From the NCBI GenBank assembly GCA_963848135.1, contig CAWKCK010000017.1:806001-870000 (forward strand): a stretch of 64,000 nucleotides of DNA. Direction: 5' to 3'. The DNA comes from an uncultured delta proteobacterium. GTDB lineage: Bacteria > Desulfobacterota > Desulfobacteria > Desulfobacterales > SG8-13. This document shows, piece by piece, positions 1 through 64,000 of the stretch (position 1 is its first letter; each line of letters starts with the position of its first letter). The position numbers and the translations under genes were made by a program. The notes below the pieces were generated by a model. The model was not told the DNA's origin and ran no database searches. It saw nothing but the letters and a program-made list of their open reading frames with translations.

Positions 1-1
1 C

Positions 2-3000
2 GTGGGCATTACGCCCAACCAGGCGATCTTCGCCAACGCCCGGGTGGAAATTTTCGAAGCCGACAACGATGCCAGCGGCCACGGCGAAGGACAGATTTTT
101 CTGGGTTTTCTGATGACAGACGCCAGCGGTAATTTCAGCGGCACTATCGATGTGAGCGGCAAAGGTCTCGCCGCCGGTGAAAATATCACCGGGACTGCCA
201 CCGACGGGAGCAACAATACCTCCGAATTTGGAACACACCGGGTTGTCGTCACGCCGGCAGTAACCATCGAGGATGTCACTGAGATCGAAGGCACCGGCTT
301 ACTGTTTACCGTTACACTGGACGAAGCAGTGTCGGGCGGCTTCGATGTGACCGTCGGCTTCTCCGATGTAACGGCCACCGGCGGTGCGGCGCCGCTGGCG
401 ACTCCGGAAGATTATGCCAATGATGCCGCAACCTTAAATTTTGCCGGCACGGCGGGTGAAACCAAAACATTTACAGTTGCAACACTCGATGATGCCCTCG
501 TAGAGGGAAATGAGGCTTTCACGGTCACCCTGTCGGCTTCCAACGCAGATGTGGATGACAGCGATACGGCTTTAGGTACGATCACCGAGAACGATACCGA
601 TTTGGTGGTCACGAAAACCGTGGACAATGGAACCCCGGATGAGGGTGACACGGTCACCTTCACCGTGACCATCACCAACAGCGGTTCGATCCAGGTGACC
701 AATGTCAGCATCGATGACGCCATTCCAGCAGGCTTAACGGCCGGAACCATCACCCCCAGCCAGGGCAGCTACACCGCACCCACATGGACCATCGGAACAA
801 TCGACAGTGGATCGAGTGCCACCTTAACAATTCAGGCCACGGTCGATGCCGGTACCGCCGGATCTACTATCACCAACACGGTCACCAATGTGACCCTGGA
901 TCAGGTGGATAGCGACACCACTGCCGATGATCTGAGTGAGTCGGTCACCGTCGGCAACGCAACGGATCTGGTGATTGGTAAAACGGTCGATAACGGCACC
1001 CCAGACGAAGGCGACACGGTCACCTTCACCGTCACGGTCACAAACAATGGCCCGGCCCAGGCTTCAAACGTCAGTATCGATGATGTGGTACCCGTCGGTT
1101 TGACAGCCGGCACCATCACCCCCAGCCAGGGCAGTTACGCCGCACCGACATGGACCATCGGAACCATCGACAGTGGATCGAGTGCCACGTTATCGATTCA
1201 AGCTAGCGTCGATGCCGGTACCGCCGGATCCACCATCACCAACACGGTCACGAACGTTACCTTGGACCAGACCGACAGCAACACCACCCCCGATGATCCC
1301 GATGAATCGATCACGGTCGGTAACGCCACGGATCTGGTTATTGGTAAAACCGTCGATAATGGAACCCCCGATGAAGGCGACACGGTCACCTTCACCGTCA
1401 CAGTGACTAACAACGGGCCGGCCCAGGCTTCAAACGTCAGTATCGATGATGTGGTGCCAGCGGGTTTAACGGCCGGGGCGATCACTCCCAGCCAGGGCAG
1501 CTACACCGCACCGACATGGACCATCGGCACTATCAACAGCGGATCGAACGCCACGTTAACGATTCAGGCCACGGTTGATGCCGGTACTGCCGGATCCACC
1601 ATCACCAATACGGTCACTAACGTCAGCCTGGATCAAGTGGATGACAATACCACCGCCGATGACCTCAGTGAGTCTGTCACAGTCGGTAACTCAACTGACC
1701 TGGTCGTTGCTAAGCTCGTTGATAATGGAACCCCCGATGAGGGCGACACAGTCACCTTCACCGTTACGGTCACTAACAACGGACCGGCTCAGGCCTCAAA
1801 CGTCAGCATCGATGATGTTCTGCCCGCTGGTCTGACCATCGGTTCAGTAACACCGAGCACCGGAACATGGACCGATCCCACATGGACGATAGGAACACTC
1901 AATAGTGGCGTCAGTGCAACGTTAACCATCGTAGCTGATGTTGATGCCGGAACATCGGGTCAGACCATCACTAATACGGTCACCAACGTGACCCTGGATC
2001 AAGTCGACAGTAACACTACCGCCGATGATCCCAGTGAGTCGATCACTGTCGGTAACGCCACGGAACTGGTGATTGGTAAGACGGTTGACAACTCAACCCC
2101 GAACGAAGGCGACACCGTCACCTTCACGGTCACGGTGACTAACAGCGGTCCGGCCCAAGCCACTAATGTCAGTATCGACGATGTGATTCCGACCGGCCTT
2201 ACTGCCGGTACGATCACTCCCAGCCAGGGCAGCTACACCGCACCCACGTGGACGGTTGGAACCCTCGCAAACGGTTCAAGTGCCACATTAACGATTCAAG
2301 CCAGCGTCAACGCTGGAACCGCTGGATCGACCATCACTAACACGGTCACAAACGTGACCCTGGATCAGGTCGACAGCAACACCACTGCCGATGATCCCAG
2401 TGAGTCGATCACCGTCGGCAACAGCACCGATCTGGTGATTGGTAAGACGGTCGACAATGGAACACCCGATGAAGGCGACACGGTTACCTTTACCGTCACG
2501 GTTGCAAACAGCGGGCCGGCGCAGGCCTCAAATGTCAGTATCGATGATGTGATTCCGGCGGGTCTCGCAATTGGGTCAGTGACACCGAGTATCGGATCCT
2601 ACACTGCACCGACTTGGACTGTCGGTACCCTGGCTGATGGAGCCAATGCAACACTGACCATAACGGCTGGCGTCGATGCCGGCACCTCAGGCAGCACGAT
2701 CACTAACACGGTCACAAACGTCACCTTGGATCAGGTCGACAGTAATACCACCGCTGATGATCCCAGTGAGTCGATCACTGTCGGTAACGCAACGGATCTG
2801 GTGATTGGTAAAACGGTCGATAACGCCACCCCCGATGAAGGCGATACCGTCACCTTCACTGTAACGGTCACAAACAGCGGTCCGGCTCAGGCCACTAACC
2901 TCAGCGTCGATGACGCGCTGCCCGCCGGTTTAACGATTGGTTCAGTGACACCAAGCACCGGAACATGGACCGCTCCCACATGGACCATCGGCACCATCAA

Positions 3001-6000
3001 TAGTGGCGCCAGTGCAACGTTAACCATCGTAGCTGATGTCGATGCCGGTACCGCAGGCCAAACCATCACAAACACGGTGACTAACGTTAACTTAGACCAG
3101 ACCGACAGCAACACCACCCTCGATGACCCAAGTGAGTCTGTCACGGTCGACAACAGCACCGATTTGGTAATCACAAAGATTGTCGATAATGGAACACCCG
3201 ATGAAGGCGACACGGTTACCTTCACCGTCACGGTGACTAACAGCGGTCCAGCCCAGGCCACCAACGTCAGCATCGACGACACTCTGCCCGCCGGTTTGAC
3301 GATTGGTTCAGCGACACCGAGTATCGGATCCTACACTGCACCGACTTGGACCATAGGCACCCTGGCTGATGGAGCCAATGCAACACTGACCATAACGGCT
3401 GGCGCCGATGCCGGCACCGCCGGTTCCACCATCACCAACACGGTGACGAACGTTACTTTAGATCAGGTCGACAGTAACACCACTGCCGATGATCCCAGTG
3501 AGTCTGTCACCGTCGGTAACAGTACCGATCTTGCCATCACAAAAATAGTTGATAATGGGACTCCGAATGAGGGTGACACGGTCACCTTCACCGTCACCGT
3601 TACAAACAACGGACCGGCCCAGGCAACAAACATCAGCATCGATGATGTGCTGCCAGCCGGTTTGACGATTGGTTCAGTAACACCGAGTATCGGATCCTAC
3701 ACTGCACCGACTTGGACCATAGGCACACTCAATAATGGCGCCAGTGCCACACTGACCATCACTGCTGACGTTGATGCCGGAACATCGGGTCAGACCATTA
3801 CCAACACGGTCACCAATGTGACCCTGGATCAGGTGGATGACAACACTACCCTTGATGATCTCAGTGAGTCGGTAACCGTCGGTAACAGTACTGATCTTGT
3901 CATCACGAAGATCGTTGATAATGGAATACCCGATGAGGGCGACACGGTCACCTTCACTGTTACGGTCACAAACAACGGTCCGGCTCAGGCAACAGATGTC
4001 AGCATCGATGATGTGGTGCCAGCGGGTTTAACGGCCGGTACGATCACCCCCAGCCAGGGCAGCTACACCGCACCCACATGGACGGTCGGAACCATCGATA
4101 ACGGTTCAAGTGCCACGTTAACGATTCAAGCGACAGTCAATACTGGTGAAGCTGGACAGACTATAACTAACACGGTGACTAACGTTACCTTAGACCAAAT
4201 CGACAGCAACACCACCGCCGATGACCCCAGTGAGTCGATCACGGTGGGTAACAGTACCGATCTGGTGATTGGTAAGACGGTCGACAATGGAACCCCGGAT
4301 GAGGGCGACACCGTTACATTCACCGTCACGGTGACTAACAGCGGACCGGCCCAGGCAACAAACCTCAGCATCGATGACGCCCTGCCCGCTGGTTTGACGG
4401 CCGGAACCATTACCCCCAGCCAGGGCAGCTACACCGCACCGACATGGACTGTCGGAACCATCGACAGTGGGTCGAGTGCCACCTTATCGATTCAGAGCTA
4501 GCGTCGATGCTGGTACCGCTGGATCGACCATTACAAATACGGTCACCAACGTGACCTTGGATCAGGTGGATGACAACACTACTGCTGATGATCTCAGCGA
4601 GTCGGTCACCGTCGGCAACAGTACTGATCTTGCCATTACAAAGATCGTTGATAACGGAACACCCGATGAGGGCGACACGGTCACCTTCACCGTCACGGTG
4701 ACTAACAGCGGTCCGGCCCAGGCTTCAAACGTAAGTATCGATGATGCCCTGCCCGCGGGCTTGACGGCCGGAACGATTACCCCCAGCCAGGGTAGCTACA
4801 CGGCTCCCACATGGACCATCGGAACCATCGACAGCGGTTCAAACGCCACCCTAACCATCCAGGTCACGGTCGATGCCGGTACTGCCGGATCCACCATCAC
4901 CAACACGGTCACCAACGTGACCTTAGATCAGGTGGATGACGACACTACCCTTGATGATTTGAGTGAGTCTGTCACTGTCGGCAACAGTACCGATCTTGCC
5001 ATTACAAAGATCGTTGATAACGGAACACCCGATGAAGGCGACACGGTCACCTTCACCGTCACGGTCACTAATAACGGTCCCGCTCAAGCTTCAAACGTCA
5101 GTATCGATGACACCCTGCCCGCCGGCCTTACTGCTGGAACCATCACTCCCAGCCAAGGTAGCTACACGGCACCCACATGGACCATCGGAACCATCGACAG
5201 TGGTGCAAACGCTACCTTAACAATTCAGGCCACGGTCGATGCCGGTACTGCCGGATCCACAATCACCAACACGGTCACCAATGTGACCTTGGATCAGGTG
5301 GATGACGACACTACCCCTGATGATTTGAGTGAGTCTGTCACCGTCGGTAACGCTACGGATCTTGCCATCACAAAGATCGTTGATAATGGAACACCCGATG
5401 AAGGCGACACGGTCACCTTCACCGTCACGGTCACAAATAACGGTCCCGCTCAAGCTTCAAACGTCAGTATCGATGATGCGGTGCCCGCGGGCCTGACCAT
5501 TGGTTCAATAACACCGAGTATAGGAACATGGACCGATCCGACATGGACGATAGGCACCCTCAATAGTGGCGCCAGTGCAACGTTAACCATCGTAGCTGAT
5601 GTTGATGCCGGCACCTCAGGCAGCACCATCACCAACACGGTCACCAACGTGACCCTGGATCAGACAGACAGTAACACTACCGCCGATGATCCCAGCGAAT
5701 CGATCACCGTCGGTAACGCGACGGATCTGGTTATTGGTAAAACGGTCGACAACTCAACACCTGATGAAGGCGACACCGTCACCTTCACCGTCACGGTGGC
5801 TAACAGCGGACCAGCTCAGGCCAATAACGTCAGCATAGACGATGTGCTGCCGGCCGGTCTCACAATCGGTTCAGCGACACCGAGTATCGGATCCTACACT
5901 GCACCGACTTGGACCATAGGCACCCTCAATAATGGCGCCAGTGCCACTCTGACCATCGTAGCTGATGTTGATGCCGGCACCGCCGGTTCCACCATCACTA

Positions 6001-9000
6001 ACACGGTCACGAACGTTACCTTGGACCAGACCGACAGCAACACCACCCCCGATGATCCCGATGAATCGATCACGGTCGGTAACGCCACGGATCTGGTTAT
6101 TGGTAAAACCGTCGATAATGGAACCCCCGATGAGGGTGACACGGTCACCTTCACCGTCACCGTTACAAACAGCGGGCCGGCCCAGGCCACTAACGTCAGC
6201 ATCGATGATGTGCTGCCGGCCGGTCTCACAATCGGTTCAGCGACACCGAGCACCGGAACATGGACCGATCCGACTTGGACAGTGGGCACCCTCAATAGTG
6301 GCGCCAGTGCAACGTTAACCATCGTCGCTGATGTCGATGCCGGCACCTCTGGTAGCACCATCACTAACACGGTCACGAACGTTACCTTGGATCAAACCGA
6401 CAGTAACACCACCGCCGATGATCCCAGTGAATCGATCACGGTCGGTAACGCCACGGATCTGGTTATTGGTAAAACGGTCGACAATCCAACACCCGATGAA
6501 GGCGACACGGTCACCTTTACTGTTGCGGTCACAAATAACGGGCCAGCTCAGGCCACTAACGTTAGTATCGATGATGTGATTCCGGCAGGTTTGACGGCCG
6601 GTACGACCACTCCCAGCCAGGGCAGTTACACCGCACCCACATGGACCATCGGAACCATCGACAGTGGCGCAAACGCTACATTAACAATTCAGGTCACGAT
6701 CGATGCCGGTACCGCCGGTTCCACTATTACCAACACGGTGACCAGCGTTACTTTAGATCAGGTGGATGACAACACCACCGCCGATGATCCCAGCGAATCG
6801 ATCACGGTGGGTAACAGCACCGATCTGGTGATTGGTAAAACGGTCGACAATGGAACCCCCGACGAAGGCGACACGGTTACCTTCACCGTCACCGTTACAA
6901 ACAGCGGGCCGGCGCAGGCAACAAACCTCAGCATCGATGACGCCCTGCCCGCGGGCCTGACCATCGGTTCAGTGACTCCGAGCACCGGAACATGGGCCGA
7001 TCCCACTTGGTCCATCGGCACCCTGGCTGACGGCGCCAGTGCCACTCTTACCATCCTGGCCTCCGTGGACGCAGGCACCGCTGGATCGACCATTACTAAC
7101 ACGGTCACTAACGTCACCCTGGATCAAACCGACAGCAACACCACCCTCGATGATCCCAGTGAATCGATCACGGTGGGTAACGCCACGGATCTGGTTATTG
7201 GTAAAACCGTCGATAATGGAACCCCGAATGAAGGCGACACCGTTACCTTTACCGTCACGGTCACAAACAGCGGACCAGCTCAGGCAACAAACCTAAGCAT
7301 CGATGACGCCCTGCCGGCTGGTCTCACAATCGGTTCGGTAACACCGAGCACCGGCTCCTACACTGCACCAACATGGACAATAGGCACTCTCAATAATGGC
7401 GTCAGTGCAACGTTAACCATCGTAGCTGATGTTGATGCCGGCACCGCCGGTTCCACCATCACTAACACGGTCACGAACGTCACCCTGGACCAAACTGACA
7501 GCAACGCTACCGCTGATGATCCCAGTGAGTCGGTCACCGTCGGTAACAGTACCGATCTGGTTATTGGTAAAACGGTTGATAACGGAACCCCAGATGAGGG
7601 TGACACCGTTACATTCACCGTCACGGTTACAAACAATGGTCCGGCTCAGGCTTCAAACGTCAGTATCGATGATGTGGTACCGGCGGGTTTAACGGCCGGA
7701 ACAATTACCCCCAGCCAGGGCAGTTACACCGCACCCACGTGGACGGTTGGAACCCTCGCTAACGGTTCAAGTGCTACATTAACGATTCAAGCGACAGTCA
7801 ATACTGGTGAAGCTGGCCAGACTATAACTAACACGGTGACTAACGTTACCTTAGACCAAACCGACAACAACACCACCGCCGATGATCCTAGCGAATCGAT
7901 CACCGTCGGTAACGCGACGGATCTGGTTATTGGTAAAACGGTCGACAATGGAACCCCCGACGAAGGCGACACGGTTACCTTCACCGTCACGGTGACTAAC
8001 AGCGGACCAGCCCAGGCCACGAACGTCAGCATCGACGACGCTCTGCCCGCCGGTTTGACGGCCGGTACGATCACCCCCAGCCAGGGTAGTTGGACCGCAC
8101 CGACATGGACCACCGGAACCATTGACAGTGGCGCAAACGCTACCTTAACCATCCAAGCCACGGTCGATGCCGGCACCGCCGGATCCACCATCACAAACAC
8201 GATCACCAATGTCACCCTGGACCAGGTGGATGACAACACAACCGCCGATGATCTCAGTGAGCCGGTTACCGTCGGTAACAGCACCGATTTAGTAATCACA
8301 AAGATCGTTGATAATGGAACACCTGACGAAGGCGACACGGTTACCTTCACCGTCACGGTGACTAACAGCGGACCAGCCCAGGCCACGAACGTCAGTATCG
8401 AAGATGTCCTGCCGGCCGGTTTGACGATTGGTTCAGTGACACCGAGCACCGGAACATGGACTGCACCCACGTGGACCATCGGAACCCTGGCTGACGAAGC
8501 CAGTGCAACACTGACCATAACGGCTGACGTCGATGCCGGCACCGCCGGTTCCACCATCACCAACACGGTGACGAACGTTACTTTAGACCAGGTCGACAGT
8601 AACACCACTGCCGATGATCCCAGTGAGTCTGTCACCGTCGGTAACAGTACCGATCTTGCCATCACAAAGATAGTTGAAAATGGGACTCCGAATGAGGGTG
8701 ACACGGTCACCTTCACCGTCACCGTTACAAACAACGGACCGGCCCAGGCAACAAACATCAGCATCGATGATGTGCTGCCAGCCGGTTTGACGATTGGTTC
8801 AGTAACACCGAGTATCGGATCCTACACTGCACCGACTTGGACCATAGGCACACTCAATAATGGCGCCAGTGCCACACTGACCATCACTGCTGACGTTGAT
8901 GCCGGAACATCGGGTCAGACCATTACCAACACGGTTAATAACGTTACCTTAGATCAGACCGACAGTAACACCACCGCTGATGATCCCAGTGAATCGATCA

Positions 9001-12000
9001 CGGTGGGTAACGCGACGGATCTGGTTATTGGTAAAACGGTCGATAATGGAACACCCGATGAAGGCGACACCGTCACCTTCACTGTCACGGTGACTAACAA
9101 CGGTCCGGCTCAGGCCACTACTCTCAGCCTGGACGATGCGCTTCCCGCTGGTTTGACTGCCGGAACGATCACTCCCAACCAGGGCAGCTACACCGCACCC
9201 ACGTGGACGGTTGGAACCCTCGCTAACGGTTCAAGTGCTACGTTAACGATTCAAGCGACAGTCAATACTGGTGAAGCTGGCCAGACTATAACTAACACGG
9301 TGACTAACGTTACCTTAGACCAAACCGACAGCAACGCTACCGCCGATGATCCCAGTGAGTCGATCACGGTGGGCAACAACACCGATCTGGTGATTGGTAA
9401 GACGGTCGATAACGGAACACCCGATGAAGGCGACACGGTCACCTTCACCGTCACGGTGACTAACAACGGTCCGGCTCAGGCCACTACTCTCAGCCTGGAC
9501 GATGCGCTTCCCGCTGGTTTGACGGCCGGTACGATCACTCCCAGCCAGGGCAGTTACGCCTCACCCACATGGACCATCGGCACCATCGACAGTGGCGCAA
9601 ACGCTACATTAACCATTCAGGCCACGGTCGATGCCGGTACCGCCGGATCGACCATCACCAACACGGTCACCAGCGTGACCCTGGATCAGGTGGATAGCGA
9701 CACCACCGCTGATGATCTGAGTGAGTCTGTCACCGTCGGTAACAGTACCGATCTGGTGATTGGTAAGACGGTCGACAACGCTACCCCTGATGAGGGCGAC
9801 ACGGTTACGTTCACCGTTACGGTCACTAACAGCGGTCCGGCCCAGGCCACTAACGTCAGTATCGATGATGTGGTGCCAGCGGGTTTGACTGCCGGAACAA
9901 TCACTCCCAACCAGGGCAGCTACACCGCACCCACATGGGCCATCGGCACAATCGACAGTGGCAGCAGTGTCACTTTGACCATCCAGGCCACGGTCGATGC
10001 AGGTACCGCCGGATCGACCATCACCAACACGGTCACAAACGTTACCTTAGACCAGGTGGATAGCGACACCACCGCCGATGACCCCAGTGAGTCGATCACG
10101 GTGGGCAACAGCACCGATCTGGTGATTGGTAAAACGGTTGATAACGGAACCCCAGATGAGGGTGACACCGTTACATTCACCGTCACGGTCACAAACAGCG
10201 GACCGGCCCAGGCTTCAAACGTCAGTATCGATGATGTCCTGCCGGCCGGTTTGACGATTGGTTCAGTGACACCGAGCACCGGAACATGGACTGCACCCAC
10301 GTGGACCATCGGAACCCTGGCTGACGAAACCAGTGCCACTCTGACCATCCAGGCCTCCGTGGACGCAGGCACCGCTGGATCCACCATCACCAACACGGTT
10401 ACTAATATCAGTCTGGATCAGACCGACAACAACAACACCGCTGATGACCCCAGTGAGTCGATCACTGTCGGTAACGCGACGGATCTGGTGATTGGTAAAA
10501 CCGTTGACAACGCCACCCCCGATGAAGGCGATACCGTCACTTTCACCGTCACGGTCACAAACAGCGGTCCGGCCCAGGCCACCAATGTCAGTATCGATGA
10601 CGCCCTGCCCGCCGGCTTGACCGTTGGTTCGGTAACACCGAGTATCGGATCCTACACCGCACCGACTTGGACAATTGGCACCATCGACAGTGGGTCGAGT
10701 GCCACCTTATCGATTCAAGCTAGCGTCGATGCCGGTACCGCCGGATCCACCATCACCAACACGGTCACCAATGTGACCTTAGATCAGGTGGATGACGACA
10801 CGACCGCCGATGATCCCAGTGAGTCTGTCACCGTCGGTAACAGTACCGATCTTGCCATAACAAAAATAGTTGATAATGGGACTCCGAATGAGGGTGACAC
10901 GGTCACCTTCACCGTCACCGTTACAAACAACGGACCGGCCCAGGCCACTAACGTCAGCGTCGATGATGTCCTGCCGGCCGACCTCACCATCGGTTCAGTG
11001 ACTCCGAGTATCGGATCCTATACTGCACCGACTTGGACCATAGGCAACCTCAATAATGGCGTCAGTGCCACTCTGACCATCGTAGCTGATGTTGATGCCG
11101 GAACCTCAGGCAGCACCATCATCAACACGGTCACCAATGTGACCCTGGATCAGGTGGATGACAACACCACTACCGATGATCTCAGTGAGTCGGTAACCGT
11201 CGGTAACGCCACGGATCTAGTTATTGGTAAAACGGTCGATAACGGAACCCCGGACGAAGGCGATACAATTACCTTCGCCGTCACGGTGACTAACAACGGG
11301 CCGGCTCAGGCTTCAAACGTCAGTATCGAAGATGTCCTGCCGGCCGGTTTGACGATTGGTTCAGTGACACCGAGCACCGGAACATGGACTGCACCCACGT
11401 GGACCATCGGAACCCTGGCTGACGAAGCCAGTGCAACACTGACCATAACGGCTGACGTCGATGCCGGCACCGCCGGTTCCACCATCACCAACACGGTGAC
11501 GAACGTTACTTTAGACCAGGTCGACAGTAACACCACTGCCGATGATCCCAGTGAGTCTGTCACCGTCGGTAACAGTACCGATCTTGCCATCACAAAGATA
11601 GTTGATAATGGGACTCCGAATGAGGGTGACACGGTCACCTTCACCGTCACCGTTACAAACAACGGACCGGCCCAGGCAACAAACATCAGCATCGATGATG
11701 TGCTGCCGGCTGGTCTCACAATCGGTTCAGTAACACCGAGCACTGGAACATGGGCCGCTCCCACATGGACGATAGGAGCACTCAATAGTGGCGTCAGTGC
11801 AACGTTAACCATCGTAGCTGATGTTGATGCCGGAACTTCAGGCAGCACGATCACAAACACGGTCACGAACGTCACCTTGGATCAGGTCGACAGTAATACC
11901 ACCGCCGATGATCCCAGTGAGTCGATCACGGTTGGGAACGCCACGGATCTGGTTGTCACCAAGATCGTCGATAACTCAACTCCGAACGAAGGCGACACCG

Positions 12001-15000
12001 TCACCTTCACGGTCACGGTGACTAACAGCGGTCCGGCCCAGGCCACTAATGTCAGCATCGATGACGTGCTGCCAGCCGGTCTCACAATTGGTTCAGCGAC
12101 ACCGAGTATCGGATCCTACACTGCACCGACTTGGACTGTAGGCACCCTCAATAATGGCGCCAGTGCCACACTGACCATCACTGCTGACGTTGATGCCGGA
12201 ACATCGGGTCAGACCATTACCAACACGGTTAATAACATTACCTTAGATCAGACCGACAGTAACACCACCGCTGATGATCCCAGTGAATCGATCACGGTGG
12301 GTAACGCAACGGATCTGGTCATTGCCAAGATCGTCGACAACGGAACCCCCGACGAAGGCGAAACCGTCACCTTCACTGTCACGGTGACTAACAACGGGCC
12401 GGCCCAGGCCACTAATGTCAGCATCGATGACGTGATTCCAGTAGGCCTCACAATTGGTTCCGTGACACCGAGTATCGGATCCTACACTGCACCGACTTGG
12501 ACTGTAGGCACCCTCAATAGTGGCGCCAGTGCCACTCTGACCATCGTAGCTGATGTCGATGCCGGTACCGCAGGCCAAACCATAACTAACACGGTCACGA
12601 ACGTCACCTTGGATCAGGTCGACAGTAATACCACCGCTGATGATCCCAGTGAGTCGATCACTGTTGGCAACGCCACGGATCTGGTTGTCACCAAGATCGT
12701 CGATAACTCAACTCTGAACGAAGGCGACACCGTCACCTTCACCGTTACGGTGACTAACAGCGGTCCGGCCCAGGCTACTAATGTCAGCATAGACGATGTG
12801 ATTCCGGCCGGTTTAACGATTGGTTCAGTGACACCGAGCACCGGAACATGGACCGATCCGACATGGACAATAGGAACACTCAATAGTGGCGCCAGTGCAA
12901 CGTTAACCATCGTAGCTGATGTTGATGCCGGTACCTCAGGCAGCACCATCACCAACACGGTCACGAACGTTACTTTGGATCAGACCGATAGCAACACCAC
13001 CGCCGATGATCCCAGTGAGTCGATCACTGTCAATACAATATTTGTCGAATTTAATACGCCTGCTGCTTCAGATTTAGAAGCAACAGGCGGCAACATTCCA
13101 CAATTGCTCATCAACGGCAGTTTGACGTCGGCACGCACTGTCGACGTAACAGTCACCGGAGGCACGGCAACCAATGGTGTCGATTTCAACTTGACGACCA
13201 CTGTGACTATTCCCTCAGGTATCTATGATGGAACAAATGCGACAGCTGTAAATGTTCCATTGACAATCACTGATGATTCAATAGTTGAACTCGATGAAAC
13301 GATCAGCATTGAATTAGCGAATCCGTCGACCGGTATAAGTATTGGTGATGCAAACAGTGACGCAAGCACACAAAGCAATCACACCTACACTATTTCTGAT
13401 GACGACAGCGCCGCCATCACTATCAACGACGTGACCGCCGCCGAAGGCAATGGCCTGCAGTTTACGGTGACCCTGGACAATGCGACGTCCGGGGCGTTTA
13501 CCGTTACCACAAGCTACAGCGATGTCACCACCGACGGGGTCGACTACGATCACACGGCCCAAATTCTTAATTTTACCGGCAATATCGGCGAGACCCAGAC
13601 CTTCACGGTCGCCACCACAGACGATGCCATCTTGGAAGGCAACGAGACCTTCACGGTCTCTTTGACCGCCTCGTCACCGCTGGTCACCGCCACCGATACC
13701 GCCACCGGCACCATCACCGACAACGATGCGGCCACCCTGAGCATCGATGATGTCGTGCAAGTCGAAGGTAATGCAGGAAACTCTACCTTCGTGTTCACGG
13801 TCAGCATTGACGGCGGTGTGACCAGTACCAGCGATATTACCTTCCAGTACGATACGGCCGATGGCTCAGCCGTTGCGGGCGTCGACTACGCGGCCGTTGT
13901 GGCCGGTGCCGGGACGATCACCGCTGGCAACGGTTCCACACCTGTTACCGTCGTTGTTTCCGGTGATACGCTGGTTGAGCCGGCGGAGACTTTTTTGGTG
14001 AACCTGTCCAACGTGGTCGGGGCGTCTCTCAACGATGACCAGGGACTGGGCACCATCACCAATGACGACAGCGCTACCATTACCATCAACGACGTAACCG
14101 CCGCCGAAGGTAACAGTGGTACCACCGACTTCATCTTTACTGTCACACTGGACGCCGCCGATCCAGACGATGACATTCTCATCGATGTCACCACCGCCGA
14201 CGGCACGGCCGCCGCGGGCAGTGACTACGCGGCCACCAACGCCACCCTGACCTTTGCCGCCGGCACCGCCACCTTGACCCAGCAGATCACCGTCCCGGTC
14301 ACCGGCGATGTCGCCGTCGAGGCCGATGAGACCCTTACTGTCGATTTGAGCTTGAACACGGCCAATATCGGCAGTGCAGTGATTTCAGATGGCCAGGGCC
14401 TGGGCACCATCACCAATGACGACAGTGCCGGTGTCACCGTCGAGGATGTGACTGCGATCGAAGGCACGGGCCTGCTCTTCACGGTGACCCTGGACAATGC
14501 CGTGTCGGGCGGCTTCGATGTAAGCATGATCTTCACCGATGGAACGACCACCGGCGGTGCCGCGCCGCTGGCCGCTCCGGAAGATTATGCCAATGATATC
14601 TTAATATTAAATTTTGCCGGCACGGCAGGCGAAACCCAGACCGTCACCGTGGCCACGCTCGATGATGCACTCGTAGAGGGCGATGAGGCCTTCACCGTCT
14701 CTTTGGCCGCCTCAAATCCGCTGGTAACGGCCACCGATACAGCCACCGGCACGATCATTGACAACGATACGGCCACTCTGAGCATCAACGATGTCACACA
14801 AGCCGAAGGCGATAGCGGGACGACCGCCTATACGTTCACGGTCAGTATTGACGGCGGTGTGACCAATACCAGCGATATTACCTTCCAGTGCGATACGACC
14901 GACGGCACGGCAACCGCAGGCTCGGATTACACAGCAGTGGTGGCCATTGCAGGGACCATTACCGCCGGCAACGCTTCCACACCCGTTACCGTCGTTATCA

Positions 15001-18000
15001 CCGGCGATACGGTGGTTGAACCTCCGGAGACCTTTTGGGTGACCCTGTCAAACGTTGTCGGAGCAACTCTCAACGATGGGCAGGGATTGGGCACCATTAC
15101 CAATGACGATGCGGCGGCAGTAGAGTTCAATCTGGCGGCTGCCTCTGATGTTGAGGCGAACGGCGGCAATTTACCGATTCTTCTGGTCAACGGTAATCTG
15201 CTGTCCGACCAGTCCATCGAAGTCAACGTCTCCGGCGGCACGGCAACCCTCGGAACCGATTATAACAACACGGTCATTATACCCATCCCGGCCGGCGTCT
15301 ATGACGGTACCCCTGTAACGGCCATCCCGATCGGATTAACGGTCATCGACGATGACTTCTACGAAGCCGACGAGACCATTTTTCTCCAACTGTCAAATCC
15401 GGGTACAGGCCTGATCCTCGGCGACGCCAACGGGAATTCGGTTATGCAAAGTCTGCATACCTACACCATAAACAACGACGACAGTTTGGCCGTGAGTCTG
15501 ATACACAGCATGGTCACCGCTTCCCCGAATATCATCGCGGCCGACGGTGTCGTCACCAGCATAATTACCGTGACATTGCGCAATGAATTGGGCAATCCGG
15601 TACCAGGTAAAACAATTCAGCTGACAAGCAACCGTGCGGGGGACGTCGTTACTTCTCCACCGGCACCGACAGATGCCAACGGGACGGCCGTCGGTACCAT
15701 CAGTTCCACCGAACCGGGTGAGGCCGTGGTCACCGCCGCCGATCTGACTGACGGTATCACTTTGACCCAGCATCCAGTGGTCTACTTTACCCAGGGGCAG
15801 GTCCTCGAACTGAACCTGACGGCCAACAAGAATGAAGTGGTCGTGGGCGACATCGTCACATACCTTGCCATACTCAAGAATACCACCACGGCGGATGTGG
15901 TCGAGGTGAACCTCGATATCACCCCCCCGCCGGGGTTTGTCTATATAGAGAATAGCGCCCGGCTCAATGGTGTGCCACTGGCCAATCCTACCAGCGGCCA
16001 CCCCTTGACCTTCAATATCGGCACTGTACCAGCCCACAATGATGCCAACGGCAACGGCCAGGTGGACCCGGACGAGGCGGGTTATGTGCCGGTCTTGTTC
16101 CAACTGGCCGTCGGCTCCGGTGCCGTCCCCGGCGATTACGACACCCACGCTGTGGCCCGCGATGTATGTCCGAGCTGTTTTATCTCCAACCCGGCCGAAG
16201 CGCGTGTTACAATCACTCTAGACCCCATTTTCGACCTGGGCACGATCATCGGCAAGGTGTTCTACGACCACAACCGCAACGGCTGGCAGGATCCCGGTGA
16301 AGACGGGGCCGGTGGTGTCATGGTGGCCCTTGACAGCGGTGTCTACGCCCTAACGGATCCTTACGGCCGCTATCACTTTCCGGCGGTCGAGCCGGGACAC
16401 CGAATGGTTAAGATCAACCTGAAAAGTCTTGCCGACGGGGCCGAAGCGACCACCAGTCAAACCGTGGTTCTGAACATCACCCCCGGCCTGATGGCCAAGG
16501 CCAATTTCGGTGTGCTTTACGAACCGGAAACCATAAAAACCGGCCGGCCGGCCGAACCGGGGATCGCCATCCAGTCCGAAGCTGTCGAACAACCGATCCA
16601 GGTCCTCGGTAATGTCGACAGCCTGACGTTGATGATCAACGGCGAAGTGACGGCTGTGCCTAACAACAATGTCCGCCTCGTTGTGGAAAACCTGAACGAA
16701 GTCGTTGAACTCAAAGGAAGTCGGCTCGAAAAACCGGTTCAATTTCAGATCGATCGCAATTTCGATGTACCCGCAGAGAATTGGGAACTGAAGATTTTGA
16801 GTCCAAAGGGTGACGTTGTGCGGCGACTGAACGGAACCGGTCAGCCACCAGAAACGATCGACTGGAATGGACGCTACGGTGGCAATCAGATGGTTACCGG
16901 CGGCGACATCTATCAGTACCAGCTCGAGGTAAATCACACCGACGGCAGCCGGACCACCAGTGACCGCAGGATCTTCGGCATCAATCAATCCAAGATCATC
17001 TCCGTCAACCTGACGGGTGAAGCCTTTGTTTCGGACTCGGCCGAACTCAGCAAAAAAGCCCGAGATGTCTTGAAAGAAACGGCCAAGATTCTGAGGAAGT
17101 TTCCGGATGAGAAAGTCGTCATCGAAGGCCACACCGATTCTTCGGGGACCGAATCATATAATCTGGAACTTTCCAAAAAAAGAGCACAATCGGCCCTGAA
17201 CTACCTGGTCAAAGAGGAAAAGCTCCCCGAAAAGCGCTTTATCGTGCGCTGGTATGGCGAATCCCGCCCGATTGTCAGCAACGAATTTCCCGAAACTCGG
17301 GCCCTGAACCGCCGCATCGAAATTAAGGGCCAGATAAACAAAACGGAACGCTCGAGACTTTACGATCAATTCCGTACCGAGGCCGGAGTAAAAATCAACG
17401 GGAAAGAACTGCCGCTCGACGGCAGCCGGTTTTCGGTCCATGTCGCCGATGATCAGATGAAAGAGTTCACCGTCGAGGTGGTCAACCGACGGGGGCAATC
17501 TCTCCAGACCACATTCAGCGTCCCCGATGTCGAAATTTTACAAACCGAAAAAACCGTCCTGTTACCCTTCGGCAGTGCCGGTGACGGCTACCACGTTGAA
17601 GAGGCCGGCAGCGCGGAAATAGCTGGGCAGGACACCATGGCGACCTATGAGGTGCAGGGACGCACTGCACCTGGAAACACGATTGAGGTCGACGACGTAC
17701 CGATTCCGGTCAAACCCGACGGCGGATTCACGATACCCCTGGCGTTGATGCGCGGCAGCAATGCCTATGGTTTGCTCGTTCGCAATTCCTCGGGCACAAC
17801 CCGGCTTGTCAACCTGATGGTGACGGTCAACGATCGCGATCAAAACGGTGAGTTGATTCTGGCTACCGACCCGATTCCGAATTTAACCGTTCAGTTGCCG
17901 CCCCGGGGGGTTCCGTTGACCCAACCGATACTGGCCGTCACAGGCGCCACAGATCCGGGCAACCGCGTCGAAATCAACGGCGAAACGGTAACGGTAGCCG

Positions 18001-20723
18001 AGGACGGCACGTTTTCTTCATCGGTGACCCTGCCGCCCGGTGAAAGTGAACTCCTGATCCAGGCCATCGATCCAAAGGGCCGTATCGGAGAAATCAGTCG
18101 GCCGATCGAGTTTAAAGATACGCAACTGTTTTTCCTTGCCTTCGGCGATGGTAAAATCGGGTGGCTCAAGAGTAAAGGCTACCTCGAGGGCACCGACAAG
18201 GAAGACGGATTTTACACCGAAGGACGGATCGCCTTCTACCTGAAGGGCGTCATAAAGGGCAAGTACCTTATCACCGCAGCGATGGACACCGGCGTCGCTG
18301 AATTCGGCGACCTTTTCAAGGACCTGGATAATAAACAGAACCAACGATTGTTGACGAATTTGGATCCCGACAAGATTTACCCGGTTTACGGAGACACAAG
18401 TACCGTTGTTTACGATACCGATTCGAGGGGCAAGTTCTACCTGGCCCTGGACAGCGACGAATTCCATGCCCTGGTGGGGAACTATCAGATCAGTTTGTCC
18501 GATACCGAGCTGGCAAGATATCAGCGAACATTTTTCGGCGCAAACGTGGCCTATAAATCGCTTTCGGAAACCAAATACGGCCAGCCGAACACTAAGGCGA
18601 TGGTTTTCGGTGCCGAAGTACAGCAGCTGCATGTCAACGACCAGATCGAGGCCACCGGCGGTTCCCTTTACTACCTGAGCCATCGCGACATCATCGAGGG
18701 CAGCGAGCAGGTCAGCCTGGTGATCAGGGACAAGAACACCGGACTGGTGCTCTCGCGCACCCCTCAGCAGCAAAACGTGGACTACACCATAAAATACGAT
18801 ACAGGATATATACTCTTTCACCGGCCCATCACCAGCAAAGCCGCCGACGGCTCGATCATCAACCAGGATATCCTGCCCGGCAACCCGGTCGTCATCGAGG
18901 TGGAGTACGAAGCCACGGCCGATTCACTCGAAAAGAAGGCCTATGGCGGCCGCGTCCGGCAGCAGATCGGAGATCATGTGGCCGTGGGCGGTACCTACAT
19001 CAAAGACGATCTGGGGACGGAGTCCTACACACTTCAAGGGGTCGATACGGAAGTCCGCCTGGGTAAGAACACGCGTCTTATCGGCGAATATGCCCAAAGC
19101 GAGGGGACCGGGAACGAGGTGTTCCTCAGTGACGATGGCGGTCTGAATTTCATAGACACCACTCCCACCGGGGACCAAAACGGCGATGCCTATAAATTGG
19201 CTGTTGAAGTGGATATCGGTGAGTGGTTCGAGCGGCCGGACGACTATCTTGTCGGCGCTTATTACAAACGTCAGAATCCGGGTTTTTTCACCGCAGGCAA
19301 CCTCCTGCAAACCGGGACGGAGAACATCGGCATGAATCTGTCGTTCAAACTGAGCGAGGCCGATCTGCTGCGGGGCAAGCTCGAACGAACGGGAATCGAC
19401 GCTACGGAGACCTTTGACAGCACTTCGGAAACCATCGGAACCCTGCAGTATATCCACGACCACAGCTGGTGGGGCGTGACTCTCGAATATCAGAATCGAC
19501 AGCGCGACAACGAGCAAGTGACATCGGATGCCGGAGACAACAGTTATGCCGCCGCCGGACTGCGGGTGGACGCTACGGACGATTTGACGCTCAATCTCGA
19601 CTATCAGCAGACCATAACCGGGCCATCCAACAACCAGGCCAGACTGGGTGCCCGCTACCAGATTCATCCGAAAGTGGCTCTCGAAGCAGCCGGCACCGTC
19701 GGTAGTGAAGGGAGCTCAGCCCTCGGTGGCGCCGTCGTGAAACTGGGCGACCAGGAACTTTACATCAACCAACGCCTGGCGGATCACCGGCCCGGCCGGA
19801 GCACAGCGACAGTGATCGGTGCGCGAGCATTGGTCGACTCATCGACAAAATTGTATACGGAATACCAATGGGAGAAAAATAACGGCGACGATCGTAATGT
19901 ATCGTTAATCGGAGCCGAGCGCCAGTGGGAATTAACCAGAGGACTCAAGCTGCTACTCTCCGGAGAGTATGGATCAACCAATGCGGATGCCGGCGACAAC
20001 GATCGCTACGCGATCACGGGAGGCGTTGCCTATAATAATCCGGCCGGCATCTTGGCGTCTTCACAGCAGCAATTCCGGGGAGAGGACGGCCGTGAAAATA
20101 CCATCCAGTTCCTGTCGAACAACAACCTGGAATTAAAACTCAACCCGGACTTCACGCTGCTCGGAAAGTTGCGATACAGTAAAACGCGCAACACCGAAAA
20201 CGATGATACAACGGCCGGATTTAAAGAATACAGTCTCGGGCTGGCATACCGCCCGGTGGCCTTCGATCGGCTGAATGCGCTGGCGAAGTACACCCTGCTT
20301 TCCGATATCGGCCCCTTGCGTCCAGGTGAACTGGTGCTCTCGGATACCCAGTCCCATGTCGCTTCCATCGAGTGGATTTTCGATATCACCCGCAGCCTGC
20401 AGTGGGTCGAAAAATTGGCTTATAAAATGCAGGCAGAGACGGTCGGCAGCCTGCCTCAGCAGGACACCCAAACACTCCTGGCAATCACCCGCTTGAATTG
20501 GAACTTCTGGCGCAAGTTCGGCCTGGGACTGGAATATCGCATCCTCTCCCAAAAACAACCCGAGAATACTAACCATGGCTGGTTGACAGAACTGATGTGG
20601 GAGCCGGTGGATCACTTCCGGATCGGTGCCGGCTACAATTTTACCGATTTTTCGGACGACGAGTTTGCGGACAACGACCACTCCTACGGGGGACCGTTCT
20701 TCCGCTTCCAAGTGCTTTACTAA
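2..20723 (+). CDS. Giant multi-domain surface adhesin-like protein (5'-partial, frameshifted at ~4495): beta-helix tail, Calx-beta, 34x DUF11, 7x Calx-beta, Big_1, DUF11, SdrD-B-like, FlgD-like Ig, OmpA-C, 2x Ig, putative C-terminal OM beta-barrel
   Basis: ORFs 2..4501 and 4467..20723 carry the same 122-aa repeat in register across the junction. Removing one G at 4495 joins them into 6,906 codons. OmpA-C motifs VVIEGHTDSSG, YNLELSKKRA, WYGESRP, NRRIEI lie at ~17000-17330. The C-terminus FFRFQVLY resembles a BAM beta-signal. Confidence 0.9.
596..13031 (+). repeat. Tandem array of 34 x 366-bp (122-aa) DUF11/TIGR01451-type Ig-like repeats
   Basis: Unit starts (TDL codons) at 596, 962 ... 12675; (12675-596-1)/366 = 33 intervals. 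Consensus TDLVIGKTVDNGTPDEGDTVTFTVTVTNxGPAQAxNVSIDDxxPAGL...WTIGT...ATLTI...DDPSESITVGN matches the DUF11 pattern. Confidence 0.93.
13040..15485 (+). repeat. Seven Calx-beta-like domains, with an eighth copy at ~260-595
   Basis: Repeated motifs I(N/D)DVxxxEG, FTV(T/S)LD, DGTAxAGSDY, ETFxVxL, G(L/T)GTIT(N/D)DD. Boundaries are approximate. Confidence 0.8.
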
Positions 20724-20741
20724 CATTAATTGCGAGCAGGC

Positions 20742-22070
20742 ATGAAAGAAAACCAGCCCAGCCCGAGACCAAAATTTTCCAAGCGCTTGAAATCCCTTGG
20801 ATCGCTTCTGGTGGAGTCGGTCATGACGATTCTTCTGGTGCTGAGCTTCTTCTCGATCTTTCTATATCTGCTCAATGCGTTATTTCCTACCGGGGTCAGC
20901 CTGAAAACCTTGATGGACCAGAGAGACGCACAACGGTACTCTGCAGGACCGACACCAGGCAGCCAAAAATCCAGAGGTGGTGATGTGGTGGCCTCATCCT
21001 GGCAAGAGCTGGCCGCCATCGTGACCCAAACGCATAACAGTGTAAAAAGTAAGCGGGCAGAAGCCATCGTTTGGATGTCCGCCGACGTTGGAAAACACCT
21101 TTTTGACCGGGACGCTGTCCAAACTCTCGACCAGGCGGCAGCCGAAATTACATTTGATAAACATTCGATTCTCAACATGGGGGAAAACTCTCTTCTGATT
21201 ATCAAGAAACAAATCCAGGATCCTCTCTTCCGGGAAAAGAGGTCTTTTATGGTTTTGGTGGATGGAGACCTGAGGGGCAGAATCAATGGATCGAACCCCA
21301 ATTCGGTCTTTATTGAAATTGGAACGCCAACAGCCACCATCAACACCAAAGGTGGTGCTGCCACGAAAAAAGAATTGGACTTCAAGATATCCGTCAACCC
21401 CGACAAATCATCTACCATAGCGGTGTACAGCGGTTCTGCCGAAGTGGAGGCGAATGGCAAAAAGGTGATTGTGGCCGCAAATCAAGCCACGGTCGTGGCC
21501 ATGGGCCAGGCACCGTTAAAACCGCGGATGATTCCAAAGATTGTGACACTGAGCGTGCCGTCCAAAGGCCATGGCTATTCCTACCGGGATCTGCCGCCGC
21601 GCATCCGATTCCACTGGGAAACTCAGGCGGCGGCCACCGGTTATCACTTCCTGCTGGCACGGGATCCTGATTTTCGGGAAATCGTAACCGAAGACACCTT
21701 CGAAGACAACGCGTTCAGACACGGCAACCTGGTTGAAGGCATGTACTACTGGAAAGTGAGCGCACGTAGCGCGTCGATCGAGGGCGCTTTCAGTGAGGTC
21801 CGCCAGTTCAGGGTCCTGCGGGATAGTGTTCCGCCGCAACTGGACGTTCGTTTGCCTCCGAGTACCATCTACGGTGGTAAATATGTAGTGGAAGGAAAAA
21901 CCGAACCCAATGCCACAGTCTACATTGGTGGCCAGCGGGTTGATATCAGTTCAACAGGTACGTTTACTCATCCAGTCAATCTTTTGCCCGGAATGAACGT
22001 CATTGTCGTCGAAGCATTCGATACGGTTAACAATGTTGCGTACTGTTCCAAAAGGGTGGTGAGCAAATAG
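20742..22070 (+). CDS. Single-pass membrane FecR-domain protein with FN3-like and C-terminal Ig-like domains
   Basis: N-terminal TM segment (ILLVLSFFSIFLYLLNALF); FecR-like DAVQT...AEITF...NMGENS, IGTPTATI and AVYSGSAEV; FN3-like FHW...YHFLLARD...YYWKV. ATG at 20742, 18 nt after the adhesin stop. Confidence 0.8.
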   Translation: MKENQPSPRPKFSKRLKSLGSLLVESVMTILLVLSFFSIFLYLLNALFPTGVSLKTLMDQRDAQRYSAGPTPGSQKSRGGDVVASSWQELAAIVTQTHNSVKSKRAEAIVWMSADVGKHLFDRDAVQTLDQAAAEITFDKHSILNMGENSLLIIKKQIQDPLFREKRSFMVLVDGDLRGRINGSNPNSVFIEIGTPTATINTKGGAATKKELDFKISVNPDKSSTIAVYSGSAEVEANGKKVIVAANQATVVAMGQAPLKPRMIPKIVTLSVPSKGHGYSYRDLPPRIRFHWETQAAATGYHFLLARDPDFREIVTEDTFEDNAFRHGNLVEGMYYWKVSARSASIEGAFSEVRQFRVLRDSVPPQLDVRLPPSTIYGGKYVVEGKTEPNATVYIGGQRVDISSTGTFTHPVNLLPGMNVIVVEAFDTVNNVAYCSKRVVSK

Positions 22071-22090
22071 AAGCGACCGGGGAATATGCA

Positions 22091-23983
22091 ATGGGAAAAT
22101 TTTTCAAGTTTTCGATACGGTTTAAAATTCTGATCGTGCTGCTACTGGTAGTAACAGCGGCGGTCAGTGCCATAACACTGACCATGGCAAAACTGTTTCA
22201 TACGGACAAGTCGATTTATGTGCACGACCTGACCGCGGAAATGGCCATCCGAACGGCAGCCGAAACCCGTGCGCTTCTGACTGGTTATCAGCGTAATCTG
22301 CATGTATTTACCCAATTTCTGTACGACCCGGAGACGCAACCCGATCACAAACGAAAAATGGTTAAACAACTATTTGCGGATTTCAACGATTTCGTCGCGA
22401 TCATCCTCTGGGTTGATGGTAAAGAGTTAACCAGTGTTTACGATGCCCGCACACTGGAAACAACGGGTCTCACCAAGGCGACCTTGTTGAACTTTTTCGA
22501 AACCCAGCCGATCCCCATGAACGAGGTGGAGCGAGGTGAAGTATACATTGCCAATGCTACCGTCAAAGAGAACTTGCCGGCCATCGTAATGGCCACTACT
22601 TATGCCCCGCCCGAGTCTAACGCCGAAACCTGTGTGGTGTCTGCCATCATCCGTCAGGATGGCCTTCAGCAACTGGCTGAACGCTCGAAAGCCTTTACAA
22701 CATTTATCACAGACGCCAAAGGGGATCCGCTGGCCCACTCTGACTTGGCCCATGTCGTCAATCGCAGAAAAATCGAATGGATTACCACCATAAAGGGCCT
22801 TGGCAACGATCGCCTGCACGGCTCCACCCATGATTATGTCGCCAACGGTCAGGAGATGGTCGGTGGGTTGGCACACACCGATATCAGGGACCTCCTGGCC
22901 GGCGTTGAAATCCCAAAAACCACCGCCTACCTTACCGCGCGGGAGCTGTTGAAAAACCTGATATTGGTTTCCCTGATCCTCCTGTTGGTCGCAGCTGTCT
23001 TTAGCCTTCTCAGCTCGCGTTTCATCACGCGACCGGTAGAACATCTGGTGGAAGCAACCAAAGTCCTGGCTTCAGGACGATTTGACATCAAGGTGAGTCC
23101 CAGATCGCGGGATGAAATCGGCGATTTGGCCAATTCCTTCAATCACATGGCCTCGGAGTTGGAAGTCCGTGAAAAGGAGCTGCAAGACGCCCAAGTCGCC
23201 CTTGTTCAATCGGAAAAGATGGCCGCTTTCGGGCAACTGGGAGCCGGGATTGCGCACGAAGTAAAAAATCCACTGGCCGGTATTCTCGGGTTAACCCAAC
23301 TTTGCCTGCTCGAAGCCGAAAGAGAGACCACTCAGTTCGAAAATTTATCCTTGATAGAGAAGGAAACCAAACGCTGCAAGACCATAATCGATAATCTATT
23401 AAAATTCTCCCGGCAGGAAAAAGTGAGCTTCGATATGACCGACATCAATCAAGTGGCTGTGGATACCGTGGCCATAATCAGCCACCAGCTCGGCATCAAT
23501 CAGATTAAATTTTATCAAGATTTCGCAAAGGAACTCCCTCCGGTCTACGGCAATGCCAACCAGATCCAACAGGTGCTGCTTAACCTGATGATAAACAGCC
23601 AGCAGGCAATGGTGGGAAAACCGGGGGAGATAAAACTGGCAACGTCACTGATGAATGCGAAAACAGCAAAGATCCAGATCATCGATACAGGCCCCGGTAT
23701 ACCCAAAGAGGTGCAGTCTAAAATATTTGAACCCTTTTTCACAACCAAGCCAGCCGGACAAGGTACGGGATTAGGCTTGTCGGTGAGCTATGGTATTGTC
23801 AAGAGCCATAAAGGCGATATTTACGTTCAAAGTGAACCGGGGAAAGGAACCGTATTCACCATCCTTTTGCCGGTGGGAAAACCCACCCAGGAGTCGGTCA
23901 AGCCCGCAGATTCGGAAAATTACTCACCTGACACGCCTGTGGATAAGCGTCCACATGAAGGGAAAAATAATGCGCCCGGTTAA
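22091..23983 (+). CDS. Membrane sensor histidine kinase (2 TM, periplasmic Cache-like domain, HAMP, HisKA, HATPase)
   Basis: Two hydrophobic segments, HAMP DEIGDLANSFNHM, H-box AGIAHEVKNPL, NLMINS, DTGPGI, FEPFFTTK, GTGLGL. Confidence 0.93.
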   Translation: MGKFFKFSIRFKILIVLLLVVTAAVSAITLTMAKLFHTDKSIYVHDLTAEMAIRTAAETRALLTGYQRNLHVFTQFLYDPETQPDHKRKMVKQLFADFNDFVAIILWVDGKELTSVYDARTLETTGLTKATLLNFFETQPIPMNEVERGEVYIANATVKENLPAIVMATTYAPPESNAETCVVSAIIRQDGLQQLAERSKAFTTFITDAKGDPLAHSDLAHVVNRRKIEWITTIKGLGNDRLHGSTHDYVANGQEMVGGLAHTDIRDLLAGVEIPKTTAYLTARELLKNLILVSLILLLVAAVFSLLSSRFITRPVEHLVEATKVLASGRFDIKVSPRSRDEIGDLANSFNHMASELEVREKELQDAQVALVQSEKMAAFGQLGAGIAHEVKNPLAGILGLTQLCLLEAERETTQFENLSLIEKETKRCKTIIDNLLKFSRQEKVSFDMTDINQVAVDTVAIISHQLGINQIKFYQDFAKELPPVYGNANQIQQVLLNLMINSQQAMVGKPGEIKLATSLMNAKTAKIQIIDTGPGIPKEVQSKIFEPFFTTKPAGQGTGLGLSVSYGIVKSHKGDIYVQSEPGKGTVFTILLPVGKPTQESVKPADSENYSPDTPVDKRPHEGKNNAPG

Positions 23984-24938
23984 GGATAATCGTATCTTGG
24001 TTGTCGATGATGAAGAGATTATACTTGAGGTATTGTCAGGGGTGATTGCCCGGGCCGGCTACACTGTCACAACGGCCTCAAACGGTGAAGAAGCCTGGGA
24101 GATATTTTCTGACAAGCCCTTTGCGCTCGTAATAATGGATCTCGTAATGGAAGGTATATCAGGGATTGATTTGCTGCAAAAAATCAGACGGTGCCATCCC
24201 GAAACTCAGGTTATCATCATGACGGGTCATGCCTCGCTTGATTCGGCAACGGCAGCGCTTCGTGCCGGTGCCTTCGATTACCTCTCCAAGCCGTTTAGAG
24301 GCTTCGATAAAATCACCGCATCCGTCCGCCTGGCCATGAAAAAGTATGCGGATATTCATCAAAATCAGAGTGAAATTGAACGGCTAAAAAAAAGAATCGC
24401 ACAAGTCGAGAACGCCAATAATGTGTTGAAGAATACGTCGATTCGAGACGGGTTGACCGGACTATTCAATTACCGATATTTTCAGGAAGACCTGGCCTAC
24501 GAATTGCTCCGGTCAAATCGGTACAAACGAACTTTCTCGCTGCTTTTCATTAAGATAGCATCATTTCAGCGCTTCATTGAGACATATGGAAAAATAGAGG
24601 CGGACAAACTGCTCATTACCGTCGGCCATCAACTTAAGCTAAACCTCAGAAAGACGGACCTTTTGGCACGCTACAAGGACGAAATGTTTTTGGCCATTTT
24701 ACCCGAGACCTCAAAACCGAATTCAGAAAAATTGGCCGACGGCTTGTGTACACGCGTAGCGAACAATGTTCAGGAACAGAGGGGCACCCGTTCAACCTAT
24801 GATGTCACACTGCGTATCGGGGTATCGACATATCCGGTGGATGGTACAAACGGCTCATCACTCTTAAAATATGCTCAGGAAGCAACCTCCCGGACAACCG
24901 AAGGGGCGTTGAACAGAGTCAACATAAAAATGCCATGA
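23970..24938 (+). CDS. Response regulator REC + degenerate GGDEF domain
   Basis: REC motifs ILVVDDE, MDLVM, YLSKP. GGDEF fold start RDGLTGLFNYRYF. Active-site motif reads RY-KDEMF, with RKTD I-site five residues upstream. Start moved to ATG 23970. Confidence 0.87.
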   Translation: MRPVKDNRILVVDDEEIILEVLSGVIARAGYTVTTASNGEEAWEIFSDKPFALVIMDLVMEGISGIDLLQKIRRCHPETQVIIMTGHASLDSATAALRAGAFDYLSKPFRGFDKITASVRLAMKKYADIHQNQSEIERLKKRIAQVENANNVLKNTSIRDGLTGLFNYRYFQEDLAYELLRSNRYKRTFSLLFIKIASFQRFIETYGKIEADKLLITVGHQLKLNLRKTDLLARYKDEMFLAILPETSKPNSEKLADGLCTRVANNVQEQRGTRSTYDVTLRIGVSTYPVDGTNGSSLLKYAQEATSRTTEGALNRVNIKMP

Positions 24939-24981
24939 AAAAGGATAGCCGAAGATAGATTGCCTTGAAAGGAGTGGTTAA

Positions 24982-26352
24982 ATGTCACAAGAAAAGATGG
25001 TAAGGATACTGGTCGTAGATGATGAGGAAAGTCTATTGGCTGTCCTGTCCCAAGTTCTAAAAAAAGACGGCTTCGATGTCACCACCGTTAAAAGCGCCGA
25101 AAAAGCATTGGAAATCTTCCAACAAGACCCATTCCCTCTTATCATTACCGATATCGTCATGGGCGGAATGACGGGTATCGATCTTCTCGAAAGCGTTAAA
25201 AAGTCGCATCCCGAAACCCAAGTGATCGTTATGACCAGTTATGCGTCGCTTGACACAGCCATAATGGCTCTTCGGTCGGGCGCCTATGACTACCTATTCA
25301 AACCCTTCGAAGATCTAACCGTCATCTCAGCCGCCGCAGCCCGGGCAACCGATAGCATCCGGCTCTCCGCTGAGAACAAATATCTGCTTGAAAAACTCAA
25401 ACAGATGAACAGCGAATTGGAAACCCGGATCAAGGAGAGAACCAATGAGCTGTTTGAGATAAACAAAAGTCTGAAAAGGGAAATCGAAACCCGCAAACTG
25501 ATAGAGATAGATCTGACCGAGGCCAAGGAAAACGCAGTCGCCGCCAACCTGGCAAAAAGCGAATTCTTGGCCAACATGACGCACGAGCTGCGAACCCCTC
25601 TGAACCATATTATCGGATTCACCGAGATTGTCGCCGAAAAGAAATTCGGAGAGTTGAACCCGGAGCAGGAAAAATATCTTCAGAACGTTTTGCAAAGTAG
25701 TCACCACCTGCTAACGCTCATAACCGACATCCTGGATTATTCCAAATATGAAACCGGAAACCTAAAATTGGATCGCAGTGAAATCCAGCTCACCCCCTTT
25801 TTACAGGAATGCGTCAATATATTTCGAGACGAAGCAACGAAGAAGAACATCCAGATTACTTTAGACCCGAAGGACGCACCGGAAATTGCATCCGCGGATC
25901 AACGCAAATTCAAGCAGATTATGTATAATCTTCTCTCCAATGCCCTAAAATTCACCCCCCAAAACGGGAAGGTTTATGTGGAGGCTAAAGAAGTCAAAAT
26001 TCGAAGCCGCCCCGGTCTTCGGCACAACGACTCTAAATCGACCCAGATAATCGAAAAAGTCGGTCAGGTCGCTAATGATGCCCCGGAAAACGCCCCCAGG
26101 GCTATTGAGGTATCTGTTTCTGATACCGGAATCGGACTGAAGCCGGATGACCTGACGCGTGTTTTCAACCGGTTCGAACAAATCGATGGTTCCAAGGGCA
26201 GAAGATACAGTGGCGCCGGTTTGGGTCTGGCCCTCACAAAGGCCTTCGTTGAGTTGCACGGGGGAGCAATAAAAGCAGAGAGCGCCGGTGATGGAAAAGG
26301 TTGTGCCTTCACATTTATCATTCCTTTACTAACGCAATCACCAAACTCTTGA
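24982..26352 (+). CDS. Cytoplasmic hybrid REC-histidine kinase
   Basis: N-terminal REC (ILVVDDE, TDIVM, FKP), FLANMTHELRTPL, NLLSNALKFT, DTGIG, GAGLGL. Confidence 0.93.
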   Translation: MSQEKMVRILVVDDEESLLAVLSQVLKKDGFDVTTVKSAEKALEIFQQDPFPLIITDIVMGGMTGIDLLESVKKSHPETQVIVMTSYASLDTAIMALRSGAYDYLFKPFEDLTVISAAAARATDSIRLSAENKYLLEKLKQMNSELETRIKERTNELFEINKSLKREIETRKLIEIDLTEAKENAVAANLAKSEFLANMTHELRTPLNHIIGFTEIVAEKKFGELNPEQEKYLQNVLQSSHHLLTLITDILDYSKYETGNLKLDRSEIQLTPFLQECVNIFRDEATKKNIQITLDPKDAPEIASADQRKFKQIMYNLLSNALKFTPQNGKVYVEAKEVKIRSRPGLRHNDSKSTQIIEKVGQVANDAPENAPRAIEVSVSDTGIGLKPDDLTRVFNRFEQIDGSKGRRYSGAGLGLALTKAFVELHGGAIKAESAGDGKGCAFTFIIPLLTQSPNS

Positions 26353-26362
26353 GGACGCAACA

Positions 26363-26743
26363 ATGAAAAAAACGACAATATTGGTGATCGAAGATAATGA
26401 ATTCAATATGATCCTGGTGCGCGATCTTCTGCAAATTGAAAACTTCACGGTTGTTGAAGCGTATGATGCGGAAGCCGGCATCCGGAAAGCTCGCGAGACA
26501 AAGCCGGACCTCATATTGATGGATATTCAACTGCCGGGAATGGACGGATTGACGGCAACCCGGATCATTCAGAAAGATCCGGTTCTAAAAGAGATTCCTG
26601 TCGTGGCACTAACAGCTTATGCTATGGAAAAAGACAAAAAAGAAGCAATCGCAGCCGGATGTGTCGGCTTTATTGCCAAGCCGATCGATACCAGAAGTTT
26701 TGTCGATAGCGTATCTAAGTTCCTCGTCGATCTCTCGAATTGA
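26363..26743 (+). CDS. Single-domain response regulator (DivK-like)
   Basis: ILVIEDNEFN, PDLILMDIQLPGMDG, IPVVALTAYAM, AGCVGFIAKPID. Confidence 0.9.
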   Translation: MKKTTILVIEDNEFNMILVRDLLQIENFTVVEAYDAEAGIRKARETKPDLILMDIQLPGMDGLTATRIIQKDPVLKEIPVVALTAYAMEKDKKEAIAAGCVGFIAKPIDTRSFVDSVSKFLVDLSN

Positions 26744-26767
26744 TAACGCCAACCGGAGAACGGAAAA

Positions 26768-28414
26768 ATGGACAACAAAAAGAAGATTCTCATTGTTGAT
26801 GACGAGCCTCTGAATATCGACTTGTTGGAAGCAATGCTCGCTCGTGAAGACTACGAAATCATGACGGCCAGCGACGGAGCAGAAGCTCTTGCAAAGACAC
26901 AGTCAACGCCACCTGATCTTATCTTGCTCGACATTATGATGCCCGTTATGGACGGATTTGAGGTGGCCAAAAAGTTGAAAAGTGATTCGTTAACAGCCCA
27001 CATTCCTATCATTCTGGTCACTGCCCTGGATGATTTAAGTGACAGAGTTAAAGGATTGGAGGCCGGCGCCGATGACTTTCTGACAAAACCCGTTGAAAAA
27101 TCGGAACTGAAGGCCCGGGTGAATAACCTGCTAAAGGTCAAAGCCTACCATGATCATTTGCGCAACTACCAGATCAAACTCGAGGAAGAAGTTTCCCTCA
27201 GAACGCGGGATCTGGAAAAGGAACTACACCGGCGGAAGGAAACAGAAGCCCAATTGATTCGGGCCCAGAAGATGGAGGCCATTGGCACCCTTGCCGGCGG
27301 TATCGCTCATGATTTCAACAATATCCTATCCGCTATCTTGGGGTATTCAGAGATGGCTCTACTTCTCGCCACAACGGATGCGACGCTTTCCGATTATATC
27401 CGGCAGATACACACTGCCGGTGAACGCGCCAGTGATCTTGTTCAGCAGATACTTACATTCAGCCGTGAAACCGATGATGACCTCAAGCCGGCTGAAATCA
27501 GTGTGATCATAAAAGAGGCGCTCAAACTTCTCGGTGCGACCTTGCCGTCAACAATTACGACCAAACATAACATCGTCACAACGTCACCGGTTCTGGCCAA
27601 CCCCACCCAAATTCATCAACTCCTCATGAATTTGTGCACCAATGCCGCCCATGCCATGGAAGACAATGGCGGGGTTCTGGCTGTGACACTCACCGACGTT
27701 GAATTGAATGCTGAATCACTGGCGGGCCATCCGGAGATGACAGCCGGCAACTATGTCAAGCTGAGCGTCAATGATACCGGAAAAGGCATGCCTCCCGATG
27801 TGTTAGAGCGCATCTATGACCCCTTCTTCACAACCAAACCTGCGGGCAAAGGAACCGGGCTGGGCTTGTCCACAGTCCATGGTATCGTAAACAACCACTT
27901 CGGCGCTATTGCTGTATCGAGCAAACCCAATGCGGGAACGACCTTTGATATATATTTGCCGATTGTCGATCGAGAGGTTGCCCCGCAAATTTCGGAGAAC
28001 GAATCGACAGTTAACGGTACGGAAAGCATTCTTTTTGTCGATGATGATAAGGCCATTGCAGGCATGAGCAAAATAATGCTTGAAAATCTTGGCTACCATG
28101 TCAATTCAAAGACAAGCAGCATCGATGCGCTCGTCGATTTTAAAAGACAGCCCGAAAAATACGACCTCGTGATAACGGACCTGACAATGCCTCAAATGAC
28201 CGGTTTGGAATTGGCGGGTGAGATATTAAATGTTCGTCCCGATACACCGATAATCCTCTGTACCGGCCTCAGTACACAACTGAAATCCGGTGACAGAGAA
28301 CTCAAGGGTATCCAGGCCGTTTTGGCCAAGCCCATTCTCAGCCGCACAATGTCCGGAACCATCCGCAGCGTAATGAAGAGAAACGTTTCTGCGGACTGCG
28401 ACATGATCATGTAA
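26768..28414 (+). CDS. Hybrid REC-histidine kinase-REC (CckA-like kinase core)
   Basis: PleD-like first REC (PDLILLDIMMP, GADDFLTKP), QKMEAIGTLAGGIAHDFNNIL, GTGLGL, C-terminal REC (ILFVDDD, ITDLTMP). Confidence 0.92.
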   Translation: MDNKKKILIVDDEPLNIDLLEAMLAREDYEIMTASDGAEALAKTQSTPPDLILLDIMMPVMDGFEVAKKLKSDSLTAHIPIILVTALDDLSDRVKGLEAGADDFLTKPVEKSELKARVNNLLKVKAYHDHLRNYQIKLEEEVSLRTRDLEKELHRRKETEAQLIRAQKMEAIGTLAGGIAHDFNNILSAILGYSEMALLLATTDATLSDYIRQIHTAGERASDLVQQILTFSRETDDDLKPAEISVIIKEALKLLGATLPSTITTKHNIVTTSPVLANPTQIHQLLMNLCTNAAHAMEDNGGVLAVTLTDVELNAESLAGHPEMTAGNYVKLSVNDTGKGMPPDVLERIYDPFFTTKPAGKGTGLGLSTVHGIVNNHFGAIAVSSKPNAGTTFDIYLPIVDREVAPQISENESTVNGTESILFVDDDKAIAGMSKIMLENLGYHVNSKTSSIDALVDFKRQPEKYDLVITDLTMPQMTGLELAGEILNVRPDTPIILCTGLSTQLKSGDRELKGIQAVLAKPILSRTMSGTIRSVMKRNVSADCDMIM

Positions 28415-28466
28415 CTGAAGAAGCCTATCGGGCCAACTCTTGTGATCAGTGATGATAAAGATTTAG

Positions 28467-28606
28467 TAGACTGTTGAAAAACGATTGCGCTTGACAATAC
28501 GGCGTTAAAATCCTCCTAAAATTGCTCATTTATCACTCCTAAATTACGCTTTTTCGTCGGATTTGGTCATGTCTTGCCGGCGTTCATAACGTTTTTCAAC
28601 ACCCTG
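28467..28606. mobile_element. 140-bp MITE / non-autonomous IS remnant with TTAG target-site duplication
   Basis: Terminal inverted repeats tagactgttgaaaaacg (28467-28483) and cgtttttcaacaccctg (28590-28606), 14/17 match with the inner 12 bp perfect. Flanked by TTAG at 28463-28466 and 28607-28610. No transposase. Confidence 0.75.
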
Positions 28607-28656
28607 TTAGAGAATTGTATCCGTCTTGACAAACGGTGACTGTATCCCCATTCTGG

Positions 28657-29007
28657 CTATAAGTCAGTATATTTGGTGCTCAAGCCTTTGGATTTGTCGA
28701 TTGGATATTTGACGGCGTTTTTCACCAACTTCAACGCGACAGCCCGCATTAGGTCTATCTGAAAAGCATCACAAAGGTACATCATGAAAATAAAAATATC
28801 GGCCAGTTCGTCCCCGACTCTGGCGATATTGGCATCGTCCAGACGATAGGACTGATCCGTCGTCATCCACAGAAATATTTCCTGAAGTTCGGCGGCCTCT
28901 ACCCCGATGGCTTGTGACAGACTTTTAGGGTTGTGATATTGCTGCCAGTCCCTATCATCCCTGAAGGCCATTATTTTTCTTCTCAATTCCGTCAATTCAT
29001 TATCCAT
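28657..29007 (-). CDS. MazG-like nucleotide pyrophosphohydrolase (dCTP pyrophosphatase type)
   Basis: FRDDRDWQQYHNPKSL, EAAELQEIFLW, DELADIF, KNAVKYP. ATG at 29007 with GGAG RBS. Confidence 0.88.
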   Translation of the reverse strand: MDNELTELRRKIMAFRDDRDWQQYHNPKSLSQAIGVEAAELQEIFLWMTTDQSYRLDDANIARVGDELADIFIFMMYLCDAFQIDLMRAVALKLVKNAVKYPIDKSKGLSTKYTDL

Positions 29008-29165
29008 GACTGTCTCCAATGCCCCGGCTCAACTGTACAATTTGAGCGTTTCGAGGGTAATAAGTTGAATCACCGCCACAAGAGTGGTGGTAATTTATGA
29101 TGAGATAATTGGGCCCCCGGGGAGTCTTCATTAATTGCACAAACTATTCAGAAAACATCGGTCTG

Positions 29166-30314
29166 ATGACAAATACAAAGGAAAGGCTGGGAGACCCAGC
29201 AGCAATCCAGGCTGATCGTCTGATCGCCCTCGATGTCATGCGCGGCATCGTTATTGTCCTGATGGCTTTCGATCACGCTTCGGGTATGTTCAACGCCGGA
29301 AGATACGTGACCGATTCCGCCGCATTCTATCGCACCGGTTCGGAGATACCGACAGCGCAGTTTCTGGTTCGCTGGATGACGCACCTGTGTGCCCCCACCT
29401 TCCTGTTTCTGGCGGGATGGTCTCTCGCCTTGAGTATCGGCCGCCGAAACGCTGAAGGGGGGCCCGGCGGCCATTTCGATCGTTACCTTCTCAAACGCGG
29501 ACTCTTCATCCTCCTGCTCGACCCCCTCTGGATGAGTATCGGATTCGGATACGGCATCGTCTTCCAGGTTCTATACGCTATCGGCGGGAGTCTGTGCTGC
29601 ATGATTTTTCTGCGGCGGTTGGGACCCCGCGCATTATTGGCCTCGGGCCTTTTTCTGATTCTGATCAGTGAGGCACTGGCAGGCCTGGTCGTCAAATTCG
29701 GTAATATTGAGTCCCCCGGAATCATCGCCGCTTTTCTGGTCACTGGTGGTCGCGTTGGCTCATGGGGATATGTTCTCTACCCATTGCTGCCCTGGCTGGG
29801 CTACATGGTCCTCGGTTGGGGAACCGGCCGGTTGATTGCGGCCGGCCGGGTGGCCCGACCGACAATTCTGTTCAGCGGTATCGGTTCTTCGGCCTTGTTC
29901 GTTTTTATCATCGTACGTGGGCTCAACAGTTATGGCAATATGGGTCTTTATCGCGACGATGGTTCCCTTCTGCAATGGTTGCACGTCAGTAAATATCCTC
30001 CCAGCCTGTCTTTTGCCGCCCTCGAGTTGGGTATCATGTTTTTATGTCTGGCCGTACTGCTCGCTTTCTACCGCAACAAAACGGCCGATCTTCGGAATCC
30101 ACTGACGGTATATGGACAAACGGCCCTGTTCTTCTATCTCCTGCATGTCCACCTTCTGGCAGCCGCCGCCTGGTCGCTGGATCAGCTGCGAAAAGGTGGC
30201 CTGACTGAAACCCTCTGGGCAACTCTGGCATTATTGCTCGTGTTGTATCCGGCCTGCCGATGGTACCGGCAGTTGAAACTGAGTCGAAAATACAGCATAT
30301 TGCAGTACGTGTAG
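29166..30314 (+). CDS. DUF1624 / HGSNAT-like polytopic membrane acyltransferase
   Basis: RLIALDVMRGIVIVLMAFDH, RWMTHLCAPTFLFLAG, YPLLPWLG, KYPPSLSF; about 10 hydrophobic segments. Start uncertain. Confidence 0.8.
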   Translation: MTNTKERLGDPAAIQADRLIALDVMRGIVIVLMAFDHASGMFNAGRYVTDSAAFYRTGSEIPTAQFLVRWMTHLCAPTFLFLAGWSLALSIGRRNAEGGPGGHFDRYLLKRGLFILLLDPLWMSIGFGYGIVFQVLYAIGGSLCCMIFLRRLGPRALLASGLFLILISEALAGLVVKFGNIESPGIIAAFLVTGGRVGSWGYVLYPLLPWLGYMVLGWGTGRLIAAGRVARPTILFSGIGSSALFVFIIVRGLNSYGNMGLYRDDGSLLQWLHVSKYPPSLSFAALELGIMFLCLAVLLAFYRNKTADLRNPLTVYGQTALFFYLLHVHLLAAAAWSLDQLRKGGLTETLWATLALLLVLYPACRWYRQLKLSRKYSILQYV

Positions 30315-30508
30315 GTTCGGATCGCTTTGGTTTGTGGCAAGAATCGGCGCCTGCCGCGTCCAATACACCAAAACCGGTACTGTCATCTTGTTGATAAAAA
30401 ACAATAGTGTTGATATACAATTTTTGCAATGAAGCGTCCCCTCCTCGACGCCAACCCTTAAAACGCTCGAATCGCGATCGGTACATCGTTACAACACAGA
30501 GACAAGAG

Positions 30509-31240
30509 ATGAAACCGCAGAAGAAAAGAAAAACCTGGAAGAGGCCGTTTTATTACCTTTTCGGATGGTTTTCCCGAATTATGCTTCTGGCGATATTCAG
30601 CACTTGCAGGGTTCAGGAATTCGGGCGGGAAACTGTCGAAGACTACCAAAAGAAACACCCCGGCAAAGGCCTGCTCGTGGCGACCTGGCATCGGGGAGTC
30701 ATGTTTCTGGTCTACCACTACCGCCATCAGCAGCGTGTCACATTGGCCAGTTCCAGCAAAGATGGCGAGCTGGCCGCCCAAGCGGCGGAGCGCCACGGTT
30801 GGATCGTCGTGCGGGGTTCATCGAGTTATCGCGGGTTCGAGGCGCTCAAGGAACTCGTCCGCCTCTTCGAAAAAGGTTACAGCGGGGGACTGGTAGTGGA
30901 TGCCCCCAGGGGACCGGCCCGGGTTTCAAAGATAGGGATCATTACCGCCGCCCGTATGACCGGACTGCCGATATTGCCCATCATATGGAACGCAGATCGT
31001 TGCTGGCGACTACGGAGTTGGGACCGCACCATCATTCCCAAGCCCTTTTCCCGCATCGTATTGGTTTACAATAACGCCCTTATCTGGGTTCCCCAAAAGG
31101 CATCACGGAGGGAACTGGAAATGTACCGTCAGCGTTTGGACGATGAGCTCAATCGGCTCGTGTTCCAGACCGACCGTTGTTTCTCACCAACCGGTGTTAC
31201 TGATCCCCGCCAGATCACTGTGACAGACGCATCAGTATAA
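30509..31240 (+). CDS. DUF374 lysophospholipid acyltransferase family protein (LpxJ-like)
   Basis: ATWH, SSSKDGE, VRGSS, DAPRGP, LRSWDRTIIPKPFSR. Start set at ATG 30509. Confidence 0.85.
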   Translation: MKPQKKRKTWKRPFYYLFGWFSRIMLLAIFSTCRVQEFGRETVEDYQKKHPGKGLLVATWHRGVMFLVYHYRHQQRVTLASSSKDGELAAQAAERHGWIVVRGSSSYRGFEALKELVRLFEKGYSGGLVVDAPRGPARVSKIGIITAARMTGLPILPIIWNADRCWRLRSWDRTIIPKPFSRIVLVYNNALIWVPQKASRRELEMYRQRLDDELNRLVFQTDRCFSPTGVTDPRQITVTDASV

Positions 31241-31301
31241 TCGCCGAGGCTCACCATATTCATTTCGGCGGTTTTACGCGTTCTTCGGGAAGGAAAACGG
31301 G

Positions 31302-31772
31302 CTATTCCTCCGTCGTTTCAAGTTCCAAATCGTGGGTTATATCGATGCAGCCGATGACGCTCTGGGCCGCCGGACAAAGTTGAATGTAATGCTCCAGAGC
31401 ATCCCTGGCCTCCGGCACTTTTCCCTCCGGCAGTTTGAGCCGATAAGACACTTTGATCCGGGTTATCTTCAACACACCGTGGACATCCTCGATGTCACCA
31501 CTTACGATGGCTTGGAAACGATCCTGAAACGTACGGATCTTCTTTTTGGCCAGCACCGTGGCCAATGTCCCCATCATTCAACCGCCCACGGCACCGACGA
31601 CATGGTCCAGGGTCGCTGCGTGCTCATCCTCCGGGGTCACGCCATAAAACTTCTTAATTCCGCCATGGACCCCATAGTAAACGGGTTGATCGAATCCTTT
31701 GATGACCGCTTTGCGGGTCGGTCCCTTCTCGCGTGTAATCGTAATTTCGGATCGATGGACAACTTTTCCCAT
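31302..31772 (-). CDS. OsmC-family protein with in-frame UGA, probable selenoprotein (156 aa)
   Basis: ORFs 31578..31772 and 31302..31577 are in frame and separated only by TGA (31580-31578): TLDHVVGAVGG-U-MMGTL. The UGA sits at the first catalytic Cys position of OsmC/Ohr; the second Cys is in QLCPAAQSV. Strong AAGGAGG RBS before 31772. Confidence 0.88.
31546..31565 (-). promoter_or_regulatory. Putative bacterial SECIS hairpin
   Basis: 12 nt after the UGA the mRNA reads UUGGCCA-CGGUGC-UGGCCAA: a perfect 7-bp stem with a GGU-containing loop about 20 nt from the UGA. Confidence 0.75.
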
Positions 31773-32029
31773 ATCAACCTCCTTGTAAGTCAGCGGAAAA
31801 AGTCGTATTCACACCGGCAAGATGCTGCTACCGGATTCGCAATTTCCGCACCTCTATATAATAACAACAGACCGGCATGGGTCAACAGGGGCCCGATTGA
31901 ATTTACATATTATCCTTTGCCGGATCCGGTAATTGGACAGCGGGAGAGTTTTTTATCCTATCGCGGCGGAATATCCCTCTTTGGCGGCTCATTTTCTGAC
32001 AACCAAACGAAAATCCCAAAGTTAGAGCG

Positions 32030-32104
32030 GGGGCTGCGGTGGTCGATCAGAGTCTTGACTTCCGGATAAAGGGCCCTTAAATTTTTTCCTATCTTGTCGG
32101 TGCG
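32030..32104 (-). pseudogene. Possible N-terminal remnant of an endonuclease III (Nth-like) gene
   Basis: Translation RTDKIGKNLRALYPEVKTLIDHRSP resembles the Nth N-terminus (..LxxxYP..KTxLxHxxPFELL). The expected FELLVATILSAQ continuation is absent. Confidence 0.35.
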
Positions 32105-32181
32105 CGCTGCAAGTAGGGAAGCCTTTCCCTTTCTGCTGTCCCGTCGTACCGATTCTAATTTTCGGAAGCACTGCAAACGCC

Positions 32182-33177
32182 ATGGCAAACTCAGAAAAAA
32201 AGGCTCGTGCGCTGGGACTCTGTTCCGGTGGATTGGACAGTACTCTGGCCGGACTCGTATTGCGCAAGCAGCAAATCGAGGTAGAGTGGATCAGTTTTGA
32301 AACGCCGTTTTTCTCGGCGGGGAATGCCCTCCGGGCAGCCGAGCAGACGGGAATCCCGCTGGCAGTTGAAAATATTTCGGATGAATACATGACGATGCTG
32401 CGCAATCCGAATTGTGGCTACGGACAGCATATGAACCCTTGTTTGGACTGCCATGCGCTGATGTTTAGAGTGGCCGCCAGAATTATGAAAATTAGAAAAT
32501 TCGATTTTCTTTTCAGTGGCGAAGTCGTTGGTCAACGCCCCATGTCCCAGACCAAGCCGTCCCTGCGCTATGTTGAAAAAAATTCCGACTGCGATGGCTA
32601 CATTCTGCGGCCGCTGAGCGCGAAGCTTCTGCCGGAAACGATCCCGGAAATGAAGGGACTGGTCGACCGGGAGAAGCTGTTGGACATTTCCGGCCGGGGT
32701 CGGAAAAGACAGATTCAACTGGCAAAGACGTTCGGCATTACGGATTACCCGGCGCCTGCCGGTGGTTGCCTGCTGACGGACAAAGGGTTCTCAAACCGCC
32801 TTAAGGATCTTTTCGAGCACCAGGAAACCAGCACCGAAAATGAGCTGCGGTTACTGCGTTATGGCCGCCATTTCCGCCTCAACGAACTGGCGAAATTGAT
32901 TGTCGGCCGCACCCAGTCCGACAACGAATTCCTGCTCCGCTACCACAACCCAAAAACCGACACCGTCTTGAAGGTCGACCGGTACCCCAGCCCCGTTGCG
33001 ATCCTTCCCAATTGTAACCGCAAAGAGGTCCTAACGTTGGCAGCCTCAATATGCGCCGGATACAGTAAGGCCCCGGCACTGACGGCGGTGGACGTCAACA
33101 TCGAGTCACCGGAAGGCGGCTCCAGCGCACGAGTCCTCGGCCTTCTGCCTTCAGATGTCAGCAAATTTCTTATCTAG
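32182..33177 (+). CDS. PP-loop tRNA thiouridylase-like protein (ThiI/MnmA-like, no THUMP domain; likely Fe-S)
   Basis: SGGLDS PP-loop, NPCLDCH, GEVVGQRPMSQ, PAGGCLLT, GRHFR. Confidence 0.82.
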   Translation: MANSEKKARALGLCSGGLDSTLAGLVLRKQQIEVEWISFETPFFSAGNALRAAEQTGIPLAVENISDEYMTMLRNPNCGYGQHMNPCLDCHALMFRVAARIMKIRKFDFLFSGEVVGQRPMSQTKPSLRYVEKNSDCDGYILRPLSAKLLPETIPEMKGLVDREKLLDISGRGRKRQIQLAKTFGITDYPAPAGGCLLTDKGFSNRLKDLFEHQETSTENELRLLRYGRHFRLNELAKLIVGRTQSDNEFLLRYHNPKTDTVLKVDRYPSPVAILPNCNRKEVLTLAASICAGYSKAPALTAVDVNIESPEGGSSARVLGLLPSDVSKFLI

Positions 33178-33285
33178 TGTCCATCCATAAATGGCTTTTT
33201 TTTCACTGGATCCCGCCATGGCGGGATTATCCGCAGATTTCCGGCTACGGCGTACGATAAGTACGAATCACCGCAAATCTTAACG
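33176..33285. repeat. Palindromic intergenic REP-like element between convergent genes (possible terminator role)
   Basis: Perfect 18-bp palindrome atcccgccatggcgggat (33210-33227). Imperfect hairpin agattt...cgtac-gataa-gtacg...aaatct (33235-33280). Confidence 0.5.
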
Positions 33286-33289
33286 CATC

Positions 33290-34336
33290 TCAGTGTTTCT
33301 CCTGCGCGCGGTTGGCCCGCAGCTGACCGCAGGCGGCGGAAATATCCTGCCCCTTGCTGCGGCGTACGATAACCGTGTAATGTTTGGAGAGAAGAATCTG
33401 TTGAAATTGCTCGATAACCGCTTCCTCCGGTCGCTCAAAACGACTGGCCGCATGTGGATTGAACGGAATCAGATTGATTTTGGCTTTCACAGGACTGAGC
33501 AATGCCGCCAGACGGCGGGCATCCTCAACGGAATCATTGACCCCTTTGATCAGGATATACTCAAAGGTAATCCGCCGATGCGGCTTCAAAGGATATCGCC
33601 GACAAGCCTCCAGTAGCGCCGCGATGGGGTAGGTCCGGTTGATCGGCATCAGGAAATCACGCGTGCGGTCGTCTGTTGCATTCAGGGAAATGGCGATATT
33701 AACGGAAGATTCATCACCCAGCTGCAAAACCTTTGGAACCAGTCCGGCGGTCGACAAAGTAATTCGACGGGCGGCAAATGCGAGCCCGGAGCCGGTATCG
33801 GTCAGCGTGTCCAAGGCTTCGGTCACGTTGGTGTAGTTGGCCAGGGGTTCACCCATGCCCATGAGAACGATGTTTGTCAGGCGGGCCGGATCCTCCATGT
33901 TTTGCTGAACGTCCCGCACCTGCCCTATGATTTCGCTTTTGCTGAGGCTGCGGATCAACCCGTCCTTACCAGTCAAACAAAACCGGCACCCCAAGGCGCA
34001 ACCGACCTGGCTTGATATGCAGAGTGTGAAGTGGTTGCGCTCCGGGATCAGCACACTTTCGATCTGTTGATCGTCCTTGAGACCAAAAAGATATTTGCGT
34101 GAACCGTCCACAGAAGTGTCGACCTGCACCTTTTTGAGGCGATCGATCGAAAAATTCTCCGTGAGCTTCTCCCTCACCGATTTGCTCAAGTCGGTCATCT
34201 GGTCGAAACGATCAGCCTGCCGGTTATATATCCACCGCAATATCTGTCCCGCCCGGTATGCGGCAATGCCATGTTGAGCGAGCCATTCACGCAGTTGCCT
34301 AATCGTCAGGTTTTTGATGTCGGATTTTACGATCAT
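33290..34336 (-). CDS. rlmN: Dual-specificity 23S rRNA/tRNA methyltransferase RlmN
   Basis: CISSQVGCALGCRFC radical-SAM motif, MGMGEPL, ITFEY, DISAACGQL. Confidence 0.96.
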   Translation of the reverse strand: MIVKSDIKNLTIRQLREWLAQHGIAAYRAGQILRWIYNRQADRFDQMTDLSKSVREKLTENFSIDRLKKVQVDTSVDGSRKYLFGLKDDQQIESVLIPERNHFTLCISSQVGCALGCRFCLTGKDGLIRSLSKSEIIGQVRDVQQNMEDPARLTNIVLMGMGEPLANYTNVTEALDTLTDTGSGLAFAARRITLSTAGLVPKVLQLGDESSVNIAISLNATDDRTRDFLMPINRTYPIAALLEACRRYPLKPHRRITFEYILIKGVNDSVEDARRLAALLSPVKAKINLIPFNPHAASRFERPEEAVIEQFQQILLSKHYTVIVRRSKGQDISAACGQLRANRAQEKH

Positions 34337-34534
34337 TTTGTTTGCATTTGTTTAATGGTTAAGCTAATGGTGGTGGCATGATAGCAACGATGCCGGACCG
34401 GCATTCGACGCGACCGATCTGCTGTAATGGGGCCAATATCTGTTTGACGCCAGTCTGAAATTCCCTCGCCGAGGGACACGCGTCCCCAGACGGATCATGC
34501 AAAAAAACGCTCTTCAATAAAGCCGTGAAATGGC

Positions 34535-34563
34535 TTGACATATCATTTTTTTCGGTCTATTTT
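34535..34563 (+). promoter_or_regulatory. Sigma70-type promoter upstream of ffh
   Basis: TTGACA (34535-34540), 17-nt spacer, TATTTT (34558-34563). Confidence 0.55.
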
Positions 34564-34602
34564 CAAGGTTTTTGATCATACCATAGCGATGCATGCAATA
34601 TC

Positions 34603-35934
34603 ATGTTAGATAACCTGAGCGATAAACTTAACGCCGTTTTCAAGAAGCTCAAGGGGCACGGCAAGCTAACAGAAAAGAACATCGAAGCCGGCTTGAAGGA
34701 AGTGCGCCTGGCCCTGCTCGAGGCCGATGTTCATTATCTGGTTGTAAAAAAATTCATTGCCGGCATTAAAGAGCGGGCACTCGGCCACGAAGTTCTGGCC
34801 AGCCTGACCCCGGGCCAACAGGTTGTTAAAATTGTTTTCGAAGAACTGACGACACTGATGGGCTCCCGCAACGAAGCCCTTAATCTCACCGGTACCCATC
34901 CGGTTGCCGTCATGCTGGTGGGGCTCCAAGGGTCCGGGAAAACCACAACGTCGGGCAAATTGGCCATCCACCTGACGAAGAGCGGTAAAAAGCCGTACCT
35001 CGTGCCTGCGGACGTCTACCGACCGGCCGCCATCGACCAGCTGAAAAAACTGGGAGATCAGTTGACAGTGCCGGTTTTCCCATCGACGACAGACATGGAC
35101 CCGGTAACGATCTGCCGGGGTGCTCGGGCCGCGGCAGCCAAAGAGGGTTGTGATACGCTGCTGTTGGACACCGCCGGCCGCCTGCACGTCGACCACCAAT
35201 TGATGGATGAGTTGAAAGCGATCCGGGAAGCGATTGAGCCTTCCGATATTCTTCTGGTGGCCGATGCGATGACCGGCCAGGACGCCGTCAACATTGCCAA
35301 GGCCTTCGACGAGGCTCTGGATCTCGGTGGCGTCATCCTGACCAAAATGGATGGTGATGCACGCGGCGGCGCCGCCTTATCGATCAAGGCCATAACCGGC
35401 AAGCCGATCAAGTTTATCGGTGTCGGCGAAAAACTCGATCAACTGGAACCCTTTCATCCGGACAGATTGGCATCCACCATTCTCGGGATGGGAGATGTTC
35501 TGACGTTTATCGAAAAAGCTCAGGCCGCGGTTGACGACAAAAAGGCGGCTGAGCTTGAAAAGAAGCTGCGCAAAAGCCAGTTCACATTGGAAGATTTCCG
35601 AGATCAGATGCTGCAGATTCGTAAAATGGGATCACTGTCGGATCTGTTAAAAATGATCCCCGGTGTCGGCAGTAGCAAGCAGTTTAAAAATTTGAAGGTT
35701 GACGATCATGAACTGGTAAGAATCGAAGCCATCATCAACTCCATGACACCCGATGAGCGGCAAAGACATACGATTATAAATGGCAGCCGGCGCAAACGCA
35801 TTGCCGGTGGAAGTGGCACGAGTATCCAGGATGTCAACCGTCTCCTGAAGAACTACGCCCAGGTAATGAAAATGATGAAAAAGCTCAACAAAAGCGGCAT
35901 GCGCGGACTCAATCGCGGCATGCTGCCTTTCTGA
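34603..35934 (+). CDS. ffh: Signal recognition particle protein Ffh
   Basis: ALLEADV, GLQGSGKTT, DTAGR, TKMDGDARGG, M-domain GSRRKRIAGGSG. Confidence 0.97.
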   Translation: MLDNLSDKLNAVFKKLKGHGKLTEKNIEAGLKEVRLALLEADVHYLVVKKFIAGIKERALGHEVLASLTPGQQVVKIVFEELTTLMGSRNEALNLTGTHPVAVMLVGLQGSGKTTTSGKLAIHLTKSGKKPYLVPADVYRPAAIDQLKKLGDQLTVPVFPSTTDMDPVTICRGARAAAAKEGCDTLLLDTAGRLHVDHQLMDELKAIREAIEPSDILLVADAMTGQDAVNIAKAFDEALDLGGVILTKMDGDARGGAALSIKAITGKPIKFIGVGEKLDQLEPFHPDRLASTILGMGDVLTFIEKAQAAVDDKKAAELEKKLRKSQFTLEDFRDQMLQIRKMGSLSDLLKMIPGVGSSKQFKNLKVDDHELVRIEAIINSMTPDERQRHTIINGSRRKRIAGGSGTSIQDVNRLLKNYAQVMKMMKKLNKSGMRGLNRGMLPF

Positions 35935-35958
35935 AGAATAACTTTGAAGGAGACCACG

Positions 35959-36213
35959 ATGGCAGTAAAAATTAGATTGGCCAGACACGGCGCAAAGAAA
36001 AAACCCTTTTATCGTATTGTCGCAGCAGACAGTGAGGCGCCACGGGATGGAAAGTTTCTGGAAACCCTCGGCACCTATAACCCCCTGCTGGAGGTGGAGG
36101 AAGTTAATCTCAAAACCGAAAGAGTTAAATACTGGATCGAAAAGGGTGCGACGCCAACGGTAACGGTTAAAAATATATTGAAGAAACAAGGTTTCTTCGC
36201 TGCGAGTACATAA
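35959..36213 (+). CDS. rpsP: 30S ribosomal protein S16
   Basis: [21 protein letters not shown]...GTYNP. AAGGAG RBS before ATG 35959. Confidence 0.97.
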
Positions 36214-36285
36214 ATCCTGCTCTGTCGTCGTGCAGCGTAACGGAACCCTCCCTCATTCTCAACCGCCAACAAAGGAGATGGAGCG

Positions 36286-36516
36286 ATGAAAGACTTGATC
36301 AGCTACATTGCGCAGGCGCTGGTTGACCATCCCGAACAGGTGTCGGTTTCAGAAATCGAAGGAAATCAGACATCCGTTCTGGAACTTAGTGTTGCGAAAG
36401 AGGATCTGGGAAAGGTGATCGGCAAACAGGGCCGGACGGCTCGGGCTATGCGGACCATACTGAGTGCTGCTTCAGCCAAAATAAAAAAACGCACGGTGCT
36501 GGAGATCATTGAGTAG
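36286..36516 (+). CDS. khpA: KH-domain RNA-binding protein KhpA
   Basis: ALVDHPEQV...[18 protein letters not shown]; conserved position between rpsP and rimM. Confidence 0.93.
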
Positions 36517-37045
36517 TTCCGAGGAAAAAAGCGGTACCGTTTCAATCGGTAAGATTGTCGGGGCTCACGGCTTGACGGGAACATGCAAGATCTATCCGTA
36601 TACCGACTCCTTGGCGGTTTTTGATAGCGGCAGCGAAATCTTCGTCACTTTACCGGACGAAGGGACAACGAGAGCGTTTGAAGTCGACTGGTCCAAGCCA
36701 CACAACCGCCTCGTTCTTCTCAGCTTAGTAGGGATAAACGATCGCTCCCAGGCCGAAAAACTCATCGGTAGCGAAATTGTTATCGATAGGGTCAACCTGC
36801 CAGAATTGGATCCCGGTACGTATTACTGGCACGATCTGATCGGAATGTCCGTTTACACCAACGAGGGCGTATTTCTCGGACTCCTGGATACGGTGATGCC
36901 CACGGGAAGTAATGATGTCTACGTGGTCAAACAACCGGATGGCGAGCCGAACGAAGAGATCTTGATTCCGGCCCTTAATTCGGTTGTGCTGGAAATCGAT
37001 CTCGAAAATCACAGGATGCGCGTGGATCTGCCGGAGGGTCTCTGA
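36509..37045 (+). CDS. rimM: Ribosome maturation factor RimM
   Basis: [31 protein letters not shown]. Confidence 0.95.
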
Positions 37046-37140
37046 TCCGGTCGCCTTTCAGGGCGAACATACGTGTATCGGCAACGGCACATTAAGAACA
37101 TGCGAAGCGAAGCGCCCAACTGGAACGAACAGAAGCGCGG

Positions 37141-37929
37141 ATGAAATTTTTCGCTCTGACAATCTTTCCTGATATTTTCTCGTCCTTTATGACCCACGGG
37201 ATCGTCAGACGGGCGATTGAACGGAACATAATCTCTCTGAACACGATCAACGTCAGGGACTTTACAACCGACAAGCATCAGGTTACCGACGACCGTCCTT
37301 ATGGTGGCGGCAGCGGAATGGTAATGAAACCCGAACCGCTGGCAGGAGCCATCCGGGCTGCCAAAGAGGCGGAACCCACCGCGGCGACAGTTCTCCTGAC
37401 GCCCCAGGGAAGGGTTTTCAGCCAGCAAAGGGCCCGTGAATTGGCGGCGTTGAACGGCCTGATTTTCATCTGCGGCCGCTATGAGGGCGTCGACGAAAGA
37501 GTGTGCAAACACTACGTCGATTTCGATATTTCCATCGGCGATTTTGTCCTTACCGGCGGTGAACTGGCGGCGATGAGCATCATCGATGCCCTGACCCGAT
37601 TGTTACCGGGAGCCTTGGGTGGCGAGGACGCCGCCGAAAAGGACTCATTTTCAAACGATCTGCTGGAACACGCACATTACACGCGGCCACGGCGCTTCGA
37701 AGGCGTTGAACCACCGGCCGTATTATTGTCGGGTAATCACAAGGAAATAGAAGATTGGCGGTTCGAATCAGCATTGATCCGTACAGTTCTCAACCGCAAG
37801 GATCTGCTGGAAAACAGATCACTGAATCGGCGGGAAGTCGACATATTGAGAAAATGGTGCACCGATATTGAAAGGATTGTCCGGGCCCAATCTTCATCTG
37901 GCACTGGTTCATTATCCGGTGACCAATAA
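37141..37929 (+). CDS. trmD: tRNA (guanine-N1)-methyltransferase TrmD
   Basis: DDRPYGGGSGMVMK, CGRYEGVDER, SIGDFVLTGGE, YTRP, LLSGNH. Confidence 0.97.
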   Translation: MKFFALTIFPDIFSSFMTHGIVRRAIERNIISLNTINVRDFTTDKHQVTDDRPYGGGSGMVMKPEPLAGAIRAAKEAEPTAATVLLTPQGRVFSQQRARELAALNGLIFICGRYEGVDERVCKHYVDFDISIGDFVLTGGELAAMSIIDALTRLLPGALGGEDAAEKDSFSNDLLEHAHYTRPRRFEGVEPPAVLLSGNHKEIEDWRFESALIRTVLNRKDLLENRSLNRREVDILRKWCTDIERIVRAQSSSGTGSLSGDQ

Positions 37930-38494
37930 AAATGGCGATGTCATCGCCTCAGCCGTTACCAACCTGGACCTGCACGACATTGCCCGGGCGGCCAGAACAT
38001 ACGGTGTGAAATCGTTTTATGTGGTAACCCCACTCGAGGACCAGATCGCGCTGGTAGGCCAGCTGGTATCCCATTGGGTCAGTGGCTCAGGGTCCGCATA
38101 CAACCCGAAGCGACGTCAGGCCCTGGAACTCATCCGGATAAAAAGAAACCTGGACGAGGTCATTTCAGAAATCAGTGCCCTGCCCGAAAGCACTGGGGCA
38201 CCCCGAACGATTGTGACCAGCGCTGTCATAAAACGCCCCGTGGTCACCTTCTCCGGCCTGCGCCGCATGTTCGACGACGGGTTTCCGTACCTGCTGGTAT
38301 TCGGAACCGCCTGGGGACTGGCGGAGGCAATGATAACATCCGCTGATATTGCCCTCGAGCCCATCCGGGGGACGGGACGTTACAATCATCTGTCGGTTCG
38401 TTCAGCAGCGGCCGTTATCCTCGATCGGCTTCTCGGTCATCGGGACGCGGCGTACGAACGTGTTTCTAACAGCAGCGGCGGACAATCGGATTAA
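37877..38494 (+). CDS. SPOUT-family RNA methyltransferase (Tm1570-like)
   Basis: LALVHYPV, AVTNLDLHDIARAARTYG, FGTAWGL, YNHLSVRSAAAVILDRL. Start is TTG 37877 or 37868, overlapping trmD. Confidence 0.88.
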   Translation: MSGPNLHLALVHYPVTNKNGDVIASAVTNLDLHDIARAARTYGVKSFYVVTPLEDQIALVGQLVSHWVSGSGSAYNPKRRQALELIRIKRNLDEVISEISALPESTGAPRTIVTSAVIKRPVVTFSGLRRMFDDGFPYLLVFGTAWGLAEAMITSADIALEPIRGTGRYNHLSVRSAAAVILDRLLGHRDAAYERVSNSSGGQSD

Positions 38495-38559
38495 TGGTAC
38501 AATAAAACGGAATCGTTATTCAAAGATATTATTGAATTATCAGTTTACGTGGAGGTCAA

Positions 38560-38904
38560 ATGGAAAAGATAAAACAACTGGAAAGAGAAATGATGCGGCT
38601 TGACTTGCCGGATTTTGCTCCTGGAGATACCGTCAAGGTTCACGTCAAAATCAAGGAGGGTGAGAAAGAGCGAATTCAGGTGTTTCAGGGTGTTGTTATC
38701 AGCAAACGCAAAGGAACGACAAACGCCACATTCACAGTGCGCAAGGTTTCCTATGGTGTGGGTGTCGAACGTATTTTTCCGTTGCATTCACCCATCATTG
38801 ACAAGATCGAAGTGATCACCCGCGGCCGCGTCCGGCGTGCAAAGATCTATTACCTGCGGAAGCTCAGAGGCAAAGCCGCACGCTTGAAAGAACGCCGCTT
38901 CTGA
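38560..38904 (+). CDS. rplS: 50S ribosomal protein L19
   Basis: [39 protein letters not shown]. Confidence 0.97.
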
Positions 38905-38938
38905 TTCCGGCGGCCCTGGGCAAGAGTGAGGGGGAAGC

Positions 38939-39748
38939 ATGCCAACAGACCGGTTGAAACGGTCCGGATCGGTGCCGGACCATATCACCGGCGATCAAAG
39001 ACCCGGTGGCAGCACCTCTATGCGGCGACAAACAGCACTTGGAATGGATCGCCGCCACAATCCCGAGCAGCGGGCCGCCGCTGATCCATGGGCTTACGAA
39101 AAAAAAGCGGCCGCGAACGGTTATGTGACGATTGCGGGAATCGACGAAGCCGGCCGGGGGCCCTTGGCTGGACCCGTTGTTTCTGCCGCTGTGGTCCTCC
39201 CACGAACGTTCTCGAATTCGGAAGTCACCGACTCCAAAAAATTATCCCCGACCCGTCGCAGCAAGCTGTACGACGTGATTTACGAACACGCCGTCGCTAT
39301 CGGCATCGGAATCGTCGATGCGGTGGAAATCGATCGCATCAACATCCTCCAGGCGTCGCTGTTATCAATGGCCATCGCAACCCGCAACCTCCAACCATCA
39401 CCTGACTGCCTGCTCATCGACGGCATTTTTCCGATTCCACTGCCAATGGTCCAGAAGACCATCCCCAAGGGCGATGCCCTGAGCATTTCCATATCCGCGG
39501 CATCGATCGTCGCCAAGGTTACACGCGACCGCATGATGGATTGTTACGATGTGTATTACCCGCAATACCGCTTTGCATCCCACAAAGGATACCCCACCAA
39601 AGCTCATCGTGAGGCCATTCAAAAATTCGGCTCCTGCCCCATACACCGGCAGAGTTTCAAAGGTGTGAGAGAATACGTCCAACCATCGAAAAACACGCAA
39701 CTGCCACTGAGGACCGCGCATGCTGAATCGAAGACAAAAATTCGGTAA
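38939..39748 (+). CDS. rnhB: Ribonuclease HII (true start probably downstream of 38939)
   Basis: AGIDEAGRGPLAGPV, DSKKL, IDG, KGDA, AASIVAKVTRD, HKGYPT. Confidence 0.93.
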   Translation: MPTDRLKRSGSVPDHITGDQRPGGSTSMRRQTALGMDRRHNPEQRAAADPWAYEKKAAANGYVTIAGIDEAGRGPLAGPVVSAAVVLPRTFSNSEVTDSKKLSPTRRSKLYDVIYEHAVAIGIGIVDAVEIDRINILQASLLSMAIATRNLQPSPDCLLIDGIFPIPLPMVQKTIPKGDALSISISAASIVAKVTRDRMMDCYDVYYPQYRFASHKGYPTKAHREAIQKFGSCPIHRQSFKGVREYVQPSKNTQLPLRTAHAESKTKIR

Positions 39749-40091
39749 AGCCGGTGAATCGATCGCGGTTCGGTACCTGCGAAGCAGAGGATACCGGATT
39801 CTAGAACAAAATTACCGCACCAGACTCGGTGAGATCGACATCATCGCCAAGGACAGGAAAACCCTAGTATTCGTAGAGGTCAAGGCACGCAATTCGGGCG
39901 ATTTCGGAAATCCCAAGGGCGCGGTTACCCCCCAGAAGCAACGCAAAATTTCTATGGTTGCCCTGCAGTATCTCAAATCCACTGATCAGATGCGGGCCAA
40001 GGCCCGCTTCGATGTCGTTGCCATCTGGTCCGCACACGCACCGCCCCAAATCGAACTGGTTAAAAATGCTTTCAACCTCGCCTACGAATAA
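39720..40091 (+). CDS. yraN: YraN family putative endonuclease
   Basis: GKAGE, GEIDII, VFVEVK, RFDV; usual position after rnhB. Confidence 0.92.
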   Translation: MLNRRQKFGKAGESIAVRYLRSRGYRILEQNYRTRLGEIDIIAKDRKTLVFVEVKARNSGDFGNPKGAVTPQKQRKISMVALQYLKSTDQMRAKARFDVVAIWSAHAPPQIELVKNAFNLAYE

Positions 40092-40956
40092 CCCCGTCGA
40101 GACCGGTCATCCCGGGGTTCTGTATGTCGTCGCGACACCCATCGGCAATCTCCAAGATATCACCCTCAGAGCATTGGACGTTCTTGGTTCGGTCGATATC
40201 ATCGCCGCCGAAGACACCCGCAAGACGGGCCGACTATTGAAGAACAGAGGTATACAAGGAAGATTCATCTCCTACCATGAACACAACGAGCAGCAGCGGT
40301 GTCCGCTTCTAATCAAAAAACTTGAATCCGGTTTATCGGTGGCGATCGTATCCAATGCCGGGACGCCGTCGATCTCAGATCCTGGATTCAGATTGGTCCA
40401 GCGTGCCATCGAACGGAATATCAAGATAATACCCATTCCGGGGGCCGCCGCCGCCGTTACCGCGATCAGTGCTTCCGGTCTTCCTTCAGAGGGGTTCGTG
40501 TTCATCGGTTTCTTGCCCCGTAAACAAGGCCAACGCATCAAGCAGTTGAAAAAACTACAAAGCGTCCCTTGGACGTTGATATTTTATGAATCTCCGAGAC
40601 GGATTGCCAGTCTCATTAATGACATCTTGACCCTATTCGGCGATCGCTCTGCCGTGCTGGCGCGCGAAATGACCAAGCGCCATGAAGAGTTCGTCCGTGG
40701 TCGCCTGTCCGAATTGCTGCAAACCCTGAATGAAAGACCGAACATCAAGGGTGAGTGCACTCTTCTCGTCGCCGGCAAGAGCGGTGAAAAAGCGTACCGT
40801 AGCGAAGCTCTAAAAGAAAATTTGACAACCCGCCTGAAACAGAAGAAACTGACCCTGTCAGAAATAGTGAAGGAAGTTGCCGCAGAGACTGGGCTTTCAA
40901 AAAAACTGGTGTACACCGAAGCCCTGAATATAAAAAACCAGACACGTCAGGAGTAA
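40066..40956 (+). CDS. rsmI: 16S rRNA C1402 2'-O-methyltransferase RsmI
   Basis: LYVVATPIGNLQDIT, AEDTR, AGTPSISDPG, FYESP, REMTKRHEE. Start set at ATG 40066. Confidence 0.94.
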   Translation: MLSTSPTNNPVETGHPGVLYVVATPIGNLQDITLRALDVLGSVDIIAAEDTRKTGRLLKNRGIQGRFISYHEHNEQQRCPLLIKKLESGLSVAIVSNAGTPSISDPGFRLVQRAIERNIKIIPIPGAAAAVTAISASGLPSEGFVFIGFLPRKQGQRIKQLKKLQSVPWTLIFYESPRRIASLINDILTLFGDRSAVLAREMTKRHEEFVRGRLSELLQTLNERPNIKGECTLLVAGKSGEKAYRSEALKENLTTRLKQKKLTLSEIVKEVAAETGLSKKLVYTEALNIKNQTRQE

Positions 40957-40963
40957 AAATCGA

Positions 40964-43141
40964 TTGGATCCACTTGATGCCATATTCAGTCCCAAATCAG
41001 TGGCCGTGGTCGGTGCTTCAAGCACCCCCGGAAAAGTCGGCCACGACATCTTCGTTAACATACTGAGGGGTGGCTACCGCGGCACCCTGTATCCGGTAAA
41101 TCCCAAAGCACATTCGATCGCATGCGTTAAGTCATACCCCGCCATCACGGAAATCCCCGATTCTATCGACCTTGCAATGATCATCCTGCCGCCAAAACCG
41201 GCTCTTCAGGCCGTTGAGTTTGCCATTGAGAAAGCGGTCAAAGGCATTGTTATCGTATCCGCCGGCTTCCGCGAAGTCGGGGCTGAAGGCCGACAAATAG
41301 AAGACCGCATCGTCTCCATCTGCCGGGAGGCCGGTGTCCGGGTGGTGGGGCCGAATTGCCTAGGCGTTATCAATCCGCAGCCCTCTGTAAGACTTAATGC
41401 AAGTTTCTCTGCCCGCATGCCGAAGGCCGGAAATGTCTCTTTTATTTCACAAAGCGGGGCCCTGTGCACGGCCGTGCTCGATTTCGCCGCCGACCGGGAG
41501 TTCGGTTTTTCAAAATTCATCTCCATCGGCAACAAGGCCGATGTGGACGAACTCGATCTGCTGCGGTATTTCCACCGCGACCAGGAAACCGAAGTCATCA
41601 TGCTTTACCTGGAAGAGTTGCGCCGTGGACCGGAGTTTATTCAAGCCGTCAAGGAAATCACCTGCGGCGATTTTCGCCCCACGCCGGTACTCGTGATAAA
41701 ATCCGGTCGAACCAACGCCGGTGCGCGCGCGGCAGCCTCCCATACCGGCGCATTGGCCGGAACTGAAGGCGTATATAATGCCATTTTCAAGCAGACCGGT
41801 ATCATCCGGGTTGAATCCATAAACGAACTGTTCGACTATGCCAGCGCGTTTGCTTATAAAAACGAAACTGAACTCGGAAAAATGCGTCGCAAGGTCCCCC
41901 ACGGAAACCGTGTGGCAATTGTCACCAATGCCGGCGGCCCGGGTATCGTGGCCACAGACGTGACAGTGTCTGCCGGTTTGACTCTGGCCGAATTCAACGA
42001 GGAAACCGTTGAAACACTGGCCAGCCATCTCCCATTGACAGCCAACCTGAACAACCCCGTGGATGTGATCGGCGATGCCGCCCCGGAACGGTATGAGAAC
42101 GCATTGGTGGCCGTCATCAGGGATGAGAACGTCGATGGCGCCCTGGTCATTTTGACACCCCAATCGATGACCAATGCTTTGGGCACGGCGGAAGCCATCG
42201 TTCGTATCGCCCGGCGTTCTCACAAACCGATCATCTGCTGCTTCATGGGCATCGTCGATGTATCAGCCGGGGTAAAATATCTTCAGGAGCATGGTATTCC
42301 GGTATTTAAGTTCCCCGAGAGTGCCGCCAATGCCTTCGGTGCCCTGTACCGGTATTCCCGCTGGCTTAACCGCCAGCACCTGTCGCAGTTCGGGTTCAAA
42401 CATGATCGCGTCAAAGCGGCAGACATTATTGCCGAAAATTTGGCGGCCGGTAACACCCAAATCGGGGAACTGGTGGGCAATCGGCTCTTGGAATGCTATG
42501 GCTTTAAGGTCTTGCCAACAAAACTGGCGACGACAGGCGATGAAGCAACAGATATCGCTGAAGAAATGGGGTTTCCGGTGGTGTTGAAGATCGTTTCCAC
42601 ACAGATCCTCCACAAATCGGATGCGGGTGGCGTGGTTATCGGCCTTGAAAATGGCACTGCCGTAAAAAAAGCATTTCATGAAATAGTCGAACGGGCCAAA
42701 GCCTTCAACCCGGAAGCCGTGATCGACGGTGTGCTGGTTCAAAAAATGGCCCCACCGGGTGAAGAGGTTATTTTAGGGGCCAACCGCTATCCGATCTTCG
42801 GCCCCCTTTTAATGTTCGGTATCGGCGGCATTTTCGTCGAAGTTTTCAAAGACGTTGAATTTCGACTGGCCCCTATCGGTCGCAACGAGGCCCGGCGAAT
42901 GATACGTTCCATCAAGGGTTACAAACTGCTGAAGGGGTTCAGAGGGCGCCCTAAAACCGAACTCGACATCCTCGAGAAATCCCTGGTGGCCCTTTCGGAC
43001 ATGGTGATCGACCACCCTGAAATAATGGAACTCGATATTAACCCCCTTTTGGTTTATCCGGAAGGCCAGGGTGTAATGGTCGCCGACTGCCGGATGATAC
43101 TCAAAGCACGCGAAGATTCCCATAAAGACAAGAGGGTATAA
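40964..43141 (+). CDS. ADP-forming acetate/acyl-CoA synthetase (fused alpha-beta subunits; no GNAT domain)
   Basis: PKSVAVVGAS, GPNCLG, SQSGAL, AASHTGALAG (phospho-His), ATP-grasp HKSDAGGV, ELDINP. Confidence 0.9.
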   Translation: MDPLDAIFSPKSVAVVGASSTPGKVGHDIFVNILRGGYRGTLYPVNPKAHSIACVKSYPAITEIPDSIDLAMIILPPKPALQAVEFAIEKAVKGIVIVSAGFREVGAEGRQIEDRIVSICREAGVRVVGPNCLGVINPQPSVRLNASFSARMPKAGNVSFISQSGALCTAVLDFAADREFGFSKFISIGNKADVDELDLLRYFHRDQETEVIMLYLEELRRGPEFIQAVKEITCGDFRPTPVLVIKSGRTNAGARAAASHTGALAGTEGVYNAIFKQTGIIRVESINELFDYASAFAYKNETELGKMRRKVPHGNRVAIVTNAGGPGIVATDVTVSAGLTLAEFNEETVETLASHLPLTANLNNPVDVIGDAAPERYENALVAVIRDENVDGALVILTPQSMTNALGTAEAIVRIARRSHKPIICCFMGIVDVSAGVKYLQEHGIPVFKFPESAANAFGALYRYSRWLNRQHLSQFGFKHDRVKAADIIAENLAAGNTQIGELVGNRLLECYGFKVLPTKLATTGDEATDIAEEMGFPVVLKIVSTQILHKSDAGGVVIGLENGTAVKKAFHEIVERAKAFNPEAVIDGVLVQKMAPPGEEVILGANRYPIFGPLLMFGIGGIFVEVFKDVEFRLAPIGRNEARRMIRSIKGYKLLKGFRGRPKTELDILEKSLVALSDMVIDHPEIMELDINPLLVYPEGQGVMVADCRMILKAREDSHKDKRV

Positions 43142-43357
43142 CGCGATGAACATGTTCGGTCGGGGAACGGGCCTCTTTTTTGACAGATGCGCAGAGACAA
43201 GGCCGACGGAGAACACTGCCGTAATCCCATGCCCCTTATAGTGGTTGTCAAAAAAACGTTCCGTTATTCGAACGCTTTTTTCCTACAACCACTTATACCA
43301 CCGATCCATGTTTCGGAATTTATTTTTGAAAAGTGGTATAAAATTGAAAGAAGAAAG

Positions 43358-44146
43358 ATGATGGCAAAGAAACGGCTAATCGTATGTTTTCTAATGACAG
43401 GCCTGGTCGTAACGGGATGCGTACAGAAGACGAAGACCGTCAAACCGGACCAGCGGCCGGACAGTTCAATTGTGTTCAAAAGTAATCGAATAAAACATCT
43501 AGAAGAAGAAAATGCCCGCCTCACGGCAGAATCGGTTGAGCTGCGCCAGAAACAGGCTGCGCTTCAGAAATCCAATTCACAGCTGGCCGACAATATAAAG
43601 AATCTGTCTGAACAAACCCAAAAACTCAAAGCTGAGCTGGATCGCCAGCGGTCCATGGTCCGGTTACAGCAACAGGTCATCAAACTGTTGGATGATACCA
43701 AGAAAACCATCGAATCGAGTCTCAAGGACCAGATCGATTCAAAAGGTATTGAAATTGTCGACACGACGGATCGTCTGAAAGTGGTGCTGACCGACAAAAT
43801 ACTTTTTGACCCGGGCAGCCAGGAAATTAGTGCTGAAGGTAAAAAACTTCTGCTGGCGCTGGCAGATTCCTTTAAAATGGATGACACTTATCATATCGTA
43901 GTGGAAGGGCACACGGACAATGTTCCCCTGGGAAAACGCCTGAAAAAGCGGTATCCCACAAATTGGGAACTGGCTGCTGCAAGAGCGGCATCCGTTGTTC
44001 GTTTCTTGCAGTGGCAGGGAGGGGTCGATCCAAAGCGCCTTTCGCTGGTCAGCTATGCCGCTTACCGCCCGGTGGTGCCCAATAATACAGATGAGGGCCG
44101 ACGTCAGAACCGACGCATCGTCATTACTCTCGGATCACCACAATAG
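43358..44146 (+). CDS. MotB/OmpA-family lipoprotein with coiled coil
   Basis: Lipobox VVTGC, coiled coil, ILFDPGS, VEGHTDNVP, TNWEL, NRRIVI. Start set at ATG 43358. Confidence 0.85.
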   Translation: MMAKKRLIVCFLMTGLVVTGCVQKTKTVKPDQRPDSSIVFKSNRIKHLEEENARLTAESVELRQKQAALQKSNSQLADNIKNLSEQTQKLKAELDRQRSMVRLQQQVIKLLDDTKKTIESSLKDQIDSKGIEIVDTTDRLKVVLTDKILFDPGSQEISAEGKKLLLALADSFKMDDTYHIVVEGHTDNVPLGKRLKKRYPTNWELAAARAASVVRFLQWQGGVDPKRLSLVSYAAYRPVVPNNTDEGRRQNRRIVITLGSPQ

Positions 44147-44216
44147 TTCGAATCAGAATTACGGGAAGGTTGAATCAGTCGTTCTTGAAACGATGGGGTG
44201 GTGGATGGCGGCAGTC

Positions 44217-47165
44217 TCAGTGATTATTCATCACTTCACTCAATTTGGAAGACAGGCTGAATATATCGTACGGTTTTTGCAGCAAACCGATTCCCCCCTG
44301 ACGGATGATCTCGTCGGCTTGACGCGAATGGCTATAGCCGCTAATCAAAAGGACCCGGATGTCGGGATTGATCTGTTTTAGCTGATCGAAAGTCTCCTTA
44401 CCGTTCATGCCGGGCATAATCATGTCAAGGGTAATCAGGTCGAAATCCTGCCGGCTTTCGCGATAGAGGCGCAACGCTTCCTCCCCGTTTCTGGCGGACT
44501 GCACGTCATAGCCCAGCTCTCGCATCATCAGCTCCGTCGCAATGATCGACCCCTCCTCGTCGTCGACAACCAGAATCTTCCCTTTGCCCCTGGCAATCTT
44601 TTCCTCACGAAAGGCCGGTTTTTCAGGCACATCGGTATCAGCGACCGGAAGGTAGATCCTGAAGGTCGTACCGTGCCCCCTTCGGCTGTCCACCTGAATG
44701 GCGCCTTTGTGGGTTTTGATAATGCCATATGCAGACGCAAGTCCCAAACCGGTACCCTTCCCTAACCCTTTTGTGGTGAAAAAGGGTTCGAATATCCGTT
44801 CCATTGTATCGCGGTCCATGCCGTCACCGCTATCGCTGACAGATATCTTGACATATTCGCCGGCCTGAATGCCGATCCGCTTGCAAAACGCATCCGACAA
44901 ATAAATATTTTCAGTCTTGATCGTCAGTTGGCCACCTTGCGGCATCGCCTGCCAAGCGTTGACATACAGGTTGATCAAAACTTGTTCGATCTGGCCGCGA
45001 TCGGCCTTCACCGGATGAATATCCTCTCGGCAATTCAGATGCAGCTCGATCTCTTTACGGGTGCTGATGAACATCCGTGTGCTTTCTTCCACAAGCGTGT
45101 TGATACAGATCGGCTTGATCTCATATTGCCCTTTTCTGGCAAACCCCAACAACTGATTCGTAAGATTGGTGGCACTTAAAATCGTTTTCTCGATCGGCTC
45201 GATATGATCGAAATGCGGTTGCTTTGGATCGGACTGCATTCGAATCATTGACAACCGACCCTGGATCCCCATTAACAGGTTATTGAAATCATGCGCAATG
45301 CCTCCTGCAAGGGTGCCGATCGCTTCCATTTTTTGCGCATGAATCAATTGGGCTTCGAGTTTATTTTTCTCCTCTTCAATCTGCAATTGTGCGGTGATAT
45401 CGACAACTTGAGCGACGAGTTTTTCCTGCCCATTGGAATCCTCGAATCGATTTGCGGTAATCCTCACCGTTCGCGGCTCTGCGTCCTTTCCAATGACCTG
45501 ATATACTGCCGGGGGCTTCAAATTAGATGGATCGCTCGACCGCATCAGATAATCGATCGTGAAGGGCGGACCGCCCTCCACGAGGTAATCTTTAAAACGG
45601 CTGTATTCCAGAGCTTGGATCGGCTGATCGAGAATTTTCGATAATACACGGTTGGCAAAAAGAATTTGGAGGTGCTCATCGAGAACCATAATGCCATCAC
45701 TGGAATTCTCGACCACCGAACGATAGCGTTCCTCACTCTCCCTCAACGCCTTTTCCGCCTCCACCCTGCGGCTGATGTCCCTGGCGACATTCAAGATAAC
45801 TGAACTGGATCGATATAGAATCGGCCGGGAATGGATTTCAACCGGTACAACACTGCCGTCACTTTTACGATGCATGGTTTCAAGAGTCAGTTTGTCAACT
45901 GGGGAAGCATCATCCACCGGTTGCTCCAGGGCCAGGATCCGGTGAGCGTCTTGCGCGGGTAGCAGTTTATCCAATCCCAATTCATAAAACTCTGCGGGTG
46001 GATATCCGAGCGGAGAATAGGCTGCGGTGTTTGCAACCAGGAGCTTCCCGGAGAGGTCCACGATGTATACGGCATCGCCGACATTTTCGAAGAGTTCCCT
46101 GTATCGGGAACGTTCCTCGGCGTCCTTCAAGTTGGAAAGCATGTAATTGAAGGCCTCCGACATCTGGTCAAACTCCCAGTAAGGACCGGTTTGTTCGAAA
46201 AGCAGGTCTTTCTGCCCTTCGGATATTTGCATGGCCTTGCGGGTCATATCCCGCAACGGCCTGGTCATCCGGCGTCCGATTAAAAAAGCGATCAGCACGG
46301 CAGCAACCAATACGAGGCCGGAGAAAAGGCCCATCAACAGCGTCACTCTCCCCTTTTCTAAATTTAGCGGCTTCAGGGATGACAGAAAATAGACGTGCTC
46401 GAATTCAGATATTCTGGTATAGGCGTAGTCGCTGCCAATGGTACCGATGTCCGAACCTTCCACAACGGGCTTGAAAGCCCTGAGGTTTAAAGACAGCGGC
46501 TTGCCGGTGACGAGAGAATAAAGCGTGTCAGATTTGATAAACGCAATCTCCCCCTCGACGGCCTCGCGGAAAGCGGTAACAAGCTCCCTGTCATTGAGGA
46601 TGTCATAGAGGGCGTAGGCGGTCCCCATACGTCCTTCCGTATGCATGATCGGCATTGAAAAGAGCCAGAGCAGCCGGGTCGTTTTTCGATCCTGAAAAAT
46701 CTCACCCCGTGGTCTGATTTTCAGCACGGATCGAATGAGCTCATCGGAAAAAACGTTATTATTTTCTGGACAGATTGTTCGATTGGAATAATTCTGAACA
46801 AAGAAATAAGTGCCATTGCCGTGCGGATAGGACTGCGTGATATGTTCGGACAACTGGGCCCGAGCCCCCAGCATAACCGTCACTCGGATGGTGTTGTCGG
46901 AACTCATCTCCTTCAGGACGGTGTCGATGGCGGTCATGCGGTTGTTAATGAGAAGTTCCACCTGCCCTTTTTGGGCCCGCACTTTTTTCTGGAACTCGAC
47001 ATCCACCCGGCGACTGAAATACCCGTTTAACACAAACAGGCTCACGAACACTGAAAGGGTGATTAACGAGATGATGGTTGCCATCAACACCGTGGAGAAA
47101 CGTCGGCGTGTTTTGGAACCCGATCGGAAAGATTGGGGGACTTTCTTGTCTGGCGTCGCGACCAT
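44217..47165 (-). CDS. Membrane hybrid sensor kinase (2 TM, HAMP, 2x PAS, HisKA, HATPase, REC)
   Basis: Two TM segments, PAS motifs (RYRELFEN, RYRSVVEN), QKMEAIGTLAGGIAHDFNNLL, GTGLGL, REC ILVVDDE...LDMIMP. Confidence 0.92.
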   Translation of the reverse strand: MVATPDKKVPQSFRSGSKTRRRFSTVLMATIISLITLSVFVSLFVLNGYFSRRVDVEFQKKVRAQKGQVELLINNRMTAIDTVLKEMSSDNTIRVTVMLGARAQLSEHITQSYPHGNGTYFFVQNYSNRTICPENNNVFSDELIRSVLKIRPRGEIFQDRKTTRLLWLFSMPIMHTEGRMGTAYALYDILNDRELVTAFREAVEGEIAFIKSDTLYSLVTGKPLSLNLRAFKPVVEGSDIGTIGSDYAYTRISEFEHVYFLSSLKPLNLEKGRVTLLMGLFSGLVLVAAVLIAFLIGRRMTRPLRDMTRKAMQISEGQKDLLFEQTGPYWEFDQMSEAFNYMLSNLKDAEERSRYRELFENVGDAVYIVDLSGKLLVANTAAYSPLGYPPAEFYELGLDKLLPAQDAHRILALEQPVDDASPVDKLTLETMHRKSDGSVVPVEIHSRPILYRSSSVILNVARDISRRVEAEKALRESEERYRSVVENSSDGIMVLDEHLQILFANRVLSKILDQPIQALEYSRFKDYLVEGGPPFTIDYLMRSSDPSNLKPPAVYQVIGKDAEPRTVRITANRFEDSNGQEKLVAQVVDITAQLQIEEEKNKLEAQLIHAQKMEAIGTLAGGIAHDFNNLLMGIQGRLSMIRMQSDPKQPHFDHIEPIEKTILSATNLTNQLLGFARKGQYEIKPICINTLVEESTRMFISTRKEIELHLNCREDIHPVKADRGQIEQVLINLYVNAWQAMPQGGQLTIKTENIYLSDAFCKRIGIQAGEYVKISVSDSGDGMDRDTMERIFEPFFTTKGLGKGTGLGLASAYGIIKTHKGAIQVDSRRGHGTTFRIYLPVADTDVPEKPAFREEKIARGKGKILVVDDEEGSIIATELMMRELGYDVQSARNGEEALRLYRESRQDFDLITLDMIMPGMNGKETFDQLKQINPDIRVLLISGYSHSRQADEIIRQGGIGLLQKPYDIFSLSSKLSEVMNNH

Positions 47166-47280
47166 AACCGTCTCGGAATATGGAATGCGGCAGGCAGGGA
47201 CAAAAGCGCTAACCGCATGATTACATGCAGATACGTTTAGAAATTATGACAAATATGGTATTTTTGTGCAATATAATAAA

Positions 47281-47880
47281 ATGAAAAAGCAAACCACGCT
47301 CCACCCCGTTATCCTCCCGGTTCCCGCAAACGCGCGTCAGCTATCACCCCGTTCGCGAGTTGTCTATCTGAGTCGCCACGCCCGCGAGGCACTCAAACTT
47401 TCCGCCGAAATGAGCGGCTTCGATTGGGGTGAACCGCTCAAAGGAGAAGACGGGCAACCGTTACCGACAAATGGTATTTATTGGTCGCTGACGCATAAAC
47501 CTGACTATGTTGCGGCTGTTGTTGCCCAACGCCCGATTGGCATCGACGTCGAAAAAATTACCGAGCGTAAAACTGCTGCTATATTCGACAAAGTCGCGGA
47601 CCCGAATGAATGGGCGCTTATCGGCGCGAGGTCCTGGGAAGGATTTCACCGCTACTGGACGGCAAAGGAAGCGGTATTGAAAGCTGAAGGCACGGGACTG
47701 AGGGGCCTGTCGCATTGCCGCGTGATCGAAATTCCGGATGCGTTCAACCTGATCCTTCGGGTAGGGGATCGCAGAATGATGGTTGAGCATCATTATTTCG
47801 ACAACCATATTGCATCGATCGTCAAATCTGCCGCGAATGTTTGCTGGGCGCTAGTGAATTCGCCCCAAGATCCGGCTTGA
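47281..47880 (+). CDS. Sfp/EntD-type 4'-phosphopantetheinyl transferase
   Basis: GQP, WSLTH, IGIDVE, WTAKEAVLKAEG. Confidence 0.88.
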   Translation: MKKQTTLHPVILPVPANARQLSPRSRVVYLSRHAREALKLSAEMSGFDWGEPLKGEDGQPLPTNGIYWSLTHKPDYVAAVVAQRPIGIDVEKITERKTAAIFDKVADPNEWALIGARSWEGFHRYWTAKEAVLKAEGTGLRGLSHCRVIEIPDAFNLILRVGDRRMMVEHHYFDNHIASIVKSAANVCWALVNSPQDPA

Positions 47881-47926
47881 TCGATATGGGATAAGGAGCA
47901 GCCGGATATATCACAAGTATCCACGA

Positions 47927-48631
47927 TTACGCCTTTGACTGCGACGGACCAGAAGGGGTTAAGACGATCTTACCCTCATCTCGGAGCAAACGTAACCCGA
48001 ACATCATAATCGTCTTTTCCAGAGGACGCCCAAAAATAAAGTCGAGCATTTCCGGTTCTATCTGACACTTCTCGATTACCAGCTGTCTGAGTTGGCTGTC
48101 GTAGTTGATGCTCTCGCTAAGTTCGACGGTCCAATGTTCTTTATCACCTTTTTTCAACTTTGAAATAAGGTGTCCCAGACGACCGTAACCGCACCGCTTT
48201 TCGTGGTCGGCAACCAGTTCCCACAACCCGGCCACATTCTCCAGGATGTCCTTGCGAGATAGCCGGTCCCGTTCATACATCTCTTCGATTGCCTGTGTAT
48301 CCCAGCACTTAAGCAGTCGGCACTCAAGGGGGCGATCGGCGTAAATCCGGCACTTTTCACTCTGGTCAACATAAAAAGTGCATACGCCCATATCTGCTTT
48401 GCTTTTAATTTTGATAATCTCCGAATTCACGGGTAGAAGGCCGCCGCGAATGGGGTCGTGGACCAGTTCACCCAAGCGAATCGTATAGAGATATCGGAGC
48501 TGGATTATCCCCTTCTCGATCAGCGGACGGTCTTCACCGTGAAATGCCGGCCCGCCTTTTTTACAGCAGATGCCGCAACACTGACAGGATGAGATTTCAC
48601 TGGCAGATGTATTTTGGGGGGCTGATTTCAT
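47927..48631 (-). CDS. YkgJ-family cysteine-cluster protein
   Basis: CQCCGICC, CTF, CRIYADRPLECR. Confidence 0.85.
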   Translation of the reverse strand: MKSAPQNTSASEISSCQCCGICCKKGGPAFHGEDRPLIEKGIIQLRYLYTIRLGELVHDPIRGGLLPVNSEIIKIKSKADMGVCTFYVDQSEKCRIYADRPLECRLLKCWDTQAIEEMYERDRLSRKDILENVAGLWELVADHEKRCGYGRLGHLISKLKKGDKEHWTVELSESINYDSQLRQLVIEKCQIEPEMLDFIFGRPLEKTIMMFGLRLLRDEGKIVLTPSGPSQSKA

Positions 48632-48734
48632 GTTTGTTATGTCACTAAGGGCTCGGAGAAAGTTTTTCTATTATCGTAAAGGAATCAAATTCTTCTTCGC
48701 AATGCCCCATAAGCCTGAACTGGTTCTTTATCAT

Positions 48735-48775
48735 AAAAGGGAAAGGACCGCTGGCTAATCCCAAACGGTCCTTTC
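48735..48775 (-). terminator. Intrinsic terminator after PFOR gene
   Basis: Inverted repeat gaaaggaccg (48741-48750) / cggtcctttc (48766-48775), followed on the minus strand by CCUUUUAU. Confidence 0.65.
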
Positions 48776-48821
48776 GTCTCTTGCAGTAGGAAAAAATCCG
48801 AATTGATATACCCGCCTCGTA

Positions 48822-52373
<3,552 letters not shown>

Positions 52374-52616
52374 TTATCTTGATGTGAATGGATGTCAACG
52401 AGGAAACTTAGCGCTGGCATCCAAAGCGTATTGGCCTCATTCATTCGCAATTGCTCAAACAGTGACTTTTATTGTACGCCCCTCGGTTTGTAAAGCGATA
52501 GTTTTTTAAAGTTTATTTATATTTTGAATTAAATTCATCGCCTGGGCAATCGAAGGCCTCCCCTGCCTTATCCTGGATAGATCACGCCGTATTCGGCATT
52601 AGCAGGGTATTCAAGA

Positions 52617-54224
52617 TCATAGCAGGTTTTCAAAAAAGTCGTTTCCTTTGTCATCCACGATGATAAACGCCGGAAAATCTTTAACGGTAATCTGATAAAT
52701 CGCCTCCATTCCAAGTTCCGGATAGGCAATGATGTCTACTGCCGTAATACACTCTTTGCCCAGGCGGGCCGCCGGACCACCGATGGATCCGAGATAGAAG
52801 CCACCATATTTGTTGCACGACTCGGTGACGATTTTCGACCGGTTGCCTTTGGCCAGCATCACCAGACTCCCTCCCTGCTCCTGGAATTCCGGCACGTAAG
52901 GGTCCATTCGTCCGGCAGTCGTCGGACCGAAAGAACCCGATGCATACCCCATGGGGGTTTTGGCCGGTCCGGCGTAATAAATGATGTGGTCCTTTACAAA
53001 CTGCGGCAGTCCTTCTCCATGTTGGAGTCTTTCGCTGAGCCTGGCATGGGCGATGTCCCGGGCCACCACGATCTTGCCGGTCAAGAGCAGGCGTGTTGCC
53101 ACCGGAAACTTTGACAGATCAGCCCTGATGTCATCCATGGGGCGGTTCAGATCGATAGGCACGGCATCAGCGTCCTCGCTGACGGGCTCAGGCAGATATT
53201 TTGCCGGCTCGCGTTCCAAACGCTCGAGAAGGATTCCTTCCCGGGTTATTTTGGCCTTTACATTACGGTCGGCACTGCAGCTGACGCCCATTCCTATAGG
53301 GCAGGAGGCACCGTGCCGTGGCAGGCGAATAACGCGGACATCATGGCAGAAGTACTTTCCACCAAATTGAGCCCCGATACCCGACTTTTGGGCCAGACGC
53401 AACAGTTGGCCCTCGAGATCCTTATCCCGGAAAGCATGCCCGGACTCGTTACCGGAAGTCGGTAATGAATCGAGATATCCGGCAGTGGCAAGTTTAACGG
53501 TTTTAAGGTTGGCTTCGGCTGACGTTCCACCAACCACAAATGCCAGATGATAAGGCGGACAGGCCGCAGTCCCCAAATTCTTCATCTTGCTCCCCAGAAA
53601 ATCGACCAGTTTACCCGGGGTTAGGATGGCTTTTGTTTCCTGGTAGAGATACGTTTTATTCGCCGAGCCGCCACCCTTGGCGATAAACAAAAAAGAGTAG
53701 GCACTCCCCTGGGTGGCGTACAAATCGATTTGAGCCGGCAGGTTACATCCGGTGTTTTTTTCCTCATACATGCTGAGGGGGGCGTTCTGAGAATAGCGCA
53801 AGTTACTTGTGGTGTATGCCCGGTAAATGCCTTGCGACAAGGCCTCTTCATCGCATCCGCCGGTGATGATCTGCTGACCTTTCTTACCGATAACTATCGC
53901 GGTTCCGGTGTCCTGGCACATGGGGAATATGCCTTCTGCGGAAATAACGGCATTCTTGAGCATCTCGAGGGCCACATAACGGTCGTTATCGGAAGCATCG
54001 GGATCCTTCAATACTTTCCCCAGAAGATTCAAATGAGACGGCCGCAGCAGGTGAGCCACGTCGGTGAAAGCCTGTTCGGCCAACAGGGTCAAAGCTTGCG
54101 GCTCGACTTTCAGGAATTCTTTTCCATCGAGCGTCAGCGTGGATACATGTTCCCGTGTTAGCTGGACGTATTCGGTCATGTCTTTAGACAGGGGGAACAT
54201 CTCCTGGTATGAAAACTTAGGCAT
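52617..54224 (-). CDS. Class I Fe-S fumarate hydratase (FumA/FumB type)
   Basis: [46 protein letters not shown] at 54224 with AAGGAGG RBS. Confidence 0.95.
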
Positions 54225-54250
54225 GTCAAACCTCCTTGGTATTAGAATGC

Positions 54251-54279
54251 TTTGTAGAAACATGCCCCGCCGGTGTCAA
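54251..54279 (-). promoter_or_regulatory. Sigma70-type promoter for fumarase
   Basis: Minus strand TTGACA (54279-54274), 17-nt spacer, TACAAA (54256-54251). Confidence 0.5.
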
Positions 54280-54526
54280 GGATAATTCCGTGCAAGGCGG
54301 GATACCCGTTTTGCAAAAAAGTGATTGTCCTTTTGTGCCTGAGCCGTTAATCTCGTGAATGTGGTGATCGAATGCACCCTGCCCCCAGAGGCAGGGCCGT
54401 TTTATATTGATCCGTTTGTTTACAGAGGCTGCCAGCCATACAGGATGAGCCGGGAGGGAATATGGACTTATTTGCTGTGTTGGGAATCGACCAGGTCAGC
54501 CATATACCAAAAACCGGGAGTCAAAC

Positions 54527-55147
54527 GTGATCGTCGCGGGGTTGACAGGTGGCATTGGCACGGGAAAATCCACAGTTTCTGCTATATTCGAGGAAGCCGG
54601 AGCTGTCATTATCGATGCGGACAAAATCGCCAGGGACGTCGTGGAAAAGGGCCGACCGGCGTGGCAGAAAATCGTCAAACAATTCGGTCGTGAGGTTTTG
54701 CTACCAGACGAGAACATCGACCGGAAGCGTTTGGCGGACATCATTTTCAACGATTCGCAACAGAAAGACCGCCTCAATCGAATTGTCCATCCATATATCA
54801 TTGCAGAGACCGACCGCAGGCTGAAGGAGATAGAGAGGGATCAGCCCGATGCGGTAGTCATTCTGGACGTACCCCTGCTCATTGAAGCCGGCATGGCCCG
54901 GGATCTGGCCGAAATCATCGTGGTCTGTGTCCCGGAAACGGTCCAGCAACAACGACTTATGGACAGAGATAGATTCAGCGCAGCAGAAGCCCTGGCGCGT
55001 ATCCGTTCCCAAATGCCCATTGAAAAAAAGAAAGCGAGAGCCACCATCCTGATTGACAACAGCGCCTCACCGGCTGTTACGCGAAAAATCGCGTTAAAAG
55101 TGTTCGAGAGCCTACGGCAGCGGTCTCGCAGCCGGCGCCGGTCATGA
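54527..55147 (+). CDS. coaE: Dephospho-CoA kinase
   Basis: GLTGGIGTGKSTV, IDAD, LNRIVHP, DVPLLIE, RIRSQMP. Confidence 0.95.
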   Translation: MIVAGLTGGIGTGKSTVSAIFEEAGAVIIDADKIARDVVEKGRPAWQKIVKQFGREVLLPDENIDRKRLADIIFNDSQQKDRLNRIVHPYIIAETDRRLKEIERDQPDAVVILDVPLLIEAGMARDLAEIIVVCVPETVQQQRLMDRDRFSAAEALARIRSQMPIEKKKARATILIDNSASPAVTRKIALKVFESLRQRSRSRRRS

Positions 55148-55346
55148 CACATTCTGAATCCGATATGGGGACCGGTCCGGGCGTCGCTTCGGGTTGAACC
55201 GTCGGAAGGACAGAATATAATGGCCACCTGTTTCTGATTGATTGCCAAGTGTTATTTACGGTCCTATTTTTCCCTTTAAGATACACAGGTTCGAATCGAG
55301 GCTGTTATGTTCTACGCGTTGGTCACAACGGTTACAGGAGGTGAGT

Positions 55347-55784
55347 ATGGAAAATTTGACGGCAAAACCGGTCATTGACAATTTAAAAAAGATCACCCTT
55401 TCCGTTACAGTGGGAACCTCCCCACAGAAGTCGGATATCATCGATCACCCGGAATCTTTCAAGTTTATCTTCGGTTTAGGGGTAGACGGGCTGACACCCT
55501 TCGAGTATGCCCTGGCAGGCAAGTCCATCGGAGATGAGATCCGATTGCAGTTAAAAACCGAAGAATTAAACCGAATTTTTCGTCACATCATTCCACCTTT
55601 CGTAAATAAATTGGTCAACCGTGGCGAATTATTCCTAACCGCTAAGATAACTGCGGTTGAGCCCACCGATAGTCGTGAAGTCATTCGGGCGATGGCTGAA
55701 ATGGCCGAGTGCGGTAGCGCATGTGACTGCGGATGTGGATGTGGCGATAGCGAAAGCGCCGCACACGGGCCCGATCGTTTCTGA
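55347..55784 (+). CDS. Small divergent SlyD/FKBP-like protein with Cys-rich tail
   Basis: FKFIFGLGVDGLTPFEYALAGKSIGDE resembles the FKBP core of SlyD; tail ECGSACDCGCGCG. AGGAGG RBS before ATG 55347. Confidence 0.55.
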   Translation: MENLTAKPVIDNLKKITLSVTVGTSPQKSDIIDHPESFKFIFGLGVDGLTPFEYALAGKSIGDEIRLQLKTEELNRIFRHIIPPFVNKLVNRGELFLTAKITAVEPTDSREVIRAMAEMAECGSACDCGCGCGDSESAAHGPDRF

Positions 55785-55838
55785 AATCGATTTTTTCTCG
55801 TCCCAGGGAGCATCTCCACCACTGCATCGGGGTTAAAT

Positions 55839-57599
55839 ATGAATAAAAGCACACCCAGCAGCCAACTGGCAAAAACCGGGGCAGAGGCAATCTATGATAG
55901 CTTTGACAGCTTTCACAACCAGTTCAAGTCAATAACGCTCCGCGCCGGGACCCGCTTCCTCAATCGAGAATGGCCGGGCGTCCAAGAAGACGCCGCCCGG
56001 CGCCTGGGGCTGTACCGCAACAAAGTCGGAGAGATCGAAGTGGAGATACGCCGGCTGCTTGGGGTTTTTTTCATTGACCGGTCCGTTTGGATGGCGATGA
56101 ATTCCATATATTCGGGACTGATTCGGCAACGAAACGATTGGGATATTGCCGAAACCTATTTTAATTCAGTCACCCGCCGCATCTTTTCCACGGTCGGGGT
56201 CGATCCTCAAATCGAGTTCGTCAACAGCGACTTCGATACACCACCCTCATCAACCGTCAATAATGTATACCGCAGTTACCTACCCCCAAACGACTCAACG
56301 GATGCATCAGAACTTATCCTCAACATTCTCGAGGATTGCGACATCAAAGCAAATATGCAATACCCCGACCAATGGGCCGCAGCAGCGGCCGAGCACATCC
56401 GACAGCATATCGACACCGGCAATTGTTTCACGCCGGTCGAACGGATAGATATGGTCTGCAGTATCTTCTATCGCAGCAAGGGCGCGTATCTCCTGGGACG
56501 CATTATCACCGCACAGGACCAATGGCCTTTCGCTATCGCCCTGCAGCATCCCCAAGAAGGGATTGAAATCGATGCCGTCTTGCTTGATGAGGAGAGCCTC
56601 AGCATCTTGTTCTCCTTTACCCGTTCGTATTTCCTCGCCTGCACAGACCGTCCCTACGATCTGGTCCGTTTTTTGAAAAGCATCATGCCGCATAAACGCA
56701 TCGCCGAACTCTACAACGCCATTGGTTACAACAAACACGGCAAAACAGAGCTTTACCGTGACATTGTAAACTTTACCCGAGAATGCGGCAGCGAACAGTT
56801 TGCCCTTTCACCCGGCAAACCCGGCTTGGTCATGATTGTTTTCAATATGGCCCACGATGATCTGGTGATCAAACTGATCCGTGACCGTTTCAGTAGCCCG
56901 AAAACCACGACACGAAACGAGGTTATCGACAAGTATGAATTGGTTTTCCGGCACGATCGGGCCGGTCGACTGGTGGAAGCACATACTTTCGAATACCTGA
57001 AATTCGACCGCTGCTGGTTCTCTGATGAACTTCTGGATGAGCTTCGAAGGGAGGCTGATGAAACGGTCGTGATTCAGGAAAGCGATGTCGTTATCCGGCA
57101 CGCTTATGTGGAACGACGGGTCACGCCCTTGGACATCTATTTGCGCACTACCGATCTCGAATCCGCATCCGCAGCATTGGTGGATTATGGCAATGCCATC
57201 AAGGACCTGGCCGTCAGTAATATTTTCCCCGGTGATATGCTACTGAAAAATTTCGGAGTCACCCGGCACGGTCGCGTCGTATTCTATGATTACGACGAGC
57301 TTTGCCCCTTGATGGTCTGCAATTTCCGAAAAATACCGCCAACACGATTTGAAGAGGATGAACTGGCGGATGAGCCTTGGTATTTGGTGGGGCCAAACGA
57401 TGTTTTCCCGGAAGAAATGGTACGGTTTCTGGGATTACCGCCCGAACTGCTCGAAATACTCATGCAGCACCATGCCGACCTATTCGGAGTGGATTTCTGG
57501 CTTAACGCTCAGGAAGCCATCAGGGCCGGTGAGATCATTCACATCTTGCCGTATCCGCAAAATAAGCGCCTGATCCTGACGAGACCGCATATTAATTGA
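55839..57599 (+). CDS. aceK: Isocitrate dehydrogenase kinase/phosphatase
   Basis: AETYFNS, FYRSKGAY, FSFTRSYF, KHGKT, HDRAGR, NIFPGDMLLKNFGVTRHGRVVFYDYDE. Confidence 0.95.
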   Translation: MNKSTPSSQLAKTGAEAIYDSFDSFHNQFKSITLRAGTRFLNREWPGVQEDAARRLGLYRNKVGEIEVEIRRLLGVFFIDRSVWMAMNSIYSGLIRQRNDWDIAETYFNSVTRRIFSTVGVDPQIEFVNSDFDTPPSSTVNNVYRSYLPPNDSTDASELILNILEDCDIKANMQYPDQWAAAAAEHIRQHIDTGNCFTPVERIDMVCSIFYRSKGAYLLGRIITAQDQWPFAIALQHPQEGIEIDAVLLDEESLSILFSFTRSYFLACTDRPYDLVRFLKSIMPHKRIAELYNAIGYNKHGKTELYRDIVNFTRECGSEQFALSPGKPGLVMIVFNMAHDDLVIKLIRDRFSSPKTTTRNEVIDKYELVFRHDRAGRLVEAHTFEYLKFDRCWFSDELLDELRREADETVVIQESDVVIRHAYVERRVTPLDIYLRTTDLESASAALVDYGNAIKDLAVSNIFPGDMLLKNFGVTRHGRVVFYDYDELCPLMVCNFRKIPPTRFEEDELADEPWYLVGPNDVFPEEMVRFLGLPPELLEILMQHHADLFGVDFWLNAQEAIRAGEIIHILPYPQNKRLILTRPHIN

Positions 57600-57853
57600 C
57601 CGTCTTTCGACGAGGCTGAGAAGAAGAATTGATATCGACCCGGGTCATATTCGGAATGGAATTCACCGGCTCAAGGACGTTGCATTCACAATCAGTGATG
57701 ATGGACAATAGTGTTTTTCTTTACATCGCCGGAAAAGTATCTATGATTGAGCAGTCTGGCCAGATGGATCGACTGTCTTTTTCGTCTCGTTATTCATTCT
57801 TTCGAATCGTGAAGTAATATAGATGGGGGTTTTCATCAGTAGGGGAGGTTATC

Positions 57854-59452
57854 ATGGAAAATGAGATCTTACCATCCGGCATCGATGTCACCGGATCTTT
57901 GTCAGCAGAGTTTTCCCGAATTCTCACACCGGAAGCACTCGCATTTGTTGCCGATTTGGCGCGCCGTTTCGAAGCCCGTCGTAAAGAATTGCTGGAACGT
58001 CGCCTCAAAGTTCAAGCGGAGATCGATGCCGGCAAACTTCCGGATTTTTTGGAAGAAACCCGATCTGTCCGGGATGGTGACTGGAAAGTTGACCCGGTGC
58101 CGAATGACTTGAAAAACCGCACGGTGGAGATCACCGGACCGGTTGACCGCAAAATGGTAATAAATGCTCTCAACTCGGGCGCCACCACATATATGGCGGA
58201 CTTTGAAGACGCTCATGCCCCGACCTGGGACGGAACCATCCGGGGTCAAATCAACCTTCGGGATGCCGTCGATGGCACCATCGAATTTCAAAACCCGGCT
58301 GGAAAAATTTACCGGCTGGCCCCAAAAACCGCAACGCTCATCGTTCGCCCCCGTGGCTGGCATCTGCTCGAAAAACACGTCACCGTCGATGGAAAGCCGA
58401 TATCAGCCAGCCTGTTCGACTTCGGCCTATTCTTTTTTCACAATGCCCGCCAACTCATTTCAAACGGAACAGGTCCCTATTTCTACCTGCCCAAAATGGA
58501 AAGTCACCTGGAAGCGCGACTGTGGAACGACGTCTTCGTTTACGCCCAGAATTCGCTGGATATTCCGGTGGGAACCATCAAAGCCACAGTGCTCATAGAA
58601 ACGATTCTGGCGGCCTTCGAGATGGATGAAATCCTATACGAACTCCGCCATCACGCCGCCGGGCTCAACTGCGGCCGGTGGGATTATATTTTTAGTTTCA
58701 TTAAGCGCTTCAAAAACAATCCGGAATTTATCTTCCCGGATCGGGCCCAGATCACCATGACCCGGCACTGCATGCACGCCTATTCTCTCCTGGCAATCAG
58801 AACCTGTCACCGCCGGGGGGCTCATGCCATCGGCGGGATGGCAGCGCAGATTCCCATTAAAAATAATCCGGAAGAAAATGCCGCCGCACTGCAAAAAGTC
58901 CGTGATGACAAGACCCGCGAGGCCACAGACGGTCATGACGGCACTTGGGTAGCTCATCCTGGCCTGGTGCCAATCGCCCTGGAGGAGTTCGGGAAAGCAA
59001 TGCCGGGTCCGAATCAACTGGAAAAACTGCGCCAGGATGTGCACGTAACGGCAATCGATCTTCTGCGGTTGCCAGCGGGAACAATAACTGAAACCGGATT
59101 ACGAACCAATGTCAGCGTAGGCATTCAATACATGGCGAATTGGCTAAACGGCCTCGGTTGCGTTCCGCTCTATAACCTGATGGAAGATGCCGCAACGGCC
59201 GAGATTTCGCGCACCCAGGTATGGCAGTGGGTTCACCACCCCAAAGGAATCCTGGATGATGGCCGCAAGGTTACCTTGGAATTCTTTCGCACAGTGGTCA
59301 AAGAAGAACTGGAGAATATCCGTTCGGAAGTTGGCCCCAAACAATACGAAACAGTAAAATATGCCTTGGCCGCCCGGCTCTTCGAAGAAATTATCGCGGC
59401 TGATGAATTGGAAGAATTTTTAACACTACGGGCGTACGACTATCTCGACTGA
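57854..59452 (+). CDS. aceB: Malate synthase A
   Basis: [56 protein letters not shown]. Confidence 0.96.
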
Positions 59453-59522
59453 CCCGTGGGCGTTGTTCAATTTTACAGGCGACGCAGGAGCGTCGTTTCC
59501 AAGGACGGCAAGAGGAGGAAAG

Positions 59523-60860
59523 ATGAAAACAATTGAAGAAACCGCGACCGAAATATGTGATCGGCTCTCCTGCCACGAGGTTCAGCCCGATGAGGTCGTC
59601 GCGTGCAGCGAATGTTGGGAACAGGATCCCCGGTGGAAAGGAATAGTGCGTCCCTATACCGCCGAAGAAGTACTAAAATTGCGCGGCACTCTATGCGTGT
59701 CGCATACGTTCGCCGAAGTCGGTGCCAAAAGACTCTGGTATTTGATAAACAACGAAGAATATGTGCCTGCGTTGGGCGCACTGACCGGCAACCAGGCCGT
59801 CCAGCAAGTCGAGGCCGGTTTGAAGGCGATTTATCTGAGCGGCTGGCAGGTGGCGGCGGACGCTAACCTTGCCGGAGAAATGTACCCGGACCAGAGTCTC
59901 TATCCCTCCAACAGTGTCCCGGCCGTTGTCAAAAGGATCAACAACGCCCTACGGCGAGCGGATCAAATTCAGGTTCTCGATGCCCGTAAAGGGGGTCCGA
60001 ATTGGTTTGCCCCGATTGTTGCCGACGCGGAGGCCGGTTTCGGCGGACCATTAAACGCTTTTGAGCTCATGAAAATGATGATCCAAGCCGGCGCCGCCGG
60101 TGTCCACTTTGAAGACCAACTCGCTTCAGCCAAAAAATGTGGCCATCTCGGCGGTAAAGTCCTGATTCCGACCCAGGAGTTTATCGCCAAATTGGTGGCT
60201 GCACGGTTGGCCGCCGACATCTGCGGCGTACCAACGGTATTGATCGCTCGTACCGATGCCGATGCCGCCCGTTTGGTAACCAGCGATGTCGATGAACGGG
60301 ACAGGCCGTTCATTCTCGATCAGCCGCGATCTTCCGAAGGATTCTATTACGTTAAAAGCGGTGTGGAATCCGCGATCGCCCGTGGTCGAGCCTATGCCCC
60401 TTTCGCCGATATGATCTGGTGCGAAACCTCGACTCCCGATCTCGACCTGGCCCGCAAATTTGCCGAGGGAATCCACGCCGAGTATCCGGGCAAACTCCTG
60501 GCGTATAATTGCTCGCCCTCATTCAACTGGAAAGCCAACCTGGACGACGCCACGATAACCCGGTTTCAAAAGGAGCTGGCGGCAATGGGATACAAATTTC
60601 AATTCGTCACCCTGGCGGGCTTTCATGCCCTTAACCTGGGGATGTTCGATCTTGCATTGAGTTATCGCAAGCAGGGGATGTTGGCTTACTCCCAATTCCA
60701 GGAAGTGGAATTCAAACATGGAAAAGAAGACGGATATATGGCGACCACCCACCAAAAATTTGTCGGTACCGGATATTTCGACCGCGTAATGAATGCCATC
60801 ACAAGCGGGGAAACTTCGGTGGGTGCTCTCAACGGATCCACTGAAGAAAAGCAATTCTAA
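59523..60860 (+). CDS. aceA: Isocitrate lyase
   Basis: [56 protein letters not shown] before ATG 59523. Confidence 0.96.
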
Positions 60861-60989
60861 CGCGAAATTTGGGGAAGGATAGAGTTTATCCGCCGTTGTC
60901 CCGAACGCGAGACATAGATATCGGTGATACGCCCAGGCGCAGCCGCCGTTTCAGTATGAAACCTTTGCGTGCACCGATAGAAAGAGGGA

Positions 60990-61586
60990 ATGAATTATCT
61001 GGCTCACGCATATCTTGCCGAATCATCAGATGAATTTCTGGTCGGCAGCTTCATAGGGGATTTCGTCAAAGGATCGGTAGGAGAGAATTTCAGTACCGAA
61101 ATCGCCAATGGTATCCACTTCCACCGGCGAGTCGACACCTATGCGGACAACCACAAACTGACCCGGACCAGCCGCAATTTTTTTAGCCGCAAACGTCGAC
61201 GATATGCTGGGATCATCCTTGATATCTGTTACGATCATTTCCTGTCCAAACACTGGTCCACCTATGCCGAAGCGGAGCTCTCAGGATTCATTGAACGGAT
61301 TTACTCTGTCCTGAAACGTCACCGGAGTATTCTGCCCCAAAAACTGCAAACTGTTTTACCGCGGATGTTAGAACAGGACTGGCTGGCGTGCTACCGCACC
61401 CTCGATGGGGTCGATATCACCTTGAATCGGATCGCAAAACGGATCACTAGAGCAAACTTTCTGAGTGGATCCGTTGATGAGGTCCAAAGCAACTACCGCA
61501 GGCTGGAAGATAATTTCCTGGCTTTTTTCCCCGATCTGCTCGAATTTGCGCAACCTTTCTCCGAATTGAGATCAAAACGACAGTAA
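60990..61586 (+). CDS. acpH: Acyl carrier protein phosphodiesterase
   Basis: MNYLAHAYL, GDFVKG, HRRVDTYAD, DICYDHFL, FLAFFPDL. Confidence 0.88.
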   Translation: MNYLAHAYLAESSDEFLVGSFIGDFVKGSVGENFSTEIANGIHFHRRVDTYADNHKLTRTSRNFFSRKRRRYAGIILDICYDHFLSKHWSTYAEAELSGFIERIYSVLKRHRSILPQKLQTVLPRMLEQDWLACYRTLDGVDITLNRIAKRITRANFLSGSVDEVQSNYRRLEDNFLAFFPDLLEFAQPFSELRSKRQ

Positions 61587-61648
61587 CAGCGTTCAAAAAT
61601 GCACGTGTCGCCGTCAGTGCCAGGCGACTATCGATGAAATAATGGATT

Positions 61649-62149
61649 TCAAATGAGGTAGGCTCTGAGCTTCTTCAGATCCGTGTCTGTGGGTTCATTC
61701 AGAACGGCCCCGACCTGTATCTCGCCGTCCACTTCAACCATACGGCGGGCATCGCATTCAAAGTCGATATCTTCTCCGGTCTGAGGAAGTTTGAAGGTAA
61801 TATTGAACCGATCCAATTCACGCAGGAATGCTTCTTTGATTTTCGATCCCTTGGGATATGTCACGAATACACCGCCCATGGCGATATCGGTGATGACACA
61901 TGGAAACGAATCCCTTAATCCGTCTATATCCATCGTCGTGATCGCCGGGAGCGTAATCTTGCTTCTCTGGTGCCCGCGCCGGTCGGAGCCGGTTTCATGG
62001 GGCAGCAAGTAGCGCTGCTCTTCAAGATAGTCAAGAATGATCTTGTCCAGTAATGAAGCGACGGTACGCCGCTCTTTCTTGGCTGCCCGCTTGAGTGCTT
62101 CGCGCACTAAAATGCTCATACGGATACTGTATACGATGTCTTTTTTCAT
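61649..62149 (-). CDS. Ribbon-helix-helix + PilZ domain fusion protein
   Basis: N-terminal YSIRM(strand)-VREALKRAAKKERR-TVASLLDKIILDYL is a CopG/Arc-like pattern. Then PilZ motifs RRGHQR and DIAMGG. Confidence 0.78.
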   Translation of the reverse strand: MKKDIVYSIRMSILVREALKRAAKKERRTVASLLDKIILDYLEEQRYLLPHETGSDRRGHQRSKITLPAITTMDIDGLRDSFPCVITDIAMGGVFVTYPKGSKIKEAFLRELDRFNITFKLPQTGEDIDFECDARRMVEVDGEIQVGAVLNEPTDTDLKKLRAYLI

Positions 62150-62158
62150 AGCATCTGT

Positions 62159-62187
62159 ATTGTATAAATATTGTATTACAATGTCAA
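62159..62187 (-). promoter_or_regulatory. Near-consensus sigma70 promoter with overlapping operator-like repeats
   Basis: TTGACA (62187-62182), 17-nt spacer, TACAAT (62164-62159), 9 nt before the ATG. Palindrome ATTGTA-T-TACAAT at 62170-62182. Confidence 0.7.
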
Positions 62188-62344
62188 TTGTTTTTTAAGT
62201 GTGTGCGACAACATAATCGTCTAAGGCCATATATGAGGTTGCTATTGACCTAAAAGAGACAGTGTGGTTGAGTTGCATGAAGGATGATGACTCACGCTGC
62301 AGCTGGACCGCTGAATGGTGCCCCTTCGCTAAATAAAGGATAAT

Positions 62345-62851
62345 ATGGAAAAATCGCCCGAATCCCCGACCCCTGAGGCGCATCGGTCGAATGATAATCA
62401 GGATCCTACCGAACCGAATCCGTCCAAGGACGCCGATGAAGCCGTCACCAAAGGTAGAGCGCCCGGTGAGATGGATACGGCCGCCCCACCGTCGTCCCCT
62501 GTCCCCCCGGAGCAGGGAAGCCGTGATGATGCCACTGACACGCCGGATGCAGCAGCGGACGGCAAGCAGGATGCGCCTGTTCGAAATGAAAACTTAAACC
62601 TCGATATGATTCTTGAAATTCCTCTGGAGATCACCGTGGAACTGGGCAGAACACAGATGCCGATCAGCAAACTGCTCCAGCTGGGACCCGGCTCAGCGGT
62701 TCCTCTATCAAAACTTGAGGGCGAACCGGTCGACATCATGGCCAATGACCGGTTGATTGCCAAAGGTATCGTCCTGGTCAAGGATGAAAAATATGGCATC
62801 CAAATTACGGAAATTACCGGGCGTTTGAATAGGTTACGGGGACTGCGCTGA
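62345..62851 (+). CDS. fliN: FliN/SpoA-domain switch-like protein with long low-complexity N-terminus
   Basis: NLDMILEIPLEITVELGRT, LGPGS, EGEPVDI, IAKG, YGIQITEI. Confidence 0.8.
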   Translation: MEKSPESPTPEAHRSNDNQDPTEPNPSKDADEAVTKGRAPGEMDTAAPPSSPVPPEQGSRDDATDTPDAAADGKQDAPVRNENLNLDMILEIPLEITVELGRTQMPISKLLQLGPGSAVPLSKLEGEPVDIMANDRLIAKGIVLVKDEKYGIQITEITGRLNRLRGLR

Positions 62852-62966
62852 CAAATAAGGATCGCAAAAATACCGCAGACGGTGGTAATCGCCGCCCGCA
62901 ACGCTCACCCCCTGTTGCGTGCCCCCCCGTTGCCAATTCATTGGCCGCATCGATCGATCATCCGAT

Positions 62967-64000
62967 TCAGGGACGCACCGCACGCACCGCACCACAGGCA
63001 TATAAATTCTTCTGCTGTCGTCTGAAACCGTTCTCCCTGTCTGACGTCACAATCAATGCCGCCTTGTTGTACCCCTTGACAAATACTTCCGTTGTCCAAT
63101 ACCAATCCGCACTCGTCCCTGGATAATACGGACGGCTCTTGTAAAGTCCCGCCAGTTCGTTGCCAAACGGTAGACGCCAGTCACGGTAGCCGCCAGTAGT
63201 CAATTCACTCACGTATTCTTGCGCGGTACTGAAATCCTGGCACCGGCCGGTGGCCGAGTATGAGTCGAGCAAACTCCAAGTCAAGCCCGTTTTCGTATCT
63301 TTGAAGGTATCGCTGCCGTTGACCTGGTAGCGGGAGCCGGCCTGGCGCACTTGCGTCACGACCTTTTCTCTGGTGGCCTGAAACTGTTTTTGCCTCAGGG
63401 CCAGCTCCGCCTGCTGCCGCTTGCGCTGCTCCTCAATCCGGGACTGATAGAGAGAACGGTTTTGGGTCTGGAGCTGGGTCAACAATCCCTGCGCATTTTG
63501 ATCGTACTTGCTGGATGGATTCAGCCGGATATACTGCACAACGTAGTTAATTCTGTCGGGCAGACTGTAACGGCTGTTCTGGCTGTAAGCGACAACCGTC
63601 TGCCATTCACTGTTTTCTCTAATGATCCAATCCAGTTTGGCAATCTTCTCTTTAATCCGGTCGATCTGAGTGGAATCAGGGTTATCTTGCAAGTATTCGG
63701 TCAGAATTTTCTTGGCGGACTCATATTTATCACCGAGACGCTGTACCGCATGCATGACCTGGGCGACGGCTCTTTTGTCCTCCATGACAGCCTTCAGGTC
63801 ATTGACTTCCGTCGTACGGTAATTGCTTTTAAAGGATTTGAGAAAGTTGCTGCAAAGCAGAATACACCGATCCCAGTCGCTTGCCTGATCGCATTGCGGT
63901 ATCTCCCGCATTAAATGACCGTAGTACTCTTCGCTCATGTCGGCAATCAGGGCTTCGACCTGAGCTCTATGCCGTCCGTTCGGGTGTTTCAAAAGGTAAC
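62967..64000 (-). CDS. 5'-partial helical protein with C-terminal DUF1566 domain
   Basis: DTKTGLTW, GGYRDWRLP...EL, YWT, VRAVR motifs. The frame stays open to the window edge. Confidence 0.72.
   Translation of the reverse strand, partial: YLLKHPNGRHRAQVEALIADMSEEYYGHLMREIPQCDQASDWDRCILLCSNFLKSFKSNYRTTEVNDLKAVMEDKRAVAQVMHAVQRLGDKYESAKKILTEYLQDNPDSTQIDRIKEKIAKLDWIIRENSEWQTVVAYSQNSRYSLPDRINYVVQYIRLNPSSKYDQNAQGLLTQLQTQNRSLYQSRIEEQRKRQQAELALRQKQFQATREKVVTQVRQAGSRYQVNGSDTFKDTKTGLTWSLLDSYSATGRCQDFSTAQEYVSELTTGGYRDWRLPFGNELAGLYKSRPYYPGTSADWYWTTEVFVKGYNKAALIVTSDRENGFRRQQKNLYACGAVRAVRP

Follow-up and report, generated by a model that had tools for sequence, protein, structure and literature searches.

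Introduction

The YfiB-YfiR-YfiN (TpbB) system of Pseudomonas and E. coli controls c-di-GMP through three tiers: in the outer membrane, an OmpA-like protein that binds peptidoglycan; in the periplasm, a middle protein; and in the inner membrane, a HAMP signaling protein. The output of the Wsp surface-sensing pathway is WspR, a REC-GGDEF protein. Sigma regulators of the FecR/PupR type begin, on the cytoplasmic side, with an anti-sigma domain of about 80 residues, according to the available part of one account (PMC7186176). The locus described here, from an uncultured delta proteobacterium, encodes a FecR-like protein between a giant surface-fiber protein and a histidine kinase, and belongs to a cassette that is conserved and has spread horizontally. 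The original prediction for this DNA was that barrel and kinase replace the receptor and sigma factor in an architecture known from no characterized system; a literature search likewise found no paper describing the barrel-FecR-kinase cassette. Conservation of the cassette suggests an uncharacterized route by which the cell surface would signal to c-di-GMP.

Gene Organization and Signaling Enzymes

Seven tightly packed genes occupy the + strand of the window (the whole 64,000-nucleotide stretch that was analyzed), with successive spacings of 18, 20, -14, 43, 10, and 24 nt; the short gaps and overlaps that had been predicted (here -14 to 43 nt) and the domain calls stand on ORFs and profile matches. 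The same-strand run ends at a MazG-like gene on the opposite strand (28657-29019), next after the last hybrid kinase gene.

The third gene (22091..23983, + strand) encodes a sensor histidine kinase with a first transmembrane helix, a periplasmic dCache-like domain of ~250 aa, a second transmembrane helix, HAMP, HisKA, and HATPase_c, the last three matched above cut-off at 53.8, 52.2, and 91.5 bits, respectively, as befits a histidine kinase. The sensor assignment is weaker: dCache_1 reaches 38 bits against a cut-off of 45 on the kinase sensor in locus L036, and dCache sensors in the PDB match weakly (E 0.011-0.68). The dCache fold usually binds small molecules, so the kinase could be responding to some soluble ligand that has nothing to do with the fiber.

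The kinase gene overlaps that of a REC-GGDEF response regulator (23970..24938, +). Its degenerate active site, as predicted, lacks the GG(D/E)EF motif of active diguanylate cyclases; alignment places YKDEM at that position in the window and G006 proteins, and GGEEF or GGQEF in the 11 other aligned proteins. Three further genes, identified by profile matches, encode a REC-HisKA-HATPase hybrid kinase (24982..26352, +), a stand-alone receiver (26363..26743, +), and, last in the run, a REC-HisKA-HATPase-REC hybrid kinase (26768..28414, +). The HAMP kinase and both hybrid kinases were correctly called; the "DivK-like" label given to the receiver has no specific backing, as the DVU0259_DivK model reaches 50 bits where its cut-off is 160. 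These three additions were seen only in the window's genus, where the GGDEF site is degenerate. The NCBIfam models for YfiB and DgcN/YfiN gave weak matches only.

The Giant Surface Protein and Its C-Terminal Barrel

The giant gene begins outside the window, with a signal-peptide-like N-terminus ~11.4 kb upstream of window base 1; its frame is open back to G000:C17:794464, the protein continues from G000:C17:~794578, and this upstream part contains beta-helix/NosD, SdrD_B, and DUF11 domains. Within the window it is read as an upstream frame (2..4501, +) of DUF11/CLIPPER repeats and a downstream frame of 5,418 aa (4467..20723, +; ORF and domain matches). The break is a single frame shift near 4,497 (within 4,490-4,500) that falls within one DUF11 repeat; across the overlap of the two ORFs (4467..4501, +) the phase of the repeats is maintained. 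If the frame shift is real, the fiber may not be made as a single chain. The DUF11 and Calx-beta domains originally proposed are thus present, while the start lies further upstream than the window and the frame is not a single intact one.

The DUF11/CLIPPER stalk is a tandem array at 614..13031 (+; 366-nt period, 33.9 copies, 77% matches), with DUF11 scoring 960 bits over 11 matched stretches in one 1,500-aa piece of the protein and 1,091 bits over 12 in another; tandem DUF11 domains together with the signal-peptide-like N-terminus class it among the DUF11/CLIPPER fibrillar adhesins. Calx-beta domains follow (best-matched stretches 14097..15056, +, with more copies upstream from about 13,100), then a Big_1/Invasin_D3 Ig-like domain (15504..15794, +; profile match) that opens a core of ~1,900 aa encoded as a separate gene in other genomes. 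Beyond matches to SdrD_B and FlgD_ig lies an OmpA-like domain (PF00691; 17025..17312, +) scoring 86 bits against a cut-off of 27.2 over profile positions 2-98 of 98, for which peptidoglycan binding is predicted from sequence. Three Ig-like domains (17313..18119, +) separate it from the barrel, the last being a Glucodextran_B domain (17877-18086) with 32% identity (E 1e-5) to the C-terminal domain of the FecR-like protein. The protein in this genome, ~10,700 aa long, joins the fiber to a beta-helix head, about 60 DUF11 units, and Calx-beta domains. The chain is assumed to cross the outer membrane after the stalk and before the OmpA domain, as the topology requires, and the OmpA-like domain and the three Ig-like domains are presumably periplasmic.

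The C-terminal module (18120..20720, +) comprises 867 aa, ends in an aromatic residue, and is predicted to form a very large beta-barrel of about 34 or more strands (residues ~255-865 of the model). Its family comprises 3,086 representative clusters, yet at an E-value limit of 0.01 neither Pfam nor NCBIfam has a family that matches the last ~760 aa. The outer-membrane anchor of the fiber appears, from the model, to be a very large, previously undescribed barrel. A TonB-dependent transducer was rejected, as there is no Plug, TonB_dep_Rec, or STN match and the model far exceeds 22 strands; TonB-dependent receptors gave generic barrel matches only (TM 0.15-0.28). A classical autotransporter (type Va, 12-strand PF03797) was likewise rejected, the module having no such Pfam match and the predicted barrel being several times larger. 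The best VIA-align match, FimD, is loose (Z 16.1, rmsd 9.7 A, 356/867 residues); the module has no Pfam match to Usher (PF00577), and no chaperone gene was identified among the annotated neighbors of the locus.

The FecR-Like Protein

The FecR-like gene (20742..22070, +) probably starts at the ATG at 20742, its ORF opening at TTG 20730. Its product has a short N-terminal tail, a conserved transmembrane helix, a FecR/CJM-fold domain, and two FnIII/Ig-like domains. The Pfam FecR model scores 22.8 bits, under the curated cut-off of 24, and many relatives carry a precomputed PF04773 call. In an AF2 model (pLDDT 86.0) compared by VIA-align, the best structural match was the PupR CCSSD 6ovk_R (Z 15.2, rmsd 2.5 A, 129 residues), followed by the anti-sigma factor BDI_1681 4m0n (Z 13.8) and FnIII tandems (Z 11.2); structure comparison of the model thus supports a periplasmic CJM/FecR (PF04773) fold. 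A single membrane pass is indicated by one long hydrophobic helix, predicted at residues 16-51 with pLDDT 75-91 over residues 21-50. The predicted single-pass FecR-domain protein is accordingly upheld in helix and fold, if not in its Pfam score.

In 36/36 aligned members no more than ~30 residues come before the transmembrane helix, leaving no anti-sigma domain. At the position of the STN subdomain, for which no match was reported, tandem FnIII/Ig-like domains (Z about 11) and Glucodextran_B are matched by residues 267-446. Lacking both the anti-sigma domain and STN, the protein cannot work as a classical FecR does, and if it signals at all, it must do so by touching the kinase in the periplasm or within the membrane. 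The helix and a juxtamembrane F-P-x-G motif are conserved among 36 sequences (P53 invariant; E29, L48, F52, and G55 at least 90%), which is compatible with contact inside the membrane.

These features bear directly on classical FecR-type signaling through an ECF sigma factor and TonB-dependent transducer encoded elsewhere, a reading to which the FecR-fold domain and single transmembrane helix would lend themselves. It is already contradicted by the missing anti-sigma domain, and the absence of STN and the conserved neighboring kinase count further against it. Nor did sigma70_r2/r4, Plug, or TonB_dep_Rec match any of the 10 long ORFs checked in the ~18 kb that precede the giant gene or any of the 24 ORFs checked in the 35 kb downstream of the operon, and the operon itself contains none of the Pfam families of ECF sigma factors or TonB-dependent transducers, in keeping with the predicted lack of such partners. 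We give this explanation almost no credence. As for the proposal that barrel and kinase replace receptor and sigma factor, the lack of those partners and the conserved adjacency described below agree with it; a FecR-style relay does not survive the loss of the anti-sigma domain.

Conservation Across Genomes

Conserved adjacency, the test set beforehand for the predicted system, was found. Among 80 loci recovered with the barrel alignment, 21 have a FecR-like ORF directly downstream of the barrel gene; they span Thermodesulfobacteriota, Nitrospirota, Gammaproteobacteria, and Acidobacteriota (four phyla, with record titles naming Desulfobacterales, Nitrospirota, Gammaproteobacteria including Tenderia and Steroidobacteraceae, and Acidobacteriota/Terriglobia). 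The same adjacency occurs in the relatives G006, G007, G009, G011, G016, and G088, and FecR-like orthologs with visible context, in these and the window's genome (G000), always lie beside a barrel gene; three other places (G017, and G206 twice) are contig ends with the context cut off. In 19 of the 21 linked loci the dCache-like/HAMP sensor of the window's kinase recurs in the gene that follows, and REC-GGDEF usually comes after it. A profile built from kinase residues 1-300 matched 23 ORFs, namely the window's, those of 19/21 FecR-linked loci, and 3/3 further loci (L106-L108), and 0/59 unlinked loci. No other ORF of 150 aa or more in the 6.0-Mb genome matched the sensor profile, and the FecR profile found there only the Ig domain of the giant protein itself. 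The three families, with the domain content and folds described above, co-occur one copy each.

A REC-GGDEF gene, with GGEEF or GGQEF in every case, follows in L032, L036, L040, L060, L107, L108, and L109 and, in opposite orientation, in L041; in L031 the same sensor and HAMP are fused straight to GGEEF, without a kinase. The conserved core is four genes (barrel protein, FecR-like protein, sensor kinase, and REC-GGEEF), and the seven-gene system as first conceived is retained as this core, which ends in an intact cyclase, its three relay genes being confined to one genus.

On the barrel tree, 20/20 FecR-linked rows fall in one half, against 0/27 assessable rows in the other, and the label changes 7 times compared with 17 expected from shuffles, none of 500 shuffles being as low. 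The unlinked-branch loci checked have unrelated housekeeping genes downstream, for example UvrA, FtsH, and transketolase. A chance neighborhood of unrelated genes is contradicted by this clustering, by the unrelated neighbors of unlinked barrels, and by a gene order conserved over four phyla, and is scarcely credible.

The clade containing the window's barrel (SH-aLRT 100) has 14 FecR-linked members, 5 unlinked, and 1 not assessable. The unlinked genes are L034, L037, L043, L044, and L058, of which L044 shares an assembly with the FecR-linked L042; with five module-less genes inside the linked clade, the barrel protein evidently does not need the module. This touches on a role in assembly, in which the FecR-like protein would be a structural partner that inserts, plugs, or tethers the barrel or fiber while the kinase monitors envelope stress from the export substrate. 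Strict adjacency to the barrel gene (6-18 nt spacing in the window), an Ig-like domain that could pair with that of the barrel protein, and the small secreted subunits of canonical loci, which suggest a multi-part assembly, are in its favor. Yet most of the sampled barrel tree has no FecR-like neighbor, so the barrel assembles without this protein, and the co-occurrence of sensor domain and FecR-like gene, one copy each, argues for signaling rather than a general stress response; we therefore consider a structural role very unlikely.

A Candidate Route From the Surface to c-di-GMP

A functional link between barrel, FecR-like protein, and kinase is well supported, and it is somewhat probable that the fiber-barrel, a FecR-like co-sensor, the kinase, and REC-GGEEF together form a surface-to-c-di-GMP signaling cassette. 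The stimulus, protein contacts, and direction of signaling that we infer would be as follows. The surface fiber (DUF11/CLIPPER, Big_1, and SdrD_B) would be held in the outer membrane by the C-terminal barrel. The FecR-like protein, a single-pass inner-membrane protein acting as periplasmic co-sensor of the kinase, would touch the periplasmic OmpA/Ig region of the barrel protein, a contact with which the homologous Ig domains of the two proteins, compared by sequence, are compatible, and would report whether the barrel or fiber is assembled, loaded, or ligand-bound. The kinase would then phosphorylate REC-GGEEF and c-di-GMP would rise. In the window's genus, where the cyclase site is lost, the signal is probably relayed by the added REC-HK, REC, and REC-HK-REC proteins.

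The physical trans-envelope relay is the part that we infer, and the closest competitor dispenses with it: the kinase would sense a soluble periplasmic ligand, the FecR-like protein would be a ligand-binding or modulating accessory, and c-di-GMP would tune the fiber with no contact to the barrel, the genes adjoining because a regulator travels with its target. The dCache-like sensor, a cassette output consisting only of GGDEF with no DNA-binding output, and the module-less barrel genes in the same clade agree with this, as does a FecR-domain protein beside CHASE2 adenylate cyclases in Campylobacterota, where the available part of the source mentions no outer-membrane fiber (PMC9239204). However, FecR-like orthologs are never away from a barrel gene where context is available, one of their Ig domains is homologous to one in the barrel protein's periplasmic region, and the FecR fold contacts an outer-membrane protein in solved systems, as far as the available part of the account goes (PMC7186176). 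We consider a soluble-ligand circuit somewhat unlikely.

Within the surface-signaling reading, a more speculative form is a trans-envelope mechanosensor, in which a fiber passing through its own barrel and tethered to peptidoglycan by OmpA is pulled, the periplasmic Ig domains move, and the FecR-fold protein, no longer engaged with a sigma factor, the kinase, and c-di-GMP respond in turn; in the canonical form, small secreted subunits might also use the barrel in the manner of an usher. We regard this as unlikely. If true, it would be a previously unrecognized type, a touch sensor common to Desulfobacterales, Nitrospirota, Gammaproteobacteria, and Acidobacteriota, with a covalently reinforced fiber and a barrel, possibly of >34 strands, among the largest predicted.

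Comparison With Known Systems

The cassette shares three tiers with YfiB-YfiR-YfiN, and the L031 variant even has sensor, HAMP, and GGEEF in a single chain. YfiB is a small lipoprotein rather than a fiber-bearing giant barrel, YfiR lacks the FecR fold, and the usual form of the cassette has a kinase and a separate REC-GGEEF. Like the cassette as proposed, NlpE-OmpA-CpxA is an outer-membrane or envelope sensor that signals surface contact to an inner-membrane kinase, according to the part of the source available (bioRxiv 10.1101/2022.10.18.512811). Wsp is a sensor of this kind as well. The proteins of that system and of Wsp are unrelated to those described here, and both systems lack a fiber, a giant barrel, and a FecR-fold protein.

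A known likeness to the fiber is Acinetobacter silvestris B9T28_05395, with a DUF11/CLIPPER stalk, presumed load-bearing as in the giant protein, and an OmpA-like domain near the C-terminus (bioRxiv 10.1101/2025.04.25.650565, available part). The giant protein is about five times longer and adds about 870 aa of barrel; neither a C-terminal barrel module nor signaling genes are mentioned for such adhesins in that part of the preprint. The Campylobacterota CHASE2 clusters also tie a FecR-domain protein to a second-messenger enzyme rather than a sigma factor; unlike the cassette, as far as the available part of the source extends, they have a CHASE2 sensor instead of dCache-like/HAMP, use cAMP instead of c-di-GMP, and have a TPR protein and a phosphodiesterase as partners, with no fiber or barrel gene (PMC9239204).

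As in FecA-FecR-FecI and PupB-PupR-PupI, a barrel gene adjoins the gene for a single-pass protein with the FecR CJM fold, on the available part of the published description (PMC7186176), and the presumed signal path leads from the outer membrane across the periplasm. Unlike those systems, the cassette has no ECF sigma factor and its FecR-like protein no anti-sigma domain, two Ig-like domains stand in place of the STN subdomain, and the barrel, predicted to have far more than 22 strands, matches none of Plug, TonB_dep_Rec, and STN. The output of the cassette is instead a histidine kinase and REC-GGDEF.

Giant Gene and Associated Gene Run

The giant surface-fibre gene is represented in the window by two plus-strand ORFs, at 2..4501 and 4467..20723, which lie in different frames and overlap. 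The frame break sits in a DUF11 repeat whose phase is kept across it, and the two ORFs are therefore read as one gene with a single frame shift, as assembled. The window spans G000:C17:806001-870000 of the source genome, and the frame is open upstream to C17:794464, where a signal-peptide-like N-terminus is found, followed by beta-helix/NosD, SdrD_B, and DUF11 domains; the complete gene amounts to ~10,700 aa. Pfam searches of the window part detected DUF11 (960 and 1,091 bits in two 1,500-aa pieces), Calx-beta, Big_1/Invasin_D3, SdrD_B, FlgD_ig, OmpA (86 bits), and a Glucodextran_B-type Ig domain, and the gene contains a tandem array of 33.9 copies of a 366-nt unit. The DUF11/Calx-beta content assigned to this protein in the original prediction is confirmed, but window base 2 is not the start of the gene, which is also interrupted by the one frame shift.

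ORF calling over 2..28414 supports the proposed run of seven plus-strand genes, in which the giant gene is followed by those for a FecR-like protein (20742..22070), a HAMP-HisKA-HATPase kinase (22091..23983), REC-GGDEF (23970..24938), REC-HK (24982..26352), REC (26363..26743), and REC-HK-REC (26768..28414) proteins; intergenic spacings, in order, are 18, 20, -14, 43, 10, and 24 nt. The first gene past the run is MazG-like and on the opposite strand. An uninformative scan of 20,000-29,500 returned nine promoter-like sites against 10.1 expected and 20 terminator-like sites against 11.6 expected, the latter mostly on the minus strand, with no convincing plus-strand terminator between the seven genes. 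No NCBIfam model reached its cut-off for the four response-regulator/kinase proteins, so that "PleD" and the "DivK-like" label previously attached to the REC protein are not specific assignments.

Ten long ORFs within ~18 kb upstream of the giant gene were checked, and they include those for an IS110 transposase, a sigma-54-dependent response regulator, three histidine kinases, a REC-GGDEF protein, a HEAT-repeat protein, and an EB_dh protein. The IS110-family transposase gene (DEDD_Tnp_IS110 and Transposase_20 domains; locus L002:15878-17164, equivalent to G000:C17:791878-793164 in the source genome) lies ~1.4 kb upstream of the giant gene's start, with the sigma-54 response regulator and the three histidine kinases beyond it. 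The 35 kb downstream of the run is housekeeping in character (Ffh, TrmD, RNase HII, PFOR, fumarase, AceK, malate synthase, and isocitrate lyase) and also holds one OmpA-family protein and one hybrid kinase. An envelope/signalling pair lies at 43187-47165, where a 319-aa OmpA-family protein (plus strand) adjoins a 982-aa HAMP-PAS-HATPase-REC hybrid kinase (minus strand). A glyoxylate-shunt cluster encoding isocitrate dehydrogenase kinase/phosphatase AceK, malate synthase, and isocitrate lyase occupies 55839-60860 (plus strand), and the window end (62967-63992, minus strand) encodes 341 aa that carry an Lcl domain at the C-terminus (48.5 bits).

The Predicted C-Terminal Barrel Module

The last 867 aa of the giant protein (18120..20720), used as a HMMER query, matched 3,086 representative clusters (50% identity) at E up to 1e-3 and 1,116 at E up to 1e-30. 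Of the 150 proteins listed, ~300 to 5,136 aa long, nearly all are matched through to the C-terminus. The last ~760 aa of the giant protein matched no Pfam or NCBIfam family. An AlphaFold2 model of the module (19 sequences; pLDDT 79.4, pTM 0.68) contains a near-continuous antiparallel beta meander with ~34 strands in residues ~255-865 and more strands before, and from the secondary-structure string and structure matches the module is predicted to be one very large barrel. Foldseek retrieved SprA, LptD, SlpA, TonB-dependent receptors, MtrB, and FimD at TM 0.13-0.26; these are generic large barrels only, and no family could be assigned to the module. The top VIA-align match, to the FimD usher, is loose (Z 16.1, rmsd 9.7 A, 356 residues), and ESM Atlas neighbors belong to clusters called "hypothetical" or "outer membrane protein" that carry no Pfam family. 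On these predictions the module is best regarded as a not yet described family of outer-membrane barrels, and the cassette formed by the barrel protein, FecR-like protein, sensor kinase, and REC-GGEEF protein exposes a large candidate family that has neither a curated description nor a Pfam/NCBIfam model. Proteins anchored by these predicted barrels range from ~600 to more than 5,000 aa.

A second, distant barrel module (28% identity) is encoded elsewhere in the source genome (G000:C2:386000-415000; loci L024 and L025), as part of a 1,703-aa protein that carries OmpA at its N-terminus. A gene for a separate 2,548-aa DUF11 protein precedes it, and it is followed by genes for a 179-aa protein, three TPR proteins, ExbB, ExbD, ExbD, a 492-aa protein, and a second ExbB, with no FecR-like gene at the locus. 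This may be a Tol/TonB-type energized version of the barrel system.

The FecR-Like Protein

The FecR-like family comprises 247 matches, mostly of 415-450 aa, and shows conservation of its TM helix and of a juxtamembrane F-P-x-G motif. The AF2 model of the window's protein (36 sequences; pLDDT 86.0) consists of a long helix (16-51), a disordered linker (56-90), and an all-beta periplasmic part. The VIA-align matches that outrank all others are the PupR CCSSD (6ovk_R; Z 15.2, rmsd 2.5 A over 129 residues, model 125-322) and the Parabacteroides anti-sigma factor BDI_1681 (Z 13.8), and residues 267-446 match tandem FnIII/Ig-like domains. Its final Ig domain shares homology with the one that immediately precedes the barrel in the giant protein (32% identity, E 1e-5).

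In the PupR paper (PMC7186176), a sigma regulator is described as having an anti-sigma domain (1-82) and a TM helix followed by CJM (110-238) and STN (250-324) subdomains; transducer binding depends on the two periplasmic subdomains together. Only the TM helix and the CJM fold are kept in the window's protein, which cannot operate by the classical FecR-like mechanism; here the FecR fold is at work outside sigma-factor control. As anticipated, the locus has no sigma/receptor partner: neither an ECF sigma factor nor a TonB-dependent receptor was present among the ORFs checked in ~18 kb upstream and 35 kb downstream.

Conservation and Distribution of the Cassette

Five genomes of close relatives (G006, G007, G009, G011, and G016) have the FecR-like match next to the barrel match, and in a further one (G017) the FecR-like gene begins 80 nt from a contig end. 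For a wider sample, one genome per species was scanned with the barrel alignment and 80 loci from many phyla were kept. Conserved adjacency of barrel, FecR-like, and kinase genes had been set beforehand as a check on the proposed linkage, and it was found: a search with a FecR-like profile built from 119 family proteins placed a FecR-like ORF directly downstream of the barrel gene (FecR-linked) in 21 of the 80 loci. Record titles assign these 21 to Desulfobacterales, Nitrospirota, Gammaproteobacteria (including Tenderia and Steroidobacteraceae), and Acidobacteriota/Terriglobia. By Pfam, the gene that follows encodes HAMP and HisKA in 16 of these 21 loci, together with HATPase_c except in the contig-shortened genes of L033 and L035. 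A profile of the sensor (kinase residues 1-300) recovered 23 ORFs, namely the window's own, those of 19 of the 21 linked loci, and those of all three extra loci (L106-L108). Sensor-domain identity to the window kinase is 20-68%. The two misses are a locus whose contig ends inside the FecR-like gene (L094) and one with a partial FecR-like ORF only (L046). None of the 59 unlinked barrel loci gave a sensor match, and at the loci inspected on the unlinked branch the barrel gene is followed by unrelated genes (e.g., UvrA, FtsH, and transketolase). In the rest of the 6.0-Mb genome (ORFs of at least 150 aa), the sensor profile had no further match and the FecR profile matched only the giant protein's own Ig domain.

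The barrel tree (75 rows; L026, L031, L049, L080, L084, L099, and L104 omitted as short matches) places all 20 FecR-linked rows in one half, with none of 27 assessable rows linked in the other. The window's clade (SH-aLRT 100) contains 14 linked rows, five unlinked, and one undecidable. The FecR-link label needs seven changes on the tree, where shuffling gives a mean of 17 and none of 500 shuffles was as low; the observed count is inflated by two frame-shifted rows, L032 and L094, which have long branches.

In an even sample of the phylum, FecR-like orthologs at E up to 1e-30 occur in three of 401 genomes, the source genome counted. In one of the others (G088) the ortholog adjoins a barrel gene; in the remaining one (G206) both copies stop at contig ends, as is expected beside a repeat gene that cannot be assembled. 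Within the phylum the cassette occurs rarely and patchily and is not a lineage trait. Rarity here, together with its presence in several phyla, would fit horizontal spread as a unit.

Two loci in one Acidobacteriota assembly (L042 and L044) hold closely related barrel genes, one with the FecR-kinase module and one without; the barrel gene of L044 is followed on the other strand by a gene for a 1,380-aa PKD-repeat protein. In the same genus as the source genome, L111 (G007:C18:9000-24000) holds a complete cassette whose genes are almost all split, each into two, three, or four ORFs, with two TGA stops inside the FecR-like match; either the locus is decaying or the assembly is rich in errors.

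Canonical Layout and Its Modification in This Genus

In the canonical four-gene form found elsewhere, the barrel protein is ~1,800-2,000 aa, in the order Big_1/Invasin_D3, DUF11, SdrD_B, OmpA, Ig, and barrel. Two paralogous secreted proteins of ~200 aa that have no Pfam match are encoded directly upstream (e.g., L030:5076-6504, L038:5694-7169, L040:5182-6545, and L034:5015-7107), and a separate beta-helix/SdrD_B protein of 1,000-1,700 aa that has a domain in common with them (E 1e-14 to 1e-25) is often encoded upstream as well. These small subunits, together with the loose FimD match, hint that canonical loci build a multi-subunit fibre. Eight queries found no ~200-aa secreted subunit in the window's genome (ORFs of at least 150 aa), where the barrel core shares one reading frame with the beta-helix part, Calx-beta domains, and a DUF11 array of great length.

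In G016, G088, and G206 the kinase gene is followed either by a lone REC gene or by up to two REC-GGDEF genes. At L031:3056-4651 (Desulfobacterales) the FecR-like gene is followed by one whose product joins the cassette's sensor domain and HAMP directly to an intact GGEEF, without a kinase. The REC-HK, REC, and REC-HK-REC genes are kept, among the relatives examined, only in the same-genus G006, and are fragmented in G007. The REC-GGDEF proteins of the window and G006 carry YKDEM where 11 other aligned proteins have GGEEF or GGQEF, which suggests that the ancestral output was c-di-GMP synthesis. Judged by sequence, this genus has lost the catalytic site and gained a phosphorelay; decay of the cyclase coinciding with the gain of three phosphorelay genes would amount to a rewiring of output.

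Proposed Signaling Model

The co-occurrence data strongly support a functional link between the barrel protein, FecR-like protein, sensor kinase, and REC-GGEEF protein. The linkage at the core of the proposed trans-envelope system is upheld, while its FecR-like mechanism has to be given up, the anti-sigma and STN parts being absent. We favor a model in which the FecR-like protein would act as a periplasmic co-sensor of the kinase, reporting to it the state of the barrel/fibre protein; the topology assumed places the stalk outside, the chain through the barrel, and the OmpA and Ig domains in the periplasm.

In the main rival reading, the regulatory module responds to a soluble ligand and simply moves together with the gene it targets. 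The kinase has a periplasmic domain of ~250 aa between two TM segments, in which dCache signals are weak but consistent (dCache_1 at 38 bits in locus L036 against a cut-off of 45), and the PDB dCache sensors 3lic, Mlp24, Mlp37, and PctA match it at E 0.011-0.68. The co-sensor model is preferred because the FecR-like gene is never found without a barrel gene where context exists, because the FecR-like protein and the periplasmic part of the barrel protein have a common Ig domain, and because the FecR fold contacts outer-membrane proteins in solved systems (PMC7186176). Complex prediction between FecR-like residues 91-446 and the OmpA plus three Ig region (365 aa) scored 0.19 and 0.01 against a mark of 0.32, and counts neither way.

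Comparison with Known Systems

To our knowledge, bacterial attachment sensing is understood for only a few systems, such as Wsp, NlpE/Cpx, and pili. If the co-sensor model is true, the cassette would represent a further route in which an adhesin's own anchor is wired to a kinase and c-di-GMP. The cassette is carried by environmentally important, mostly uncultured lineages of several phyla. No published description of the cassette was found in the literature searched, from which subscription journals are largely absent. The logic is like that of cell-surface signaling by FecR-type regulators, but the cassette departs from these in three of five defining features. YfiBNR is a three-tier system, and the cassette resembles it in its three tiers; the likeness to NlpE/Cpx and Wsp lies in presumed purpose. 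The sole printed case found of a FecR fold outside sigma control is a FecR-domain protein beside CHASE2 cyclases (PMC9239204). The fibre stalk belongs to the DUF11/CLIPPER adhesins (bioRxiv 10.1101/2025.04.25.650565).
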